In this document: piece after piece, positions 1 to 64,000 of the stretch
Numbering within the stretch: position 1 is the first letter of the stretch
Layout: each line of letters starts with the position of its first letter
Assembly: GCA_965231135.1 (NCBI GenBank)
Contig: OZ246419.1
Coordinates: forward strand, 513,488-577,487
Direction: 5' to 3'
Source of the DNA: an uncultured Gammaproteobacteria bacterium
Lineage (GTDB): Bacteria > Patescibacteriota > Microgenomatia > UBA8517
Length of the DNA stretch: 64,000 nucleotides
The notes under the pieces: generated by a model
What the model saw: the letters and a program-made list of their open reading frames with translations, nothing else
The model's database searches: none
Told to the model about the DNA's origin: nothing
Made by a program: the position numbers and the translations under genes

Positions 1-325
1 AACAAATAGCGATGTTGATTCAATGAGAGAAATAATCACAAGGCGACTAAATCATCTTGAAGATTGGGGAAGGCCGGACTTGATAATTATCGACGGGGGA
101 AAGCCACAACTTTCGAAAGTTCATGATTTACTTGAAGAAAAAAATATTGCCTTTGTAGGGTTTGCTAAACAATTTGAAACAATTGTTTTTTACAATGATG
201 GAGATTTTAAAGAAATACTTGCACGAGGAGAAGCTTTAAAATTAATGCAGAGAATAAGAGACGAAGCTCATCGTTTTGCGAGACGTTTACATCATCACCA
301 AGTTTCCAAGAGTATAATTAAATAA
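1..325 (+). CDS. uvrC: UvrC excinuclease subunit C, C-terminal part (5'-truncated at window edge)
   Basis: Reading frame is open to base 2. Motifs PDLIIIDGGKPQL and RIRDEAHRFA match the UvrC C-terminal RNase-H-like endonuclease domain. Confidence 0.7.
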   Translation, partial: TNSDVDSMREIITRRLNHLEDWGRPDLIIIDGGKPQLSKVHDLLEEKNIAFVGFAKQFETIVFYNDGDFKEILARGEALKLMQRIRDEAHRFARRLHHHQVSKSIIK

Positions 326-729
326 TGAAACATATACTTCGTACGTTTATTATTGAAGCTGTGGCTCTATATTTAGTTACTTTGATTACAACTGGACTTA
401 CTTTTACAAACGGACTACAAGACTTGATAGTTGCTGCAATTGGCCTTGCAATTACTTCAATGCTTGCAAAACCGATTATCAATTTATTTTTGTTACCGTT
501 TAATTTATTAACTTTTGGTTTTTTCAAATTTCTGACAGGAGCCATTACTCTGTTTATTACCGATTTACTTTTAGACCAATTTAGTGTTGGGGCATTTTTC
601 TTTAAAGGATATCCAGGGAAACTTATTGTTTTGCCAAGTATTGGATTTCCAGCTGGAGCTTTGTCTTATCTTGTTTTTTCTTTTTTGATTTCATTTGTGG
701 GAAGCATACTCTACTGGCTAGTTGGGTAA
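325..729 (+). CDS. small polytopic membrane protein (YvlD/holin-family-like)
   Basis: 134 aa with 3-4 hydrophobic helices. ATGA start overlaps the uvrC stop. Confidence 0.45.
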   Translation: MKHILRTFIIEAVALYLVTLITTGLTFTNGLQDLIVAAIGLAITSMLAKPIINLFLLPFNLLTFGFFKFLTGAITLFITDLLLDQFSVGAFFFKGYPGKLIVLPSIGFPAGALSYLVFSFLISFVGSILYWLVG

Positions 730-749
730 AATTTTAGTATAATTCATCT

Positions 750-962
750 ATGGCAAACATATTATCAATCCTGCAAATTTTTGTCGCTTTTGTACTTACT
801 TTGCTTATTTTGCTTCAAGTAAAAGGAGTCGGATTTGGACGCGTTTGGGGAAATTCTTTAACAGCTTTTTCAAGGCGAGGGCTTGAAGGATTTGTTTTTA
901 AAGCAACTTTTGTGTTTGCCGGGCTTTTTATACTGCTTTCAGTTTTGCAACTTCTTCACTAG
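750..962 (+). CDS. secG: preprotein translocase subunit SecG
   Basis: 70 aa with two TM helices. LLILLQVKGVGFG...FSRRG motif is typical of SecG. Confidence 0.6.
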   Translation: MANILSILQIFVAFVLTLLILLQVKGVGFGRVWGNSLTAFSRRGLEGFVFKATFVFAGLFILLSVLQLLH

Positions 963-2297
963 ATGGCAAAATCTTTGCGATATTGGATAAGGCTTACACT
1001 TGCTTTTTTCGACAGATTTAAATTAATTTTTCTTTTTGGAATTATTATTGGAATTGTTTGTTTTGTTTTATTTGGAATTATTGAGTCACGAATGCCAATT
1101 GCTGTTGAGAAAATTGGCATTGTTGGAGAATATACATCTGATAATTTACCAAGATCTATTACTGACCTGATTAGCGTAGGGTTAACAACTGTAGATGTTT
1201 CTGGAGAAGCACAATCTGGAATTGCACAAAGTTTTATAGCAAGCGATTCTGGAAAAACATGGACATTTAATTTGAATAAGAATTTATACTGGCAAGACGG
1301 GAGCCAAGTTACAAGCCATGATATTAATTATAATTTTTCTGATGCGACGCTTTCAAAACCTGATAAATATACTGTTGTTTTTAAATTAAAAACTGGTTTG
1401 GCTTCTTTTCCTGTTACTCTTTCAAAACCAATTTTTAAATCAGGACTTTTGGGGACCGGGGATTGGAAAGTGGTCAACCTTACTCTTGCTGGAAATTATG
1501 TAGATACTATTTCTCTTGAAAATAAACAAAAACAAGAAAAGATTTTTAAGTTTTATCCAACATCTGACGCCGCAAGGCTTGGTTATGAGCTTGGAGAAAT
1601 TAATGATTTAACAAATCTTGTTAATCCAAAACCGTTTGACACATGGAATGTTGCAAGCATTTCCGGGCAAATAAATAAACAGCAATACGTAGCTGTATTT
1701 TTTAATAATAGTGATAGTTTGCTAACTGATAAAGATATAAGGCAGGCATTAAGCTATGCAATTGACAAGTCAGATTACAAAAATAATCGTGCACTTGGGC
1801 CAATATCGCCTTTTTCTTGGGCATATGACCCCAGCGTTAAGCCTTATGATTTTGATATAACACATGCGAAAGATTTGATAGATGGAAGTAAAATAGACCC
1901 AAGTTTGAAGAAAAATCTTAAAATAACGCTTACAACAATTCCTGACTTGTTGGATTTAGCAAATAAAATTGCAAATGACTGGAAACAAATTGGAGTACAA
2001 ACGACAGTACAGGTTTTGCAATTTGTACCTGACCCTAGCCAATACCAAGCTTATTTGGCAATTACCAATATTCCTCTTGATCCGGACCAGTATTTAAATT
2101 GGCATTCAACGCAAACTTCTACAAATATTACGCAATTAAAAGATCCAAGAATTGACAAGCTACTAGAAGACGGGAGACTTGAAACTGATGAAACTAAAAG
2201 AAAAGCTATTTATTTTGATTTTCAGAAATATTTGGTAGAAGATGCTCCAGCTGCGTTTCTTTATTATCCAACTTACTTTAATGTTGCCAAGAAATGA
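963..2297 (+). CDS. membrane-anchored solute-binding protein (SBP family 5, peptide/oligosaccharide type)
   Basis: N-terminal TM helix. DGxxVTSHDINYNF-like motifs resemble Opp/Dpp family SBPs. Confidence 0.45.
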   Translation: MAKSLRYWIRLTLAFFDRFKLIFLFGIIIGIVCFVLFGIIESRMPIAVEKIGIVGEYTSDNLPRSITDLISVGLTTVDVSGEAQSGIAQSFIASDSGKTWTFNLNKNLYWQDGSQVTSHDINYNFSDATLSKPDKYTVVFKLKTGLASFPVTLSKPIFKSGLLGTGDWKVVNLTLAGNYVDTISLENKQKQEKIFKFYPTSDAARLGYELGEINDLTNLVNPKPFDTWNVASISGQINKQQYVAVFFNNSDSLLTDKDIRQALSYAIDKSDYKNNRALGPISPFSWAYDPSVKPYDFDITHAKDLIDGSKIDPSLKKNLKITLTTIPDLLDLANKIANDWKQIGVQTTVQVLQFVPDPSQYQAYLAITNIPLDPDQYLNWHSTQTSTNITQLKDPRIDKLLEDGRLETDETKRKAIYFDFQKYLVEDAPAAFLYYPTYFNVAKK

Positions 2298-2612
2298 TTA
2301 ACCTTTTATTTTTCTCCAAAAGGCTTTTAATGGATTTTCTCTGACGATGGGAGTGGAAAGCTGAATATCTGATTCTTTTTTGTTGTCAGTGGAAAAATGA
2401 ATTTTGGAATTGTAATTTTCTGTTTGAGATTTTATTGGATTGGTTTGAATTGGGTTATCAATTTTTACACTAGGCTGACCTGCTAACGCAACTCTGTGAC
2501 TGCGTTCTTGTCGTTCCATTTGTTTTGCTTGAATTTCCTCTGGGGTAAATGACTGACCAGGTATATAAACTTGCGGACCTTTTGGTTGTAACTCCTGCAT
2601 TTTGTCGGACAT
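2298..2612 (-). CDS. hypothetical protein
   Basis: 104 aa ORF, low complexity. Codon usage consistent with neighbours. Confidence 0.3.
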   Translation of the reverse strand: MSDKMQELQPKGPQVYIPGQSFTPEEIQAKQMERQERSHRVALAGQPSVKIDNPIQTNPIKSQTENYNSKIHFSTDNKKESDIQLSTPIVRENPLKAFWRKIKG

Positions 2613-2649
2613 TGAATAAATTATATTATTTTGAGCTTAAATTTACAAA

Positions 2650-3003
2650 TTATAAAAGGAAATCCAGAAAAATATTACGGTCTTCATCAGTTGTTAAACT
2701 AAACCATCCTGCGATTTTTGCTGCTGTTTCTTTATTCGTTAGTTTATTTACAGAATTTAATATTTCAGATTTGTGATCTGGAAAATGTTGTGTAAGTGAA
2801 CTTAGGAGATCTTCTTTAGTTCTATTAATCTGTTCTATTGTTTCAATTTGTTGTTTTTTTCTTCTTAGATCTGATTTGGGAACTCTCGTAAGAGTTGCTA
2901 TTAATTCGCGATTATTTTCTTGAGCAATTTCTTTCGCCTTTTGAAAGGCATCAAGCGCAACTTGGGAAATAATTATTGATTCCGAATTTTCTTTTGTGCT
3001 CAT
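2650..3003 (-). CDS. hypothetical protein
   Basis: 117 aa ORF, charged and helical. Lies downstream of the surface-protein gene on the same strand. Confidence 0.4.
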   Translation of the reverse strand: MSTKENSESIIISQVALDAFQKAKEIAQENNRELIATLTRVPKSDLRRKKQQIETIEQINRTKEDLLSSLTQHFPDHKSEILNSVNKLTNKETAAKIAGWFSLTTDEDRNIFLDFLL

Positions 3004-3030
3004 GTATATATTGTGTCTTATTTAATTATA

Positions 3031-5229
3031 TTACAAATTTGCTCGAGATTTTCTTAGTTTGGAGATTATAAAGACTACAATTAATCCGAACATTGGAACT
3101 ATTAACCAGGCTAGATTAATAACTGTTTTGTGGCTTGCTACTTTTGATGTTGTATTTGCTCCAAGAACTTGACCTGCGCTTGTTGTAAGAGAAGCTACCA
3201 ATACTTTTTGTTGAGTTTTATTTAAATTTGATGAAACATATGTCCCTGTTGGGTTTGATGTGTTGGTTGTACTTGAATCGTTATTTGAAGAGCTGGAATT
3301 ATTTGAATTGTTTGATGAACTATTATTTTGGTTATTTGACCCTTCGACTTCACTCAGGGCGCTTCCAGCGTCTGTTTGGCCTGGAGTGACAAAGTTACCT
3401 AGCCAACTGCCAAACACGTTTACCACTGTTACTACTAAATGTCCGCCTCCTGTTATATTGTTGTTCACAAAATTTACAAGATTAGCAATTATATTTGCAT
3501 TGCCTGTAGAGATATTTGAGTTTCCGTTTGTGTTGTAACTTGCATCATTATTTCCGGTGTTTGCTGACAAATTAATATTATTAACTACGTTTGCATTGTT
3601 TGTTTGGGTGACGTTGTTATTTGTTGTATTTGAAACGTTACTATTATTTGTTGAGTCTGCGCCATTATTTGAATTTGTTGCAGTAATATTTCCATTTGCA
3701 TCGGCTGTAAAGGTAGTGCCTGCGCTTCCTGCTGTATTTCCGTTGCCTCCAATAATTTGGCCAATCCACTCTCCTGCATTATTTACCAAGACAAGCCACC
3801 AATTGCCACCGTCAACGTTTGTATTTGCAATGTTTAAGGTTTGTGCATCGACACTTGCGCTTCCAGTTTGAACAGACGAATCTCCACTTGTGTTGTAGTT
3901 TGTACTATTTCCTCCGGTATTTGCAGTGTAATTAAGGTTGTTTTGGATATTTGCTGCATTTGTTTGAGCCAAATTATTATTTGTTGTATTAGAACTATTT
4001 GTGTTGTTAGTTGAATCAGCACCATTTCCTGTATTTGATGCATTTGCATTAACTACTGCACAACCGCAGTCAGCAATAGCTGAATCTGGAAGAACAATAT
4101 CTCCGTTTAAGTTTCCATAAATGTTGACTTCGTTATATATAACTTGACCGTCAAGATTATTGTTTGCGAAAGTCAAAACATTGGCATCAACATTTGCATT
4201 GCCTGTTGAAATATTTGAATCTCCTCCTGTATTTCGAGAAGATGTATTATTTCCAGAATTGCTTGCAAGATTTAAAGTGTTGCCGACTGTGGCGTCATTG
4301 TTTTGGAAAGTATTATTGTTGGTTATTGATGAACTATTGGAATTATTTGTTGAATCACTGCCGTTTCCTGTATTTGTTGATGAACTAGACCCTGTTTGGC
4401 ATCCTGTGATGCAAGTTCCAGAACCTGGATTTAAAATTAAATCTCCGTTTTGATCACCGTTGACATCAAATTCGTTGACATTTACTCCGTCAACATTAGA
4501 ATTTAGCGCAGTTATAACTGTTCCTGAAGTATTAGCATTTCCTGTTGTGATACTAGAATTACCTCCCGTATTTCGTGATGCAGAATTATTTCCAGTATTT
4601 GTGTTTTGAGTTAAATTATTCCCAACAGTTGCTGAATTATTCTGAGTTGTATCATTATTCGTTGTAGTTGAGCTGTTTGAATTATTGGTTGACCCTGAAC
4701 CATTATCGGTATTTCCAACAGTAGCTGACGGACTTGAATCTCCTAATGATGCCGAATTATTATTTGCATTTGTAACAATTGCTGCTGAATTGTCAGCTGA
4801 ACCGGTATTTATATTGGCACCGCTGCCTGCATTTGATGTTTGGTTTCCGGTTTGATTGCCTGTATTACCAGTTGTGTTTTGAGTATTTGCTGGAGCATTT
4901 GTTGGAGTTGGTGTGTTTGTATTTTGGTTATTATTAGAATTGTTATTTGTGTTTCCATTTGATGGTGTATTGGGAGTAGGCGTTGATACTGCAGGAGCAG
5001 TCGGCATTGGTGCAGGTGTTATTGTTGCAAGAGGCGGAGGAGTTGCTACTGGAGGAGCGGTTGGCGCTGGAGGAGGGGTTACTTGTGATGATGGATTTGG
5101 TGTAGAAATTGCAGGTGCTGTTGGGGCCGGAGGAGGGGTAATATCATCAGCGAAAGTTATTACAGGTGCCTGAATTAAAAGCATTAAGCTGATTATTAAA
5201 ACTGATATTAATTTATTTACTTTTTTCAT
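3031..5229 (-). CDS. giant cell-surface repeat protein (signal peptide, Pro-rich stalk, about 5 Asn/Ser/Thr/Gly-rich repeats, C-terminal TM anchor)
   Basis: N-terminal signal peptide MKKVNKLISVLIISLMLLIQAPVITFA. TPPPAPTAP linker. About 70-aa repeats of pattern GNGxDSTNNSN...NTGG..S..TGNA. CxC pairs (TGC, DCGC). C-terminal hydrophobic segment followed by KLRKSR tail. Confidence 0.8.
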   Translation of the reverse strand: MKKVNKLISVLIISLMLLIQAPVITFADDITPPPAPTAPAISTPNPSSQVTPPPAPTAPPVATPPPLATITPAPMPTAPAVSTPTPNTPSNGNTNNNSNNNQNTNTPTPTNAPANTQNTTGNTGNQTGNQTSNAGSGANINTGSADNSAAIVTNANNNSASLGDSSPSATVGNTDNGSGSTNNSNSSTTTNNDTTQNNSATVGNNLTQNTNTGNNSASRNTGGNSSITTGNANTSGTVITALNSNVDGVNVNEFDVNGDQNGDLILNPGSGTCITGCQTGSSSSTNTGNGSDSTNNSNSSSITNNNTFQNNDATVGNTLNLASNSGNNTSSRNTGGDSNISTGNANVDANVLTFANNNLDGQVIYNEVNIYGNLNGDIVLPDSAIADCGCAVVNANASNTGNGADSTNNTNSSNTTNNNLAQTNAANIQNNLNYTANTGGNSTNYNTSGDSSVQTGSASVDAQTLNIANTNVDGGNWWLVLVNNAGEWIGQIIGGNGNTAGSAGTTFTADANGNITATNSNNGADSTNNSNVSNTTNNNVTQTNNANVVNNINLSANTGNNDASYNTNGNSNISTGNANIIANLVNFVNNNITGGGHLVVTVVNVFGSWLGNFVTPGQTDAGSALSEVEGSNNQNNSSSNNSNNSSSSNNDSSTTNTSNPTGTYVSSNLNKTQQKVLVASLTTSAGQVLGANTTSKVASHKTVINLAWLIVPMFGLIVVFIISKLRKSRANL

Positions 5230-5312
5230 TATCTAACTTTCTTTCTATCTATTTTGGTTTGTGGTTTCCTCCCCGAAGTGCGGGAGAGGAAATTTCCACA
5301 ATTCCAGTTACT

Positions 5313-6587
5313 TTACATGTTGAAATGTAAAGCGTTTAACAAATCTTGCAAACTGAATGTCAAAGTGACATTAGTATTTGAACCACTCCAAGGGAATGGA
5401 AGAGTTGTTACGTCAGTTCCGAAGAAGTTAGCATTTCCCTGATTGTTTATATCAGTTGTATTGCTTGAATCTCCAGTTGATACTGATGGATCGCTGGTTG
5501 CTCCAGTGTTGGAGTTAATTTTATTATCTCCAGACTTTGAGTTTCCATTAAGATCATTGTTCGTATCTCCACTATTGGCTTGTCCAATCTGTTGTCCGTT
5601 TGTTAAGTCAGCGTTGATAGTATCATCTGTATGATGATTATATTTATCGCTTGCACCATTGCCTGCAATCTTTGCTGTAACATCCATTAAACAATCGCAT
5701 CCAACATTTGCATCGTTAAAATTAACGGCAGTGTCAGCTGAAACGTTTGTAACGGCGTTACCGGTGTCGATTGTTACATCTCCACCCCAAGGATCGGTTT
5801 GACCGCCTGTATTATCATCTGCTGTGTTTTTACCAGTGTTTGATTTTGCATAAACATTGTTATCGACACTTGCAGAGTTGGTTTGTCCAAGGACAACCCA
5901 ATCAGTAAGTCCAAGATTTACTTTATTGTGTGAATCTGAACCATTTCCTGAAATTATTACAGAATCAGTTGAACCTGTGCTACCATCTCCATTTCCAACT
6001 TGTGCAACGTTTTGGTTTGCATTTGTTGTAACTGAAACGTTTGTTGTAGCATTTCCTGTTGAAACACTGACAGATCCTCCTGTGTTATCACTTGCGTGAT
6101 TGTCACCTGAGTTTGCACTTACATTTTTAACATTGTTATTAACGTCTGCTGAATTGGTTTGAGTCAATTCGGTTTGGTTTTTAACTTGTGTATTTGCAGT
6201 GTTTTGTGATTTGTCACCGTTTCCTGTGACGTTGACATCAAGGTCACCAGTCGAGCATCCGCAATTACTTACGTTTGCAACGTTGCTGTTGACAGCATTA
6301 TTGACTGTAACGTTTGTCTTTGCGTTTCCTGTATCAACACTTGCATCTCCTCCAGTATTGTGGCTTGCATTATTGTCACCACTATTTGCTGAAGATGATA
6401 CGTTGTTGCTGATAGTAGCTGAATTGGATTGACTTACTTGAGTTGTTTGAGTCACGCTTACGTTTGCATTATTATTTGAATCTGAACCATTTCCTGAAAT
6501 TGTGATTGTGTCAGCAAATGCAGGGGTAACGGATGCAAAAACTAATGCAGCGGTTGAAACTATAGCAAAAATTTTTTTAATATTCAT
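5313..6587 (-). CDS. secreted repeat protein, paralog of 3031..5229
   Basis: Signal peptide. Same repeat grammar (GNGSDS..ANSGDN.AS.NTGG..SV.TGNA.TNV) and CxC pairs (NCGC, GCDC). No C-terminal anchor. Confidence 0.8.
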   Translation of the reverse strand: MNIKKIFAIVSTAALVFASVTPAFADTITISGNGSDSNNNANVSVTQTTQVSQSNSATISNNVSSSANSGDNNASHNTGGDASVDTGNAKTNVTVNNAVNSNVANVSNCGCSTGDLDVNVTGNGDKSQNTANTQVKNQTELTQTNSADVNNNVKNVSANSGDNHASDNTGGSVSVSTGNATTNVSVTTNANQNVAQVGNGDGSTGSTDSVIISGNGSDSHNKVNLGLTDWVVLGQTNSASVDNNVYAKSNTGKNTADDNTGGQTDPWGGDVTIDTGNAVTNVSADTAVNFNDANVGCDCLMDVTAKIAGNGASDKYNHHTDDTINADLTNGQQIGQANSGDTNNDLNGNSKSGDNKINSNTGATSDPSVSTGDSSNTTDINNQGNANFFGTDVTTLPFPWSGSNTNVTLTFSLQDLLNALHFNM

Positions 6588-6670
6588 TCATCTTCACCCC
6601 CTTCCTGCTAGAGAACATTTGCACTTCGTTCTCAAACTTTTTTTGGTTATAACCAAAACTTTCGTTTTGT

Positions 6671-6723
6671 AAACAAAAAAAGAGGCTTCTCAACACGAAA
6701 AGAAATTCCTGTTGAAAAGCCTC
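6671..6723 (-). terminator. intrinsic terminator hairpin on minus strand inside the leader of the 5313..6587 gene
   Basis: GAGGCTTCTC...GAAAAGCCTC 10-bp stem with 9/10 pairing. Followed on the minus strand by a U7 run. Confidence 0.45.
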
Positions 6724-6791
6724 CGATTGCGGTCAGCCTTTATTTATAAGTTACGCTATAAGCATAGCTTGTAAGTTTCACTTATGAGATA

Positions 6792-6820
6792 TATATAATT
6801 TATTAGAAAAAAGTTGTCAA
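6792..6820 (-). promoter_or_regulatory. sigma70-like promoter on minus strand (TTGACA-17-TATATA)
   Basis: Minus-strand TTGACA (plus 6815-6820), 17-nt spacer, TATATA (plus 6792-6797). Would drive a short leader or sRNA toward the terminator at 6671..6723 and the surface-protein gene. Confidence 0.35.
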
Positions 6821-6892
6821 TACCTAATTTCATATTTTCACTGTTTATAATAAAAATAAAAAGGTTTTAGATTTTTTTGATAAAATCAACCG

Positions 6893-8035
6893 ATGAAAAG
6901 TGAGAGAGAGAAAAAATTACAAAATGAATTATATAGACCGTCTCACGAGTTAGCGTGGATGTTAGGAATATTAGCAGGCGGTTCGTTTACACGCGGATAT
7001 GCTGTTGGTATAAGAGAAAATAATAAACAAGTTCTTGCACAAATCAATTCAATCGGAATTGGAATATTTGGAGTAACTCCGGAATTTGAATTTAAACGTT
7101 GGCATTTAAAATTTACAACTAGACAGGCAATAGGAGATTTTAGTAGATCTGAATGGCCTAATACTCTCACTTCTAATTATTCTTGGGTTTTAAATAAAGA
7201 TTATGCATCAGACTTTTTGTCCGGATATCTGGATAAAAATGGGGGTATTTATCCGAGAGCAAATGGGGGCTGTATTACCCAATTTAGTACTTCAAGAAAT
7301 GAATCTGCCGATATTCTTATTGATATGTTGAATACACTTAATATTAATGGAAGTAATAAAACTTATGAAAAAAGAAGGCAGGATAAACTTTCTGACGGTT
7401 TAACTGGAATTGCTTTAACTGCGATTTCAGATCAATTAGATTTATTTAACAATATATACACTTGTATTTCAGATAGACAACAAATCATTGATAATTTGAA
7501 ACAAACTTATGTAAATCTAAGATTAGTTGATCCAGAAAAAGTTGATATATATGAAAAAGTAATAAAGATTAGAAAAGAGCATCCAGAAATGGGCGCGGTG
7601 AAAATTAAAAAGTTTCTTTCTGATAAACAAAAGAATCGCCGCGATATTAGTACTTTTACCATACAAAAGTGGATTTATATTGATTCACGACCTGATAGAT
7701 TTCCAGTTAAGCGACTTACGAAGAAGTCTGATGGATTTGGAGGACTTAGCGATCTTCTTTTGTACAGGATTAATAAGGAGAGACGAAATGAAATAGCTGA
7801 AGTCCCATATATAATTCTAAGGCTGGGGGAAAGAATAAACAAAGAAGGAAACACAAACAATGAAGATTTGTTAAATATATTATATCGAGCTTGGACAATA
7901 CTTAAAGAATCGGAAAAAATTCCAAATTTGAGGCAACAGGTCTTATTTGCACTTTTATCTAAAGACTATAAAGAGTTGTTGCAAAAAATTTACCTGGTTG
8001 AACGAATTATTAAACAAAGGATAGATTACGAATAA
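6893..8035 (+). CDS. free-standing degenerate double-LAGLIDADG (homing-endonuclease-like) protein with C-terminal extension
   Basis: ELAWMLGILAGGSF and DFLSGYLDKNGG resemble the two LAGLIDADG motifs of a single-chain homing endonuclease, but the acidic catalytic residues are replaced. Confidence 0.4.
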   Translation: MKSEREKKLQNELYRPSHELAWMLGILAGGSFTRGYAVGIRENNKQVLAQINSIGIGIFGVTPEFEFKRWHLKFTTRQAIGDFSRSEWPNTLTSNYSWVLNKDYASDFLSGYLDKNGGIYPRANGGCITQFSTSRNESADILIDMLNTLNINGSNKTYEKRRQDKLSDGLTGIALTAISDQLDLFNNIYTCISDRQQIIDNLKQTYVNLRLVDPEKVDIYEKVIKIRKEHPEMGAVKIKKFLSDKQKNRRDISTFTIQKWIYIDSRPDRFPVKRLTKKSDGFGGLSDLLLYRINKERRNEIAEVPYIILRLGERINKEGNTNNEDLLNILYRAWTILKESEKIPNLRQQVLFALLSKDYKELLQKIYLVERIIKQRIDYE

Positions 8036-8039
8036 AAAA

Positions 8040-8201
8040 TTAATTTTTTGGATGAATGTGGAGATTTGAGGTCTTTTTAATATTTCTTACAGTTATTTGA
8101 GTTACTTCACCTTTTTGTACATAGATTTCTATCGATCCGTAATCCGGGACAGATTTCAAGGCTTCTTTTATTTCTTCGATTAAGTCTTTAGATACTTTCA
8201 T
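8040..8201 (-). CDS. DUF2292/YezD-like small protein (53 aa, not in ORF track)
   Basis: Translated as MKVSKDLIEEIKEALKSVPDYGSIEIYVQKGEVTQITVRNIKK... Matches the YezD-type pattern (KEAL...YGSVEI.VQ.G.V.QI). Lies 9 nt downstream of the 8211..8795 gene. Confidence 0.5.
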   Translation of the reverse strand: MKVSKDLIEEIKEALKSVPDYGSIEIYVQKGEVTQITVRNIKKTSNLHIHPKN

Positions 8202-8210
8202 TAATTTAAA

Positions 8211-8795
8211 TTAGAGTGTTAAAGGGATTTTTTGTTTATCTCCTTTAATTTCTCCAACTTGAAGTACAAAATTCTTATCTGAGGTATTAACTGTAAAGCC
8301 TAATCTGGAATAAACTGTGGAAATTGCTTGGACCGTAACGGGATCGTTGTCGACAGTTGGCGCAAGCCAGGTGTTTTGATCTCCGTTTGCTGAAAGTCTG
8401 ACATAATCTTTGGTATTAATGCTTATTGGCTGGTCAAAAGAATTTGTTAATGCAAGAGTAACAATTAGAAATGTTCTTCCTGTTACTGCTGTAGCTTCCT
8501 GACCTTGAATAACTATTTGATTGTTGAGCGCTGCATTTTGAATTACAAATTTTACAGTTTCAGGATTTCCGTTTGATGTGCTTGCTGTATTGCCAATTGG
8601 AAAATCAAATTCTTTATTTAGATTTTCTGCTTTTTGTGGGGCGCTAATATTTACACCAGCAATTTTTGGTTTCGCATTTTTTCCTGTGAGAACTTTTATC
8701 CCTAAAAACAAAACTATAACGACAACAATAGCGAGCAAAATATATTTTCTTGATTTAGGATTTATTTTTGAAATAAACTGTCTTATTCGCCCCAT
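8211..8795 (-). CDS. membrane-anchored DUF4352-like beta-sandwich protein
   Basis: N-terminal TM helix and beta-rich ectodomain. Operonic with the GH18 gene. Confidence 0.4.
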   Translation of the reverse strand: MGRIRQFISKINPKSRKYILLAIVVVIVLFLGIKVLTGKNAKPKIAGVNISAPQKAENLNKEFDFPIGNTASTSNGNPETVKFVIQNAALNNQIVIQGQEATAVTGRTFLIVTLALTNSFDQPISINTKDYVRLSANGDQNTWLAPTVDNDPVTVQAISTVYSRLGFTVNTSDKNFVLQVGEIKGDKQKIPLTL

Positions 8796-8834
8796 AATTT
8801 GTAGGCTTGATCTTACAAGAGTGGTTGGGGATTG

Positions 8835-10370
8835 TCAAGGATTTATTGCAACCCATGGAGAGCTATCTGGATTTTCTCGGGAAGCTGCCGGGCTATCTCC
8901 CTGGGTCCACCATTTTGCTTGGTAAGGGACTCCATTTAAAATTACTTTAGAACCTGCTTCGTAAATTGCAGTTCCTGACCACTGGGGATAAGTTCCTGGA
9001 GCAACTGTTGGAACTGGAATTGGCGTTTCACCTGGTAAGACTGGACCAACTAATTGCCAAGGAGTCTGGAAAGATTGCAAAACTGGATTATCTGGAAGAT
9101 CGCCCTGGGTCCACCATTTTGCAACATAAACATTGTGATGCCAGACAATTTTTGTACCTTCTAAATATGTAGCGTCAGCTGACCAGATTTGGTAAGGACT
9201 TGTAGCTGGGTCGTCTGGGGTTTCAATATCTTTTTGGTCTGCGACAGTTGTTTTTGCAGCACTATCAGAAATTTTTCCAGATAAACCTGCCTGCAAAAGA
9301 TTGCTAAACGCAAACTTGTCTTCTTTGACTCCGCTACAGGAATCGGAAACGATTTGTGTATTTACATAATTTTCGCCACACTCGATATCACGATTAGCTG
9401 ACCACATAGAAAGCCTTGCAATCTGATTTTGCTCTATAAATGTATTTAAAACTTTTGCATCATCAAGAGTAAAGACCTCGTCTTCGGTATCATTTTGGCC
9501 AATCATTGGAGTTGCTCCAATTTTTCCCCAAATTGATGCACTATTTAAATGAATTCCTGCATTGTCATATAGAATTCCTAACTGCCTATGAGTATTATTT
9601 AAGGCATCAGTATTTGCTTCCTGCAAACTTCCATTTGCTGGAAGAGTTCCATAATCCATAGTCATTACATTTACTCCGGCCAAATCAACTCCGCTATTTA
9701 GCATTGTGGTGATTGCATCTGTTCCATCCTCGGTTAATCCGTTTGGAGCAACTGGCAAAGTTAACCAGACTGCTAAAGATTTATTTTGATTTTTCATGTC
9801 TTTTTGTAATTTGGCAATAGTGTCAGCTCTTCTTTTCATCGCGTCTTTATTTTGTAAATTACTTCCTTCGATATCTAAATCAATAGTGTCAACGCTGTAA
9901 TGGGCGATTACGCTTTTATAAGCATTATATAAATCGCTTTCTTTGGTACAGTTGATTGCAAGCTCGTCGTTTAACTGCCCTCCAAAAGAAATGGCGATAT
10001 TGCCGCCCAATTGTCTAAATCTTGCGATTCTTCGATCTAAATCTAATTTTGAATTTGCATCGTTAATTGTGTAGGCATTTCCCCATGAAGGAGTACAAGG
10101 ATTTGTGCTATCTGAAACAATAAAAGATAAAACAATATTTTTATTTATACTTGCATTGTCTGTCTGCTCAAAACTAAATGAAGGCGTAGCCGTAATATCA
10201 ACATACGGAGCAAACCAGGGGTTTGACTGAATGGTTGGTTTTTCTGCTTTGATTTTGTTCCACCCTAAAAATGCGCCGTAAGAAATTGCGCCTAATATTA
10301 ATAAGCCCAAAAATAATCTTGGAATTGATAATCTTTTACCTTCGTGCATCAGGATAAAACTCCTTTCCAA
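8835..10370 (-). CDS. GH18 family chitinase with two C-terminal CBM5/12 chitin-binding modules
   Basis: Catalytic DTIDLDIEG (DxDxDxE) and MDYG motifs. Two repeats YxxGxxV...Y.AKWWTQGD.P typical of CBM5/12. N-terminal TM/signal anchor. Confidence 0.8.
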   Translation of the reverse strand: MERSFILMHEGKRLSIPRLFLGLLILGAISYGAFLGWNKIKAEKPTIQSNPWFAPYVDITATPSFSFEQTDNASINKNIVLSFIVSDSTNPCTPSWGNAYTINDANSKLDLDRRIARFRQLGGNIAISFGGQLNDELAINCTKESDLYNAYKSVIAHYSVDTIDLDIEGSNLQNKDAMKRRADTIAKLQKDMKNQNKSLAVWLTLPVAPNGLTEDGTDAITTMLNSGVDLAGVNVMTMDYGTLPANGSLQEANTDALNNTHRQLGILYDNAGIHLNSASIWGKIGATPMIGQNDTEDEVFTLDDAKVLNTFIEQNQIARLSMWSANRDIECGENYVNTQIVSDSCSGVKEDKFAFSNLLQAGLSGKISDSAAKTTVADQKDIETPDDPATSPYQIWSADATYLEGTKIVWHHNVYVAKWWTQGDLPDNPVLQSFQTPWQLVGPVLPGETPIPVPTVAPGTYPQWSGTAIYEAGSKVILNGVPYQAKWWTQGDSPAASRENPDSSPWVAINP

Positions 10371-12475
10371 TCAATTTCTTGTTTTGGTTCAGTTTTTATT
10401 GGTTCTGCTTTTTCTTCTCTCTTGGCATCAACATACATCCAATTTGTTAAACCAAGATAAGTATCTGTTAGTAAATCAAAAAGACCAATGTATGCGACAA
10501 TTGCCCAAGTTGCGGCTAGTGCATTAAAAGCTGCAAAGGCTGCATTGCCCCAATTACTAATAAGAACATTTCTGTAAATTGTAAAAACTGAGAAAGCTAC
10601 AATTAAAACCGGGACAATAACATAAATCATTCCTGAAGCTGTTCTATTTTTAACCTTAGGAGTTCTAGCAAAAGGAATTTTCTTTCCTGTTACTGCCTGC
10701 TCAACTGATTTGATAACTCCAGCTAAATTAACTGGAAGCATAATTAAATTAAATCCGTAAATTCTAAAAATATCGCTATATTTATAGCCGCAATACTTCA
10801 AATCAGAAGCCTGCGCAATAAAATAGGGAAGCGCTGCAAGCAAAACTAACGGGCTAAGCAACCTTCCATCATAAGGATAGGCAAGAAGAAAAATTAAACC
10901 AAAAGTTGCCCAGGCAATTGAGGCAAGATAATTCATACGTAGCATTACTTCCAATTTTGATTTTTTATTTGCCTGCGCAAGTAATTTTGGCATGATAATT
11001 AAACCACCGTTTGCCCATCTACGGCGCTGAACAACTAATGAACCGAAATCAGGAGGAGTTGCGCTGTAGCTTAATCTTTCCGGATAATTTACAAGATCCC
11101 AACCTTTTGAAGTCATATCAATACTTGATTCAGTATCTTCTATAACTGTGCGGTCTTGGATGTATCTTTTGATTACATTTCCGTTTTCATTGTCATATTC
11201 GACAATGTCATCAAGAGCATTTTTTCTAATAATTGCATTTGCTCCAACCCAGAAAGTGGCTCCATACTGAGTCATTCCCTGATGCAAAATATGCTGAATG
11301 TCTGTAGTTGCACCAGCTAATCTTTCAATACGAGAAAAAGCGCCTCTAAAAGATGAATAAGGAGTTTGAGTGACTGCAACTTTGCTGTTTTGCGGCTGCA
11401 TTAAAAAGTAAACTAAACGTAAACAATATTCCGGAAGAAGAACAGAATCAGCATCAAGGGTTAATAAAAATTCACTATCGGGAATTAATTTTCCTTCAAA
11501 CTTTGTTCCCATTATTCCAATATAAGAATTTAAATTCATGGCCTTATTTGCTTCCTGTGAAAGAGTTGGGTGAAGTTTTCTTTCAAAAGAAGTTAATTTT
11601 CCTTCAAATATCCAGGTCAATCTTTCGTAAAGCTCGAAAACGCGATCGTATGAAAGCTTACCATCTTCCTGCATGGAAATTTCTAAAGCTTCTTCTATTT
11701 TAGTAAGGTCAACAGCTAATTTTCTTAAAACTTCGTTGGCAAAGAAAATATCGACATGATCTTCAATTTTTTCTTCATCTGCCATTTTATTAAGCCAGCG
11801 TGCTGCAAACCTGTATTCGTTGGCTAAATTTCTAATAGCTTTTTTATTGACAGTTTTATTTCTTTTAAACTCGTTGAATGACTTTTGAACTCGTTTGTAC
11901 GGTCCTGATAAGAGTTTTTCAATTTCAATTGGTAAGTTTCTTGCGTCATCTAAGCGTTTTGCATCTTCTGGATTTTTGGGATTTGGATTATTGTCGATTA
12001 ATAAAACTACATTTGTTTTTGGATATTCCTGCAAAACTGCAGATAAAAGAGTTTTACGAATGACAGATTTTTCTTCATTATAAGATGGGACTAAAACTGT
12101 AATTCCTGGTTTATTTTTACTAAAAAATTTATCAAGAATGCTTCTTGCAACTCTTTCGTGCTTTGCAAATCTTTTAAGTGCACCGTGGCGTTCTATAAGA
12201 TAGATTAAAGATGAGAAAGTAAGGAAAGTGACAACAAGGGCGTAGCTAAAAGCTTCCATAGTAAAGTGATAGCTTTGTGGCCCGTCGATAAGCTGCCTAA
12301 TGATAATTGAAAAAATATAAAGGACCCAAAAAACAACTGTTAAGACGATCGCGACACGGCTTAAAGTCAATTTAAAAGGGGATGGCTTGGCATGCAAAAA
12401 AGAAAGAGGGGTAGTATTTTTTTCTGCACCCCACTGATGTTTGCGGACAAGCTTTTTCTGAGACATAACCATCAA
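10349..12475 (-). CDS. processive family-2 glycosyltransferase, chitin-synthase-like (QTP / TED / QRRRW motifs)
   Basis: VLVPSYNEE, DADS, VTQTPYSSF, VIEDTES and QRRRWANG motifs. Multiple TM helices at both ends. About 150-aa coiled-coil insertion inside the GT-A domain. Confidence 0.75.
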   Translation of the reverse strand: MMVMSQKKLVRKHQWGAEKNTTPLSFLHAKPSPFKLTLSRVAIVLTVVFWVLYIFSIIIRQLIDGPQSYHFTMEAFSYALVVTFLTFSSLIYLIERHGALKRFAKHERVARSILDKFFSKNKPGITVLVPSYNEEKSVIRKTLLSAVLQEYPKTNVVLLIDNNPNPKNPEDAKRLDDARNLPIEIEKLLSGPYKRVQKSFNEFKRNKTVNKKAIRNLANEYRFAARWLNKMADEEKIEDHVDIFFANEVLRKLAVDLTKIEEALEISMQEDGKLSYDRVFELYERLTWIFEGKLTSFERKLHPTLSQEANKAMNLNSYIGIMGTKFEGKLIPDSEFLLTLDADSVLLPEYCLRLVYFLMQPQNSKVAVTQTPYSSFRGAFSRIERLAGATTDIQHILHQGMTQYGATFWVGANAIIRKNALDDIVEYDNENGNVIKRYIQDRTVIEDTESSIDMTSKGWDLVNYPERLSYSATPPDFGSLVVQRRRWANGGLIIMPKLLAQANKKSKLEVMLRMNYLASIAWATFGLIFLLAYPYDGRLLSPLVLLAALPYFIAQASDLKYCGYKYSDIFRIYGFNLIMLPVNLAGVIKSVEQAVTGKKIPFARTPKVKNRTASGMIYVIVPVLIVAFSVFTIYRNVLISNWGNAAFAAFNALAATWAIVAYIGLFDLLTDTYLGLTNWMYVDAKREEKAEPIKTEPKQEIDWKGVLS

Positions 12476-12506
12476 TTATAGGGTAGTTCTTGTGAAATTT
12501 CAAGAG

Positions 12507-14192
12507 CTAATAACAATAAAGAGTTGATGCAGAACTGGATACTAGCTTATTAATTTTTTTGCAGGGAAGGTTGGCCACTCTTTGAAATTTTATATTTTGT
12601 TCTGTTAGGAGTGTGTAGTTTGAGTAAAATTCCTGGGATTTTACTTTAAAGGTATTTCCCGAGTCTCTCATCTCTTCAAATTGTGTGTTTTCTGCCTGCA
12701 TTCCTAAAATATTAGTGTTTAACGCGGCAATGAAATATAGAGAATTATTGATAAATATAAGTGTGAAGATTGTAATTGAAAAGAATTTGGTAAATTTATT
12801 TTTATCAAAAGCAACAAGTATTGGAATCAATAAAACAAAAGGTATTAATTCAATTTGAGATACATAACGAAGAAGGTTTGGAGTTGGAACAACTAAACTT
12901 GCAATTGTAATAAGCGTAAAAGCAAAAAAAGATACATATATAGAATATTTTTGACGCATTGTATCTGCATTAAATGACATATATATAGTAAAAATAAAAC
13001 TTGCAAGAACTATTCCTGAGAAAAGAGGACCTGTTGCACCAACTCGATTATTGAAAAGTTTTGAAGCATCGTCAATCTCTTTAATACTAAAGGTAAAAGG
13101 TAATTTTAAATAAGCTCGATTCGAGATGCTTCTTGTATCGCCTGCACTTGCGACTTGCGATCTACCGAAAATTCCATAAACATAAAGAATGATTGGATTG
13201 GCGTATTTTAGATTTTGCGGAAGATTATTATATTTGACACTGCCGTTGAGAGCTGGAATGTTTGTTGGATAAAAAGGAGTTTGGTAAAAATAAATATTTT
13301 TAATATAAGGTATCCAGGAAAATATAAATGAAACAAGTATTACCAAAAAAATAAAAAGTTTTGCAGTTTTATTTAAGAAATATTCTTTGTTCATAAATCG
13401 ATTTATGACTATAACCATGAAGATTATGCCAAGAAGACCTGCAACTGGAAGCAAACTATATTTTGAACTTGCCAAAAATATTTCAGCGCTTATAAAGGAA
13501 ATTAAACTCCAATAGTTTTTCTTTTTAAGAATAAAGACAATAAGACTACTTATTGCAATTATTGTAATCTCGTAGGCAAGACCATCCTGCATAAAACTAA
13601 ATTGTTGATTTATAAATAATGGCTGAAAACAAACCAGAAATGAAAGAAACACCGATAGAAAAGTTTTAATTTTAATTTTTTTAAGTAAGATAAATGTAAA
13701 GAGCATTGCGATTAGCAAAAAGATAAAATTAATTATTTTTGCGGAATTAACTGACCCGACAACGTTGTAAATACTTGCTTCGATTTCCCAAGACATTGTT
13801 GGATATCCCTCGGCAAAAACTTGACTTGGAAGTCTAACTGGAAAATTTATAGTTTTTTGCCAAACCGGATTCCAACCTTTGGAGAGAGCAATTACTGCTG
13901 TTTGATGATATCCTTGACCATCCCAGCTTAAATCATATGTTTTTCCAATTAAAAGAGATAATCCAAGAAAAATAAACGAAGTAATTACAAATATTAATAG
14001 AGGTGTAAAGTTTTTTGTTTTATTCTTTTGTGTAAGAAAATAAATCGATAATATGAATATGTAAAAGAAAAAACTTATTGGAAGAGTATAAGATGAAATG
14101 GGGATTTTTAAGAAAAATCCGAGGCGGATGAGCAAGACCTCAAAAATAAAAAATTCAAAAAAAAGGAAAGTAAATTTCTCAATTTTCTTCAT
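12507..14192 (-). CDS. polytopic integral membrane protein (GT-C-like or polysaccharide-associated, function unknown)
   Basis: 561 aa with more than 10 predicted TM helices. Sits between the two processive GT2 genes. Confidence 0.5.
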   Translation of the reverse strand: MKKIEKFTFLFFEFFIFEVLLIRLGFFLKIPISSYTLPISFFFYIFILSIYFLTQKNKTKNFTPLLIFVITSFIFLGLSLLIGKTYDLSWDGQGYHQTAVIALSKGWNPVWQKTINFPVRLPSQVFAEGYPTMSWEIEASIYNVVGSVNSAKIINFIFLLIAMLFTFILLKKIKIKTFLSVFLSFLVCFQPLFINQQFSFMQDGLAYEITIIAISSLIVFILKKKNYWSLISFISAEIFLASSKYSLLPVAGLLGIIFMVIVINRFMNKEYFLNKTAKLFIFLVILVSFIFSWIPYIKNIYFYQTPFYPTNIPALNGSVKYNNLPQNLKYANPIILYVYGIFGRSQVASAGDTRSISNRAYLKLPFTFSIKEIDDASKLFNNRVGATGPLFSGIVLASFIFTIYMSFNADTMRQKYSIYVSFFAFTLITIASLVVPTPNLLRYVSQIELIPFVLLIPILVAFDKNKFTKFFSITIFTLIFINNSLYFIAALNTNILGMQAENTQFEEMRDSGNTFKVKSQEFYSNYTLLTEQNIKFQRVANLPCKKINKLVSSSASTLYCY

Positions 14193-14277
14193 GAGACTTG
14201 ACTATAAAATCCTTTAATACACAATTCTTACAAATTATTGTAATAAATTTGTAAACTTCAGCTTATTCTTAAGCTTC

Positions 14278-16281
14278 ATGTGGGAAAGTGATCTTAAATT
14301 AGATAAATATATTTATGTTCGCGATAACCCGCTTTTAATAAAAACACTTGGTCTTGTAGGTCTTGTGACAACATTAATTATGGCCTACGGGTTTTGGAAA
14401 TTTTTTCATGTAAGTATTTTTTATTTAATTTTTTTTGGACCAATTGTTTTTATTTTTATTGTAAATAAAGTTTTAAGATATGCGATACAGTTGTTTTATC
14501 CAAAGTTTGACATAGAGCGTCATGAAGAATTCGTCTCAAACTTTTGGGCAACTCATGAAGAACCGTCTGTCGATATTTTTTTGCCTTGGGCAGGCGAAGA
14601 CTTAAAAATACACGAAGAAGTTGTAAAAGCTGTTAATAATTTAAATTATAAAAATTTTAAAGTATACATGCTTGATGATGGAGGATTGCCAGAACATAAA
14701 AGTCTTGCTGATAAGTATAAATTTAATCATTTACAGCGACCAAATAGGGGTGAATTTAAAAAATCTGGAAATTTACAATATGGGTACGATCATTCTTCTG
14801 GAGAGTTTGTATTTATACTTGATGCAGATTTTATTCCAACACGTGATAGTTTACATGACCTAATTCCTTATATCGCAAGCGATAATCAAATGGGAATTTT
14901 ACAAACTCCTCAGTATTTTGAGCAAACAAAAAAAGTGCATAAAAGGTCTGCAATAGAGTTTGGGGGAGGAAATATTGTTGAGGAGTTTTATAAAATTAAT
15001 TTGCCATGCCGAGATGTATTTAGAGCTTCAATGTGTGTTGGTACTTCAGCAATTTACAGGCGAACTGCAATTATGAAACTTGAAGGAACTCCAAAAGTGC
15101 ATGCAAGCGAAGACCTTGCGACTGGACTTCTTGTTACACAACATGGATATTATGTTAAATATTTGCCACTTATTTGCAGCATGGGTACGAGCCCTGAAAC
15201 TTTTCAAGGATATTTTAAACAACATCAAAGATGGTGTAGCGGAAATATTGTTTTTGCAAAATATTGGCCTCAGGCAAGACTTAATCCTATTGCAAGAATT
15301 ATTTATTTATCAAACCCCAGTTATTATTTGGCCGAAGCTTTGGGGATATTTTTCTCTTTTCAGTTTTTAGCACTTTTATATTTCAATGGAAATACATTAA
15401 ACATTCGTAATGTCATCTATTTTTTGCCTTATCTTTTTTACAGCCGAGTTTTGGTTCCGCTTTCTAAAACTAATAAAAATAAACTAGGGACAAGACTTGC
15501 AGCGCTTTCGAATGCGTATACATATATTTATACATACATTCACATGATTGTTTCTGGTGTTCCAAAATGGCATCCGACTGGAGTGAAAATTACAAAAATG
15601 CACAAAGATTTTTTGCATGCAATAGATATTGGAATAGTTTTGTCTTCCGTTTTTATAATCTCTTTTTTATTTGTAATATTTAAAAGACCTCAAATACTTG
15701 GAAACTATAATGCATATTTGATTTTGGGATGGGCTGTTTATTCGGCATTTTGGCACGGAGTTTTTTTGTTTCTTGCTTCAAGATTTATTTTGCAAAACAC
15801 TATTTCTGATGCAAACAGCCCTTTCAAAAAGATTTATCTTTATACAAAAAGCCATTTGTCCATTTTGTTAATAATTATTCTTTTTGGGGCACTTATTTTT
15901 AATGCAACTATTGCTTTTAAAAATCCAGATGCACCAACAGTTCTTGCATTGAACGAGCTGACTGGTAGAGATACAACTAGAATTGCTTTAAATACTTCTT
16001 CTCCGACTTCAAACCAAATTGTTGTTGCTCCAAATCAGACACCTGCGACTTTTAAATATAAAGCGCAAAAGGGAGATTCACTTACAAAATTGGCTGTTAA
16101 CGCAATAAGAGATTATGAGAAAACAAACAAAATGAGTTTAACGGCTAAGCAAGAAAATTTTGCTGCGGCGAAAATTGTCGCAAATATAACTAAGAAAGGA
16201 ATATTAAAAATTGGAGATGAAATTGATTTTGATCCAGTACTTCTTAATAAAGAAATTACTGTGGCAGAGAATATTCGCTAG
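14278..16281 (+). CDS. processive family-2 glycosyltransferase (cellulose/chitin synthase-like) with C-terminal LysM-like domain
   Basis: YMLDDGG, ILDADF, QHQRWCSGN (QxxRW) motifs. N- and C-terminal TM helices. C-terminal YKAQKGDSLTKLA resembles a LysM motif. Confidence 0.7.
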   Translation: MWESDLKLDKYIYVRDNPLLIKTLGLVGLVTTLIMAYGFWKFFHVSIFYLIFFGPIVFIFIVNKVLRYAIQLFYPKFDIERHEEFVSNFWATHEEPSVDIFLPWAGEDLKIHEEVVKAVNNLNYKNFKVYMLDDGGLPEHKSLADKYKFNHLQRPNRGEFKKSGNLQYGYDHSSGEFVFILDADFIPTRDSLHDLIPYIASDNQMGILQTPQYFEQTKKVHKRSAIEFGGGNIVEEFYKINLPCRDVFRASMCVGTSAIYRRTAIMKLEGTPKVHASEDLATGLLVTQHGYYVKYLPLICSMGTSPETFQGYFKQHQRWCSGNIVFAKYWPQARLNPIARIIYLSNPSYYLAEALGIFFSFQFLALLYFNGNTLNIRNVIYFLPYLFYSRVLVPLSKTNKNKLGTRLAALSNAYTYIYTYIHMIVSGVPKWHPTGVKITKMHKDFLHAIDIGIVLSSVFIISFLFVIFKRPQILGNYNAYLILGWAVYSAFWHGVFLFLASRFILQNTISDANSPFKKIYLYTKSHLSILLIIILFGALIFNATIAFKNPDAPTVLALNELTGRDTTRIALNTSSPTSNQIVVAPNQTPATFKYKAQKGDSLTKLAVNAIRDYEKTNKMSLTAKQENFAAAKIVANITKKGILKIGDEIDFDPVLLNKEITVAENIR

Positions 16282-17260
16282 AATAAATTGTATTATTTAA
16301 GCCAGATTTTACAGAGTTAATATAATTAGTTGATTTTTCAATCCTCCAGTCAACTTCACCAAGATTAGATTTGTCTTCGTTAAAGAAGATAATTGCTTTG
16401 ATTTGTGGAAATGTGTCTGGAAGTTCTGTAAGTAATTGTGAAAGCCAAGTCGCTTTGTAATCATTTGGCACAGAATTTGTTTCTGATAACATAATTGGTT
16501 TTGCAGTTATGCTAGTTAATTCCTGATATGATTGCTCAAATACATTTTTAAAGGGAGTTTTTCCCCAATTGTAGCCATCAAGCGCAACCCAATCTACAAA
16601 GCCATCTCCTGGATAAAGCTCCTTATAGGGAATTGTGTTTTGTCCTGTTGTATTGAAAGATAAAACCCATTGGACGTTAATTGCACCGTTATTTTTTAAA
16701 ACATTATGAAAATGAATCCATGCATTTTTGAAATCATTGTTTGTGCTATTTAGCAAAGGAATGCTCCAATACATTTGGGGGAGATTCATTTCCCAAGCAA
16801 AACGAAGGAGGATCGGCTTATTGTAACTTTTTAAGTTGTCTGCAATTTCTTTTAGAAATTGGTCGCAAGAACCACTGGCAATTTTTTGATATAGATTATC
16901 TTCTTTTTTTCCTGGACAGCCAGCAAAAAAATAGGGATTTGAACTTACCATTGGTACCCAACCATGTGAAGAGATCTGGTTTAAATTATTTATAAATTCG
17001 GGGCTTGCTAAATATTCCCAACCGTCGTAAAAATTAGCGATCGCCATTTTTTTACCGAGGGTATTTTGAAAATTAAAAAGAGGACTAATATTTAATTTTT
17101 GATTTTCCCAAAAACCTCCAACCCAGGCACCGACATAAATTTGTTTTTCGTTTTTTACCATATTTTGTTCTGGAACTGATTGTGTTTTTTGTTTTTCCTT
17201 AAATATGAAAAACAAGCTGATTACGGCAAAAAATAAAAGTGCATAAAAAATATTTTTCAT
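16256..17260 (-). CDS. secreted GH26-like glycoside hydrolase (mannanase/beta-glycanase family)
   Basis: Signal/TM at N-terminus. LLRFAWEMN matches the GH26 RFxHEMN catalytic-acid region. TIM-barrel-like pattern. Confidence 0.5.
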   Translation of the reverse strand: MKNIFYALLFFAVISLFFIFKEKQKTQSVPEQNMVKNEKQIYVGAWVGGFWENQKLNISPLFNFQNTLGKKMAIANFYDGWEYLASPEFINNLNQISSHGWVPMVSSNPYFFAGCPGKKEDNLYQKIASGSCDQFLKEIADNLKSYNKPILLRFAWEMNLPQMYWSIPLLNSTNNDFKNAWIHFHNVLKNNGAINVQWVLSFNTTGQNTIPYKELYPGDGFVDWVALDGYNWGKTPFKNVFEQSYQELTSITAKPIMLSETNSVPNDYKATWLSQLLTELPDTFPQIKAIIFFNEDKSNLGEVDWRIEKSTNYINSVKSGLNNTIYSSEYSLPQ

Positions 17261-17332
17261 ATTAACTTATATTAGAATATCATTTCTAATATTTTATTTG
17301 ATAAGACGATGAGGAAACCGCTAAGAACTAGA

Positions 17333-17542
17333 TTATTTTTGAGAGACTTGGCTGGAAACAGCTTGAACTGTTGTCTGATTGCCACCGTTTTGGTTTTGAA
17401 CTACAACCATCAAAGTAAAAAGTGCCATAAAAAGAAGACCAAATAAAACTACATAAGTAATTATTTTACTTTGCATCACTTCTTTTTCGTGATGAGCTAA
17501 AGTTTTGTGGTGTTTCTTTGCTTTTGCCATTTGTAATATCAT
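17333..17542 (-). CDS. small membrane protein
   Basis: 69 aa with a single TM helix. Confidence 0.3.
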   Translation of the reverse strand: MILQMAKAKKHHKTLAHHEKEVMQSKIITYVVLFGLLFMALFTLMVVVQNQNGGNQTTVQAVSSQVSQK

Positions 17543-17559
17543 ATTAGTAATATAGCTTT

Positions 17560-18204
17560 ATGGATGTCAAGAGGTATATTTTATTTGCAGCTGGAATCTT
17601 ATTTGGATTAAGCGTTGTCTTTATTTATAAAATAATTACAACTCACCCTGCAGAGCCAATCGGAAATATTGTGCAAAATATTGCAAAGCCTGACTTTGAT
17701 ATTTCCAAAGCTCCAAGCCAGTCTATTCAAGGAAAAATTTTATCTATGAGCGGAAATATTTTTTGGGAAAGCAGAACTGCAACAGAATCTTCACAAATAA
17801 GTTATCCGCAGATACTTCAACAGGGAGAAAGTTTGCAAACAGGAGATAACGGAAATGCGCAAGTTGAATTTCCAAATGAAGCAGAAATAATAATGGATGC
17901 AAAAACAGAAATTGATTTTATACAAACCCTGCCAACAGAGTTTGTTGTAAATATTGCAAGCGGATCGGCGACATTTACAAAATTAAACGACCCTCTGGAA
18001 ATAAGAGCTGGGCATTTATTGACAAAAATAAATAGCGGACAAACAAAAATTGGAATTGATGAAACAGGGAATATAAATTTGAATATCATAAGCGGATCAA
18101 TAACCAGCGCTTATAATGATCAAAATCTTGTTAGTCATGAAGAAGATTTTAATTCTCCACAAAGATTTACATTTGACGATTTGACAAGGAAATTTGTTTT
18201 TTGA
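17560..18204 (+). CDS. membrane-anchored beta-sandwich protein (FecR-like fold, function unknown)
   Basis: N-terminal TM helix, then beta-rich domain. Confidence 0.4.
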   Translation: MDVKRYILFAAGILFGLSVVFIYKIITTHPAEPIGNIVQNIAKPDFDISKAPSQSIQGKILSMSGNIFWESRTATESSQISYPQILQQGESLQTGDNGNAQVEFPNEAEIIMDAKTEIDFIQTLPTEFVVNIASGSATFTKLNDPLEIRAGHLLTKINSGQTKIGIDETGNINLNIISGSITSAYNDQNLVSHEEDFNSPQRFTFDDLTRKFVF

Positions 18205-18216
18205 TATCGTTAACTA

Positions 18217-18669
18217 ATGCAAAACGACTTTACACCTGACGCAACTCCAGATATTCATATTGGAACTGAGACAACTCCTGCGACAAATGGTACAAATCCA
18301 ACAATTCCGCCAGCCACTCCTCAGCCAACTACAACACCAATTAGCCCTGAACCAAGCCCGATAACTCCTATGCCTATGCCAAATGATTCGAAGAAAAAAA
18401 CAATGATGATGGTTTTAATTATTGTGATAATTATTGCTTTGCTTGCAATCGGCGGAGCAGTTTATTTTTTGCTTCTTAAAAAGCCAGCAACTGCAATTCC
18501 TACTTCAACTCCACAGGCAACTATGACTACTGCACCAACTACATCGCCAATATCTTCTTCAACGCCAGTACTGACACCTACACCAACAAGCACGGATAGC
18601 GCAACGATAGACATTAACTTGAATACAACTGCGACAACAAGCGCTACTCCTTCAGCAACTCCTCAATAG
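18217..18669 (+). CDS. Pro/Thr-rich single-pass membrane protein
   Basis: Central TM helix flanked by PT-rich low-complexity tails. Confidence 0.4.
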   Translation: MQNDFTPDATPDIHIGTETTPATNGTNPTIPPATPQPTTTPISPEPSPITPMPMPNDSKKKTMMMVLIIVIIIALLAIGGAVYFLLLKKPATAIPTSTPQATMTTAPTTSPISSSTPVLTPTPTSTDSATIDINLNTTATTSATPSATPQ

Positions 18670-19882
18670 GATTGAAGATATTTCCACTTTGATTTTCATA
18701 ACCTAAGGCCCAAATTGCTAACCCCCCCAGATTATTGCCTTTGATAAAGTTTATTTTGGAGCTAACACTCTTCATATCAGGGTAAAAATATTGCTGAAAA
18801 GTATTTGAATCGGTATTTTTATAAATTAAATAACTTTCCTGAGCAACATTATCAAACTGAGCACTGCAAGTTGCACAATTACTTAATAAATTTTCCAGAT
18901 CTTTATTATCTTCTATAAATGCTGTGGTTGGAATTACAGCAGAACGAGGAAAATTATCTATAGTTTCCCATGAATATCCATAAAATGGCATTCCTAATAA
19001 AATATTTTTAGGGTCAATTAATTTACTTGCAGCATTTATTGCACTTTGGGTATCAAATTCACTTTCGCTTCCAGCTCCATATAAAGGAGCGACAGGGCCT
19101 GTCACCAACGAGCTTGGGGAATGAAAGTCGTAGGCCATGACAACAATATAATCAAGATAATTTATGATATTTTTGGGAACAGAAAGATGATCATCGCGAA
19201 CTAAATCAACAGGAATAATATCGTCGCTTAACGTAAGACTTGGAATTTTGGATTTAATTTGATCGTGAATTTCTTTAATAAATAATTGGTAATTTAACTG
19301 CGCTGAGGGAGAGGCAGTATCCGTGCCTTCAATATCCATATTAAGATCCGAGAAACCGTATTGAGAAATAATTGGCGTAAGGTCATTTACCAAATTATCT
19401 GCGTGATTTACAGGATCAGAAATTAATTCATTGATTGAATCCTGATCTCCGTCAAAAATTGTTAGAGAGAGTTTGATATTATTTTGCCTTGCATTATCAA
19501 AAAATGGATCTAATTTGCCGGAAGTTAGAGCTAAATATCCAGGCTCTGATTCTCCAGGCATTGTGAATTTTAGAATTGAACCATCTGTGTCTGGCGTCAA
19601 ACTAAAATAATCTAAATTGGTTATTTTGCCAGCATAATTTTCACTTGCACTACTTAATAACCAATAAGGCAAAAATCCCAACACTTCCTTATTTGTTTTT
19701 TTTGAAGTTGAGACTGTTGTAGAAACTGGATTTTTTGAAGATGGCTTTTGAATTATATTGGTTAGTAAAAAGCCAAGACTCAAGCCAAAAACTAAACCTA
19801 AAATAATTACTGAAAGATTTTTAAATACTTGCATAAATACAGTATAATATATTTCGGATTTTATATGGTTGATTATGAACAA
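18644..19882 (-). CDS. GH18-family glycosyl hydrolase (chitinase-like / YaaH-like)
   Basis: LNMDIEG (DxxDxDxE-like) and MAYDFH motifs. N-terminal TM anchor. Confidence 0.6.
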   Translation of the reverse strand: MFIINHIKSEIYYTVFMQVFKNLSVIILGLVFGLSLGFLLTNIIQKPSSKNPVSTTVSTSKKTNKEVLGFLPYWLLSSASENYAGKITNLDYFSLTPDTDGSILKFTMPGESEPGYLALTSGKLDPFFDNARQNNIKLSLTIFDGDQDSINELISDPVNHADNLVNDLTPIISQYGFSDLNMDIEGTDTASPSAQLNYQLFIKEIHDQIKSKIPSLTLSDDIIPVDLVRDDHLSVPKNIINYLDYIVVMAYDFHSPSSLVTGPVAPLYGAGSESEFDTQSAINAASKLIDPKNILLGMPFYGYSWETIDNFPRSAVIPTTAFIEDNKDLENLLSNCATCSAQFDNVAQESYLIYKNTDSNTFQQYFYPDMKSVSSKINFIKGNNLGGLAIWALGYENQSGNIFNPIEELLKE

Positions 19883-20896
19883 AATATTGTAACAGTTGGA
19901 GGAGGAAGTGGTTTGCCTGTTGTCAACGAAGCACTTTTAAGAACAGCAAAAGTTGACTTCATAACTGCAATTGTTACTCCGTTTGACAACGGCGGATCTA
20001 CTCGCATGGACAGATTAGATTCATATGGAACACAAATTGGTTATGCGGATGCAATTCGAGTATTATTTTCTCTAATTGACCCTGAACAGTTAGATCCAAA
20101 CAAGGTTGCTACTCTCAAAAGATGGTTTACTCAAAGAGATGAAAAAGATAGAGTACCAGCAAGAGGAATAGTTCACAATTCGTTTACAGCTGATAATGGA
20201 ATTTCTCAAATTGAAAGAGATTTTTGCAGCCTTGGTGTAAATTTAAAAGGAGAAGTGCTATTTTCCAGTACAAAATCGAGCCAAATTGTGTTTACGACAG
20301 AAGACAATGATTATTTTGAAGGAGAGGATATGCTTGATATTCGCTCGACAACACCAGATACCGTTCGAAATATGAAGCTTAAGCCGGAAATTGATGCATT
20401 TCCCAAAGCTATTGAGGCTATTAAAAAAGCGAAATTAATAATTCTTTCTTGTGGCTCTGTACATGGCTCAGTTTTGTGTAATTTTTTGCCAACTGGAATG
20501 AAAGAAGCAATGGAAGAAACTGCTGCAAAAGTTTATTGGGTTACTAATTTAACAAGTACAAAAAATGAAACAGATGAAGCAACTCCAATTTCAATGGTAA
20601 GACTTGCTGAAAAATATACTGGAATTCAAATTTCAGGCCTAATTGTCCCACAAATGACACGTGAACAGTTTAATGAAGAACACCCTGAAGTGGCTGACAG
20701 ATATAAAAAACGTGAATCCTCTCATTTTTTAGGATGGAGCGAAGACCAACTTGATGAAGCGCATAGTGCTGGTATTGAAATTGTTAAGCATGATGCAATA
20801 AAAATCATTAGGATTAATCTTCCCGAAGATGCTTATAAGTTAATAGTTCGCCATGATCCTGTCAAACTTGCGCAATCTTTAAAATCTATAGTTTAA
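19865..20896 (+). CDS. YvcK/CofD-family protein (gluconeogenesis factor / 2-phospho-L-lactate transferase-like)
   Basis: VGGGSGLP...FDNGGST motif. Start chosen at MVDYEQN (19865) to avoid the overlap of the tracked ORF start at 19829. Confidence 0.6.
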   Translation: MVDYEQNIVTVGGGSGLPVVNEALLRTAKVDFITAIVTPFDNGGSTRMDRLDSYGTQIGYADAIRVLFSLIDPEQLDPNKVATLKRWFTQRDEKDRVPARGIVHNSFTADNGISQIERDFCSLGVNLKGEVLFSSTKSSQIVFTTEDNDYFEGEDMLDIRSTTPDTVRNMKLKPEIDAFPKAIEAIKKAKLIILSCGSVHGSVLCNFLPTGMKEAMEETAAKVYWVTNLTSTKNETDEATPISMVRLAEKYTGIQISGLIVPQMTREQFNEEHPEVADRYKKRESSHFLGWSEDQLDEAHSAGIEIVKHDAIKIIRINLPEDAYKLIVRHDPVKLAQSLKSIV

Positions 20897-20939
20897 ACTT
20901 GACAATAAGCTAAAAAACCTATATATTATGGGTTATAAA

Positions 20940-20963
20940 GGCTCTCGTGTGAGAGCCTTTTTT
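20940..20963 (+). terminator. intrinsic terminator
   Basis: GGCTCTC-GTGT-GAGAGCC hairpin followed by TTTTTT. Confidence 0.6.
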
Positions 20964-20980
20964 AGTGCCTAAAGGAAAAT

Positions 20981-21619
20981 ATGTTATCAAGTTATTTGCT
21001 AACTTTAGCCTTAGCTTTTGCTAATCCGACACCTTTTGAAGCCGGAAGCACTTCTAGTGCCCAAACAACCATTGCAAGCCATGTTATGCCTATGACTGAC
21101 AGATATGCAGTCCAAAGCGTAAATACTGTATTTAAAGATAACATCTTGCTTACTCTTCGTTATATGGACGGAGAAATTAAATCAAAAGCTGATATTGATT
21201 GGAATAAAGTTGAATCTGATTATCATTATTCATTTACTTTACAGCCTGGCCAAGAATTTGCTTTCCATGACAAAGTTGCGAAGCAATATGATAATGGGCA
21301 AATTGTTCAGGAAACAAACGCACATTTTGATTTTGATGACGGATTTAAGTCTGATGGATATCTAACTGGAGACGGCGTTTGCCATCTTGCTTCTATTATT
21401 GATTGGGTTGCAAAAGACGCCAATCTACAGGTGACCGCGCCAACAAACCATAATTTTGCCAACATTCCTGATGTGCCTAAAGAATACGGAGTTGCTATTT
21501 ATGAAGGTCCAGATGGAGGGGAAATGACAAATTTGTATATTACAAATAACAAAAATGTTCCTGTAACTTTCAAATTTGATTATACAAATAATAATTTAAC
21601 CGTGAGCGTCAGTGAATGA
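20981..21619 (+). CDS. VanW-like domain protein
   Basis: GDGVCHLASIIDWVA...NHNF...VAIY...VPVTFKF matches the VanW core (GGGVCQ.S.T.Y...NHS). Confidence 0.5.
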   Translation: MLSSYLLTLALAFANPTPFEAGSTSSAQTTIASHVMPMTDRYAVQSVNTVFKDNILLTLRYMDGEIKSKADIDWNKVESDYHYSFTLQPGQEFAFHDKVAKQYDNGQIVQETNAHFDFDDGFKSDGYLTGDGVCHLASIIDWVAKDANLQVTAPTNHNFANIPDVPKEYGVAIYEGPDGGEMTNLYITNNKNVPVTFKFDYTNNNLTVSVSE

Positions 21620-21640
21620 GTTTTGGTATAATAGCCTTAT

Positions 21641-21716
21641 GGTGGCTGTAGCTCAGTTGGTTAGAGCGCGTGCCTGTGGAGCATGAGGTCGGCAGTTCGA
21701 GACTGCTCAGCCACCC
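21641..21716 (+). tRNA. tRNA-His(GTG)
   Basis: Cloverleaf with extra 5' G-1 pairing C73. Anticodon loop CTGTGGA. T-arm GGCAG-TTCGAGA-CTGCT. Confidence 0.85.
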
Positions 21717-23211
21717 ATAACGATTTTTTAGTACCTTCCAACCTCTTAATTATCTCAAAAGATTGACTCAAATACTCTGTTCTAAAACCTGGATATTGAT
21801 AAATTATATTCTGCGGGAATATCGAACTAACGAGCGTCTTTTTCTCAAATAAGTCTTTGCTTTGTGTCCAAGCTTTGTCCAAATTCCATAAAAAGTTATT
21901 CATAAAATTGACTAAAATATCTATGTCTATTTTTTGCAGTTTTGCCTCGCTTTTAATAGTCTTTTTTACTAAGATTTGATCTTCAATTAACTCAAGTTGT
22001 TCTTTGAAAGCTTCATCTGAATAAATTCCCTGTAAGTGCTTTTGTCCGAGTTTCTTTCTTACTTCATATAAGTCGCTTAGTTCTCTGTCTACACCTTTTT
22101 GTTTATTTATTAAGTGAGAATATCTATCTTGCCATTTTTCTTTTACCATTGCAGTAAATAACTGAACAAACTTTTTCTTTGGTTTTACTTTGGTCATAAA
22201 CTGAATAAATTCTTTCTCAAAGTTTTCTTTGGGAACAGAAGGGCTAAAATGAGATTTTTCTAAACAATAATAATAAGGGTATTTGCGTTTTGAAAAGGCA
22301 GCTGTCATTAACTTCCCGCACTTGTCGCAAATGACATGACGCCTTAATGGGAAACTTTCGTTTAATCTGTTATATTTCATGCCGACAGTTCGGGAGCGTT
22401 TATCTATAATCCCCTGAACTTTATAGAATAAATCTTCACTTATCATAGCTTCATGATTGCCGATTTTATCGGTACCCCAATCTTTATTTGCCACATAGCC
22501 GGCATAGAATTTATTTCTAAATAGTCTTTGAGTTTGTTGTTTTTTTGTGATGGGGATAAGTCTGTTATTTTTGTATTTGACTCTAATATTTAGCTTTCGC
22601 ATGACTGGAATAATCGAATCAAGTGTGTAAATTCCCGTTGCCATTTCTTCCCATGCTTTTTTTACTGCCTCAAATTGTTCAGAGTCACGCTCGATAATTT
22701 GTTTCTCGTCTTTTGTTATATTTATGTAGCCGACTGGTGCTTTGCCGTTGGCCCAGCCTGATTCTAATCGTTTTCTCATTCCGTCTTTTGACCTTAAACT
22801 TTTTGTTGCATTATCCAGTTTTGCACTTGCTGCGAGAAGCGTTTCAAGAAATTCACCAGTTGGACTATTTTCGACAGGTTCTGTAACAGATATAATTCTG
22901 ATTCCATATTTTGAGAGCTGTCTTTTGATTGCCAGAAAATCATAAGTATCGCGGGATATTCGATCTATCTTGTAAATAAATACAGCGGATACTTCTTTTT
23001 GATTTTTTCTGCAATCTTCTAACAGCCTTATAAGTTGTGGGCGATTTGTAGTCTTTGCACTTACCCCTTCTTCTCTATAAATTCCATTTTCCACTATCTT
23101 AAATTCTTGTCTTTCAGCTTCTCGTAAACAATAATCTTGTTGATTATCAAGGCTAAAATTAGAAACCTGTTCTTCAGAACTAACTCGCAAATATGCGTAA
23201 GCTTTTTTCAT
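21661..23211 (-). CDS. large serine recombinase (resolvase/invertase N-domain + recombinase domain + zinc ribbon)
   Basis: YLRVSSEEQ catalytic Ser motif and DRISRD. C-terminal CDKCG...YYYC zinc-ribbon. The 3' end overlaps tRNA-His on the opposite strand. Confidence 0.8.
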   Translation of the reverse strand: MKKAYAYLRVSSEEQVSNFSLDNQQDYCLREAERQEFKIVENGIYREEGVSAKTTNRPQLIRLLEDCRKNQKEVSAVFIYKIDRISRDTYDFLAIKRQLSKYGIRIISVTEPVENSPTGEFLETLLAASAKLDNATKSLRSKDGMRKRLESGWANGKAPVGYINITKDEKQIIERDSEQFEAVKKAWEEMATGIYTLDSIIPVMRKLNIRVKYKNNRLIPITKKQQTQRLFRNKFYAGYVANKDWGTDKIGNHEAMISEDLFYKVQGIIDKRSRTVGMKYNRLNESFPLRRHVICDKCGKLMTAAFSKRKYPYYYCLEKSHFSPSVPKENFEKEFIQFMTKVKPKKKFVQLFTAMVKEKWQDRYSHLINKQKGVDRELSDLYEVRKKLGQKHLQGIYSDEAFKEQLELIEDQILVKKTIKSEAKLQKIDIDILVNFMNNFLWNLDKAWTQSKDLFEKKTLVSSIFPQNIIYQYPGFRTEYLSQSFEIIKRLEGTKKSLWVAEQSRTADLMLHRHAL

Positions 23212-23362
23212 AATTGTTTATACTTCTTTACCTTATACTTTCTTTCAAAATGACGCAATCCAACCTCAATAATGCCATTAAAAGTGTTAATAAGTGATTG
23301 AATTTCTTCATCAGGCATATTTTTTGCAAGTTCACCTAAAAACTTTTTAGCGCTGGCTATTG

Positions 23363-23842
23363 TCATATGCGACCTCCACTCGTAGACAAACTTCTTAGAT
23401 TAAGGTCGTTTACTCTCTTTCTTAAAAGTTCCAAACCTTCATTATTCTTTGTATTCTTATTTGTATTCTTACTATTAGAAGTTTCTAACAACTGATATAA
23501 CGAATTTGTAACAGTTCTTATGATATTTTTATCACCTTTATCTTTGCTAAATGTGATAGTTTCATCACAAAAGTCGTAAATATTTGTTTGAGAATAGCCT
23601 CTTCTTCGCTTGAGTATAAATTTATGTTTTTCTAACCATGTGGTATGGTGATTTATAGTTTCTCTTCTTTTACCTAAATCGTTGGCCAACCTTTGTTGCG
23701 AAGGGAACGCTTTGTGGTGACCATATGCATAAGACTTTATGTCAACATAAACTCGAAATACGCAATCAGGTATTTTTCTATTTCTTATTACCCAATTTGG
23801 TATTAGAGTGAAATCGCTTTTTGGCTTAGAATATATACTCAT
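23363..23842 (-). CDS. winged-helix replication-initiator/DnaD-like DNA-binding protein
   Basis: FPSQQRLANDLGKRRETINHHTTWLEKHKFI is a wHTH typical of phage/plasmid Rep N-domains. Confidence 0.4.
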   Translation of the reverse strand: MSIYSKPKSDFTLIPNWVIRNRKIPDCVFRVYVDIKSYAYGHHKAFPSQQRLANDLGKRRETINHHTTWLEKHKFILKRRRGYSQTNIYDFCDETITFSKDKGDKNIIRTVTNSLYQLLETSNSKNTNKNTKNNEGLELLRKRVNDLNLRSLSTSGGRI

Positions 23843-23850
23843 TTTTATAG

Positions 23851-24114
23851 CTAAGATTCTTGATATAATTTGTCTTTTAGTGTCTTGATTGCCGAAATAA
23901 GAACTCGAGCATCTACGAGTACTTCAGAGTTTTGATTTTTTGAAAAATTGAAATTTCGAACCAACTTACGAAGTTTTGCTGTATCAGAAAAAACAAATTG
24001 CGAACGACGATTTCGTGTATTGTTTTTTTCAATGTCCAAAAGCTCCAAGTCTTTTGCAATCAAAAAACAAGATAAATAAAAATTGGCACTTTTGAAATTT
24101 TTATTCTCATTCAT
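23851..24114 (-). CDS. hypothetical protein
   Basis: 87 aa, element-associated. Confidence 0.3.
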   Translation of the reverse strand: MNENKNFKSANFYLSCFLIAKDLELLDIEKNNTRNRRSQFVFSDTAKLRKLVRNFNFSKNQNSEVLVDARVLISAIKTLKDKLYQES

Positions 24115-24191
24115 AACTCAATACTAAATTGAGTTTTTTACTTGTTCTAGTGAGGTGAACTAGTGAAAAGTAGGGATAAATGGGGACAGTT

Positions 24192-24623
24192 TCATTTCCA
24201 CTTGTCTTGAATTGTCATTGATGCGCCCCTGTTTATTATTTTTATTGTTATGGGAAGATTTTGTAAACTCTTTTTTAAATAATAAACATTTCTTCGCATA
24301 GACTGATTTATCACCTTTCGTTTACCTTGTCTGGGGTATTTTCTACCAAATGAATGCTCGTAAAGTTCTTTATACGGCCAATGGGCTAAACTATTTTCGA
24401 AGAGGTAATGAAAAATAGCAAATTTTTCTGACCACGTATTTGGGAAGGTGTGTACTACTTTATTTTTGTAAATAAGCAGCCCCTTGTTATTTTCTGAAAT
24501 TTCCAATTTCCAGTTTCGTAGATTGGTACGCTTAATTTGCATATAGCCAAATAATTCATTAGATTTCCATAAGGGAATTTCCATATTTATATTTATTTGC
24601 TTGTATTTTACACTTATTAACAC
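24192..24623 (-). CDS. OmpR/PhoB-type C-terminal winged-helix DNA-binding protein (stand-alone)
   Basis: FHYLFENSLAHWPYKELYEHSFG...RNVYYLKKSL resembles the trans_reg_C domain. Confidence 0.4.
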   Translation of the reverse strand: MLISVKYKQININMEIPLWKSNELFGYMQIKRTNLRNWKLEISENNKGLLIYKNKVVHTFPNTWSEKFAIFHYLFENSLAHWPYKELYEHSFGRKYPRQGKRKVINQSMRRNVYYLKKSLQNLPITIKIINRGASMTIQDKWK

Positions 24624-24665
24624 AAAAAGCGGATCATATTGATCCGCCTTCTGTTAAATAAACAT

Positions 24666-25109
24666 TTACTGAACTACTTCACAACTATCTATCTTAATAA
24701 CTCCAATGGTTTGCCCTCCAACTGTACCTTTTACTGTAACTGTCTGGCCGTTTTTAAGAGGGATAAGCTCACTTTTGTCTGTTATATTGCAGTTTATTTG
24801 AGTCATTGAATACTGTTTAGTTGCTACATTGTAAAATGAAATTCCGCTATCTGTTATATTTGAGATTTGAGCGCTGAATTGAACTACTTTATTATTCCAT
24901 TTATCTTTTGCGGCAACTTGGTTAGTATCAAAATCATCTGCTATTTGGCTTGCTGTAATCGCTTCTGGTGTGCTTGTAGGCTGTATCAGAGCATTATTAT
25001 TGCTTGTAGTTACCTTACTGTTTTTGCTACTTCCGGCAGCCCCAATAACTCCAAGTACAACTAAAATTACAATAACTCCCAGACATCCGATCCCTAATTT
25101 CTTCTTCAA
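24666..25109 (-). CDS. membrane-anchored secreted protein
   Basis: N-terminal TM/signal (LGIGCLGVIVILVVLGVIGAAG), then beta-rich domain. Confidence 0.45.
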   Translation of the reverse strand: MKKKLGIGCLGVIVILVVLGVIGAAGSSKNSKVTTSNNNALIQPTSTPEAITASQIADDFDTNQVAAKDKWNNKVVQFSAQISNITDSGISFYNVATKQYSMTQINCNITDKSELIPLKNGQTVTVKGTVGGQTIGVIKIDSCEVVQ

Positions 25110-25210
25110 TTTACATCACCTCTTTTCATGCTTGTTTTGTGCCTGATATTTGGCATTCTCGCCACATACAAATTATGGCACAGATGCCAAACTTATTCAA
25201 CTTATAGCTT

Positions 25211-25420
25211 ATGGCTACGATTACAGAGAGATTTGGAAGTAAAGTTAGAAAACTTCGTGAACAAAAGAATATGTCACAACTTGAACTCGCTCAAAAGTCT
25301 GGCCTTGATCTAACTACAATTAACGAAATTGAAATGGGTAACAGAAGCCCGATGTTAAAAACAATCTGGAAAATATCAAATGCATTACAAGTAAAACTAA
25401 GCAGTTTGTTTGAGTTGTAA
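25211..25420 (+). CDS. XRE-family helix-turn-helix transcriptional regulator
   Basis: VRKLREQKNMSQLELAQKSGLDLTTINEIEMG is a Cro/CI-type HTH. Confidence 0.7.
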   Translation: MATITERFGSKVRKLREQKNMSQLELAQKSGLDLTTINEIEMGNRSPMLKTIWKISNALQVKLSSLFEL

Positions 25421-25431
25421 TATATTAACTT

Positions 25432-25833
25432 TCAGTTTGTATTATCAACTATTTCCACTTTTATCCCTGTAATAATTTTTTCAGGCTCAACACTAGCAAA
25501 ATTTGCTTTACCTTCAGTTTTGTCAGCAACAAATTTGAAGGCGTCAAGATCATTTCTTGCTTTAATTATGGCCAGATATGCTAAGTCAGCTGCAACACAA
25601 CGCTTATCCGGGTCGTTTTCTTTCCAAGCCATAAATTCACTAACAGTCAGAGATTTGAAGTAGTTAAGCCAATATGTGAAAGACTGATAATTTTTTGGTC
25701 TGCCGTTGTGGGTTATATTTTCAGGGTGTTCGCCTAGTCCACCAATTCCCTTCGGGTTACGGTTGTAATTTATAATTTTGACTTGTTTCGAAGTCTGTTC
25801 CATGCCTAATTGTATTCTATTTTTTGTTAGCAT
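25432..25833 (-). CDS. phage-associated GRPKN-motif protein (DUF5681-like), paralog of 43840..44244
   Basis: About 45% identity to the 43840..44244 product across shared blocks (HPE.I.HNGRPKN..SF.YWL.YFK.LTVSEF..W..N.P.KR.VA.DLA...I.KAR.DL..F...AD.TEGK). Confidence 0.6.
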   Translation of the reverse strand: MLTKNRIQLGMEQTSKQVKIINYNRNPKGIGGLGEHPENITHNGRPKNYQSFTYWLNYFKSLTVSEFMAWKENDPDKRCVAADLAYLAIIKARNDLDAFKFVADKTEGKANFASVEPEKIITGIKVEIVDNTN

Positions 25834-25851
25834 AGAATTGTATACTGTTGT

Positions 25852-26571
25852 ATGTATTTAACCCACAGCCACCAAGTTTTGCCATCAGTCGGTTTATCGA
25901 ACAATGCAGCAGTTGGGGCAGCAATCGGATCATTTACGGCTTTTATTTTTGGATTGATTGCCTATAACTACACTAAAAAAAGGGAAAAATGGATTACACA
26001 CCATAATGCTTTGGTAAAAACTGAACGACTTGTAAATAGACATTTGAACGAAATTACTGGAAATGTTTTTTTGCTGGAAGGCGCGATTAAAACTTTCGAA
26101 AAAGACGCGTTTAGTGAAAATGTACTAGATCCGTTGGAAAGCCCAGACTATATGATTGATTTCCACAATCTCGAATTGGTAAACACATATCAAGATTACG
26201 AAGCTCTTGTCGACAAAGTTAACCACGACCTGTCTGCGTGGAATAAATCAAACGAAAGACTTTTTAATGTAGCTCTTAGCGGCAAAGTTCCGCTGGCGGA
26301 TATTGATTTAAATCGCAAAGAACTTACAAGAAGATCGCGAGAAATAACGAGTCATTTAGAAGATTTGCTGGAAGAATCTTATACTATTGGCGCTTATGTC
26401 AGAAAGTTTATGGCTGTCGATAAACCAGACTTTTTTGGTCGCTTGGGTCCTACTGAACGAATTAAACTTACAGAGCAAGAAATTTCTAGTGAAAGAAAAA
26501 AATTCGTTAAAGAAAGTAAAGATACGATTGAAAGAGACAAAAATGGTCGACTTAGCAAATACAAGCACTAA
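25852..26571 (+). CDS. hypothetical membrane-anchored coiled-coil protein
   Basis: 239 aa with one TM helix. Start coincides with the right boundary repeat of the putative element. Confidence 0.35.
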   Translation: MYLTHSHQVLPSVGLSNNAAVGAAIGSFTAFIFGLIAYNYTKKREKWITHHNALVKTERLVNRHLNEITGNVFLLEGAIKTFEKDAFSENVLDPLESPDYMIDFHNLELVNTYQDYEALVDKVNHDLSAWNKSNERLFNVALSGKVPLADIDLNRKELTRRSREITSHLEDLLEESYTIGAYVRKFMAVDKPDFFGRLGPTERIKLTEQEISSERKKFVKESKDTIERDKNGRLSKYKH

Positions 26572-26625
26572 AAAACACAATGAAAGCTGCGATAAACGAT
26601 TATTTTGATCTTAATTAAGTTAATG

Positions 26626-27633
26626 TTAATTGTTTTGTAGTTTTTCTAAGGCTGAAGAAAACTTTTCCCAATCTCTGTCTTTTATTTCAACCACGCCAGT
26701 TTTTTGTGCCTCTTCAAGATAGACTGAACCTCTTTGCCCTGGAACTCTAACTGGTTCATTTGGATTCATTGGTGGAATAGCTAAAATATCATTTGCTAAT
26801 TTTGTTGTTGAAGCTTTGAAATCTTTGATGTCGCCAAACGAAGCTGGATCAATAACTATAATAAGTGTTCCAATATATTTTTGTGAGTCCGATGGTTGAT
26901 CTAATCCGCTTTTGCCTCTGACAAGTGCTCCGCTTAAAACTTCTAACAGAAGGTTAATCGCATAACCTTTGTATCCACCAAAGGGAAGTATTGCAACTGC
27001 ATCATTTGGATCCGTAGTAATTACACCTTCTTTGGTTAAATATGCATTATCAGGGAGTTTTTCACCATTTTCTTTTGCCTGTCTAATTCTACCCCAAGCA
27101 TACATAGCTGTTGCTGCATCAAAGATTATTGGGAAACTATTTGTTGGAATTCCATAAGCAATAGGGTTTGTACCAAATATGTCTTTTTTACCGCCATGCG
27201 GGACAACACCCTGCGGCCCACCATTTTCTGCAATTATTGCTATACAATCTTGTGCCGCAATTTTACGGCAAAAGACATCAAAGAAGTCATTATAAGTGCT
27301 GTCGTAAATTCCAAAAGCATAAATCCCTTGCTTTTTCGCTGACTTTACAATTTCATCTATATAACCAGCTGTGATTAGAGGCGCAAGTCTACCATTTCCC
27401 TTAATAAGTTTCAACGAAGGTTTGTCTACAACGATTTCTTCTTTGTCCACTCTGATGTTATCTATAAGCCTTGCATGCTTGCCCGGTAATTCTCCAATCG
27501 GGCTAAATTGATTACCGATTATTTCTTGTTCAACAATTAAACCAGTGAAGGTTTCAATATCATGCGAAGGCATACCTACAAGTTCAAGATATTTACTTAC
27601 TTTTTGCTTCAACTCACTCGTTTTTATTTTCAT
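26626..27633 (-). CDS. Ldh_2-family malate/L-lactate/sulfolactate dehydrogenase
   Basis: GHKG-like region, PFGGYKGYAINLLLEVLSGAL and GTNPIAYGIP typical of the Ldh_2 family. Confidence 0.65.
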   Translation of the reverse strand: MKIKTSELKQKVSKYLELVGMPSHDIETFTGLIVEQEIIGNQFSPIGELPGKHARLIDNIRVDKEEIVVDKPSLKLIKGNGRLAPLITAGYIDEIVKSAKKQGIYAFGIYDSTYNDFFDVFCRKIAAQDCIAIIAENGGPQGVVPHGGKKDIFGTNPIAYGIPTNSFPIIFDAATAMYAWGRIRQAKENGEKLPDNAYLTKEGVITTDPNDAVAILPFGGYKGYAINLLLEVLSGALVRGKSGLDQPSDSQKYIGTLIIVIDPASFGDIKDFKASTTKLANDILAIPPMNPNEPVRVPGQRGSVYLEEAQKTGVVEIKDRDWEKFSSALEKLQNN

Positions 27634-28505
27634 TTTTTAATAAACTCAATCGCCTCATCAACCATAATGTCTTGATGTGGTGCAAAAGAATGAACAGCGC
27701 CGTCGATTATCTTTCCAGTTGAATTTGGGATATTTTTTAAAAGAATATCCATTGCTTCTTTTGGGTGCTCGGGGTTTGTTGGGTAAAAATATTCGTCTTT
27801 GGATCCGACAATAATTTTTGTGGGTACATTTATCTTTTTTAATACCGGGAAATCATAATTTTTGTTTGAGAACTCAAACATTCTACCAAACTCATCTTGA
27901 CTGTACCAGCTGACATAAGTTTTATATGAAAGAACTATACTGTCAAATTCATCGGTAACCATTTCTTCACCTCTTCCACTGTCAACCATTTTTTGTGCGC
28001 TTTTAAGAGTTTCTTCAAGAGGCTTCTTCGTGTAAATTTCTAATCCAGCTTTTTTGTCAAAAGGTGCTAGCAGTATAAGTTTTTTAATTGAATCTTTGTT
28101 TCTTCCCGTAAGCAAATATCTAACAACCTTATAGGTTCCCAGTGAATGACCTGATAGAATTATGTCTTTGTAACCTTTTTCTAAGAGAAATCTTACCCAA
28201 GCACCAATATCTATATGGCAATCTTCAATAAGTTCATATCTTGCTCCGATTGTCGTTATCTTCTCATCAGTAGTATTAAAGTCTTTTATTTTCTCACTAC
28301 CTCTTGTATTTACTGTAAGAAAAGATAGATTTTCGGCTTTTGATCTCTCTGCTAGAAGTTGCACGAATTTATTTTCATAAAAGTTTCCCTCAAAACCATG
28401 AATATGTAGTATGGCTTTACTACCTTTTCCCGAAACAAAATAACCTTGAAGATAAATATTATCTGAAGTGGCAACTTGCACCAGTGAGGGACTAGATATT
28501 TTCAT
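27630..28505 (-). CDS. alpha/beta-fold hydrolase (esterase/lipase)
   Basis: HGFEGNF oxyanion region and GHSLG nucleophile elbow. Confidence 0.65.
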   Translation of the reverse strand: MKISSPSLVQVATSDNIYLQGYFVSGKGSKAILHIHGFEGNFYENKFVQLLAERSKAENLSFLTVNTRGSEKIKDFNTTDEKITTIGARYELIEDCHIDIGAWVRFLLEKGYKDIILSGHSLGTYKVVRYLLTGRNKDSIKKLILLAPFDKKAGLEIYTKKPLEETLKSAQKMVDSGRGEEMVTDEFDSIVLSYKTYVSWYSQDEFGRMFEFSNKNYDFPVLKKINVPTKIIVGSKDEYFYPTNPEHPKEAMDILLKNIPNSTGKIIDGAVHSFAPHQDIMVDEAIEFIKK

Positions 28506-28566
28506 CTGCGTGTATTATAGCCTATTATGAAATCAAGCAAAAGCATAGCTCTTCTGTCCGAACACT

Positions 28567-28595
28567 TTGAACAATTTACTCATTTCACTTATAAT
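28567..28595 (+). promoter_or_regulatory. consensus sigma70 promoter upstream of obg
   Basis: TTGAAC, 17-nt spacer, TATAAT, about 33 nt upstream of the obg start codon. Confidence 0.45.
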
Positions 28596-28628
28596 TTGTT
28601 CTAACTGAAGATCGTTAAGAACCCCAAT

Positions 28629-29576
28629 ATGTTAGTAGATATTATTGAAGTTGTTTTTAAAGGTGGACATGGAGGGCGCGGGATTGTTTCATTTGGAAAA
28701 ATGGCAAGAAGCGGACCTGACGGGGGAAATGGAGGCCGGGGAGGAGATTTGTTTGTTCGGGCAACTTCAGATATAACATTACTCAACCAATTTAATTCTG
28801 AAAATTTTGCTGCGGCAGAAAATGGGCAACCAGGCGGACGAAATAAAACAAGTGGAAAAGATGGAAAAGATTTAGAAGTTTTATTGCCTGTTGGTACCAG
28901 CCTGATTGATAAAAAATCTGGATTAACAATTTTGGAGTTAAAACAAATCGACCAGAGGGAACTTGTTTGCAGGGGAGGACTTGGCGGGAAAGGAAACTGG
29001 GAATTTAGAGGGCCAAAAAATATTACTCCAATGTATGCGCAATCAGGATTTGCTGGAGATAAAAAAGATTTGATATTGTCGCTACGTTTAATTGCAGATT
29101 ATGGCTTTATTGGGCTTCCAAATGCTGGAAAAACAAGTTTACTTAATGAATTAACTAATTCAAAAGCAAAAACTGCAAATTATGCCTTTACTACTTTGAC
29201 TCCGAATATTGGAGTATATAACGGTAAATATTTAGCCGATATTCCAGGTCTTATTGAAGGAGCATCGAACGGAAAAGGGCTGGGGATAAAATTTTTAAAA
29301 CACATTGAAAAGGTTGATGTGCTTTTGCATTGTATTGCTTCAGATTCTCCCAACCCTGAAAAGGATTACGAAACAGTTAGAGGAGAATTAAAAGCATATA
29401 ACAGCGAATTGTTAAATAAAAAAGAGATAATTTTATTAACCAAATCAGACATGGTTGAAGACAAAAAAACCTTAAAAGAATTAATAAATAGAATGAAGCT
29501 TCTTAATAAAAAAGTAATGCCTATTTCTATTCATGACTTTGAAAGTATTGAAAAATTGAAAAAAATTTTAAAGTGA
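28629..29576 (+). CDS. obg: GTPase Obg/CgtA
   Basis: Gly-rich Obg fold (GGHGGRG, DGGNGGRGG) followed by G1-G4 motifs (GLPNAGKTSLL, DIPG, TKSD). Confidence 0.85.
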   Translation: MLVDIIEVVFKGGHGGRGIVSFGKMARSGPDGGNGGRGGDLFVRATSDITLLNQFNSENFAAAENGQPGGRNKTSGKDGKDLEVLLPVGTSLIDKKSGLTILELKQIDQRELVCRGGLGGKGNWEFRGPKNITPMYAQSGFAGDKKDLILSLRLIADYGFIGLPNAGKTSLLNELTNSKAKTANYAFTTLTPNIGVYNGKYLADIPGLIEGASNGKGLGIKFLKHIEKVDVLLHCIASDSPNPEKDYETVRGELKAYNSELLNKKEIILLTKSDMVEDKKTLKELINRMKLLNKKVMPISIHDFESIEKLKKILK

Positions 29577-29948
29577 AGTATCTGATTTCTTTTTGTTTTC
29601 TTCACCTGGTTTAATTCCTTGTTCGTGAGCGACATCGTCTTTGGTTATTTCATCTCCAATAGGAGTTTGTTCATCGTCGTCACCAAAAGCCTCTTCATGC
29701 AACTTTTCTTCGTTTGTTACACCTTCTATATCATTATCTGCTTCTTCATCTGGTGTTAAATTTTCTTTTGGGTCTGCAAGTTCGCTTGGGTCATGGGTAA
29801 TTCGAGTTAAATCGTCGCTTTGATAATCATCATTTTGTGCCATGAATAGAGTATAATTTGTGCAATGAATAAATACAAGGTCATCAATTCTCTTTATAAA
29901 ACTTTTTTTAAGCCAGCAGCTTTTTTGATGGATGCAGAAACTGTCCAT
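29568..29948 (-). CDS. acidic hypothetical protein
   Basis: 126 aa, D/E-rich. Confidence 0.3.
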   Translation of the reverse strand: MDSFCIHQKSCWLKKSFIKRIDDLVFIHCTNYTLFMAQNDDYQSDDLTRITHDPSELADPKENLTPDEEADNDIEGVTNEEKLHEEAFGDDDEQTPIGDEITKDDVAHEQGIKPGEENKKKSDTSL

Positions 29949-30902
29949 GACCAGATGACAAGAACAGGGGAATTTTTGGAAAATTATCCAAAACTAGTCG
30001 AATATTTTTTTAGTTACAAAAACAAGAATTTAGAGAAAGAAATATTGGGAATAAAATTTGATAATCCAATTGGGCTTTCGGCCGGTTTTGATTATGATGG
30101 ACATTTGGCACAAATTATGAAAAATGTTGGGTTTGGGTTTAATACTGTTGGTACTGTAACTTATGACTCTTATCAGGGAAATAAAAAACCAAGACTAGCA
30201 AGGCTGCCAAAGTCAAAGTCGCTTTTAGTTAATAAAGGTTTTAAATCAGAAGGAGCAAAAGCTATTGCCAAAAGATTGAATAAGAAAAAACTTGAGGGAC
30301 ATGTTATTGGAATTAGTATTGGAGACCGGCAGGGAAATATTAAAAATATAATTAAAGTCTTTGAAATATTTAAAGACAAAAATTATGCAAAATATTTTGA
30401 ATTAAATATTAGCTGCCCAAATATTCCAGCAACTGATGCTTTTAGCAGCAACCCTGAAAGGTTTGAAAATTTGGTTAAGAAAATAAAAAGTTTGAAAGTT
30501 AATCAGCCAATATTTTTAAAAATGCCAAATGAAATTGATATTAAAAAATCGGACAAATTAGTTTTTATTGCCAAAAAATATGGAATACAGGGATTCATAT
30601 TTTCTAATTTGGTAAAAGACCGCAATAATCCAGCTTTTGATAAAAAAGAGATAAAACGCTTTGAAAATAAAAAGGGGAATTTTAGTGGCAAACCAACGTT
30701 TGAAAATTCAAATAAATTAATAAAACATACAAGAAAAAAATTTGGCAACAAAATAATTATTATTGGAACTGGAGGGATTTTTGATGCGCACGATGCCAAA
30801 ATGAAATTAAACGCAGGAGCTGATTTAGTGCAATTAATTACTGGAATGATTTATGAAGGACCACAGATTGCTGGAAGTATTAATAGTGAATTGTCTTCTT
30901 GA
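29865..30902 (+). CDS. pyrD: dihydroorotate dehydrogenase (quinone-type, class 2)
   Basis: GLSAGFDYDG, NTVGTVT, ELNISCPN and IIGTGGI motifs. Confidence 0.8.
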   Translation: MNKYKVINSLYKTFFKPAAFLMDAETVHDQMTRTGEFLENYPKLVEYFFSYKNKNLEKEILGIKFDNPIGLSAGFDYDGHLAQIMKNVGFGFNTVGTVTYDSYQGNKKPRLARLPKSKSLLVNKGFKSEGAKAIAKRLNKKKLEGHVIGISIGDRQGNIKNIIKVFEIFKDKNYAKYFELNISCPNIPATDAFSSNPERFENLVKKIKSLKVNQPIFLKMPNEIDIKKSDKLVFIAKKYGIQGFIFSNLVKDRNNPAFDKKEIKRFENKKGNFSGKPTFENSNKLIKHTRKKFGNKIIIIGTGGIFDAHDAKMKLNAGADLVQLITGMIYEGPQIAGSINSELSS

Positions 30903-30972
30903 GCGGGTAGGGAGAATCGAACTCCCACAGACAGATTGGAAATCTGTCGTTCTACCATTAAACCATACCCGC
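30902..30972 (-). tRNA. tRNA-Gly(TCC)
   Basis: Cloverleaf GCGGGTA...ACAGA-TTTCCAA-TCTGT...GGGAG-TTCGATT-CTCCC...TACCCGC. Confidence 0.85.
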
Positions 30973-31173
30973 TAATATTACGAATAAAGTTTAATGTGCA
31001 AGCTGTGCTTACCATTAAACCATACCCGCACGTTGTAACACGAAGCGCTATTTCATCCCGATTGTATCGGGATTTGTCGCTAATCGGTTACTCCTTCTCG
31101 AATTGCAAGCAATTCGCAAAAGATAACACAATTATAGCAGATTGAATGTAAAATGGGGTATAATAGGATCTCA

Positions 31174-31249
31174 CGGGGTGTGGCTCAGTTGGTAGAGCGC
31201 CGCGTTTGGGACGCGGAGGCCATCGGTTCGAACCCGGTCACCCCGACCA
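31174..31249 (+). tRNA. tRNA-Pro(TGG), CCA encoded
   Basis: CGGGGTG acceptor. Anticodon arm CCGCG-TTTGGGA-CGCGG. T-loop TTCGAAC. 3' CCA. Confidence 0.85.
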
Positions 31250-31284
31250 AGAAATTTTAACTTTTGCAAGAGTAATACGTTTTT

Positions 31285-33465
31285 ATGACAAAAAAACCAA
31301 CTTTAGTGTTTTTATCGACCTACCCACCAAGGAAGTGCGGGATAGCTACATTTACTCAGGACCTTGTGCATTCTATTGAAAAACTTACAGGTCCTACCGT
31401 CGAATGCAAAATTGCTGCTTTAAATCTTTCAGAATCAGATGCATATGAATATCCAAAGGAAGTTTACTGGCAACTTATTCAAACTCAAAAGGAAGATTTT
31501 AGTGAATTTGCAGAAACAATAAACAATGATGATTCGGTTAGCGCAGTAGTTATTCAACACGAATATGGAATTTACGGCGGAGAATTTGGAGATAATCTTC
31601 TAGCTTTTACCTCTAAATGCAAAAAGCCAATTTCAATTACATTTCATACTGTAATTCCTGACCCTCCTTATAAAATGCAGAACGTAACAAGCGAATTAAT
31701 AGATCATGCAACTAGAATTGTAGTTTTAACTGAAACTTCAAGGCAAATTATTGAATCGATTTACCAAAATGCGATTGGAAAAGTTGTTATTATTCCTCAC
31801 GGAATTCATCCTGTAAGTTTTTCAGCTCCAGGGCATTTTAAAAATAAGTTAATGTATACAAACAAAACTTTACTTACAACCTTTGGATTACTTAGCAGAA
31901 GTAAAGGAATTGAATATGTGATTAAAGCTATGCCGAAAGTAGTTAAACAATTTCCTGATGTAGTTTATCTTATTTTAGGTGAAACACATCCAGTTGTTAG
32001 ACTTCAGGAAGGAGAAAGTTATAGAAACGAACTTTATGAACTCGTGGATAAACTTCATTTAAAAAAACACGTAAAGTTTTATGACAAATATTTTTCTGTC
32101 GATGATTTGTTAACTTTTCTTAAAGCGACTGATATTTACATTTCGACTTCATTAGCTCCAAACCAAGCTGTAAGTGGTACTTTTTCATATGCACTCGGGA
32201 CAGGAAGGGCAGTTGTTAGCACTGATTTTGCTCAGGCTAAAGAATATTTACACAAAGATCTGGGAGAAATTGTTCCAATGAAAAATCCACAAGCTTATGC
32301 TGATGCAATAATTAAACTTCTTTCCCAAAAAAAGAAACTTTACACAATTCATCGAAGGGCTTATAACGCCACTCGTAATATGGTTTGGAGCAATGTTGCC
32401 CTTGAATATTTAAAAAATTTAGATGTCAGTATTATTCCGGAAATTAATTTAAAACATTTGATTGATATGACAGATGATTTTGGAATGTTTCAGTTTGCAA
32501 AAGGAAAAGAAGCGGACAGCGAGTTTGGATATACGCTTGATGATAATGCAAGAGCTGCTGTTGCCTGCAGTTTATTAATCAAAAAAGGACAAAAAAGAAT
32601 TGTTACCAAAGAATTAGCAAAATATATTAAATTTATTGAGCACTGTATAGAAGGCGATAAACTTTTAAATTATATTGATTATCCAGAACATATGGCGACA
32701 GAACAAAATAATCTGGAGGATTTGCAAGATACTTATGCAAGGACTTTGTGGGCCCTTAGCGAAGTAATTACTAACGAAAAAATTCCAGCAAACATCAGGC
32801 GCGATGCAAATAAAATTTGGAAAAAAATAAGCTTAAAGGCAATTGATGTGACACATTTAAGGAGCCGGGCGTTTACGATAAAAGCATTATGTAATATTGT
32901 AAACGGAAATAAAAATCATCCGTTTACAGAAATTATTAAAAAACATGCAGAACACATGGTCAATGCTTTTTATGATAAAACAAGCGAACATTGGCATTGG
33001 TTTGAGCACGAATTGACATATTCTAATGCAATAATTCCTGAAAGTTTATTGCTTGCCGGATGTTTGCTTGATAATCGAGAGTTTCTGGAAGTGGGCGAGA
33101 AAGCGCTTGGGTTTTTGATTAAGCATACTTTTATAAATGATCTGTATTTTCCAATTGGGCAAAACGGATGGTTTAAAAAAAGAAAGGCTAGAGCCCATTT
33201 TGACCAGCAGCCAGAAGACCCCGCCAGCATGGTGCTTGCCCTTACAACAGCTTGGAGATGTTTAAAAGACCCTAAATATTCACATCTTGCCTTTCAATGT
33301 TTCAGTTGGTTTTTGGGAAATAATATGCTCGGGTATAGCATGTATGACTACACCGATGGCAGCTCGTTTGATGCCATTACTCCTTCAGGAGTTAATCATA
33401 ATCAGGGAGCAGAATCACTTTTGTCTTATTTGCTTGCAAGATTAAAAATTGAAGAAATTGTGTAG
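31285..33465 (+). CDS. GT4-family glycosyltransferase fused to a C-terminal about 330-aa alpha-helical domain (possible (alpha/alpha)6 glycoside-hydrolase-like)
   Basis: N-terminal GT-B fold (STYPPRKCGIATF...). C-terminal region has WHWFEHELTYSNA and NQGAES patterns. Confidence 0.5.
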   Translation: MTKKPTLVFLSTYPPRKCGIATFTQDLVHSIEKLTGPTVECKIAALNLSESDAYEYPKEVYWQLIQTQKEDFSEFAETINNDDSVSAVVIQHEYGIYGGEFGDNLLAFTSKCKKPISITFHTVIPDPPYKMQNVTSELIDHATRIVVLTETSRQIIESIYQNAIGKVVIIPHGIHPVSFSAPGHFKNKLMYTNKTLLTTFGLLSRSKGIEYVIKAMPKVVKQFPDVVYLILGETHPVVRLQEGESYRNELYELVDKLHLKKHVKFYDKYFSVDDLLTFLKATDIYISTSLAPNQAVSGTFSYALGTGRAVVSTDFAQAKEYLHKDLGEIVPMKNPQAYADAIIKLLSQKKKLYTIHRRAYNATRNMVWSNVALEYLKNLDVSIIPEINLKHLIDMTDDFGMFQFAKGKEADSEFGYTLDDNARAAVACSLLIKKGQKRIVTKELAKYIKFIEHCIEGDKLLNYIDYPEHMATEQNNLEDLQDTYARTLWALSEVITNEKIPANIRRDANKIWKKISLKAIDVTHLRSRAFTIKALCNIVNGNKNHPFTEIIKKHAEHMVNAFYDKTSEHWHWFEHELTYSNAIIPESLLLAGCLLDNREFLEVGEKALGFLIKHTFINDLYFPIGQNGWFKKRKARAHFDQQPEDPASMVLALTTAWRCLKDPKYSHLAFQCFSWFLGNNMLGYSMYDYTDGSSFDAITPSGVNHNQGAESLLSYLLARLKIEEIV

Positions 33466-33552
33466 TGCGGAAGACGATTCTTATTTTGAACCATTTCTTC
33501 CTCTTCTTTCGCATTTTACCAGGCTAATGGAAACCTATCAATCTATGGACAA

Positions 33553-34395
33553 TTGATTATTATGTACACCATTGATACAATTAGACACATTAATATGTCA
33601 GATAGATCTAAAGAACAAGCTGAAAGTGTTTGGAGGATATTAGGTTCTGATCCTCGATGGGCCAATAATGACTGGTTAACTCCTATTGGACAAGAAGCAG
33701 AAGCTATATTTGCAGGCGTAGATCCAAAAACAAAAATAGAAGTAGCATGTGCTGTGCATAAAAATCTTGATACAGGTGCGACTGACATTCCATGGACTAC
33801 TGTATTTCCCTCTGATGATATCGATGATGTTTGTCAACGGTTATTACTAACCCTTAAAACGCCAGATTATCAAACTCCGGCATATGATCCAGAAATGAGT
33901 GAACTTACTGCTCAAATCCATGACCTTCTAAGAAAGCATAATGCTATTGAAGGTTTTGGCACTAGACAGCAAGCTTCATACCATCTTGTTCAAGTTGCTG
34001 CGGGGAAACCTGAAGAATTATTTAGGACCTTCACTGATTATTCTCGAAGATATCCTCAGTACGTTGAAAATTGGGTTGAAGACCTAACAAAGTTTTATGG
34101 CCTCCAAGCAGTTGATAAAGCCGAAAAGGATCATCCAGAATTATTTCTATTACTTGCGCAAACCCGATACGAATCCTTTTTATCGTACCATCCATCTCAA
34201 GAACAAATTGATTTTAATAAATACATAGTCGATCAACTAGCAAAGTTGTCCGAAGGTGATTTTGAAAAACTGCTTGAGGAGAACGAAGCCCGTTTAGATC
34301 CATATGCAAAAGCCTCTTATGCACTTCGAGGTTTAACGTATGACAGACATTTTCAAAGGCAAATGAGAAGTGGCGGATCCTGTAAGCTCCAGTAA
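33553..34395 (+). CDS. hypothetical protein (compositionally atypical)
   Basis: 280 aa. Higher GC and different codon preference than flanking genes. Confidence 0.4.
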   Translation: MIIMYTIDTIRHINMSDRSKEQAESVWRILGSDPRWANNDWLTPIGQEAEAIFAGVDPKTKIEVACAVHKNLDTGATDIPWTTVFPSDDIDDVCQRLLLTLKTPDYQTPAYDPEMSELTAQIHDLLRKHNAIEGFGTRQQASYHLVQVAAGKPEELFRTFTDYSRRYPQYVENWVEDLTKFYGLQAVDKAEKDHPELFLLLAQTRYESFLSYHPSQEQIDFNKYIVDQLAKLSEGDFEKLLEENEARLDPYAKASYALRGLTYDRHFQRQMRSGGSCKLQ

Positions 34396-34555
34396 CTTTC
34401 ACTCGATTTTTTGTAAACAAGGTGGTTCAAGTCTTGTCTTTTCGTTACAAATTTTAAGGCTAGGTTATAAAGAGGGGTTTGAGCTAAACAAAATAAAATT
34501 TAGCTCGATATATCAAGCTATTATTGACTTTAGGGAACCTAGCGTCTCCTCTAGT

Positions 34556-34639
34556 GCCGAGAGAGGGACTCGAACCCTCACGAATTATGCATTCGCGGGC
34601 TCTTAAGGCCCGTGTGTCTGCCATTCCACCACCTCGGCG
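34556..34639 (-). tRNA. tRNA-Leu(TAA), type II
   Basis: Anticodon arm CGGGC-CTTAAGA-GCCCG. Long variable arm. T-loop TTCGAGT. Confidence 0.8.
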
Positions 34640-34677
34640 AATAGCTATATTTTAACATTCTGATAAAATAACGCAAA

Positions 34678-35139
34678 ATGCCAGTAGTATCTGAAAGAAT
34701 CGTGCAAGTTGAACGAGTGATAAATGATCTTCGTGTCACACAGAGAACTTTTGGTATGGTTCGTCGTGAACTCAATCTTGAATTGCCTGATAAACCAGAA
34801 ATGGATGAGGAAAGTAAAATTAGATATGAAGAATTTTTATACCGAGTAAGGGGATATTTAAAGATTATAAATAATGAGGATTTGCCATTATACATAGAAA
34901 GAGGTTATGTACTTTCTGTTGATTTGCCCGAGAAAATATGTATGTCAAAACCAGCAACCTATAAACACTTAGGTTTATTGTATCCTGACTGGAAAGATAA
35001 ATTTCTGAAAGTAATAATTCAAGATTCTCATCGCACTTACTTAATACCTCCATATGTTGTTCAAACATTAATAAGATATGAATCGTCAAATCTTGATCAA
35101 AGACGTACAATGATTACATTACTTCGTAATAGCTTTTAA
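34678..35139 (+). CDS. hypothetical protein
   Basis: 153 aa. Confidence 0.35.
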   Translation: MPVVSERIVQVERVINDLRVTQRTFGMVRRELNLELPDKPEMDEESKIRYEEFLYRVRGYLKIINNEDLPLYIERGYVLSVDLPEKICMSKPATYKHLGLLYPDWKDKFLKVIIQDSHRTYLIPPYVVQTLIRYESSNLDQRRTMITLLRNSF

Positions 35140-36795
35140 AAATCCAATGAAGACTGGGTGGGGAGTGAGAGGACGGCTAATATATTCAGGATGATATTGG
35201 GTACCGACAAAAAAGGGGTGGTCTTTTAATTCGATTGCCTCTACCAATTTCCCGTCTGGAGAAGTGCCAGAAATTATAAAGCCAGCTTTTTCAAAATCAG
35301 TTTTATATTCATTATTAAATTCATATCTGTGGCGATGTCTTTCATAAATAACCCTTTTTGCTTTTTTACCTTCCCGGTCAAACGTCCATGGCGAAATTGG
35401 ATTGTCGTCATAGTTTTTATATAGTTTTGAAAGTATTGTTTTTTCCTTTAAAACACATGGCCATGCCCCAAGGCGAATAGTGCCACCATATTGGTGTTTG
35501 TCTAAATATGCCTGTTGATCTTTCATTACGTGAATTACCGGGTGCAATGTTTTTGGATTTGCCTCTGTTGTGTTCGCATCGTTATATTTAAGAACGTTTC
35601 TTGCAAATTCTATCGTTGCCATTTGCATACCAAAGCATAGTCCTAAGTAAGGAATTTTATTTTCCCTTGCAAACTTTGCAGCATCAATTTTCCCTTGCGT
35701 CCCACGGCTTCCCCAGCCTTGGGGAACGATGATTCCTTCAAAATCTTTTAAAATTTTGTCACCCTTCTTTTCTATTTCTTCACTATCTATCCAGGTTAGT
35801 TCCGGTGTAACTCCGAGAAACCATGAAGCGTGGCGAATTGATTCAACTACTGAAACATATGAATCTACTAATTTATAATCACCTGTAGCAAAATATTTAC
35901 CCACAACCGCAATTTTTACTTTTTTGGGCCAGACTTTAAGTGCTCTTTTTGTCATTGTCTGCCAATTCTTTAAATCTTTATGTTTTTTGTTTTTAAGCCC
36001 CAGTAAAGTAATGCAAGTCGATGCTAAATGGTGATTTTGTTGATGAAAAAGAAGAGGGACTTGGTAAATTGTATTCAGATTTGGCGAAGAAAAAATCTGA
36101 GTGGGCTCAATGTTACAAAACAATGCCAGGCGGTCGAGGCGGCGCTGGTCAATTTTGTTTTCGCTTCTTGCAATTATTATATCTGGCTGAATTCCCATAC
36201 CGTTTAAAATGTGGACTGACGTTTGCGCTGGCTTACTTTTTAGCTCACCGATATTTGCTAAATAAGGAATGTAGGTAACATGAACATGGATAACATCATG
36301 TGGATTTTTTAATTTCAAAATACGCGAAGCTTCATAGAAAATTCCGTTTTGGTATTCGCCGACTGTCCCGCCTAATTCAATTAACGTAATGTCTGCTTTA
36401 TGATTTTCGCCAGCTAATTTAATACGCCTTATTATTTCATCGGTTACATGAGGGATTGCCTCGACATCCTCACCGTCATAACCAAAGGCACGCTCGCGTT
36501 CTATGACTTCTTTGTAAATTTGACCAGTTGTGATGTAATTGCTGCGATTTAAATTTTCATGAAGAAATCTTTCGTAATGGCCCAAATCTTCATCTGTTTC
36601 TATTCCATCATGGGTTACAAAAACTTCGCCGTGCTCTTGTGGGCGAATTGTCCCAGCGTCCACATTTAAATACATATCTATTTTTACAGGTGTTACTTTG
36701 AAGCCGCGAGATTTCAGAAGAAAACTTAAAGAGGCTGCGACAATGCCTTTTCCAAGGCCTGACACCACGCCACCACTGACGAAGATATATTTCAC
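35119..36795 (-). CDS. pyrG: CTP synthase
   Basis: N-terminal VSGGVVSGLGKGI synthetase motif and C-terminal glutamine amidotransferase region (GLCFGMQ). Confidence 0.9.
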   Translation of the reverse strand: MKYIFVSGGVVSGLGKGIVAASLSFLLKSRGFKVTPVKIDMYLNVDAGTIRPQEHGEVFVTHDGIETDEDLGHYERFLHENLNRSNYITTGQIYKEVIERERAFGYDGEDVEAIPHVTDEIIRRIKLAGENHKADITLIELGGTVGEYQNGIFYEASRILKLKNPHDVIHVHVTYIPYLANIGELKSKPAQTSVHILNGMGIQPDIIIARSENKIDQRRLDRLALFCNIEPTQIFSSPNLNTIYQVPLLFHQQNHHLASTCITLLGLKNKKHKDLKNWQTMTKRALKVWPKKVKIAVVGKYFATGDYKLVDSYVSVVESIRHASWFLGVTPELTWIDSEEIEKKGDKILKDFEGIIVPQGWGSRGTQGKIDAAKFARENKIPYLGLCFGMQMATIEFARNVLKYNDANTTEANPKTLHPVIHVMKDQQAYLDKHQYGGTIRLGAWPCVLKEKTILSKLYKNYDDNPISPWTFDREGKKAKRVIYERHRHRYEFNNEYKTDFEKAGFIISGTSPDGKLVEAIELKDHPFFVGTQYHPEYISRPLTPHPVFIGFLKAITK

Positions 36796-36844
36796 TTACA
36801 TAATTAAAATATTACTAAAGGATGAGGTATGTCAAGAAGGGGAA

Positions 36845-37072
36845 TCAGCGAGTAAGGGCTCTAGAAACACGGACAAGAACTGAATCTTTATAAGCAGTAC
36901 AAGATAAAAGTCTTTTAAGTTTTTGTTCACGTCTTTGTTGTTTTGCATGCCTTACAGTTGTATTTTCAATCAAATAAGATAGATGTTCTATTTCTAAAAG
37001 AACACGCTCTCTTTTTTTTGTAAATTTATCTGTTAATAAACCAAATTCGTCTATTTCTTTTCCAAATTCCAT
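36845..37072 (-). CDS. hypothetical protein
   Basis: 75 aa, basic. Confidence 0.3.
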   Translation of the reverse strand: MEFGKEIDEFGLLTDKFTKKRERVLLEIEHLSYLIENTTVRHAKQQRREQKLKRLLSCTAYKDSVLVRVSRALTR

Positions 37073-37082
37073 TGTTGATATT

Positions 37083-37529
37083 TTAATCTAGAAGAAAGTT
37101 ATTTTCAAATCTTTGAAATCCACATTTCTCAAGTACACGCCAGCTTGCAGGGTTCGTTACCCCTGAAGCTGTGATTTGTGTAACTTTAAATTTGTCTTTA
37201 GCTGTTTTTATAATTTGATGAACAGCTTCTGTAGCAATTCCTTTATTCCATAATTCTTTAGCCCCTATCACATAACTAATTTCGACAGAGTGGTGGTCGT
37301 TATCAAAATCTCTTAAACCAACATGACCAATATTCCTTCCTTTGTGGAAGATTGAACAATAATAAAATGAATTATTTTGTAAACTATCAAGCCACAGACT
37401 AATTTCTGCTTCGGTTCTTGGAGTTGTTGAGTAAAGATATTTTCTAACTTCTTCATCATTAAACCACAGTAGATAATCAGGTAGCGCCTTTTGAGTAATT
37501 GGTTCAATTTTTATCTCTACCATGTGCAC
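37083..37529 (-). CDS. GNAT-family N-acetyltransferase
   Basis: IGHVGL...SYVIGAKELWNKGIATEA acetyl-CoA-binding motif region. Confidence 0.6.
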   Translation of the reverse strand: MHMVEIKIEPITQKALPDYLLWFNDEEVRKYLYSTTPRTEAEISLWLDSLQNNSFYYCSIFHKGRNIGHVGLRDFDNDHHSVEISYVIGAKELWNKGIATEAVHQIIKTAKDKFKVTQITASGVTNPASWRVLEKCGFQRFENNFLLD

Positions 37530-37596
37530 CTGGGGGGAATCGAACCCTCATCACTTGTTCCGAAGACAAGTACTCTATCCGTTGAGCTACAGGTGC
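37525..37596 (-). tRNA. tRNA-Arg(TCG)
   Basis: Anticodon arm CTTGT-CTTCGGA-ACAAG. T-loop TTCGATT. Confidence 0.8.
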
Positions 37597-37633
37597 TTAG
37601 GCATAATTATATCAAATTCTGTATAATTCACGT

Positions 37634-38725
37634 ATGGGAATGGCTAAAGAAGATGTAGTCAAAATGCAGATCAAGCGAGTTGAAAAAGAACTTCGCGATT
37701 TGCCACATCACAAAGGAACTGATCATCATATTGGCCGGCTTCGGGCAAAGCTTGCGATTTTGGAGGAAAAATTGGAATCTCCAAGCGGAGCAAAAGGCGG
37801 AGGCGGGGGAGGATATGCTGTAAAAAAACAAGGAGATGCAACTGTTGTACTTGTTGGGCCGCCGTCTGCTGGAAAATCCACGCTTCTTAATTTACTCACA
37901 AATGCTGAAAGCAAAGTTGCAGCTTATGCCTTTACAACTTTAACTGTCATCCCTGGAATGATGGATTATAAAAATGCAAAAATACAAATTCTTGATGTCC
38001 CAGGATTAATTGAAGGAGCACAGGAAGGAAAAGGAAGAGGGAAAGAAGTTTTGGCAGTAGCGAGAAACTGCGATTTAATTGTTTTCATGACTGACCCAGA
38101 TAGATTAGATTTTTTCAAAAAACTTGTGAAAGAATTAGAGCAAGCGGGAATAAGGATAAACAAAATCAAACCACAAATAAAAATTGAAAAGAAAACTAAT
38201 GGCGGGCTTTATGTACATACAAATCTAAAACAGGATTTGGATAAAGAAACTGTTAAAGAAGTTGCGACGGAATTTGGAATCAAAAATGGAGAAATAACAG
38301 TTAACGAAAAATTAACAATGGAACGCTTGATTGATGCATTTTCTAAAAATAGAGTTTATATTCCAGCAATTTATGTAGTTAATAAAAGTGATACTTTGGA
38401 TAAAAAAGAAAATGAAAAAATAGATACAAGAATACTTAGAATTTCTGCTGATAAAAATACCGGAATTGAAGAAATGAGACAAAAAGTCTGGGAAAAATTA
38501 AACTTTATAAATGTTTTTTTATTTAACAAAGCAAATGAAGAATTTGACGAAATAAAAATAGTAAAAAATGGAATAACTTTACAGGAGCTTGGGGAAAGTA
38601 TTGGGGATAAATTTTTAGAAGGAAAGACTGCTGCAAAGATTTATGGAAAAGCTGCAAAATTTGAAGGACAGGAAGTAAGTCTGACTATAAAAGTGGTTGA
38701 TGGAATGAAAATAAGATTTATTTAA
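37634..38725 (+). CDS. DRG-family (Rbg1/DRG1-like) Obg-type GTPase with C-terminal TGS domain
   Basis: N-terminal helical region HHIGRLRAKLA, GGGGGGY, G1 GPPSAGKSTLL, and a TGS-like C-terminus. Matches the archaeal/eukaryotic DRG architecture. Confidence 0.7.
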   Translation: MGMAKEDVVKMQIKRVEKELRDLPHHKGTDHHIGRLRAKLAILEEKLESPSGAKGGGGGGYAVKKQGDATVVLVGPPSAGKSTLLNLLTNAESKVAAYAFTTLTVIPGMMDYKNAKIQILDVPGLIEGAQEGKGRGKEVLAVARNCDLIVFMTDPDRLDFFKKLVKELEQAGIRINKIKPQIKIEKKTNGGLYVHTNLKQDLDKETVKEVATEFGIKNGEITVNEKLTMERLIDAFSKNRVYIPAIYVVNKSDTLDKKENEKIDTRILRISADKNTGIEEMRQKVWEKLNFINVFLFNKANEEFDEIKIVKNGITLQELGESIGDKFLEGKTAAKIYGKAAKFEGQEVSLTIKVVDGMKIRFI

Positions 38726-39042
38726 GAAGGTGGCCCAAAACCCATTGCAGCTAATAAAATTAAAAGCAGAAGTGCTAATATTGGAATAATTAATAAAACA
38801 AAAGTTAATACAACAATAATAATTTCTTTCCTCTTTAGATTCTTTTTTAGATTATTTTTAATGCCGATGAGAAGGAAAATAAAACCTGCAATAGGGGATG
38901 CAACAAAAATACTACTTAATAATCCATAAAGGGAAAAGTTGAAATTATGAATGTTTTCTTCAAAATTATAAGTAAAAATAGATAAAAAAAATAAAATACT
39001 GAAAAACAGTGAAATGAAAAAATATTTTGATTGGAAATTTTT
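38722..39042 (-). CDS. small polytopic membrane protein
   Basis: Start trimmed to MKNFQSKYFF to avoid overlap with tRNA-Gly. 3 TM helices. Confidence 0.4.
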   Translation of the reverse strand, partial: KNFQSKYFFISLFFSILFFLSIFTYNFEENIHNFNFSLYGLLSSIFVASPIAGFIFLLIGIKNNLKKNLKRKEIIIVVLTFVLLIIPILALLLLILLAAMGFGPPS

Positions 39043-39046
39043 CATT

Positions 39047-39120
39047 TGGAGCGGGTAGCGGGAATCGAACCCGCGTACTCTGATTGGCAACCAGATGCAC
39101 TACCATTATGCTATACCCGC
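39047..39120 (-). tRNA. tRNA-Gly(GCC), CCA encoded
   Basis: Anticodon arm TCTGG-TTGCCAA-TCAGA. T-arm GCGGG-TTCGATT-CCCGC. Confidence 0.85.
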
Positions 39121-39194
39121 GAGTCTTCGAGCGGGTCACAAGACATTTCTAACCAAATGGCTTATACCCGTAATACTCGCAATAAGTAAAATTG

Positions 39195-39267
39195 TGCCGA
39201 GAGTAGGAGTCGGACCTACATCTGACGCTCTTCAGGCGCCCGCCGTGACCACCTTGGCTATCTCGGC
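39195..39267 (-). tRNA. tRNA-Phe(GAA) with non-canonical T-loop (TCCGACT)
   Basis: Acceptor GCCGAGA/TCTCGGC. Anticodon arm GGCGC-CTGAAGA-GCGTC. T-arm GTAGG-TCCGACT-CCTAC, with C at position 55. Confidence 0.6.
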
Positions 39268-39323
39268 AAATTCTGATTTGACGAGACAAGCTATGCTTAT
39301 CTCGGCATGAAGCAATTTTACCA

Positions 39324-39488
39324 TTAAGGGAGATGAATGAAAAGTTTTGCGAAGATAAATAAAATAATTATTCCAACTACAATTAAAAAGACAAATCCTA
39401 GTTCTGGAGTAGTAAATAACGCATTTTGAATTTTTCGGGCAATTAAATTCAAATAATACATTAAATTGGGTTGATAATTATTCTGCAT
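39324..39488 (-). CDS. small hydrophobic protein (54 aa, not in ORF track)
   Basis: MQNNYQPNLMYYLNLIARKIQNALFTTPELGFVFLIVVGIIILFIFAKLF. Lies just outside the island boundary. Confidence 0.2.
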   Translation of the reverse strand: MQNNYQPNLMYYLNLIARKIQNALFTTPELGFVFLIVVGIIILFIFAKLFIHLP

Positions 39489-39491
39489 TAG

Positions 39492-39532
39492 TGGGCGGTA
39501 CAGGGCTCGAACCTATGACCTTGAGGATGTAA
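39492..39532 (-). other. tRNA-Val 3' fragment (anticodon loop through discriminator). Left att remnant of the island.
   Basis: CTTACAT-CCTCA-AGGTC-ATAGG-TTCGAGC-CCTGT-ACCGCCC-A. The acceptor 3' strand is complementary to the GGGCGGT 5' half at 55877..55924. Confidence 0.65.
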
Positions 39533-39774
39533 GCGAAATGCTTCATCGCACAAATTTTAGGTTTAATCCCATCAACTGGGTTTAGTTTAGCACAACCATA
39601 TATTGGTATAAAACGATTGTTTAAACAAAATATTACTAGAATAATAGATGCAATTATTTCCTTCTTTGGTAAGTGATATTCAATCTTGACATTGAGATCT
39701 ATGGCAATCTAAAGTAAATGAGAGTGGTTTTGTTAGTTTGACAAAAACTAACTCACAATATATCATAATGCACC

Positions 39775-40065
39775 ATGTCAGATTCTAGTGATACTAAAAA
39801 GACTGAGCAAAAGAAAATTACTGCACAAGAAGCAGCCGAATTAGCAGTAAAGCACTATAGAGGAGTTACTAACGACAATACTAGTATCCTACGAGTTTCT
39901 GAAACAGAGCTCTCAGAAGATGAAAGCGTCTGGAAAATTACCCTCTCTATCGCAAACCCCTCTGATCCTTTTGCTCTTTATGGGGGTGCTCGTTTGGATT
40001 ATAAAACGTTTGAAATCAACGCTATGACGGGTATTGTAATCTCAATGAAGATTAGGCCAAATTGA
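39775..40065 (+). CDS. small beta-rich protein, putative antitoxin partner of the PIN protein
   Basis: 96 aa. 4-bp ATGA overlap with the downstream PIN gene. Confidence 0.35.
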   Translation: MSDSSDTKKTEQKKITAQEAAELAVKHYRGVTNDNTSILRVSETELSEDESVWKITLSIANPSDPFALYGGARLDYKTFEINAMTGIVISMKIRPN

Positions 40066-40592
40066 AGAACTTCTCCCTTACAGATTTATCTGAATATTCT
40101 AAATATTTAATTAGTAGATATAGAAATGTGGGTGTTTTATTAGACACTAATGTTCTTTTGTTATTGCTTGTAGGTTATTACGACCCTAATTATATTGAGC
40201 AAGTTAAACGAATAAGAAAGTTTACAAAGGACGACTATTTTCTTTTGGCATGGCTTGTGAAACTATTTCCAAAACTTGTGGTCACCCCACAAATTCTTGC
40301 TGAAATTTCAAATTTTCTTGACTTATCAAAAAAACTTAGTAAAGAACAATTCTTAATCTTTATTCAACTGTTTATAGAGAAAATAAGAGACACAAAGGAA
40401 ATTTATAAAGAGAAAAATGACATGGTTATACATAATTTATTACCTACGTTAGGTTTTACTGACGTGTCAATTTCTATGCTTGCTGAGAAAAAGAGATGTT
40501 TAGTTATTACAGCAGATGGTCCGCTTGCCCAACGCATTAGAGAGAAGGGTAGCGATGTGATAAATTTTGAAGAAATTAGAATTAAATTATAA
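40062..40592 (+). CDS. PIN-domain nuclease (VapC-like toxin, extended)
   Basis: VLLDTNVLLLLL N-terminal Asp motif, TPQILAEISNFL, CLVITADGPL C-terminal acidic motif. Confidence 0.55.
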   Translation: MKNFSLTDLSEYSKYLISRYRNVGVLLDTNVLLLLLVGYYDPNYIEQVKRIRKFTKDDYFLLAWLVKLFPKLVVTPQILAEISNFLDLSKKLSKEQFLIFIQLFIEKIRDTKEIYKEKNDMVIHNLLPTLGFTDVSISMLAEKKRCLVITADGPLAQRIREKGSDVINFEEIRIKL

Positions 40593-40618
40593 AAGATATA
40601 ATCTATTTTTTTGTTTTT

Positions 40619-40939
40619 TTACTTTTTACTATCTTGCATCCAAAACTCATCTATTGATTCCTGTATTTCTTCGTCTCGTTTGTCTTCAGCTTTTAGGGCT
40701 TCTCTTAACTCCTGAATCCTTTCAGGATCGAATTTATCTTCGATTTCTTCCTCAAGCTCTTTATCTGTATAGTTATCATACCCCTTAAAACCCATGCACA
40801 TTAATTCTTTTAGGTCATAGTAACATCTAGCAAATACCCATTCTTCGATACAATCCATTATTAGTAAATCGATCATCTCGTACCTTTGCTCTGTTTTTAT
40901 TTTTGTTTGTTTAACCTGTTTTTGATTCATTGTTATCAC
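40619..40939 (-). CDS. acidic hypothetical protein
   Basis: 106 aa, island-borne. Confidence 0.35.
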   Translation of the reverse strand: MITMNQKQVKQTKIKTEQRYEMIDLLIMDCIEEWVFARCYYDLKELMCMGFKGYDNYTDKELEEEIEDKFDPERIQELREALKAEDKRDEEIQESIDEFWMQDSKK

Positions 40940-40951
40940 CTCCTTCTGTGT

Positions 40952-42328
40952 TCATAAAAACTCATTAAATATTTTTTCTTCGGGACTTGCCAAAGTTTCT
41001 TGCTTTTCTATCGCAACTTGCTTGTCGTTTGTGTTTTTAATTTCGATTAGATTTAGGCATTCATTTGAGTAAAACCATTCAAATTCTTTTTTGAATCTAA
41101 TCATTTTTGACGGTCTTCCAGGAAAATCATCGCAATCAGTAGTCATATCAACGATTCCAAGAATTTTTAATTTTTCCATTTCTTTATCTGCTGTGGTAGA
41201 AGAACAATTTAAGCGTGTAACAATCTCTGTAGTCGTTGCTGCCCCATTGTTTAATATAAGAAATCTGAATATTTTTGTTCGTGAACTGGGAGCTGAATCA
41301 AATGCCACATTTAATACGATTTTGACATCTTCGCTGCTTATTTGGGTTCTATCACAAACTAAAGCATGGCCACGAGCTAGGTTATACAGTATTTGATTTA
41401 TTCTGTCTGGTTTCTCAATTACAGGTTCTTGGTATGAATAGTCTGTCCCGTCCAGTGAACTATCTTTCCACACATTAATACTACCTCTGAGCTTTGCCAA
41501 AATCGATGCAGCTCGAGAAATTATTTTAATTATTTCCATAGAATCATTTTGTTTGTTCCAAGTTATTCCATTAGGGAATGTTTTAAAAAGTGTTTCAATA
41601 TAGCTTTGGCTAGCACTAGTACACATCTTTTGTTTTTCTTTCCACGAAGACTTGATTAGTTGTTCAGCAAGCTCTACTTCGGTTTTCGTTGTACTTAGAA
41701 CATTCAAGAAAAATAGCCTAGACCCTAAGTTACCCATTAATTTGAAAATCCTTGGAGAAATAGGAGTTGAGGCAGCTAGAAGCATGAAATTGTAGCTACC
41801 AGAATAACCTCTACTTCCATGTACTCCTGCGTCAATTTGTAAACCTTCACCGTCCATTACACGCGTTAAAACACCCATATTTCGAAGTAGATCGTCGTCT
41901 CTTTGCCCGAACAGGGGAGCCATATCACGAATTATTAATACTTTATCTTTAATTCTTGGAAGTAAATCAACTTCGGCGAGTTTTTCTTTTTTGACATTTG
42001 CTGCCTGAGACACGAACGAGGATGGGGTAAAATTATCTGTCGCATAGGTGTAATCAGTTCCTGTGAACATATTTAGAATAATTGTTTTCCCAGCACTTGG
42101 GACATCGACTAAAACAATTGCACATGGATTGACAATGTCTTCTATTAAAAGCTGACCAAACATACTAAGACATACTTCTGCAGGCAAAACTAGTTCTGGG
42201 AAGTTAATTTTGATCACATCTTTCCATTCGGAATAATTCGATGTTTTTCCAACTAAATTTGACAGCGTGTTATCGTTTTCCGTCATAGGGTCTGATTTAG
42301 TTGGAATATTATTTTCTTCAAGATTCAT
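40952..42328 (-). CDS. P-loop NTPase replication protein (primase-helicase/SF3-like ATPase) with C-terminal winged helix
   Basis: Walker A VDVPSAGKT, Walker B LIIRDMAP. C-terminal wHTH GAATTTEIVTRLNCS...LKILGIV. Confidence 0.45.
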   Translation of the reverse strand: MNLEENNIPTKSDPMTENDNTLSNLVGKTSNYSEWKDVIKINFPELVLPAEVCLSMFGQLLIEDIVNPCAIVLVDVPSAGKTIILNMFTGTDYTYATDNFTPSSFVSQAANVKKEKLAEVDLLPRIKDKVLIIRDMAPLFGQRDDDLLRNMGVLTRVMDGEGLQIDAGVHGSRGYSGSYNFMLLAASTPISPRIFKLMGNLGSRLFFLNVLSTTKTEVELAEQLIKSSWKEKQKMCTSASQSYIETLFKTFPNGITWNKQNDSMEIIKIISRAASILAKLRGSINVWKDSSLDGTDYSYQEPVIEKPDRINQILYNLARGHALVCDRTQISSEDVKIVLNVAFDSAPSSRTKIFRFLILNNGAATTTEIVTRLNCSSTTADKEMEKLKILGIVDMTTDCDDFPGRPSKMIRFKKEFEWFYSNECLNLIEIKNTNDKQVAIEKQETLASPEEKIFNEFL

Positions 42329-42590
42329 AAAAAAGTACCTCCTTTTGTGTTGGGTATTTAGAAAATATCTTGTTTATTTTTCCTTGCCAGTATTTGTTAT
42401 TCTCAGTTGTGCCGGATGCTTCATTTGCCATTATTAAAGCTTTAATTGATTCAACAGTTTCTCTGTCAGTCCAGATTAATAAAGCTGCCCTAGTAAACGT
42501 ATTTTTGGAGAAATATGCTTTAGAGAGATATTCTTGAGATAAATTATCATGTTTAATAAACTCTTTTTTGTAGTGTTCAAATGCGCTCAT
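42318..42590 (-). CDS. hypothetical protein
   Basis: 90 aa. Translationally coupled with neighbours. Confidence 0.35.
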   Translation of the reverse strand: MSAFEHYKKEFIKHDNLSQEYLSKAYFSKNTFTRAALLIWTDRETVESIKALIMANEASGTTENNKYWQGKINKIFSKYPTQKEVLFYES

Positions 42591-42859
42591 TTTGTACCCT
42601 CCTCATATAGTCTTGATTTGAGCATTTTCAATTGATTAAAATGCGCGATTGGTTCTATACGAAGCTCTTTTCTCCAATATTGATTGATTAGTTTGTCCAA
42701 TTCTTCATTTTTTTTGAAAGCAAATTCGATTTTTTGGGGATTAGTTCTATCAATAAATTCAATTGGGGCAAAAAGAGATAATGTGCTACAAAGACTCAAA
42801 TCACTTGTGAAAAAATACTCATCTGGATCTTTATTCATATCTTTTAATATGAATATCAT
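42587..42859 (-). CDS. hypothetical protein
   Basis: 90 aa, overlapping stop/start. Confidence 0.35.
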   Translation of the reverse strand: MIFILKDMNKDPDEYFFTSDLSLCSTLSLFAPIEFIDRTNPQKIEFAFKKNEELDKLINQYWRKELRIEPIAHFNQLKMLKSRLYEEGTK

Positions 42860-42973
42860 CGTGTATTTAAAATAACTTTTTAAAATCGGTATAACTACTT
42901 TTTTAGGCTTAAATTTACTCTTTTTATTGTATTTACAAAAAGGGGTTACTTTTATAGTATCAAGTTTGTTTAT

Positions 42974-43816
42974 TTATTCGTCCAGGGTAAGTTTTTGCAA
43001 TTGAAATTGTGTTGATTCTGTAGTTTTGCCTTTTATTGTTTTGATATATAAACCCGCTGTGGCTAAAAGTTTGTTAGTTTTTAGTTTAAGGCTCTTAATA
43101 TTAATTGGTTTTTTCTTGTTCAGAGTGCTGTCTATTCTGTTTTGAACACTTTTCCTTAAATGTGGTTGTAAATCTGTTAATTCTTCTAAAAAAGATTTCA
43201 TTAGTTTAGCTTTTTTGTGCTTTTTTATAATTTCTCTGACGAGTTGCTTTGCTATTTTCTTTGTTAATTTTCTATTTGTTAGATTTTTTGCTGGTTCAGT
43301 TCGGTTATCCAAACAGACTTCAATGGTGTTATTCCAAAAGATGATTTTTCTTATTCTTATCTTCTTTTGGAAGCACAAATACATTAAACTGTGACAATAG
43401 TTGGGAGTTTCGTTTTTGAAAATTGTTATATTGTTTTTGCCATTTTCTGTGATGAAGTTTGGATTATTTATTTGGTCTATTATCTTATTTGCATATACTT
43501 CTGGTTTAGAATATATCGCTTGTCCCGATAGCTCTTTGTGCGAATATAACAGTTGATAATTTTTAATAAACTTTTCAAGATCTTTATATTGCAATGAGTT
43601 GACAGAAATCGTATAAGAATCCGTATTTTTAGTAAGTGAAAACATATTACTAAATACATTACTTTTTTCCATATCTTCAAAGTATTTTCCTGATAACGAC
43701 TTGCCAGTTACTTGTGCAAGATATTCATCTTTTTCAAAAGCAGATATTTTTAGATATATTGATAGAAGATTACCTAACAAAATATCTGGCAACAAACTTG
43801 TTTTGTTTATACCCAT
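42974..43816 (-). CDS. basic hypothetical protein
   Basis: 280 aa, K-rich. Confidence 0.4.
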   Translation of the reverse strand: MGINKTSLLPDILLGNLLSIYLKISAFEKDEYLAQVTGKSLSGKYFEDMEKSNVFSNMFSLTKNTDSYTISVNSLQYKDLEKFIKNYQLLYSHKELSGQAIYSKPEVYANKIIDQINNPNFITENGKNNITIFKNETPNYCHSLMYLCFQKKIRIRKIIFWNNTIEVCLDNRTEPAKNLTNRKLTKKIAKQLVREIIKKHKKAKLMKSFLEELTDLQPHLRKSVQNRIDSTLNKKKPINIKSLKLKTNKLLATAGLYIKTIKGKTTESTQFQLQKLTLDE

Positions 43817-43839
43817 TTTAATTTTAATTTGTACTTAGT

Positions 43840-44244
43840 CTACGCCTGTACCTTATTTTTGCTATTTTCCACTATTTCAACTTGTACTTTTGAGATCGCT
43901 TCCTTTGCATTTTCGATTAGCTGTCGTGGTTTACCTTCTGTAATGTCTGCAACAGCCCTGAAACTTGCTAAATCGTGTCTGGCCTTAAGGATCATCGCAA
44001 ATGCTAAATCACCAGCAACAGTTCTTTTATTTGTTGGTGTATTTTTTTGCCAGCTTAAAAATTCAGATACTGTTAGAGTCTTAAAATAATCAAGCCAATA
44101 CTTGAATGACTCTAAATTTTTGGGTCTTCCGCCTGGATTTCTGTGCTCCGGGTGATCTTTGAAACCCCCGCGACCCAAACGATTACGATTGAAATTGACT
44201 TGTTCTGTAGTCTGACTCATTAATGTATTATATCGCCTCCACAA
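43840..44244 (-). CDS. phage-associated GRPKN-motif protein (DUF5681-like), paralog of 25432..25833
   Basis: See 25432..25833. Conserved PGGRPKNLESFKYWLDYFKTLTVSEF block. Confidence 0.6.
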   Translation of the reverse strand: MWRRYNTLMSQTTEQVNFNRNRLGRGGFKDHPEHRNPGGRPKNLESFKYWLDYFKTLTVSEFLSWQKNTPTNKRTVAGDLAFAMILKARHDLASFRAVADITEGKPRQLIENAKEAISKVQVEIVENSKNKVQA

Positions 44245-44358
44245 AATTAAACCTAAAGTAACTACTATATAACGAGATTCTATTAAAAACAGAAGAATTG
44301 ATCAGAATATTGACAGATATAAATAAATATACTAAACTCTGCCTCATAATAAATTACT

Positions 44359-44538
44359 ATGAGTATTATTAAGCCATTTTTGACACCCTCTGACGTTGCA
44401 CGTGAGTTACAGCTTAATCTTCTAACCATTTACAAATACATTAGACAGAGAAAAATAACTGCTATCAAACTTGGTCGAAACTACCGAATAAAAAGAGTAG
44501 ATTTGGAAAAGTTTGTAAACGCTAACAAAACAGTTTAG
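44359..44538 (+). CDS. excisionase-family helix-turn-helix DNA-binding protein (59 aa, not in ORF track)
   Basis: FLTPSDVARELQLNLLTIYKYIRQRKITAIKLGRNYRIKRVDLEKFV matches the Xis/MerR-type HTH_17 pattern. Confidence 0.6.
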   Translation: MSIIKPFLTPSDVARELQLNLLTIYKYIRQRKITAIKLGRNYRIKRVDLEKFVNANKTV

Positions 44539-44556
44539 TCATTCTATTAAAAAATT

Positions 44557-45345
44557 ATGAATATAAATTATAGGAAAGCATTAATTATCGAAAATACATT
44601 TATCGCCCTCATAATTCTTCTTGTTGGGTTTGTAAGGGTTATTAATTCCGTTCCTGCAATAAAGAATGCCCTAGTAATGGCTACAACTCATCAGCCAGAG
44701 AGGTTTACAGAACTTTATTTCGAAAATCATACATCACTTTCCATTAACAGTTTTGAGTTTACTGTCCACAATTTGGAGGATAGGGAAATGACATACCCAT
44801 ACGAAGTTTATGTACAAAGCTCTGATGCTAAGCAACAGCAAATGATTGATAAAGGAGAATTTATCTTAAAACAAGGAGACTATAAAACTATTAGCGAATC
44901 TTTCGTACCTGGCTATAGTTTTATTGGACAGAAGGCAGACGTAATAGTAAATCTTGTTAATAAAGACCAGAAAATATCGTTTTGGACAACACCCACAAAC
45001 ACAAAAACCAGCATTCCTCAAGAACAGAAAGAGAACCTTCAATCAACAGGACTGTATTTTACGAGCGAATTACCTTTAAGAGTTTTACAAGGCCAACCCA
45101 TAAATTTTTCATTCGGTGTACAAAATTTAAAATATTCAGATCATATTTATCCATATACAGTCTATATAGAAGAAAATGGTAGAGATACGCAGATTATGCA
45201 GGGTGAAGCGTATGTAAAACAAAATTCTAGCACGACAATTTCTGTCTCCTATCAATTAGCAACTTTAATCAGAAATGCCAAGGTATACGTTCGATTAACC
45301 GGAGAAAATCAATATATTTATTTCCAAATGAAAGGTGCTCAATGA
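44557..45345 (+). CDS. membrane-anchored hypothetical protein, first gene of glycan cluster
   Basis: N-terminal TM helix. 4-bp overlap with the downstream GT2. Confidence 0.4.
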   Translation: MNINYRKALIIENTFIALIILLVGFVRVINSVPAIKNALVMATTHQPERFTELYFENHTSLSINSFEFTVHNLEDREMTYPYEVYVQSSDAKQQQMIDKGEFILKQGDYKTISESFVPGYSFIGQKADVIVNLVNKDQKISFWTTPTNTKTSIPQEQKENLQSTGLYFTSELPLRVLQGQPINFSFGVQNLKYSDHIYPYTVYIEENGRDTQIMQGEAYVKQNSSTTISVSYQLATLIRNAKVYVRLTGENQYIYFQMKGAQ

Positions 45346-46091
45346 AAAAAATTACCGTATTGATACCATGCTACAACGAAGAAAAAGGTGTTCAAAAGGT
45401 AATTAGAGGTATCCCTGTCGAGAAACTTCGCAGATTAGGTTTCAAGACTGAGGTTGTTGTGATTGATAACAATTCTACGGATAAAACATCTAGCGTGGCA
45501 AAGAAGCTGGGTGCGACTGTTTTATTTGAACCCAAAAAAGGAAAAGGTAACGCGATGAAGCTTGGTTTTTCTTATATAAACCTTGACACAGACTACATCA
45601 TCATGCTCGATGGGGACGATACATATAAGGGTTATGAAATTCCCCGGCTCGTTGAGCCGCTTGACAGTGGATTTTGCGATGTTGTGGTCGGCTCAAGGCT
45701 ATTAGGAAAAATAAACAAAGGTGCCTTTAAGTTTAGCAATAGAATCGTCAATTGGGGATATGCTTTTATGGTTAGGCATTTTTATCGTGCTAATGTTACA
45801 GATGTTTTAAGCGGTTTCTTTGCCTGGCGAAAGGAAGCGCTTGATGATTTAAAAATACATTTAAATTCTGACGGTTTCGCTATCGAGATGGAGATGATTA
45901 CAAAAATGGTTAAGATGGGCCACTCTGTTTATTCTGTTCCTATTACTTACGATGTCCGTGAAGGGGAATCTAAGATCAGTTCATTCGCGGACGGTTTTAG
46001 AATCTCAAAAATGTTTCTTAGAAATTTTACCTGGAAGCCAACTCAACCTGAAAAGCAAAAGATTGAAATAGATATTGAACAAGCAATATGA
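45342..46091 (+). CDS. GT2-family glycosyltransferase (Dpm1/GtrB-like polyprenyl-phosphate sugar transferase)
   Basis: VLIPCYNEE, VIDNNSTD, DGDDTY motifs. Confidence 0.7.
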   Translation: MKKITVLIPCYNEEKGVQKVIRGIPVEKLRRLGFKTEVVVIDNNSTDKTSSVAKKLGATVLFEPKKGKGNAMKLGFSYINLDTDYIIMLDGDDTYKGYEIPRLVEPLDSGFCDVVVGSRLLGKINKGAFKFSNRIVNWGYAFMVRHFYRANVTDVLSGFFAWRKEALDDLKIHLNSDGFAIEMEMITKMVKMGHSVYSVPITYDVREGESKISSFADGFRISKMFLRNFTWKPTQPEKQKIEIDIEQAI

Positions 46092-47251
46092 AGAAAATCG
46101 CATTTGTATCAGACTCAATTTATCCTTACAACAAAGGTGGAAAAGAAAAAAGACTCTTTGACATTTCGACTCGACTCTCACAAAAGGGTCACGATGTTCA
46201 TATATATACAATGAAGTGGTGGAGAGGAAAAAATGTAAGAACTGAAAAAGGAGTCACTCTGCATGCAATTTCACCTTATTATTCTCTTTATTCTGGTAAT
46301 CGAAGATCTATTAAACAGGGCGTGATGTTTGGTTTGGCATGCTTAAAACTAATAAACGAAGACTGGGATATTGTGGACGTGGACCACATGCCGTTTTTCC
46401 CATTATTCTCTGTGAAATTCATATGCGTTCTTAAGAGTAAGAAGATGTATGCTACATGGCACGAGGTATGGGGTAGTAACTATTGGATGAAGTACATGGG
46501 TATTAAAGGTTTGGTTTCTGCATTTATTGAAAGATTTAGTGTTTTGCTTCCAGATGAAATAATTTCAGTTTCAAATCTTACAACCACAAAACTAAAGGGT
46601 AGACTTAAATCGAATAAGAAGATTTATACGATACCCGTTGGAATAGATTTTGAGTATATAAAGGCAATCAGAATGTCTTCTAAAAAATTTGACGTTGTTT
46701 TTGCAGGTAGACTTCTTAGCCATAAAAACGTAGATGTTTTAATTAAATCAGTATTTAATTTAAAGAGGCAATTTCCTCGGATAAAATGTCTAATAATTGG
46801 TGATGGGCCAGAGAAAAAAAGATTAGAAAAATTAGTTAGCGATCTTAAGCTTAAACAGAACGTACTGTTTTCAGGTTTTATCGAAAATCACTCTAAGGTG
46901 TATTCACTTATTAAATCATCAAGAGTATTTGTGCTTCCATCTACGCGAGAAGGATTTGGGATAGTAGTTATCGAAGCAAATGCCTGTGGGATACCAGTAA
47001 TAACAATAAATCATAAAGATAATGCTTCGAAATCTCTTATTATGAATAATCAAAACGGTATTACGTGTGATCTTGATCCAAACGTTCTTGCTGAAAAAAT
47101 AAGTATCATATTTAGAAGATCGGCCAATAAGGAAGAGAAGGTTAAATATGAATCTTTTGCACGTGTTTACCAGTGGGAAAACATTATAAATAAGCTGGAA
47201 AAAATTTATATGACAGCAAAAAGATTTGAATACGAGGAGGTCTTGGCATGA
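46088..47251 (+). CDS. GT4-family glycosyltransferase
   Basis: GT-B fold. EGFGIVVIEANACGIPVI motif. Confidence 0.7.
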   Translation: MKKIAFVSDSIYPYNKGGKEKRLFDISTRLSQKGHDVHIYTMKWWRGKNVRTEKGVTLHAISPYYSLYSGNRRSIKQGVMFGLACLKLINEDWDIVDVDHMPFFPLFSVKFICVLKSKKMYATWHEVWGSNYWMKYMGIKGLVSAFIERFSVLLPDEIISVSNLTTTKLKGRLKSNKKIYTIPVGIDFEYIKAIRMSSKKFDVVFAGRLLSHKNVDVLIKSVFNLKRQFPRIKCLIIGDGPEKKRLEKLVSDLKLKQNVLFSGFIENHSKVYSLIKSSRVFVLPSTREGFGIVVIEANACGIPVITINHKDNASKSLIMNNQNGITCDLDPNVLAEKISIIFRRSANKEEKVKYESFARVYQWENIINKLEKIYMTAKRFEYEEVLA

Positions 47252-49515
47252 AGATAATTGTTATTCCCAACATGCCTACAATGTCTGGTAGGCATTATTG
47301 CATTGCGAAAAGCTTTGTTGAGCACGGGCACGAGGTCCACTATATGATGTGGGCTTTGCCCTACGGAATGAATGCCAAAGGATTGTTAAGACATTGCTTT
47401 ACATCTTTAATACCGAATAAGTCTAGATATGAAGAGTTTACTGTTCATAAAGCAATCCGGCTTCCTTATTTTTGGCCTTTAATAAACGGTTTTCTTTTTA
47501 AATATCAAATAACAAATCTTTACAAGAAATTAGAGGCGGATTTTATATTTACTGAAGGTTACACAAATGAAACAGAAGTCCCTTGTGATCTTCCTTTTAT
47601 ATATGATTTGGCTGATGACTATGCTGCCCCTGCTGATGTTTACGGATCGCTTGTTTATAAATTTGCCTTCAAACTTCTTAACGTTAGTGGTGTTATGGAG
47701 AGACAGAGCAAAAATGCTTTGGCTGTTACTGCTGTTTCGGAAGCACTTCGTAAATATGCAAAAAGATTTAATAAGAATGTCTATAAATCGCCAAATGGTG
47801 TTGATAATAAAATCATTAGAAAAGTATTAAAAGATAAATCAACATATTCCAAAAATAATTTTTCAATGATTTACGTAACAGGCTTCGGCCCATGGAGTCG
47901 TGCGATAGAGACACTGAAAACAACCGTAAAACTACACCAAGAATTTCCTGAACTCAGTCTTACTCTTGTGGGAAAAGGTAATCAGGTTAATGATATGTTG
48001 GAGTTTATTAAAGAGAATAAAGCTGAAAGTTATATCCACTACCTAGGTTTTGTTGGTAATCGCGAACAACTATTCAGAAGAATAAATACGCACAGTATCG
48101 GATTGAATATTTCTGATAAAAACAAGTGGAGAGATGCTGCACATCCTATTAAAGTTCTCGAATATTCTGCATTAGGGAAGAGAGTTGTTTCTACTGATTT
48201 ATATGAGGTAAAGGCACTACGGTTTCCTAACATCTTTTTATTCTCTGACAGAAAAGGCGGAAAATCTCTTGAAAATACTCTACGACTAGCTCTACAAGAT
48301 TCGCGCGATATAAAGGATTTTAAAAACATAAGCTCACATGTTTTAAAGACATATAACTGGGATACAGAGGCCAAAAGGATCATAAAGATTGTTAGAGATA
48401 TGAAAAATAGTAAAAGTGTCGAAGTAGGTAAAATCGTGCATGTTACTCCATCTTATCCCCCTAATCTAGGTGGGCTGGAAAAAGTTGTACAGCTTCTAGC
48501 ACGAGTTCAAAAAGATAAGGGTTTGAATGTATCTGTGATAACTTCGCAACCAGATAGAAAACAAAGACTCGAAAAAGATGTAGTGCAGGTTACTCGACTG
48601 AGGAGTTTTAAATTTGCAAGTACTAAGATAATGCCAGGATTACTAACCAAGATACTTGCAATTAAGCCAAATGACATAGTTCACCTACATATAATTTCTG
48701 CTTATATGCCAGAAATAGTGTGGTTAGCTTCTAAAATAAAGGGCTTTAAATATATTGTTCATTTACATCTAAATATAGAGGCTACGACACGCGCAGGGTG
48801 GCTTTTGAAACTTTATAAGCCTTATATATTAAAACGTGTATTGACGGGAGCAAGTTATATAGTTGTGTTTACTCAAGAACAAAAAAACTCTGTATTCAAA
48901 GAATATGGTGTCGATAAATCAAAAATTAAAGTAATCCCTAATGGAGTAGAAGATAAGTTCTATTTTGATAAACCTAGGAAACAACATAAAAAACCTCGAT
49001 TGCTTTTTGTAGGTAGGCTTGACGTACAGAAAAATTTGCCTCAGTTTTTATACGGGCTTGATGGGATCTCTGATCATTTTGAGACTATCATTGTCGGGGA
49101 TGGAGCGTTAAAGCATGATCTTAAAAAATTGGCAAAAGAGTTGAAACTAAAGAGGATATCTTTTGTCGGACGTAAGGACGGGACAAATTTAATTAGATAT
49201 TACAAATCTTCCGACATTTTTATATTGCCTTCCGAGCGTGAAGGGATGCCGCTTGCACTACTAGAAGCGATGGCAATGGGTCTGCCTTCTGTGGTAACAG
49301 ATGTATCTGGAAACCACGATGTGATTATAGATGGACAAAATGGGAAACTCGTTCCATTAGGAGATCCGCTTGCACTTAAGAATGCAATTAAAAGTTTAAG
49401 CAATAGTAGAAGATTATATACAAACATGAGTATGTCTGCTTATCAAACGGCTCATAAGTATTCGTGGAATGTTATATCCAACCAGTTTGAAAAATTATAT
49501 GAAAACACTATTTAA
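47248..49515 (+). CDS. tandem double GT4-family glycosyltransferase
   Basis: Two GT-B units. Second unit carries EREGMPLALLEAMAMGLPSV (E-X7-E). Confidence 0.7.
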   Translation: MKIIVIPNMPTMSGRHYCIAKSFVEHGHEVHYMMWALPYGMNAKGLLRHCFTSLIPNKSRYEEFTVHKAIRLPYFWPLINGFLFKYQITNLYKKLEADFIFTEGYTNETEVPCDLPFIYDLADDYAAPADVYGSLVYKFAFKLLNVSGVMERQSKNALAVTAVSEALRKYAKRFNKNVYKSPNGVDNKIIRKVLKDKSTYSKNNFSMIYVTGFGPWSRAIETLKTTVKLHQEFPELSLTLVGKGNQVNDMLEFIKENKAESYIHYLGFVGNREQLFRRINTHSIGLNISDKNKWRDAAHPIKVLEYSALGKRVVSTDLYEVKALRFPNIFLFSDRKGGKSLENTLRLALQDSRDIKDFKNISSHVLKTYNWDTEAKRIIKIVRDMKNSKSVEVGKIVHVTPSYPPNLGGLEKVVQLLARVQKDKGLNVSVITSQPDRKQRLEKDVVQVTRLRSFKFASTKIMPGLLTKILAIKPNDIVHLHIISAYMPEIVWLASKIKGFKYIVHLHLNIEATTRAGWLLKLYKPYILKRVLTGASYIVVFTQEQKNSVFKEYGVDKSKIKVIPNGVEDKFYFDKPRKQHKKPRLLFVGRLDVQKNLPQFLYGLDGISDHFETIIVGDGALKHDLKKLAKELKLKRISFVGRKDGTNLIRYYKSSDIFILPSEREGMPLALLEAMAMGLPSVVTDVSGNHDVIIDGQNGKLVPLGDPLALKNAIKSLSNSRRLYTNMSMSAYQTAHKYSWNVISNQFEKLYENTI

Positions 49516-51724
49516 AATTAAAAAGCTGTGGCTAAAGAGATCAAAAGAACTGATGATTTGGCAAATTATATTGCCTTTATTGGTTGTAGCTAATATTTCT
49601 TATTTAATTGGAGGAATAGTTGGATCAATTATTACGCTTTCCTTTTTTCTGTTTGCTCCTGGATATTTATTTTTGAATCTATTAAAGCATGAACTAAAGT
49701 CCAAATGGGAAATTGGTAGTTTCTCTATGGGCATAAGTCTACTTTCTATAATGCTCGGAGGATTGTGTCTTAATACATTAAATATATTTGGTCTTTCGCA
49801 ACCGCTTACGAGTCTTAATATTTTTCTTATGCTGAATTTATTTGTAATATCGCTGTTGTGGGTCAATCGTAAGAAAAAAATCAAGATACCAAAACTACAA
49901 ATAAAAGCATCTAAGGAACAATTGGTAATCGCTGGCTTATTAACGTTTTTGCCTTTCTTGGCAGCAGGCGGAGCTACGACTTTAAATAATGGTGGTTCAA
50001 ACACTCTTACAATGATTCTTTTTGCATTAATACCAATCGTCTTTATAATCCTTGTCGCACGTAAGAACTTGCAATCTTTGTATCCGTATGCAATTTTTAC
50101 AATGGCTTTGGCGATTTTGTTTAGTACTTCATTGCGTGGCTGGTATATAACAGGACATGATATTCAACATGAATTTTCAGTATTTCAACATACTTACCAA
50201 GATAACCTTTGGCATGTGAGGGTTGCGATGGGCGATCCATATAATGCATGCCTGAGTATCACTATACTTCCTACAATAATTGCTAAAATTACCACAATAC
50301 CTTCTGTGTATGTTTATAAATTCTTCTTTCAGATTATTTTTGCATTCGGATTGATGCCGGTTTATTTGTTTGTAAGAAAATTTACGAACTCAATTTATGG
50401 ACTAATTGCTGCGTTTATTTTCATCACTTTTCCGACATTTCTCGATGACATGCCATTTCTCAATAGGCAAGAGATAGGTTTCATATTCTTTGGGCTTCTT
50501 GTAATGCTTACTTTCTCTAAGATTAAAAAGGGTACAAAGATGTTACTTAGTGTAGCCATCTTGCTTGGCATCATGTTTTCTCATTATTCCAGTAACTATG
50601 TTACGCTTTGTATTCTACTTGGTGCTTGGTTTATTTTTAATTTGCTAAAAAGAACACAGACTATAAAAAATAACTCCTTTGAAATACCAATATTAAGACT
50701 TTGGATTATCGTAGGCGCTATTATATTGACTTTTCTTTGGAACTCCCAAATCACAGCTTCGGCATCAAATTTAGAAACGGCGGTTATTCAGACCATAGAT
50801 GATTTTAGATACAAAAGGTCTGTAGAAGACAGATTCCTTAGTTATGGATTAATTGAACGATCAGTAACCGATTTAAAGAGTCAATTTGAAGAGTTTGTAA
50901 AAACACGAAGTATTTCAGCCCAATATACATCTCCATCTGATATGCCATTAACATATTTAGGACAAAAGCTTTCTTCAATAATTGACGTAAAATCTTTCAA
51001 TTACGGTATACATACTGCTATAGCAAAGATATATCAAGTTTTGATAATACTTGGAACTGTTATTTATTTCTTTAAACAGAGAAGAACAGCAAATAAAGAG
51101 GGTAGTTATTATATTTCAATCATTTTTGCAGGTCTTATCTTATTAGTAACTTTTACATTATTTCCACGGTTGGCTAGTGATTATAGCGTTATAAGGCTGA
51201 TCCAACAAACATTAGTGTTGACTGCTTTGCCTATTATTTTTGCAACAGAATTTCTTTTTGGTCTGTTTAGACGATATAAGCAAATAGTAGTTGCGGTTTT
51301 GTTTGTCGTTTTATTTTTACATTCTTCAGGCTTTGTTCCACAACTAACAGGTGGCTATAAACCTTTGTTAGCACTTAACAACGCTGGAGTCTATTATGAT
51401 TATTTTTATACCCACGAAAGTGATCTGTTAAGCACTAACTGGCTTGCAGAGAATATGGATAAAAGTTTACCAGTTTTCCATGATGTTATTTCTGACTTAT
51501 CAATTATAAATTATCCCCGCAAAACTGGGTTACTCTATTCTGATAACGAGACAAGACAACAAATGTCACTAGCATATATTTATTTGGGCTATACAAATAC
51601 AACTAAGGGTATATTTAGAACCTTTCAGATTGGTGATTTTACTGAATATATAGATACTTCAATAACATTAAATCGCAATCTTATTTATAACAATGGTAAA
51701 AGTCGTATTTATTTAGGATTATGA
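49469..51724 (+). CDS. large polytopic membrane protein (DUF2206/GT-C or polymerase-like)
   Basis: About 15 TM helices. The true start may be an internal Met (49499 or 49553), since the tracked start overlaps the upstream gene by 47 nt. Confidence 0.5.
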   Translation: MLYPTSLKNYMKTLFKIKKLWLKRSKELMIWQIILPLLVVANISYLIGGIVGSIITLSFFLFAPGYLFLNLLKHELKSKWEIGSFSMGISLLSIMLGGLCLNTLNIFGLSQPLTSLNIFLMLNLFVISLLWVNRKKKIKIPKLQIKASKEQLVIAGLLTFLPFLAAGGATTLNNGGSNTLTMILFALIPIVFIILVARKNLQSLYPYAIFTMALAILFSTSLRGWYITGHDIQHEFSVFQHTYQDNLWHVRVAMGDPYNACLSITILPTIIAKITTIPSVYVYKFFFQIIFAFGLMPVYLFVRKFTNSIYGLIAAFIFITFPTFLDDMPFLNRQEIGFIFFGLLVMLTFSKIKKGTKMLLSVAILLGIMFSHYSSNYVTLCILLGAWFIFNLLKRTQTIKNNSFEIPILRLWIIVGAIILTFLWNSQITASASNLETAVIQTIDDFRYKRSVEDRFLSYGLIERSVTDLKSQFEEFVKTRSISAQYTSPSDMPLTYLGQKLSSIIDVKSFNYGIHTAIAKIYQVLIILGTVIYFFKQRRTANKEGSYYISIIFAGLILLVTFTLFPRLASDYSVIRLIQQTLVLTALPIIFATEFLFGLFRRYKQIVVAVLFVVLFLHSSGFVPQLTGGYKPLLALNNAGVYYDYFYTHESDLLSTNWLAENMDKSLPVFHDVISDLSIINYPRKTGLLYSDNETRQQMSLAYIYLGYTNTTKGIFRTFQIGDFTEYIDTSITLNRNLIYNNGKSRIYLGL

Positions 51725-54372
51725 AAAAAATAATTAACATCAAATATATCCAAAGGGTTAGCTCCTTTTGTCTGTCTATCGTAAAAAACAAACTTTTGTT
51801 TAATTCTTTGAGTCTAATGGTTGCATCAGGAGTAACGGCTGGATTCGGATTTATATTTTGGACTATTATTGCTAGATCTTATTCTACACAATCTGTAGGT
51901 TTTGCAACAACGCTGCTTTCGGTTGCAACAATTTTATCTTTAATAGGACTCGCAGGTTTCGATACAATTTTTTTACGTTTTTTATCAAAAACTGAAGATA
52001 AAAATATACAAATTAATAATGGTGTTATTGTGACAGGCATTGTTTCATTTATTGTTTCAAGTATTTTTTTAATTTTTTTGCCGATTCTATCTCCTACTCT
52101 CCAAATCATATTTCAGGGGAACTGGTATCCTTTGTTATTCGTACTCTTTACTATTTTTATGTCATGGAATATCTTAACTAATTCGATACTCATTTCACAC
52201 CATCATACTTCGTTAATCTTATTAATTGAATTACTATCAGGGATATTTAAGCTGATACTTGCGATGTTTTTTAACACATCAGGAACTATTACTATCTTTT
52301 CAATTGTTGGTCTTAGTCAAATTTTCAACGTTGTTTTAAGTGTATTTTTGATTATACGTGTATTGCACTACAAACCTTCGCTACAATTTGATATTCAATC
52401 CTTAAAGAAAAATTATCGATTCGGATTAGTAGCTTATATATCACAGTTGTTGAATTTATTACCTGCTTCTCTGTTGCCGTTAATCGTTGTTAATACTCTT
52501 GGTGCAACCTCAGCAGCATACTATTATGTCTCCTTTTCGATTGCAAATCTGTTATATACGATTGCTTATACAACAAATCAAGTACTTCTTGCGGAATCTT
52601 CCGGTAGCGAAGAGTTATTTCTGTCAATTGCAACACGAGGAATAAAAATAATAACTGGAATCATGACTCCAGTTATAGCTCTTGTTGTTTTGTTTTGTCC
52701 TGCATTATTATTACTTTTTGGAGGAAATTATTCTAGAGAAGCTAGTACTCTTTTACGAATTATGTGTTTAGCCGGTTTTATTGTGGCAATCTATTCTTTC
52801 CTTGGTTTTATCTTTAAACATACTAAAAATCTAAAGGCCTTATTATTTATGTCTGCTACATATGTTGTTTCCATTTTATCGTTAAGTTACTTCTTGATAA
52901 GTGTGTACGGGCTTATTGGTGTGGGTTTTGCGTGGTTCTTGGGAACGTTAATTTCTATTTTTATCGGTATTATATTTATGGTGTTACGAATAAATATTGT
53001 TCGTCAACCAGCTGCTTCTCCTAAAAATATCTTAATAACACACTTCTATTCGAAAAATAATAATGGGGATGCTGCGTTACTAAGTGTATTAATAAATGAT
53101 CTTAAGCGAAAATTTGGAAATCCTGCAATTTCCATAGTTGCCTCTGATGTTGTGAAACAAAATGAAAGGTTTGATGGTATTAATGTTTATAGTTCGTTTA
53201 TGTTTTACGCGATGAATCGTTTTAAAAGTCGTCATTTAACTTTTTTGTATTCAGTATATGTTATGATGGTCACGTTTTTATGGGCAGTGGTTTATAGATA
53301 CACCAAATTTTCTATACCAATACCTAAAGGAATCCAGCGTCTGTGTTTATATTACTCAAAGGCAGATTTGATTATTCCAGTGGGAGGTGGATATTTACGT
53401 GGCCAAAATAAAGGGATCGGCAGCTTACTGTATATCTGTTTAATTTTACATCCTTTGATCATAGGAAATGTTTTAAGAAAACCTAATGTCTTATATACTC
53501 AGTCAGTTGGACCTTTTTCTAATAGATTTGAAAGTTATCTTGTATCAAAAGTATTGAATTCATTCTCTCAAGCAGTCATTGTTCGTGAAAATATTTCTCA
53601 TAATATATTGAGGGGTAGAGTTAAAAAACTATACCGTTCGGTAGATTCTGGATTTGCCTTTGAAGGTAAAGGAAATTTTTATAATTTAGATAAAGTACTA
53701 AATCAAAAAAGATATCAATTTATCATTGGTGTAACAGCTAAAAAATATTTTAAATCCGAACTGCAAGAGAAATATGAACTGGCTCTTGCCAGAACTATTG
53801 AGTATATTTTTACTAAATATAGAGCGGCTGTTATTCTTATTCCACAAGTAACTGCTGAATATAACGGAGACGATGATCGAATTGTCCATAATCGAATTTT
53901 TTCGTATATCAGAAATAAAAAGGATGTATACGTAATTAACGACAAGCTTAACCACTACGATATAAAAACCATATATGGGCAGTTAGACTTGGTCATCGGA
54001 ACGAGATTCCATTCAGTTATTTTTTCACTTACATCTTATGTTCCAGCTATTGCTATTGAATACGAGCATAAAACAAGAGGAATTATGAAAGATTTAGGAT
54101 TAAGTAAATGGGTGATAAAAATAGAAGATGTTAATTTAGCAAAATTATCATCTATGGTAGATAAACTTGTCGAAGAACGCGTTATATATAGGGAAAAACT
54201 TATAAAGGTAATTCCTACATATCGCTCTCGAGCGAAAAATGCTATAGCAATTGTAGACAAACAATATAAAGAGTATATTACCAGCTCCAAACATGTAAAT
54301 AGAGAGGGTGTCTTCAAAAGACCTTTCCGGAGATTTAAGTTAATCTTTAACAACTTTAGTTTTTCTAGTTGA
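51721..54372 (+). CDS. fusion of Wzx-type (MOP superfamily) polysaccharide flippase and polysaccharide pyruvyl transferase (CsaB/WcaK-like)
   Basis: N-terminal about 420 aa with about 14 TM helices. C-terminal domain with GTRFHSVIFSL...PAIAIEYEHKTRG, typical of PS_pyruv_trans. Confidence 0.6.
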   Translation: MKKIINIKYIQRVSSFCLSIVKNKLLFNSLSLMVASGVTAGFGFIFWTIIARSYSTQSVGFATTLLSVATILSLIGLAGFDTIFLRFLSKTEDKNIQINNGVIVTGIVSFIVSSIFLIFLPILSPTLQIIFQGNWYPLLFVLFTIFMSWNILTNSILISHHHTSLILLIELLSGIFKLILAMFFNTSGTITIFSIVGLSQIFNVVLSVFLIIRVLHYKPSLQFDIQSLKKNYRFGLVAYISQLLNLLPASLLPLIVVNTLGATSAAYYYVSFSIANLLYTIAYTTNQVLLAESSGSEELFLSIATRGIKIITGIMTPVIALVVLFCPALLLLFGGNYSREASTLLRIMCLAGFIVAIYSFLGFIFKHTKNLKALLFMSATYVVSILSLSYFLISVYGLIGVGFAWFLGTLISIFIGIIFMVLRINIVRQPAASPKNILITHFYSKNNNGDAALLSVLINDLKRKFGNPAISIVASDVVKQNERFDGINVYSSFMFYAMNRFKSRHLTFLYSVYVMMVTFLWAVVYRYTKFSIPIPKGIQRLCLYYSKADLIIPVGGGYLRGQNKGIGSLLYICLILHPLIIGNVLRKPNVLYTQSVGPFSNRFESYLVSKVLNSFSQAVIVRENISHNILRGRVKKLYRSVDSGFAFEGKGNFYNLDKVLNQKRYQFIIGVTAKKYFKSELQEKYELALARTIEYIFTKYRAAVILIPQVTAEYNGDDDRIVHNRIFSYIRNKKDVYVINDKLNHYDIKTIYGQLDLVIGTRFHSVIFSLTSYVPAIAIEYEHKTRGIMKDLGLSKWVIKIEDVNLAKLSSMVDKLVEERVIYREKLIKVIPTYRSRAKNAIAIVDKQYKEYITSSKHVNREGVFKRPFRRFKLIFNNFSFSS

Positions 54373-54381
54373 AATAAGAAA

Positions 54382-54618
54382 TTGATACTTATGAATAAAA
54401 TAACAAAGATTGTAAAAGCAATTTCTTTTACCTTATTCGTCTTTGGTTTTACTGGCTGGATTTATATAGCTATTAATGCATGGGTACACCCTCAAACACT
54501 AAGTTGGCAATTGACACATCTTACTCCATGGATCAGAGAAGATACCTTTGGTATCATTTGTTTTATTGTTTCTTTTGTTTCTTTTTTTGTGTGGAATTTA
54601 ACAAGAGAAGAAAAATAG
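54382..54618 (+). CDS. small membrane protein
   Basis: 78 aa with 2 TM helices. Confidence 0.3.
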   Translation: MILMNKITKIVKAISFTLFVFGFTGWIYIAINAWVHPQTLSWQLTHLTPWIREDTFGIICFIVSFVSFFVWNLTREEK

Positions 54619-54637
54619 GCTTGAGTTGGTTGTGCAT

Positions 54638-55672
54638 TTACACTTCAATTGTTAATTTTATTAATTTTTTACCATCATCTTCGCTAGCGATTATTTTTCC
54701 AATATCGCTAATTCGCTCGTAAATCTCTTTTATTTTTAGACCCCTGTCTCTATATTTTCTAGACTCACTGCTATATCGTCTTAAGGTTCTTTGTTGAGTT
54801 GCAGTATTGAACTCCAAATATTTCAGAGTCGTTTCAAGATTGGCGTGGCCCATTGCATCTTTAATATCTGAATCTTCAGCTCCATTATTTTTTAAATCCC
54901 TTGCAAAAATTCTACGTAAATCGTGGACTTGCAATGGGTGACCCCAAAGCTTTCCCGCCTGACGCATAATAGCTTCTAGTCTCTTTTCACCAACTACAAA
55001 CAGTCGTTGAGAATAATCTTCTTTGTAATGACCTTTATCATTTAATATTTCTAGTTCTTCTGGATTTTTTCCTTGCAGTCTTTCTTCTAGATCTTTAATT
55101 AACCAGGGGACTTCAGGAATACTTACCATTCTCGGGCCTGTTTTACCTTGTCGAATTTGCACTTGTCTACCGCTCAAGGAAACATCGCTTAATAGGATAT
55201 TTCGTGTTTCGTAATTTCTGCCACCGCAGGCAACGAGAATGAATTTGAGACAAGCACGATGTTCTTTCTTAGAAAACCTGTGCTGGCGATTGTCGTAAAG
55301 TCCTGGTTCTGTAACCTTATCTATTAATTTAAGCATCTCAGCTTGAGAGGGAAGTATGCGAAGTTTTCTATTTACGGGAGTTCTTGCCATTCCTGCTGCC
55401 CAGTCTTTTTCTAAAATCCCTTCATTGAACATCCATCTGACAATCTTTTTGACAAATGTTTCGGCCTGACGACGCGATGATTCCGCTTTGCCTTTTTGTC
55501 TTAAATTCAAGAAATAATCTTCTGCCGTATCGCGATTAAAGGGTTTATCTTCAATAAAATCTAGCAAGTTTTTTGCCCAATCTTGATTATTTTTATGGGT
55601 TTTTGGTTTCCAACTTCTATCTTTATACTTAAAATATTTGTTTATATTTTCTTCTAATTCTTTTTTTAGCAT
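54638..55672 (-). CDS. tyrosine-type site-specific integrase
   Basis: R...HDLRRIFA (HxxR) and GHANLETTLKYL (catalytic Tyr) motifs. Adjacent to tRNA-Val and the split tRNA half. Confidence 0.8.
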   Translation of the reverse strand: MLKKELEENINKYFKYKDRSWKPKTHKNNQDWAKNLLDFIEDKPFNRDTAEDYFLNLRQKGKAESSRRQAETFVKKIVRWMFNEGILEKDWAAGMARTPVNRKLRILPSQAEMLKLIDKVTEPGLYDNRQHRFSKKEHRACLKFILVACGGRNYETRNILLSDVSLSGRQVQIRQGKTGPRMVSIPEVPWLIKDLEERLQGKNPEELEILNDKGHYKEDYSQRLFVVGEKRLEAIMRQAGKLWGHPLQVHDLRRIFARDLKNNGAEDSDIKDAMGHANLETTLKYLEFNTATQQRTLRRYSSESRKYRDRGLKIKEIYERISDIGKIIASEDDGKKLIKLTIEV

Positions 55673-55747
55673 ATGAGTACAAGACGTTAATCCTAATACT
55701 CATGTGTTTTTTAATATTAATATTTGAAGCAGCTAATCTCCGAAGTG

Positions 55748-55820
55748 TGCTCGTTCAAGGACTCGAACCTTGGACCCTTCGCATGTAAAGCGAATGCTCT
55801 ACCAACTGAGCTAAACGAGC
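55748..55820 (-). tRNA. tRNA-Val(TAC)
   Basis: GCTCGTT...TTCGC-TTTACAT-GCGAA...CAAGG-TTCGAGT-CCTTG-AACGAGC-A. Confidence 0.85.
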
Positions 55821-55876
55821 TTATTTTGGCCGCTTTTAGCTTCAAGAGCCCCCTTTACATCTCTATACTAGCACAA

Positions 55877-55924
55877 CACTTCGAGGATGTAAACCGAGCG
55901 CTCTACCAACTGAGCTAACCGCCC
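55877..55924 (-). other. tRNA-Val(TAC) 5' half (acceptor through anticodon loop). Right att remnant of the island.
   Basis: GGGCGGT-TA-GCTC-AGTTGGTA-GAGC-G-CTCGG-TTTACAT, then non-tRNA sequence. The partner 3' half lies at 39492..39532. Confidence 0.65.
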
Positions 55925-55928
55925 TTTG

Positions 55929-56010
55929 TGCGGGAGACAGGACTTGAACCTGCATGGATTGCTCCACACGCTCCTTAGGCGTGCCTGTATACCAATTTCA
56001 GCACTCCCGC
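55929..56010 (-). tRNA. tRNA-Leu, type II, anticodon read as AAG
   Basis: Anticodon arm CACGC-CTAAGGA-GCGTG. 13-nt variable arm. T-arm GCAGG-TTCAAGT-CCTGT. Confidence 0.65.
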
Positions 56011-56023
56011 ATATATTTTCCTG

Positions 56024-56095
56024 TGCTCCCAGACGGAATCGGACTGTCATCTTCTCCTTAGAAGGGAGTTGCTCTATCCATTGAGCTATGGGAGC
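56024..56095 (-). tRNA. tRNA-Arg(TCT) with non-canonical T-loop (TCCGATT)
   Basis: Anticodon arm ACTCC-CTTCTAA-GGAGA. T-arm GACAG-TCCGATT-CCGTC. Confidence 0.65.
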
Positions 56096-56147
56096 TTACA
56101 ATAGACATTGATATTATATCAAATTTGATATACTTAAGCTCACATAA

Positions 56148-56230
56148 GCCGAAGTGGCGAAATGGCAGACGCGCACGGTTCAGAGCCGTGTTCCCGTAAG
56201 GGAGTGGAGGTTCAAATCCTCTCTTCGGCA
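56148..56230 (+). tRNA. tRNA-Leu(CAG), type II
   Basis: Anticodon arm CACGG-TTCAGAG-CCGTG. T-loop TTCAAAT. Confidence 0.85.
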
Positions 56231-56235
56231 CTAAC

Positions 56236-57321
56236 TTATTCACTTCCAATTAATTTTTTAACGTACGGGATTTTGTCTATAAAATAAGTAAAGGCAAAAG
56301 AAACAATAAAGACTACAAGCCATTTTACAATCACATAACTCCATAAAGGAATATGAATATTATCAACTGTCAATCCAAGCTCATAATCCCAAATTGTCAC
56401 TATAAAAAGGTGAGTTAAATAAATTCCAAACGAGCATCTTGCAATTTGATAAATAATTTTTTTAACGAAATTGTTTTTTATGAATGAATAATTAAATTTA
56501 GAAAGTAGATAAAAAGCAGGGATTGACATTAATACAACATTAAAACTCAGATAATAATCTGAATATTGAGATAGACATCCTTGATAAAATTCGTTTGATG
56601 AAGGATTTGCAGCGTTTGCTTTAAAATAAAAAAAATTTAAAACCAAGGTTAATAATAAACCAATAACGTAAACAATATTAGCTGCTTTAAAATTTTTAAA
56701 CTTAATTTTATTTGTACCAATCAGATATCCAAATAAAAATAAACCTGCGTATGGAACCCACTTTGTAAAAGAATTTTCGACAGCACAGTTTCTTATGAAA
56801 TATTCTTCTGCTGTTTCTACAACACCAACAGTAAGAAAACTTACAGACATAAGAGTTAAGGTTTTTGTTTCATTTGTTTTTATAAAATTTCTAAAAAGAG
56901 GGACGATAAAATATAATCCAATTAAAATAACTAGAAAATAAAAATAATAAACATTTCCTGAGAAGAATCTTAAATAAAAAGATGGCTGTAAAATATCTTT
57001 TATAGCGTTTGGAGTACTTAGGGCATAAACAAGAATTGTCCAGAAAACAAGCGGAACAAAAAGACGATTAAAAATCCTTTTTAATAAACGGCTAAACCTT
57101 TCATCACGTTTGAGCATGAAATAGCCACTTAGCATTATAAAAAGAGGAATACAGATTCGCGAAAATGAATCAACTAGAATTGAAAACCACCAAGAAATTC
57201 CGCCAAAGAAATCAGGGCGCTGATAGACAGAATTAAAAGTATGTATTGCAACAACCGCAAGAATAGCAACAACTCTGACTATATCTGGCCAAAGTTCATA
57301 GTTAGTTATCTTCTTTGTCAT
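56236..57321 (-). CDS. acyltransferase family 3 membrane O-acyltransferase
   Basis: 10 TM helices. N-terminal W...VRVVAILAVVAIH pattern. Confidence 0.65.
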   Translation of the reverse strand: MTKKITNYELWPDIVRVVAILAVVAIHTFNSVYQRPDFFGGISWWFSILVDSFSRICIPLFIMLSGYFMLKRDERFSRLLKRIFNRLFVPLVFWTILVYALSTPNAIKDILQPSFYLRFFSGNVYYFYFLVILIGLYFIVPLFRNFIKTNETKTLTLMSVSFLTVGVVETAEEYFIRNCAVENSFTKWVPYAGLFLFGYLIGTNKIKFKNFKAANIVYVIGLLLTLVLNFFYFKANAANPSSNEFYQGCLSQYSDYYLSFNVVLMSIPAFYLLSKFNYSFIKNNFVKKIIYQIARCSFGIYLTHLFIVTIWDYELGLTVDNIHIPLWSYVIVKWLVVFIVSFAFTYFIDKIPYVKKLIGSE

Positions 57322-57337
57322 ATATAATAATTAGATA

Positions 57338-58738
57338 ATGAAAAAAGTATTAATCTTACTCTTGAGCTTAATTGTATATGGTTTAATAGTTCCTGCAAGA
57401 GCTTTTGCAATCTATAATCCAACTGCGGTTGCCAATAACCATTTTGGCATCCATGTAGCTGATACAAGCGATTTGCAAGATGTAGCAAAACTCGTTAATT
57501 CAAACGGGGGAGATTGGGGATACGTAACTTTTGTAATTCAAAAAGGAGAGCGTGATCCGCAAAGATGGCAAAATGTTTTTGATCAAATGAGGAGGCTTCA
57601 TCTTATTCCAATTGTTAGAATTGCAACACAACCAGTTGGTATTGGAAATAACACATGGGAACGCCCTAGCGTTGATGAGATTGGTGGATGGGTAACTTTT
57701 CTTAATTCATTAAATTGGGTAGTTAAAAACCGTTATGTAATTGTTGGTAACGAGCCAAATCATGCAGAAGAGTGGGGTGGGCAAATTGACCCGGCAGGGT
57801 ATGCTGATTATCTAAAAGAATTTGCAAGCAAATTAAAGGAAAGTAATCCAGATTTTTTTATTATGGCTGCGGGAATGGATGCTTCTGCAACAAACACAAA
57901 AACAAGTATGTCTGAGGATTTATTTTTGATGCAAATGATAAATAAAGATCCTGATATTTTTGATAATATTGACGGTCTTGCTTCGCATTCTTATCCAAAT
58001 CCAAATTTTTCGGGAGATGCAACTGCAACAGGAAAGGGAACTGTAGCAACTTTTGACTGGGAATTAAACGAATTAAAATTCCTGGGAATTACCAAAACTC
58101 TTCCCGTTTTTATCACGGAAACCGGATGGACACACGATCCAAATAATTTGACAACAAACCTCGGGACAAAATACGAAACTGCTTTTAATAATGTATGGAA
58201 TGATCCAAGAATTGTTGCAATTACTCCTTTTATATATAAATATGTTGGCTCTCCATTTGATAATTTTTCCTGGGTAAATTCTGCTGGACAATTTTATGAT
58301 TTTTATAATAACGTTTTAAACCTCAAAAAAAATGCGGGGAAACCAATTCAAATTGAAAGTGCCGACATTATAACAGGAATCCTTCCTAAAATTGCAGTTG
58401 CCGGGACAAAATACAGAGGAGTGTTTTTTATTAAAAACACTGGACAATCTATCTGGGAAGAAAATAATTTAGAAGCAATTGACAGCAGAGCAAATAAATT
58501 AAATATTATTTCTGTCTATCCCAACACACTCGAACCGGGGCAAATTGGAGTGTTTTTGATTAATGGACAATTTGCAAATGTAAGCGGGAATTTTAATATT
58601 GGAATTAACTTTTTGGATAATGGGAATGTAATTGCTGATTACACAACGCAGGTTAATTTGATTCCAGGATTACCAAATTTGAGCGATATTTTAAATTACT
58701 TGAAGCTGTCAGTCGCAGAAAAACTGGCAAAAATTTGA
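57338..58738 (+). CDS. secreted GH5-family glycoside hydrolase with C-terminal beta-rich domain
   Basis: Signal peptide. IVGNEPN (acid/base Glu) and VFITETGW (nucleophile Glu) motifs. Confidence 0.6.
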   Translation: MKKVLILLLSLIVYGLIVPARAFAIYNPTAVANNHFGIHVADTSDLQDVAKLVNSNGGDWGYVTFVIQKGERDPQRWQNVFDQMRRLHLIPIVRIATQPVGIGNNTWERPSVDEIGGWVTFLNSLNWVVKNRYVIVGNEPNHAEEWGGQIDPAGYADYLKEFASKLKESNPDFFIMAAGMDASATNTKTSMSEDLFLMQMINKDPDIFDNIDGLASHSYPNPNFSGDATATGKGTVATFDWELNELKFLGITKTLPVFITETGWTHDPNNLTTNLGTKYETAFNNVWNDPRIVAITPFIYKYVGSPFDNFSWVNSAGQFYDFYNNVLNLKKNAGKPIQIESADIITGILPKIAVAGTKYRGVFFIKNTGQSIWEENNLEAIDSRANKLNIISVYPNTLEPGQIGVFLINGQFANVSGNFNIGINFLDNGNVIADYTTQVNLIPGLPNLSDILNYLKLSVAEKLAKI

Positions 58739-58761
58739 AAATGGGCATTATTTCCTATTTT

Positions 58762-58837
58762 TGGTGGGTTCGGAGGGGATCGAACCCTCGACCGTCTCCT
58801 TAAGAGGGAGCTGCTCTACCGACTGAGCTACGAACCC
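58762..58837 (-). tRNA. tRNA-Lys(CTT), CCA encoded
   Basis: GGGTTCG acceptor. Anticodon loop CTCTTAA. T-arm GAGGG-TTCGATC-CCCTC. Confidence 0.75.
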
Positions 58838-58936
58838 GAAGGGTGCCGCAAGCTTTGCTTACGAACCCAAGCCGATATATTATACAGCAAACTTGACTTT
58901 AAGCTCTAAAATTGCAAAACTACCTTAAGACTTTCC

Positions 58937-59554
58937 ATGGGAAGAGTTTTATTAGTTGTTTCTTTTTTGGTTTTGACGCCACTAGTATTAGTTGCCTGTC
59001 TTGTTTCTTTGATATCTATTTCAACTTCCTCAATTCCAACTCCTAAAACAATAAAAAAGATTACTGCAAATACGCTTGATGTGCAGGCCCGTTTAACAAG
59101 CGACGTTGGAGTTTCTGTTTATGCATCGCTTCCTTCAAGCATTCCAAGCGTTACTGGCCATATAACGGCAGGGGATGCCAGACCTGAAATAGTGAAAGAA
59201 TATTTAGCTGAATATGGATCGCCGCTTTTGCCATATGCCAACGAAATTGTACAAATGGCTGATAAATATGGAATAGATTTTAGATTTATTCCTGCAATTG
59301 CACAACAAGAATCAAATTTATGCCATGTAATTCCGCCTGGGAGTTTTAATTGCTGGGGCTGGGGAATTACAAGCGTTAGTAGTTTAGGATTTGATTCATA
59401 TCAAGACGGAATAGAAACTGTAAGCAAAGGATTAAAAGAAAATTATATTGACGACGGACTTACAACTCCAGATGAAATTATGACAAAATATACACCTTCT
59501 TCAAACGGTTCGTGGGCGCACGGCGTCAATGAATTTATGGGCGAAATGCAATAA
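58937..59554 (+). CDS. membrane-anchored lysozyme/transglycosylase-like protein
   Basis: N-terminal TM helix. IPAIAQQESN...CWGWG pattern is weakly similar to the lytic transglycosylase catalytic region. Confidence 0.35.
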   Translation: MGRVLLVVSFLVLTPLVLVACLVSLISISTSSIPTPKTIKKITANTLDVQARLTSDVGVSVYASLPSSIPSVTGHITAGDARPEIVKEYLAEYGSPLLPYANEIVQMADKYGIDFRFIPAIAQQESNLCHVIPPGSFNCWGWGITSVSSLGFDSYQDGIETVSKGLKENYIDDGLTTPDEIMTKYTPSSNGSWAHGVNEFMGEMQ

Positions 59555-59581
59555 ACAAAGCTTGTGTTAAAATAGCATAAT

Positions 59582-60340
59582 ATGTCAGCTTTTTATGATT
59601 CCTACGATTATTCTGCATATTGGCAAGGGCGAGAATATGAACATCAAGCTGAAATAATTGCGATTAGCGAATTTTTAAAAAAAATTAAACACATTAACCG
59701 CGCAATTGAAATCGGCGGAGGATTTGGAAGACTTTTGCCGTTTTATGTTTACAGAACTAAAACAAGTTTTTTAACAGAACCATCTTCAAAGTTACTGGCG
59801 CTGGCTAAAAAAAATAATAAAAATTTTAAAAATGTAAAGTATTTGCAATCCACTTTGGATAATTTGGGAAAACGGGTCAGGAAAAACAGTTTTGATTTAG
59901 TATTAATGATTCGTGTTATGCACCACATGGGCAATCCTGATAAAACTTTTGCAGAGATTTCAAATTTAATTTCCAGTGATGGATATCTAATATTAGAATT
60001 TGCAAATAAAATTCATTTTAAAAATGTTGTAGAGCATGTAATCAAAAAGGATTTTACATTTTGGGGTGATACAACAACAATTGATGTTAGAAGCAAGAAA
60101 TCAAAAAGAAACAAAACGATTGCTTTTTTGAATTACCACCCCAATGTGATCAAAGAAAAATTAAAGGAAAATAATTTTGAAATTATTGAAATACGATCTG
60201 TTTCAAATATTCGAAGTAGCTGGGCAAAAACACATTTGCCAAGGACTTTTTTGCTTGAAATAGAGAAATTATTACAAATTCCTTTTTCTTATTTTTATTT
60301 TGGACCTTCGATTTTTGTGTTAGCCAAAAAAAAGGGTTGA
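59582..60340 (+). CDS. class I SAM-dependent methyltransferase
   Basis: IEIGGGFGRL motif I. Post-I acidic residue and motif II region LVLMIRVMHH. Confidence 0.65.
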   Translation: MSAFYDSYDYSAYWQGREYEHQAEIIAISEFLKKIKHINRAIEIGGGFGRLLPFYVYRTKTSFLTEPSSKLLALAKKNNKNFKNVKYLQSTLDNLGKRVRKNSFDLVLMIRVMHHMGNPDKTFAEISNLISSDGYLILEFANKIHFKNVVEHVIKKDFTFWGDTTTIDVRSKKSKRNKTIAFLNYHPNVIKEKLKENNFEIIEIRSVSNIRSSWAKTHLPRTFLLEIEKLLQIPFSYFYFGPSIFVLAKKKG

Positions 60341-60492
60341 GTATTTTAATATTGTTCTATCTTATAGAACAGGCATGTAGATTTGAATATCTGATCTATT
60401 GTGGATAACTTGACAAGCCTATAACTTTGTGTTATATTACACTCACGTTCTGAGGCAATCTCGATAATATCGAGAAAGCGTTAGGATTTCTT

Positions 60493-60519
60493 GGCCCTTC
60501 CTCGTGAAGGGCCTTTTTT
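60493..60519 (+). terminator. intrinsic terminator
   Basis: GGCCCTTC-CTCGT-GAAGGGCC hairpin followed by TTTTTT. Confidence 0.6.
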
Positions 60520-60581
60520 GTGGCTAAAATGATATAAGCAAAGCTTGTAACATCAGAATGGTATAATTTAAACGTTTGCAA

Positions 60582-60665
60582 GCCGAAGTGGTGAAATGGC
60601 AGACACGTACGGTTTAGGGCCGTATGCTCGGTAAGAGCGTGCAGGTTCAAGTCCTGTCTTCGGCA
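60582..60665 (+). tRNA. tRNA-Leu(TAG), type II
   Basis: Anticodon arm TACGG-TTTAGGG-CCGTA. T-loop TTCAAGT. Confidence 0.85.
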
Positions 60666-60688
60666 CATTCACCTGTGAAAGTAGATAT

Positions 60689-61087
60689 ATGACAGAACCA
60701 AATTTTATAGAAGCCAATTCTAGATTAAATTACCCTAAAAATTTGTTCGATTTTCAGCAAAGTGTAAACATGTTTATTGGAACAAGGGGAGTAATACTTG
60801 GAATAAAAATCTTCTTTGATAATAAAGTGGGGTTTGTTGAATCTCTAAGTCCAAATATTTTTTCAGCAACTCAGACAAAAGAAAAAGAGAGGGAAAGACG
60901 AGAAAAATTGTTACTTCAGAGGAATTTTTCTCCTAACGATGTGAATCAAATCAACGAATATATCAACCAAAAAGTTGAGAAGATTTTAAAGGATGATCCT
61001 GAAGATTATTTTGAAGTTTCAGAGTTAGTAAGAAAACATTTTACCTGGGATAATGAAACTGGCCTTCAATATAAAAAGATTGAGTGA
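60689..61087 (+). CDS. hypothetical protein
   Basis: 132 aa, charged C-terminal half. Confidence 0.4.
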   Translation: MTEPNFIEANSRLNYPKNLFDFQQSVNMFIGTRGVILGIKIFFDNKVGFVESLSPNIFSATQTKEKERERREKLLLQRNFSPNDVNQINEYINQKVEKILKDDPEDYFEVSELVRKHFTWDNETGLQYKKIE

Positions 61088-61223
61088 TGTATAATTGATT
61101 ATGTCGGAAATGATTCATAGTTATCCAACCAAAATAACTGGGAGTTTTAAGGTAATTTTGCTTTTGATTCCTGCAATAGTTTTTGCAGTTACACTTGCAA
61201 TATTGATAGCAATTAAATTTTAA

Positions 61224-61745
61224 ATGAAGGAAGCACGCGAAATATTTTTAATGCTTGGAGCAGTAATTGTTATTCTTCTTGTGCTTCGATTTAATTTACT
61301 TGGTAATTTCTTACATACTAATCCACTGGCAAGCTCCACACCTGTTGCCACAGGGCTTACAAATTTAAAACCAATAACTATTAACAAAACAAATATTATG
61401 GTTGAAATTGCAAATACTGAAGCTCTTCGGGAAAAAGGGCTAAGCGGAATTAATAGTTTACCATCAGACCAGGGAATGATCTTTGATTTTGGGACAAAAA
61501 ATATTACGCCGCTTAATGCAAGATTCTGGATGAAAGGAATGCTTATTCCGCTGGACTTTATCTGGATAACTAATAATAAAGTTGTGGAAATTACGCCAAA
61601 TGTTCCAGCTCCAGCCGCAAATACTCCTGACAACCAACTTTTGATTTATCAACCTTCTGAAAATATAGATTTTGTTTTGGAAGTAAACGCAGGTTTTGCA
61701 ATGAATAATCTTATAAAAGTAGGCGATAATGTTACGGGTCTATGA
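61224..61745 (+). CDS. DUF192 domain protein
   Basis: N-terminal TM helix. GMIFDF...FWMKGMLIPLDFIWI matches the DUF192 core. Confidence 0.55.
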   Translation: MKEAREIFLMLGAVIVILLVLRFNLLGNFLHTNPLASSTPVATGLTNLKPITINKTNIMVEIANTEALREKGLSGINSLPSDQGMIFDFGTKNITPLNARFWMKGMLIPLDFIWITNNKVVEITPNVPAPAANTPDNQLLIYQPSENIDFVLEVNAGFAMNNLIKVGDNVTGL

Positions 61746-61758
61746 CGAAATTACAAGC

Positions 61759-62979
61759 TTAGCTTATTACGCCAAAGGCAATCCGATCTAAAACATATCC
61801 TTCATTATTTATAATTCTTGCCGGCGTTATTGTGTAATCTCCAAACAAATTATTTATTTTATCCAGTGCTTTAGTTAAATTCTGTTTTTTAATTACGTCA
61901 GTTGTTAGATCAAGCTGAAGATTTTTGTTTTTTTGTAGATTAAAAACAGTAACAGATAAAAGTCTTACAGGTTTTTTTACCGGGCACATAAAGAATAATT
62001 TATAAACTAATTTTGTAAAATCGTTTGAAGAAAAAACAGGATAGGCAAGCTTCATGCCGTGATGCCAGTATGTATGATCGCGAAAAAGAATACTTAAATG
62101 AATTCCTCCCGCAAAATAATTTTTATTTCGCAAACGTCTTGCAGTTTTTTCCGTGAGCTTTGTTAAAATTGGACGAAGTTCTTCGAAAGTTTCGTACGGA
62201 TAAGTTAGTGCATACTGACTGCCAAATGATTTTCTTTCAAAAAGATAATCATCAATTTCAAAACCGTGAAGGCGCATAAGCCAATAGTAGCTATTAATAG
62301 AACGGAAGGCGATTTTTAATTTCTGCAAATCTGCATTATAAAAACCTAGAACGTCATAAATTCCAGCAGATGATAACCTGGCTGCGTTGGCATTTTTAAT
62401 GCCGCAGAGATTTGTCAACTTTAAACTTTCATAAACTTGATAAAAATTGCCTTTATTTATTTCAAATAAACCATCTGGTTTTTTGTAACTTGCTGCAGTT
62501 TTGGCTAAAAATCCATTGGTGGAAATTCCTATGGAGACAGTGATTGCACTGCCGATTTCTTTTTTAATTCTTTCTTTGATTTCCAAACCTACATTTAATA
62601 AGTTTCTATTTGAGCTTTGTGAGTTTTTACTTTTAAAGTCAACAACAAATTCGTCGATTGATTTGGGATGTACTGATAAAGAATATTTATTAAGAAGTGC
62701 GTGCATTTTTTTATGGATGAAACGATATTTGGGAGGATCTGGGGGAAGAATAATCATATTAGGGCATAAGGCCAGACCGTCTTTGACTCTCATCCCAGTC
62801 TTTACTCCAAATGCTTTGGCAGGATAGGAAGCTGCAAGAATGCAGCCGTTTTTAGTTGCATAAGCTGCGACAGCAACTGACTTGCCTCTCAAAAATGGAT
62901 TTGCTTGTTGTTCAATTGTTGCAAAGCAGGAATTGATATCTATATGCATGACACTAGATGGCGAGGAATTAAAATCCAT
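61759..62979 (-). CDS. dinB: Y-family DNA polymerase (DinB/Pol IV-like)
   Basis: HIDINSCFATIE, SIDEFV and little-finger region. Typical IMS architecture. Confidence 0.8.
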   Translation of the reverse strand: MDFNSSPSSVMHIDINSCFATIEQQANPFLRGKSVAVAAYATKNGCILAASYPAKAFGVKTGMRVKDGLALCPNMIILPPDPPKYRFIHKKMHALLNKYSLSVHPKSIDEFVVDFKSKNSQSSNRNLLNVGLEIKERIKKEIGSAITVSIGISTNGFLAKTAASYKKPDGLFEINKGNFYQVYESLKLTNLCGIKNANAARLSSAGIYDVLGFYNADLQKLKIAFRSINSYYWLMRLHGFEIDDYLFERKSFGSQYALTYPYETFEELRPILTKLTEKTARRLRNKNYFAGGIHLSILFRDHTYWHHGMKLAYPVFSSNDFTKLVYKLFFMCPVKKPVRLLSVTVFNLQKNKNLQLDLTTDVIKKQNLTKALDKINNLFGDYTITPARIINNEGYVLDRIAFGVIS

Positions 62980-63223
62980 TTGAGATTTCTTCTAAAAACC
63001 AGTTCAAACTTTTAGTGTTAAATTTAAGGCGCAAAAATAAATTATCTGTAGTGACTGAAAAAATGTGATAGAGGATATCTCCTTTTTTATATTCATGATG
63101 AAGACCAATTTGGTTTATCTTATAAAATCTATTGTTCCAAATAACTGTTTTGGGAAGAAAATTTAAAGTGTTTTTATCAAAATAAGAAACCACTGAAACT
63201 GGAGCATCAAGTTTTTGATTCAT
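62969..63223 (-). CDS. small hypothetical protein co-transcribed with dinB
   Basis: 84 aa. 11-nt overlap with the dinB start. Confidence 0.35.
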   Translation of the reverse strand: MNQKLDAPVSVVSYFDKNTLNFLPKTVIWNNRFYKINQIGLHHEYKKGDILYHIFSVTTDNLFLRLKFNTKSLNWFLEEISNGF

Positions 63224-63275
63224 AATTATTAGAATGACAAGCTATGCTTATTTATATTCCGAAGAAATACCGAAG

Positions 63276-63590
63276 TCAAGAGGAAGTTTGTGTAAATAAA
63301 GAAAACGCATGTTCTCCAAACGGAGTTAATTTAATTCGTTGATTCTTTTCATCGATTTCTATTAATTTTATACTCTGTAAACTATTTAATCTTTCAACAA
63401 CATTGCCTGAACTAACATCAAATTCTTTAATTAATTCTTGTCTTGATGGATGCCATTTGTTTTCTTGTAAATAATTTCCAATAAAGATAAAATCTTCTAA
63501 GTTTTTAGCAGTCATTTTGTCTGAAGCATTTTCTATTTCCCAAGATGCAATTAACAACTTATTTTTGGCTCCTGCTAAATCAATTTCCAT
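63276..63590 (-). CDS. LexA-N-terminal-like winged-helix DNA-binding protein (no peptidase domain)
   Basis: SRQELIKEFDVSSGNVVERLNSLQSIKLIEI resembles the LexA/MarR wHTH. Lies upstream of the small gene and dinB on the same strand. Confidence 0.4.
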   Translation of the reverse strand: MEIDLAGAKNKLLIASWEIENASDKMTAKNLEDFIFIGNYLQENKWHPSRQELIKEFDVSSGNVVERLNSLQSIKLIEIDEKNQRIKLTPFGEHAFSLFTQTSS

Positions 63591-63627
63591 GGGAAAAGTA
63601 TTTTAACATAAGTGCTAAAATTTAATT

Positions 63628-64000
63628 ATGAAAGTTAAACTTTTAATTATTTCCGGGTTTTTACTTAGTTTTGGAATTGGATTTATGGTTGGTCAACTAA
63701 TTCTTATCAAAACCCAAAAACCAACACAAATTGTCAGCCAGGTTGTAGATAGATCGCTTGATAAATATACGATAGATAATTTAAGTAATTATTGGAATAC
63801 AAAAACAGATCCTTCGACTACGCTCAGGGTGACAAGTCAACTTAAAGATTTTCCAGAATTTACTTCCAGTGAATTTATTATGAACTTTAACCCCTCGACT
63901 TCGCTCGGGACTGTAGTGCAAACGAAAAAAACTTCAGGGCTTATTAATATTCCAAAAGGTGAGGGAAAATATCCGCTTGTAATTATGATTCGAGGATATG
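63628..64000 (+). CDS. membrane-anchored alpha/beta-hydrolase-like protein, 3'-truncated at window edge
   Basis: ATG at 63628 with the frame open to the window end. N-terminal TM helix. The GKYPLVIMIRGY segment resembles the start of a dienelactone-hydrolase/peptidase S9 fold. Confidence 0.4.
   Translation, partial: MKVKLLIISGFLLSFGIGFMVGQLILIKTQKPTQIVSQVVDRSLDKYTIDNLSNYWNTKTDPSTTLRVTSQLKDFPEFTSSEFIMNFNPSTSLGTVVQTKKTSGLINIPKGEGKYPLVIMIRGY

Follow-up and report, generated by a model that had tools for sequence, protein, structure and literature searches.

A 16.4 kb integrative island of Patescibacteria splits a host tRNA-Val(TAC) gene and carries an intact tRNA-Val(TAC) of its own

In conventional tRNA-gene islands the crossover reportedly has a sublocation in the anticodon loop (Williams 2002). 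The island analyzed here shares with Islander-type islands (PMC4383910) this sublocation, a tyrosine integrase at one end and, at the other, a displaced piece of the tRNA; in those islands, however, attP carries a tRNA fragment and the target gene is restored, whereas here attP would carry the core only and the gene stays broken. A closer parallel is tRNA-dependent lysogeny, which was shown experimentally for actinobacteriophages (Fionnbharth/K4, Cluster L, CQ2, DL and Gaia/X), where an essential tRNA with a single gene in the host is disrupted and integrants need the tRNA carried by the element to survive (Guerrero-Bustamante and Hatfull, mBio 2024, PMC10865867). With these phages the island has in common a tyrosine integrase, an attB located within a host tRNA gene with the overlap in the anticodon-loop region, a short core (10 nt, as compared to about 8-17 bp in the phages) from which no tRNA is rebuilt, and a tRNA of the element that matches the anticodon of the disrupted one, in our case with a different body sequence. 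It differs from them in its host, which belongs to the Patescibacteria rather than the actinobacteria, in its target, tRNA-Val(UAC), in carrying metabolic cargo and no recognizable phage genes, and in being known here from sequence alone. The position of the replacement tRNA differs as well, that of the island having the attP core on one side and the integrase gene on the other, while that of Fionnbharth is found elsewhere in the genome under its own promoter (PMC10865867). A target tRNA that is left unrebuilt and a cognate tRNA carried by the element are also reported for prophage Lj965, whose host, Lactobacillus johnsonii, is a Firmicute (cited in PMC10865867).

Our analysis of a 64 kb stretch of DNA (referred to as the window) from an 810 kb genome supports a 16.4 kb integrative island with one half of a split host tRNA-Val(TAC) gene at each end. 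At the right junction (attR, 55883..55924, minus strand) the 5' part of the gene covers tRNA positions 1-38 at 55887-55924 and reads, from 55924 to 55887, GGGCGGT-TA-GCTC-AGTTGGTA-GAGC-G-CTCGG-TTTACAT; 3 nt separate its start from the end of tRNA-Leu(AAG), which together with tRNA-Arg(TCT) makes up the upstream part of the host tRNA array (55928..56095, minus strand; same order in the related loci L003 and L039). The displaced 3' part, tRNA positions 33-73, is located at the left junction (attL, 39492..39532, minus strand), reads TTACAT-CCTCA-AGGTC-ATAGG-TTCGAGC-CCTGT-ACCGCCC-A from 39532 to 39492 and sits upstream of tRNA-Phe(GAA) and tRNA-Gly(GCC), the downstream members of the array (39047..39267, minus strand; same order in L001, L003 and L004). 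The acceptor strands of the two halves pair at all seven positions (GGGCGGT with ACCGCCC), and the T arm and acceptor strand at attL match those of intact tRNA-Val genes in other bacteria. The exact 10-mer core TTACATCCTC occurs twice in the 64 kb, both times on the minus strand, at 39523-39532 and 55883-55892, that is at the two junctions only (chance expectation for exact matches about 0.1 by our own estimate), and the island measures 16,360 bp from core to core. These results bear out the initial annotation, which had read from the sequence a tRNA-Val(TAC) split into these halves, as well as an intact tRNA-Val(TAC) and a tyrosine integrase just inside the right junction. At attL and attR no tRNA is called by ARAGORN or Rfam, and an Rfam scan of the isolated 3' half gives no tRNA match, as expected of a half molecule. 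No second tRNA-Val(TAC) beyond the island copy is present within the window. The G+C content of the island equals that of its surroundings, and no transfer genes were recognized in it. An archaeal split tRNA, considered when a Drg-like GTPase and the DUF2206 protein described below had first suggested an archaeon, was rejected: the homologue search places the host in the bacterial Patescibacteria (MAG GCA_035549555.1), and trailer-leader complementarity between the halves is absent.

The intact tRNA-Val(TAC) of the island (55747-55820, minus strand; ARAGORN and Rfam) has, at 72.7 bits, the top tRNA score in the window. Its acceptor stem (GCTCGTT/AACGAGC), anticodon stem and T stem all differ from those of the host halves, while the anticodon is the same. 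It starts 66 nt downstream of the complete, separate host 5' half, adjoins the crossover site and is oriented like the gene that was split, with the host Arg-Leu tRNA array ahead of it. We propose that it would serve as the replacement for the split host gene, a role that the initial annotation had overlooked. The tyrosine integrase (54638..55672, minus strand; PF00589) comprises 344 aa, with residues R152, K177, H250, R253, H276 and Y285 invariant across 23 relatives. Its family is rare, with 27 matches overall and two loci among GTDB species representatives, one of which was already known. A search of IMG/VR returned only a 44-residue match at chance level, and the family was counted as absent there; the island tRNA likewise has no match in IMG/VR, nor does the predicted attP in its viral contigs. 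The spacer between attR and the island tRNA, corresponding to the P' arm (55821..55882, minus strand), contains TGC-TAGTAT at 55865-55873, starting 17 nt after TTTACA, and GTTGTGCTA at 55869-55877; the same 9-mer recurs at 39588-39596 in the P arm, the non-coding left end of the island (39533..39774, minus strand). A TGn-TAnnnT motif is found at the same distance in all seven readable attR sites. In the window, TTTACA followed after 17 nt by TGnTAnnnT would fit a promoter of the island tRNA; this assignment was rejected, as just 2 nt separate the end of the hexamer from the tRNA in L039 and L042 and as the 9-mer is also present in the P arm. The motif is at least as likely to represent an integrase arm site or the promoter of the integrase gene as a tRNA promoter.

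The initial annotation had suggested looking for a relative with an uninterrupted tRNA-Val at this position, and L003 provides one: it carries the array Arg(TCT)-Leu(AAG)-...-Val(TAC)-Phe-Gly between the same flanking genes, and the island is absent. No match to the intact host-type tRNA, queried with its full 5' stem, loop and T arm, turned up in species-representative genomes. Other islands with a related integrase occupy the same target tRNA. The order of host 5' half, TTTACA, 17 nt, TGn-TAnnnT, intact tRNA-Val(TAC) and integrase is found in seven loci (the window, L004, L009, L036, L037, L039 and L042), in other words in every readable integrase relative; the sequences of L040 and L041 begin within the element tRNA. 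The element tRNA-Val(TAC) is also present in eight related loci. Both island ends could be read for the window, L004 (7.2 kb) and L042 (10.4 kb), while the far ends of L009, L036, L037 and L039 lie beyond the 10 kb examined. The cargo differs from island to island, the integrase being the only common gene apart from one HTH_3 pair shared by L004 and L036.

With the anatomy of the island, the empty site in a relative and the recurrence of the cassette with different cargo as observations, we consider it probable that the island is a tRNA-Val(UAC)-splitting element carrying its own tRNA and belonging to a small family in Patescibacteria. The core of this family would be a compact cassette of attP core, tRNA-Val(UAC) and tyrosine integrase. 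The integrase would recombine attP with the anticodon loop of the host tRNA-Val(UAC), at tRNA positions 33-39/42, and because attP and the tRNA are identical over only 7-10 bp, a functional tRNA would be rebuilt at neither junction. The full tRNA-Val(UAC) of the element, placed 2-44 nt past the conserved motif and directly downstream of the truncated 5' half, would then be transcribed and processed from behind the host array and replace the lost gene, while the remainder, namely the ten-kilobase glycan operon, the primase-associated ATPase, the PIN protein and the excisionase-family HTH protein, would be cargo or accessory. Expression of and need for the island tRNA, activity of the integrase and movement of the island from cell to cell are inferred. 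Genomes of the candidate phyla radiation are tiny and typically hold one gene per tRNA species, and to our knowledge few mobile elements have been described from them. The principle of replacing the tRNA is already published (PMC10865867); here it would operate in a non-phage island with sugar-chain genes, so that, if this is true, disrupting the tRNA and bringing one's own would extend past actinobacterial phages to a non-viral island family of this radiation. The core-tRNA-integrase cassette would be a natural minimal integration module for which 7-10 bp identical to the anticodon loop, which is universally conserved, would suffice; this may be why it can serve diverged hosts. Finders of the Islander kind look for a regenerated tRNA, and such elements would be missed or mapped wrongly by them; a tRNA gene that adjoins an integrase in a metagenome-assembled genome may be island-borne and essential. 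A further-reaching version, which we put forward only tentatively, is that of a self-sufficient "target-and-replace" cassette moving varied metabolic modules among Patescibacteria, in which positions 41-42 have here been overwritten from GA to TC, the host gene could not be restored, and the cell would depend on the replacement tRNA as an addiction device locking the island in.

Positions 41-42 bear directly on the mobility of the window copy. Both of its junctions carry the element-type TC at these tRNA positions, a state that a simple crossover in a 7-bp overlap would not produce, and a tRNA restored by simple excision would have a disrupted anticodon stem. The initial annotation had proposed to rebuild attB by aligning the two halves; although their acceptor strands pair, a sound tRNA does not result, as positions 27-31 (CTCGG) and 39-43 (CCTCA) form two of five pairs and ARAGORN miscalls the rejoined halves as tRNA-Cys. 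In intact tRNA-Val genes that share the 5' stem strand, the sequence is CCGAA-AGGTC. Since restoration of the host tRNA would thus be prevented, the window copy may be fixed, and the island could be a fossil that integrated as described and is now immobile, with the host tRNA-Val irreversibly lost and the island tRNA serving as the tRNA-Val gene of the host. We regard this as possible but rather unlikely. It would agree with the two-of-five stem, with a G+C content equal to that of the host and with the failure to detect the excised form as predicted attP in IMG/VR, whereas the full-length integrase with all catalytic residues, the exact core repeats and the restorable sites of the sister islands L004 and L042, whose rejoined halves give a perfect tRNA-Val, argue against it. 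A further point against fixation comes from Logan contig SRR12170516_2396768, which equals window positions 39493-55914 exactly, with tRNA position 41 as the end of its first 31-mer and position 42 as the start of its last. Contig breaks between 41 and 42 would be due to a co-occurring copy of the same tRNA with other bases at this point, that is an unoccupied tRNA, and suggest that such an allele coexists with the island in SRR12170516.

The left module begins with a 96-aa protein without a significant family match (39775..40065, plus strand), which overlaps by 4 nt the start of a gene for a PIN-fold protein of 176 aa from a TTG start (40062..40592, plus strand; called as 154 aa elsewhere). 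A search against PDB sequences returned nothing for the latter, and detection of the fold required a profile together with an AF2 model; this model has a pLDDT of 95, its best Foldseek matches are PAE2754, AF0591 and VapC PIN domains, and residues D28, E81, E113 and D134 are invariant. Of the PIN toxin pair proposed initially, the PIN fold is thus confirmed, while the 96-aa "antitoxin" matches no family. On the minus strand follow a 106-aa protein (40619..40939), a 458-aa P-loop ATPase (VPSAGKT; 40952..42328), two 90-aa proteins, the second a DUF5659 match (42318..42859), and proteins of 280 aa and 134 aa, the latter with a GGRPKN motif (42974..44244). The ATPase is helicase-like and primase-associated with a C-terminal winged HTH (weak HTH_11 match), and many of its 877 homologues are fused N-terminally to Toprim, Prim-Pol or zf-CHC2 domains, in agreement with its first description as a replication ATPase. 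A 59-aa HTH_17 protein (44359..44538, plus strand) does belong to an excisionase family, as first noted (PF12728, 3e-12; TIGR01764, 45 bits at a cutoff of 28.8; phrog_66), but its role does not follow from this: it may be a recombination directionality factor or, as it is encoded 10 kb from the integrase and directly ahead of the glycan operon, a regulator of that operon. Nothing else in the left module was matched by PHROGs, NCBIfam or PADLOC.

The glycan operon (44557..54372, plus strand) encodes a 262-aa membrane-anchored protein, a GT2 of the polyprenyl-phosphate sugar synthase type (45342-46091; AglJ-like, best PDB matches DPMS 5mlz and ArnC), a GT4 (46088-47251), a double GT4 (47248-49515), a DUF2206 polytopic membrane protein (49469-51724) and an 883-aa fusion of a MOP-type flippase (Polysacc_synt and Polysacc_synt_3, residues 27-337) to a WcaK/CsaB-like pyruvyl transferase (51721-54372). 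The gene content thus agrees with the glycan cluster annotated initially, but the attribute "complete" goes further than the matches: Pfam and NCBIfam gave none in the island to an initiating phosphoglycosyl transferase or a Wzy polymerase, and no sugar-nucleotide genes were found there. The DUF2206 protein, for which the PDB sequence search returned no solved relative, might fill the membrane role of the pathway. Surface-glycan modification cassettes borne by phages and islands, such as those of Gtr-type serotype conversion, combine a GT2 of the polyprenyl-phosphate sugar synthase type with a flippase and with a polytopic membrane protein of large size. The island resembles these cassettes in bringing the three together on a putatively mobile element and differs from them in its larger operon with three extra GT4 domains, a pyruvyl transferase and the DUF2206 membrane protein. 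In L009, purine biosynthesis genes follow the integrase, and the modules moved would include these if they are cargo. Surface-glycan genes, and possibly purine synthesis in the sister island, would point to a horizontal supply of traits relevant to episymbiosis.

This gene content also speaks to whether the island could be a temperate phage with strict tRNA-dependent lysogeny whose virion genes are too divergent to be recognized. The island has both sequence hallmarks of the phage system (PMC10865867) and seven proteins of the left module are small or unassigned; however, genes for glycosyltransferases, flippase and membrane proteins take up about 10 kb of the 16.4 kb, the structural, terminase and lysis families of PHROGs gave no match, IMG/VR contains neither the integrase family nor the island tRNA, and the roughly 5 kb of unassigned genes are too little for a tailed virion, all of which makes a phage very improbable. 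There is scarcely any chance that the element is a conventional tRNA-targeting island with the intact tRNA-Val as its regenerated target gene: integration in the anticodon loop with a displaced 3' fragment at the far end is typical of such islands (PMC4383910, PMC7192596), yet the separate host 5' half upstream of the intact tRNA is complete, and this regenerated-gene reading is refuted by stems that differ and by a junction identity that ends after 10 nt instead of spanning a tRNA half. Joining of the halves in trans, known from the split tRNA genes of Nanoarchaeota, might be suggested by acceptor strands that match perfectly at a distance of 16 kb; it has a vanishingly small probability given a bacterial host, a trailer-leader duplex no better than those of shuffled sequence (-18.5 against a mean of -17.7 kcal/mol), an anticodon stem that would not form, and the presence of an integrase and a full replacement tRNA. 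A mis-join of unrelated contigs at a shared tRNA sequence during assembly or binning, for which tRNA sequences in a metagenome-assembled genome are classic sites, is of negligible probability, as attR is identical in three assemblies (the NCBI MAG and Logan contigs of SRR12170510 and SRR12170514), attL in two (the NCBI MAG and SRR12170510), and a 121 kb Logan contig covers the entire island plus both flanks.

The initial annotation had described a host tRNA-Val(TAC) split by the 16.4 kb island, and this description is confirmed. The host 5' part (55924 to 55887, minus strand) starts 3 nt past tRNA-Leu(AAG) and is flawless, comprising the acceptor strand GGGCGGT, the D arm, the anticodon-stem 5' strand CTCGG and the loop TTTACAT. 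The 3' part (39532 to 39492, minus strand) reads TTACAT-CCTCA-AGGTC-ATAGG-TTCGAGC-CCTGT-ACCGCCC-A, corresponding to loop, variable region, T arm and acceptor strand, and is followed downstream by tRNA-Phe and then tRNA-Gly. The acceptor strands of the two halves (GGGCGGT/ACCGCCC) pair at seven of seven positions, and the exact 10-mer TTACATCCTC occurs in the window at the two junctions only. As independent Logan assemblies show the same junction sequences as the NCBI MAG, a mis-join is excluded. The predicted attB contains GCTCGGTTTACATCCGAAAGGTCATAGG and the predicted attP contains GCATTTCGCTTACATCCTCGAAGTGTTGTGC. ARAGORN and Rfam both count 13 tRNA genes across the window, and neither calls a tRNA at either junction; the top tRNA score (72.7 bits) belongs to an intact, island-borne tRNA-Val(TAC) (55747–55820, minus strand).

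A Patescibacteria MAG encodes a protein 100% identical to the flanking GTPase, and the window was located on the 810,692-bp contig DASZQR010000010.1 of GCA_035549555.1. At the related locus L003, whose GTPase is 71% identical, the neighbourhood is kept: the array reads Arg(TCT)-Leu(AAG)-(one ORF)-Val(TAC)-Phe-Gly, the tRNA-Val is uninterrupted, and no integrase or glycan genes are found at the locus. This empty site, together with the same Val-Phe-Gly order at a second related locus (L001), identifies the 16.4 kb as an insertion into a conserved tRNA array. The host GTPase (37634–38725) matches MMR_HSR1_Xtn, the Drg type that is usually met in archaea and eukaryotes. Its close homologues number in the thousands; the few with a source name are all from Patescibacteria.

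A comparable arrangement is tRNA-dependent lysogeny, defined experimentally for mycobacteriophage Fionnbharth and others, in which a tyrosine integrase uses a common core of ~10 bp inside a tRNA gene without the tRNA being rebuilt, while a tRNA of matching isotype, encoded by the element, complements the loss (Guerrero-Bustamante and Hatfull, 2024; PMC10865867). The window island resembles these phages in both sequence hallmarks, which leads us to read the island tRNA-Val(TAC) as a putative replacement that would take over from the disrupted host gene. Unlike the phage cases, the island contains no phage genes, and its tRNA lies not elsewhere in the element but in the interval from core to integrase gene, oriented like the broken gene and following the host Arg-Leu tRNAs. 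The island family is absent from IMG/VR. No terminator-like site was found between the host Arg-Leu tRNAs and the island tRNA, so that read-through transcription is possible and, with RNase P processing, could express the island tRNA, an expression step that we infer. The principle dates from 2024, and those who described it foresaw tRNA-dependent lysogeny elsewhere (PMC10865867); in the literature searched, neither the candidate phyla radiation nor a non-phage island is reported to show it. New here are the host phylum, the target tRNA, the non-viral element and the compact core-tRNA-integrase cassette, with the logic unchanged. The finding is generalisable and carries a testable twist, without being a new category.

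The two halves do not rebuild a sound tRNA when joined, as the rejoined anticodon stem (positions 27–31, CTCGG, against 39–43, CCTCA) forms two of five pairs and ARAGORN returns a mis-registered tRNA-Cys. Scanning JGI metagenomes with GGTAGAGCGCTCGGTTTACATCC yielded 20 intact tRNA-Val(TAC) genes on 19 contig stretches, all of which go on with GA (GAA, GAT or GAG). Three of these stretches (L022, L023, L034) read CCGAA-AGGTC-ACAGG-TTCGAGC-CCTGT, almost the same as the window 3' half, and the rejoined sequence is called as tRNA-Val(TAC) once CCGAA is swapped in. Both window junctions carry TC at tRNA positions 41–42 (39523–39524 and 55883–55884), where the intact equivalents have GA. Because the intact genes carry GA and CCGAA restores the tRNA-Val call, the TC is foreign to the tRNA and matches the island's P' arm sequence at the right junction (CCTCGAAG). 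A simple exchange within a 7-bp overlap, as in the related island L042, would keep the native GA at the left junction; with TC at both junctions, a simple crossover does not account for the window. Possible causes are heteroduplex correction, a displaced second exchange, or the footprint of an earlier excision and re-integration. The double TC also implies that simple reversal could not restore the host tRNA. The window copy would thus either be fixed, or its excision would be lethal unless another tRNA-Val(UAC) exists; under both readings the island tRNA would be the working gene. The possibly irreversible junction of the window is a further new feature.

A hint of an unoccupied allele comes from the Logan contig SRR12170516_2396768 (16,422 bp), whose readable parts equal window 39493–55914 exactly. 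Logan assemblies are built on 31-mers. The first 31-mer of the contig ends at tRNA position 41 and the last starts at 42, and such ends arise when the neighbouring 31-mers (positions 10–40 and 43–73) are shared with a sequence differing at 41 and 42. The simplest candidate for this sequence would be an intact tRNA, ...CATCC-NN-AAGGTC..., i.e. the CCGAA form, which could belong to an empty site within this population or to a relative whose tRNA is identical.

Only 27 relatives of the integrase (PF00589; R, K, H, R, H and Y invariant) are detectable. In every relative with readable upstream DNA (L004, L009, L036, L037, L039 and L042), a host-type 5' part ending in the anticodon loop is followed by a short spacer, an intact, different tRNA-Val(TAC) and the integrase. 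The L009 integrase is 76% identical to that of the window, L036 is from Daviesbacteria, and the sequences of two further loci (L040, L041) start within the element tRNA. Both ends are visible in L004 (7.2 kb) and L042 (10.4 kb); the far end bears the matching 3' part, and the rejoined halves give a perfect tRNA-Val in both. As common core, L004 has TTACATCGAA and L042 no more than TTACATC, and these ends and cores place the exchange in the anticodon loop. The L037 record (CAZCNP010000001.1) is labelled Gammaproteobacteria; its cassette is the same as in the Patescibacteria loci, and the T loop of its element tRNA, TCCGAAT, is unusual.

At each of the seven right junctions that could be read, the motif TGn-TAnnnT lies exactly 17 nt past the loop TTTACA, and it resembles an extended -10 element whose -35 partner would be supplied by the anticodon loop. 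Since the motif ends 2 nt ahead of the tRNA in L039 and L042, and the 9-mer GTTGTGCTA of the window spacer is found again in the P arm, it may equally be a candidate integrase arm site or the promoter of the integrase gene. An 8-nt inverted repeat, CGAAGTGT/ACACTTCG (55874–55881 and ~55739–55746), brackets the spacer and the island tRNA of the window; visual inspection of the L009 and L004 spacers revealed no comparable repeat.

BLASTP between the islands detects no shared protein besides the integrase, and the ORFs of the L004 island add only one HTH_3 pair, shared with L036. The cargo seen includes the window's glycan genes; L036 has a Pif1 helicase and nucleases, L039 and L040 have proteins of ~1130 aa, and L041 has one of 1065 aa. 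In L042, the 10.4 kb island encodes a protein with an FtsK_alpha domain as well as an AAA_15 ATPase (at 6798–7583 and 9809–11719), which hint at a DNA-translocation or transfer function absent from the window island. In L009 (4733–13586), purB, purK, purC, purE, purL, purQ and purM lie directly past the integrase, followed by an OLD-family nuclease; this purine-biosynthesis operon is probably part of a sister island.

The glycan operon of the window (44557–54372) contains the predicted GT2, GT4, double GT4, membrane protein (751 aa, DUF2206) and MOP-type flippase fused to a WcaK/CsaB-like pyruvyl transferase, but the claim of a complete cluster goes too far, as no initiating transferase or sugar-nucleotide genes were found in the island. 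Among solved structures, dolichol-phosphate mannose synthase and ArnC come closest to the GT2 protein, and among NCBIfams AglJ does so, pointing towards a synthase of the polyprenyl-phosphate sugar type. The 59-aa protein proposed as an excisionase-like HTH does match the excisionase family; because it immediately precedes the glycan operon, with the integrase 10 kb away, a regulatory role would be equally possible. A 22-nt direct repeat (ATTCTATTAAAAA...; 44277–44298 and 44541–44562) brackets its gene and may be a candidate operator or promoter pair ahead of the xis-like gene and the glycan operon. The 458-aa protein, which has a Walker A motif, falls in a family with 877 members, and fusions to Toprim, Prim-Pol or DnaG zinc-finger domains are present in many of these, which marks it as a primase-associated ATPase. 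From the proposed PIN toxin pair, the 176-aa protein has a PIN fold (model pLDDT 95; best Foldseek matches PIN and VapC structures), while its 96-aa upstream partner is without assignment.

Elsewhere in the window, the 3' end of a large serine recombinase gene (21661–23211, minus strand) overlaps tRNA-His (21642–21716, plus strand) and is followed by an HTH_36 protein and a tRNA_anti-like OB protein; the region 21642–25109 may be a second small integrated element. L009 holds an ORF with a faint LAGLIDADG_3 match (113–544) between tRNA-Arg(TCT) and tRNA-Leu(AAG). At ~9170–9545 of L039, a duplicated tRNA-Arg(TCT) 5' fragment with a stem-loop insertion precedes a GIY-YIG-like ORF and then an intact tRNA-Arg(TCT), an arrangement resembling the insertion of a homing endonuclease into the same tRNA array.

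Follow-up and report, generated by a model that had tools for sequence, protein, structure and literature searches.

A Wzx-type flippase and a predicted polysaccharide pyruvyl transferase encoded as one polypeptide at the end of a conserved patescibacterial glycan operon

A single intact gene in the window (the whole stretch of DNA that was analysed, 64,000 nucleotides) encodes a protein of 883 amino acids that joins a Wzx/MOP-type flippase to a predicted WcaK-like polysaccharide ketal-pyruvyl-transferase. We read this protein as a bifunctional flippase and pyruvyl transferase, held together by a 12-residue linker, that would serve a pathway in which a lipid-linked glycan is pyruvylated and then flipped, and we give this reading a probability of about 0.7. 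The fusion is not unique; it is a modest variant of known biology, derived from a pair of genes that usually lie side by side.

An intact gene for a two-domain protein

The open reading frame at 51721-54372 (+) runs from an ATG through 883 codons to a stop codon, and its start ATG shares the tetranucleotide ATGA with the stop of the upstream DUF2206 gene. The initial annotation had described the product as a single polypeptide fusing a Wzx-type flippase to a polysaccharide pyruvyl transferase, and Pfam matches, orthologues, a structural model and identical assemblies agree with this description. The parts of the protein are as follows.

51721-52989 (+), amino acids 1-423: Wzx/MOP-type flippase domain, predicted to have 12 transmembrane helices with both termini inside (N-in/C-in; Pfam, AlphaFold, Foldseek, lysine/arginine count)
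52990-53025 (+), amino acids 424-435: linker, INIVRQPAASPK (orthologue alignment, model, translation)
53026-54288 (+), amino acids 436-856: predicted WcaK-like polysaccharide ketal-pyruvyl-transferase domain, cytoplasmic (PF04230, model, topology)
53230-53304 (+), amino acids 504-528: long amphipathic/hydrophobic helix in the enzyme domain (hydropathy, hydrophobic moment, model)
53584-53586 (+): R622, candidate equivalent of CsaB R148 in PEP binding (invariant; equivalence putative)
54004-54012 (+): R762-F-H764, R-x-H PEP-binding motif (CsaB R306/H308; Pvg1p R337/H339; translation, invariance)
54070-54072 (+): K784, 20 residues past H764, the same spacing as from CsaB H308 to K328
54289-54369 (+), amino acids 857-883: non-conserved C-terminal tail (pLDDT below 50; unalignable among orthologues)

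A fused gene of this kind could be produced artificially if two adjacent genes were joined by a sequencing or assembly error, here at about 52980-53030, and runs of five A or five T nucleotides do lie close to the junction. The frame across the junction (amino acids 419-442, FMVLRINIVRQPAASPKNILITHF) is nevertheless unbroken and contains no stop codon, and the fused gene is found with zero mismatches in the NCBI metagenome-assembled genome GCA_035549555.1 and in the Logan assemblies SRR12170510 and SRR12170514, three identical assemblies that derive from at least two sequencing runs. In addition, five fused orthologues from other, unrelated samples, each a single open reading frame of 846-890 amino acids with 47-53% identity, align collinearly over the junction, and therefore the gene is not a sequencing merge. 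Single open reading frames also encode the fusion in three GTDB genomes, isolate Kitasatospora genomes included, and the RefSeq protein WP_370131113.1 is fused as well. The erroneous merge against which the initial annotation had cautioned is thus practically ruled out, and the 883-residue fused gene is real and intact.

The flippase and enzyme halves

Both halves score over their Pfam cutoffs. In the first half, Polysacc_synt_3 (PF13440) matches amino acids 49-337 with 36.1 bits against a cutoff of 23, and Polysacc_synt (PF01943) matches amino acids 27-287 with 33.9 bits against a cutoff of 28.2. The AlphaFold model contains 12 helices within amino acids 24-423 and hydropathy gives 12 cores in this half, one of them weak, so that the count of about 14 transmembrane helices proposed at the outset had to be revised to 12. 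The two extra hydrophobic stretches, amino acids 504-528 and 566-584, are helices of the soluble enzyme domain, and the first also occurs in stand-alone enzymes: 192 of 194 relatives have a stretch that aligns to amino acids 505-527. The helix at 504-528 is probably a membrane-interface helix rather than a transmembrane segment. Lysine and arginine residues number 22 in the loops on the N-terminal side and 3 in the other loops, which by the positive-inside rule places both termini of the flippase, and with them the enzyme domain, in the cytoplasm; model, hydropathy and charge bias are consistent in predicting twelve helices with both ends inside.

The best Foldseek matches of this half were structures of WzxE (9g9n/9g9p; E about 1e-6, TM-score 0.73-0.74 on the target, for a model of moderate confidence), followed by MurJ and then by MATE structures. 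WzxE, the lipid III flippase of E. coli (PDB 9g9n, 9g9p, 9g95), is thus the closest structural match, and it resembles the protein described here in its 12 transmembrane helices, its matches to Polysacc_synt and Polysacc_synt_3 and its membership of a glycan-assembly operon. The fused protein differs in carrying an additional enzyme domain of about 450 residues at its cytoplasmic C-terminus, in an identity of only 14-15%, and in its likely extracytoplasmic partner, which would be a GT-C enzyme and not a Wzy polymerase. On profile and model evidence, the half is a member of the Wzx/MOP superfamily, with a predicted role in translocating polyprenyl-linked oligosaccharide.

The 12-residue linker is variable in sequence among orthologues apart from a conserved P434, has low pLDDT at 425-429 and ends where the first beta-strand of the enzyme half starts, at residue 436. 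Past it, PS_pyruv_trans (PF04230) matches amino acids 449-783 with 93.2 bits against a cutoff of 25.3 and spans profile positions 3-280 of 280, so the C-terminal domain does match the pyruvyl transferase profile, and the cytoplasmic PS_pyruv_trans domain first recognised from the stretch GTRFHSVIFSL...PAIAIEYEHKTRG (53998-54081) is borne out both by this match and by the topology given above. The half is modelled as an alpha/beta domain of two lobes with GT-B-type structural matches; the model of the whole fusion is of moderate confidence (pLDDT 71, pTM 0.54), and the packing of the domains against each other is therefore not readable from it.

As in WcaK of colanic acid synthesis and CsaB of the secondary cell-wall polymer, the PF04230 match is full length; the alignment to the WcaK model covers 413 of 426 positions, and the R-x-H...K motif has the spacing seen in CsaB. 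These proteins differ from the one described here, whose enzyme half is covalently joined to a flippase and scores far under the NCBIfam equivalog cutoffs for WcaK (NF007452, 110.3 versus 399, that is, 110 vs 399 when rounded; TIGR04006, 99.6 versus 727.1) and for CsaB (TIGR03609, 92.6 versus 213.1, or 93 vs 213). It is therefore an orthologue of neither, and their substrate specificity cannot be transferred to it. Mutagenesis has identified R148, R306, H308 and K328 of CsaB as PEP-binding residues (PMC10435577); by motif and spacing the last three correspond here to R762, H764 and K784, and R622 is the candidate counterpart of R148. R622, D642, R762, H764 and K784 are invariant in 194 of 194 domains, and R622 is also present in all 9 fused proteins.

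Low equivalog scores could instead mean that the C-terminal domain is a degenerate or repurposed GT-B-like module, inactive as a pyruvyl transferase, which might recognise the substrate, regulate the flippase or transfer another group. Solved structures likewise give no sequence match: a PDB search with the protein returned nothing significant among solved pyruvyl transferase structures, and one with a 24-sequence profile of the enzyme domain returned only a faint match to the pyruvyl transferase WbbZ (E=0.85). The family is also described as biochemically little explored (PMC8615578). We consider an inactive domain very improbable, as every candidate PEP-binding residue is invariant, the Pfam profile is covered almost from end to end and the domain shares 57% identity with stand-alone enzymes of ordinary length. 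The C-terminal domain is, by profile and motif, a WcaK-like ketal-pyruvyl-transferase with an intact predicted PEP-binding site and predicted activity.

A conserved operon and a proposed pathway

A conserved operon ends in the fused gene, its translationally coupled last member; the other genes are listed here.

44557-45345 (+): first operon gene, 262 amino acids, one N-terminal transmembrane helix, two internal repeats, no family match
45342-46091 (+): GT2 glycosyltransferase, 249 amino acids, polyprenyl-phosphate sugar synthase type (AglJ / dolichyl-P-hexose transferase / PpgS / ArnC-like; Pfam, NCBIfam)
46088-47251 (+): GT4 glycosyltransferase, 387 amino acids (Pfam)
47248-49515 (+): double GT4 glycosyltransferase, 755 amino acids, two Glycos_transf_1 stretches (domain matches)
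49469-51724 (+): DUF2206 membrane protein, 751 amino acids (741 in the NCBI call), GT-C fold (Pfam, AlphaFold, Foldseek)

The cassette of AglJ-like GT2, GT4, double GT4 and DUF2206 is common to Patescibacteria and Actinomycetota. It is syntenic as a whole in one relative (L001), where a homologue of the 262-residue first gene occupies the same position, and it is recognisable in Streptomyces, Kitasatospora and Actinoplanes. The best NCBIfam match of the GT2 is AglJ, with 177.9 bits against a cutoff of 325. A literature search for DUF2206 found nothing relevant; its AlphaFold model (pLDDT 85.6, pTM 0.87) is a polytopic membrane protein with an extracytoplasmic domain, and all of its top 25 Foldseek matches are GT-C enzymes (AftA, STT3/OST, ArnT, PglB, AglB, DPY19, ALG12, Pmt4), with E=4.5e-6 against AftA and TM-scores for the GT-C matches of only 0.37-0.48. 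Some of its homologues carry Pfam PMT_2. The operon encodes no Wzy and no phosphoglycosyl transferase, and it therefore resembles less a classical repeat-unit Wzx/Wzy pathway than a route from a lipid-linked oligosaccharide to a GT-C enzyme.

In archaeal Agl N-glycosylation, AglJ is a Dol-P hexose synthase that acts with GT4 enzymes such as Agl16, the Wzx-like AglR and the GT-C enzyme AglB. The operon has in common with that system, and with bacterial systems of GT-A enzyme, flippase and GT-C enzyme, an AglJ-like GT2, GT4 enzymes, a MOP flippase and a GT-C enzyme. It differs in that its NCBIfam matches are all under their cutoffs and DUF2206 resembles AftA, OST and ArnT at the level of fold only; its flippase is MOP-type and not GtrA-type, and a pyruvyl transferase forms part of it. 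The GT-A/flippase/GT-C glycosylation logic is set out in a paper on an Actinoplanes EPS cluster, which makes no mention of pyruvylation (PMC13390465).

In the pathway that we propose, glycan synthesis would begin on polyprenyl phosphate with the GT2 and continue through the three GT4 domains, giving a short oligosaccharide of some four sugars. Drawing on cytoplasmic PEP, the tethered enzyme would then attach a pyruvate ketal, probably to the last sugar. Once complete, the lipid-linked glycan would be moved to the outer leaflet by the flippase half of that polypeptide, and there the GT-C enzyme may transfer it to a cell-surface acceptor, either a protein or a wall polymer. Fusion would keep the final cytoplasmic step close to export and set the two at a 1:1 stoichiometry, and pyruvylation may also become a licence for export. 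The coupling of pyruvylation to flipping, which the initial annotation had also suggested, is what we infer. The B. anthracis csaA-csaB operon is said, in work of 2000 by Mesnage and colleagues, to pair a Wzx-like gene with a pyruvyl transferase gene. The proposed order, with pyruvylation of a lipid-linked glycan in the cytoplasm and flipping thereafter, is that of ExoV, B. fragilis WcfO and P. alvei CsaB, although those pathways use Wzy polymerases and keep transferase and flippase as separate proteins. The substrates of CsaB, WcfO and ExoV are undecaprenyl-PP-linked precursors, which these enzymes modify in the cytoplasm ahead of Wzx export; in the succinoglycan pathway, pyruvylation by ExoV is reportedly important to both polymerisation and export (PMC6801904).

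Recurrence of the fusion, genomic setting and meaning

That the two functions normally reside in separate genes, as had been stated, holds in our architecture survey: among the top 150 cluster representatives most are stand-alone proteins of about 420-430 amino acids, and only 5 carry both halves. Most relatives being separate proteins, the fusion is not required for function. It nevertheless recurs across other genomes, in at least five lineages that include cultured actinomycetes. In the order of flippase then enzyme it has at least five independent origins, cultured Kitasatospora and Streptacidiphilus included, and in the reverse order it has one (P0012), an arrangement that also fits a cytoplasmic enzyme domain. 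A word-indexed protein search with a 9-sequence alignment of fused proteins gave the same 8 proteins, and the other fusions were seen by an exhaustive phmmer search. RefSeq and IMG already contain proteins of this architecture; a literature search found no paper on a flippase-pyruvyl-transferase fusion or on pyruvylation in Patescibacteria. The two genes were adjacent or fused in 45 of the 83 loci examined (6 fused, 25 co-directional and adjacent, 14 convergent and adjacent), in many cases with stop and start codons that overlap, and in 29 more they lay within 8 kb of each other; the survey took in the best 80 of 355 loci. Such tight adjacency in 45 of 83 loci argues for selection for co-expression.

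The joining of the two genes could also be neutral, each domain working as usual with no kinetic or quality-control meaning attached to the tether. Such a fusion would arise when a translationally coupled pair loses its overlapping stop and start codons, especially in compact genomes, and the material for it exists: in actinomycetes 4 nt, (A/G)TGA, are shared between the stop of the flippase gene and the start of the transferase gene, and in one Actinoplanes locus (L006) the two genes are in the same frame with one TGA between them, so that a single mutation would fuse them. Other pairwise fusions are common in the family, among them pyruvyl transferase with GT4, GT2 or GH5, Wzx with GT4, and GT4 with DUF2206 (the double GT4 is joined to DUF2206 in relatives L002 and L003), and a general tendency to fuse neighbours could therefore explain the present case without special coupling. 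The nearest non-fused relative, from a member of Shapirobacteria (L004, 57% identical), has its two genes on opposite strands. Against neutrality, the fused state and its short linker have survived divergence to 47-53% identity inside the Patescibacteria clade, and fusion has originated repeatedly and independently; persistence and recurrence together suggest that it is at the least free of cost and may be beneficial. We accordingly regard a neutral fusion as a realistic though somewhat unlikely account.

The initial annotation had also placed the gene as cargo on an island, and the genes directly downstream make the idea understandable.

54638-55672 (-): tyrosine integrase, 344 amino acids, directly downstream of the fused gene (Pfam, PHROG; a neighbour, with no functional link implied)
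55747-55820 (-): tRNA-Val(TAC), 3' end towards the integrase (tRNA prediction)

The integrase gene lies 266 nt beyond the end of the fused gene and adjoins the tRNA at its 3' end; recombinase, relaxase-like or T4SS-pilin genes lie just past the fused gene in L001, L002 and L003, and the genes at 40-44.3 kb have no family match. However, the 64-kb window contains no second, directly repeated copy of the tRNA-Val 3' end (exact matches of at least 13 nt, and 22-mers with up to 3 mismatches), the search for att sites around this tRNA having recovered only similarity to tRNA D-arms, and a similar search around a tRNA-His/serine-recombinase element found none. The GC content of the operon (0.31-0.35) fits that of the window (about 0.29-0.40) and is not deviant, the syntenic operon of L001 has unrelated flanks, and the cassette is a stable part of the chromosome of many actinomycetes and occupies other chromosomal contexts in two phyla. 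Island cargo is thus not demonstrated, and we think it unlikely that the operon belongs to a mobile island bounded by the integrase beside tRNA-Val. Two open reading frames upstream of the operon (458 and 134 amino acids) equal in length two in the mobile element of L001; they have no BLASTP homology to these and no match in PHROGs or Pfam, and the resemblance was set aside.

The fusion refines, and does not overturn, current models of glycan export. Work on Wzx flippases is difficult, and debate continues over the way in which they recognise a completed glycan unit; a Wzx protein fused to the enzyme of the last cytoplasmic modification offers Rosetta-stone evidence of a physical link between the two steps. 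A soluble domain on a small transporter would make a convenient target for cryo-EM and for comparisons of fused and split forms, and cultured strains such as Kitasatospora sp. NPDC008050 and Streptacidiphilus sp. EB103A share the architecture and could serve for genetics. The cassette also gives DUF2206 a fold (GT-C) and a plausible role, and it suggests a related pyruvylated surface glycan in Patescibacteria and Actinomycetota. More speculatively, the fusion might be the tip of a surface-glycan pathway that spans Patescibacteria and their frequent hosts among the Actinomycetota, built around the orphan GT-C protein DUF2206 with the pyruvate cap as export licence. If this unlikely reading were true, the flippase half would accept nothing but what its own enzyme domain passes on, as a natural modify-then-flip machine, and horizontal transfer or surface mimicry could account for the presence of the cassette in both epibiont and host lineages.

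The fused gene and its two halves

The fused gene is a complete ATG-to-stop open reading frame of 883 amino acids in the window's ORF list (51721-54372, + strand), and its ATG shares nucleotides with the stop codon of the preceding gene. In Pfam, the flippase families Polysacc_synt_3 and Polysacc_synt cover residues 27-337, each above its cutoff, and PS_pyruv_trans matches residues 449-783 with 93.2 bits against a cutoff of 25.3. The peptide quoted in the initial annotation was located at 53998-54081, and the junction, FMVLRINIVRQPAASPKNILITHF, reads without interruption. An identical protein is recorded in an NCBI MAG (GCA_035549555.1, "Patescibacteria group bacterium"; contig DASZQR010000010.1, 810,692 bp) and in two independent Logan assemblies (SRR12170510 and SRR12170514), with no mismatches among the three over the 2,652-nt gene. 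Five more fused orthologues from unrelated samples (846-890 aa, 47-53% identity) are collinear with the query over their full length and carry the same three Pfam domains. With the gene identical in three assemblies and five orthologues collinear, a sequencing-error merge of two genes is effectively excluded; the fused ORF is no artefact, its C-terminal part matches the pyruvyl transferase profile, and the single flippase-pyruvyl transferase polypeptide first proposed stands. A 75-aa ORF with two predicted transmembrane helices lies 19 nt 3' of the fused gene (54391-54618, + strand); all three assemblies annotate it as a gene, and it may be part of the operon.

Hydropathy located 12 transmembrane cores at residues 32-422. 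An AlphaFold model generated with six orthologues as input (mean pLDDT 71, pTM 0.54) contains, in order, 12 long helices (residues 24-423), a low-confidence linker, an alpha/beta domain from a strand at residue 436 to approximately 856, and a disordered tail. Based on these results, the helix count is 12, as in Wzx, rather than the roughly 14 originally estimated. In a Foldseek comparison with the PDB, the lipid III flippase WzxE ranked first (9g9n/9g9p, with a TM-score on the target of 0.73-0.74), MurJ and MATE transporters came next, and the C-terminal half matched GT-B-type enzymes; a sequence search for a solved structure matching the fused protein or its enzyme domain found none. As the flippase loops contain 22 lysine and arginine residues on the N-terminal side versus 3 on the opposite side, both termini and the enzyme domain are placed in the cytoplasm, in keeping with the location initially assigned to the transferase. 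An extra hydrophobic helix (residues 504-528) sits within the enzyme domain and may be a membrane-interface element; the aligned stretch at residues 505-527 is kept in 192 of 194 relatives, including stand-alone enzymes.

The PEP-binding residues of P. alvei CsaB, as determined by mutagenesis, are R148, R306, H308 and K328 (PMC10435577). The R-x-H motif of the fused protein is R762-F-H764, with the same 20-residue spacing from the histidine to K784 as in CsaB, and R622, D642, R762, H764 and K784 are invariant across all 194 domains compared and nine fused proteins, a conservation pattern indicating that the PEP site is intact. The NCBIfam WcaK model aligned to the enzyme domain at 413 of 426 positions but scored 110 bits, far under its cutoff of 399, and the CsaB model scored 93 bits against 213. 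As both scores fall under their cutoffs, the enzyme domain is WcaK-like in form and an orthologue of neither.

Operon composition and a proposed pathway

The fused gene is the last in an operon of overlapping genes:

start 44557, 262-aa single-TM protein, first gene of the operon
45342-46091, + strand, GT2 of 249 aa
start 46088, GT4
start 47248, double GT4
49469-51724, + strand, DUF2206 membrane protein
start 51721, fusion gene

L001, a related locus with the fused gene, has all six genes in synteny, with identities of 46-63%. The best NCBIfam matches of the GT2 (AglJ, dolichyl-phosphate hexose transferase, PpgS and ArnC, each below cutoff) point to a polyprenyl-phosphate sugar synthase. As neither a phosphoglycosyl transferase nor Wzy is among the operon genes, the pathway resembles an Agl-type or three-component system more than a Wzx/Wzy one.

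The DUF2206 protein models confidently as a GT-C-fold glycosyltransferase (AlphaFold pLDDT 85.6, pTM 0.87), and each of the 25 best structural matches is a GT-C enzyme (AftA, STT3/OST, ArnT, PglB, AglB, DPY19, ALG12 and Pmt4). More than 1,000 homologues were found, those with a named source being chiefly from Patescibacteria, and a literature search found no mention of DUF2206. In the window (47248-51724), the double GT4 and DUF2206 are separate overlapping ORFs in different frames; in two further related loci they form one ORF (L002, 269-4732, 1,487 aa; L003, 2-4165, at least 1,387 aa). This is a second Rosetta-stone fusion of the same operon, and many GT4-DUF2206 proteins of 1,094-1,137 aa exist.

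These analyses establish which domains the protein has, how it is oriented in the membrane, that its PEP site is intact, that flippase and transferase genes are linked in a conserved way, and what the cassette contains. In the proposed pathway, the GT2 would start a short glycan on polyprenyl phosphate, the three GT4 domains would lengthen it, the tethered enzyme would add a pyruvate ketal cap from cytoplasmic PEP, the flippase half would carry the capped glycan over the membrane, and the GT-C enzyme would pass it to a surface acceptor. This order of events is supported by published work on CsaB, WcfO and ExoV, whose lipid-linked substrates are modified in the cytoplasm before Wzx exports them; pyruvylation by ExoV reportedly matters for both polymerisation and export (PMC6801904).

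Recurrence of the fusion

A phmmer search, run exhaustively over 1.84 billion cluster representatives, yielded 12,988 hits. The best 150, which were inspected, are mostly stand-alone pyruvyl-transferases (~420-430 aa; closest P0009, 57% identity) or stand-alone flippases (~425 aa; closest P0015, 44% identity), agreeing with the initial annotation that the two functions are normally separate. Also among these 150 are same-order fusions (P0004, from the query's own clade, P0013, P0014 and P0016) and one reverse-order fusion (P0012), in which the enzyme is again in the cytoplasm. In other proteins, the transferase half is joined to GT4, GT2, GH5 or exosortase, and the flippase half to GT4. In a scan of GTDB species-representative genomes (best 80 of 355 relatives kept), ORF analysis showed that an Actinomycetota MAG (L005) and two Kitasatospora isolates (L014 and L019) each encode the fusion in a single ORF. 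In a neighbour-joining tree of the enzyme domain, same-order fusions occupy at least five separate positions, in addition to the reverse-order case.

Of the 83 loci, 6 have the two genes fused, 25 have them adjacent and co-directional, 14 adjacent and convergent, 29 within 8 kb of each other, and 9 unlinked, a conserved linkage. The flippase stop and transferase start overlap as (A/G)TGA in Streptomyces, Actinoplanes, Kitasatospora and Streptacidiphilus. In Actinoplanes sp. NPDC051343 (L006, 9270-9340), both ORFs share a frame with one TGA between them, and are thus one substitution from fusion. The fusion may serve channelling or export licensing, or it may be a neutral collapse of overlapping genes.

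A literature search found no paper describing a flippase/pyruvyl-transferase fusion. WP_370131113.1, an 856-aa fused protein from Streptacidiphilus sp. EB103A, appears in RefSeq simply as "polysaccharide pyruvyl transferase family protein", and P0016 is named with both functions in IMG. The initial observation is confirmed and its core interpretation is right: the gene is a joined variant of a well-known, usually adjacent pair. As the fusion is recurrent in nature and already in databases, unremarked, it is a useful but unsurprising finding.

Genomic setting and distribution of the cassette

The initial annotation also described the fused gene as island cargo. Directly against the 3' end of tRNA-Val lies a tyrosine integrase (54638-55672, - strand), and recombinase, relaxase-like or T4SS-pilin genes lie 3' of the fused gene in L001-L003 too. 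However, no repeat of the tRNA-Val end was found within the 64-kb window, the GC content of the operon does not deviate, the syntenic operon in L001 has unrelated flanks, and many actinomycetes carry the cassette on the chromosome; cargo status is therefore unproven.

A fragment resembling the 5' half of a second tRNA-Val(TAC) lies between tRNA-Val and tRNA-Leu (~55885-55927, - strand); 19 nt of it (55900-55918) also occur in the intact tRNA-Val, in its D-arm region, and ARAGORN made no tRNA call there. Just past the tRNA cluster are an Acyl_transf_3 membrane acyltransferase (56236-57321, - strand), of the kind that typically O-acetylates glycans, and a secreted 466-aa protein without a family match (57338-58738, + strand); the two may add further modifications to surface glycans. 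The 3' end of a gene for a large serine recombinase (21661-23211, - strand) runs into tRNA-His (21642-21716, + strand), and after this gene come an HTH_36 gene and a tRNA_anti-like OB-fold gene; the region (21642-25900) is probably a small integrated element, for which no flanking repeat was found. Other glycan genes (8835-19882 and 31285-33465) encode a GH18 with a CBM5/12 module, a second GH18, a GH26-like protein, two large GT2 synthase-like proteins (708 and 667 aa) and a 726-aa GT4-containing protein, a richness that is notable given that no contig of the genome exceeds 810,692 bp.

The cassette was recognisable in the examined Patescibacteria and Actinomycetota loci, and a DUF2206 homologue lies less than 8 kb away in 72 of all 83 loci. 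Among the 80 GTDB loci (L004-L083), the GT2-GT4-DUF2206-flippase-pyruvyl-transferase cassette was found in about 25-29 from Patescibacteria and about 44 from Actinomycetota; it is almost exclusive to these two groups. As Saccharibacteria are known epibionts of Actinomycetota, horizontal transfer is conceivable, and so is surface mimicry. This DUF2206/GT-C cassette common to Patescibacteria and Actinomycetota, rather than the fusion, is the more novel finding.
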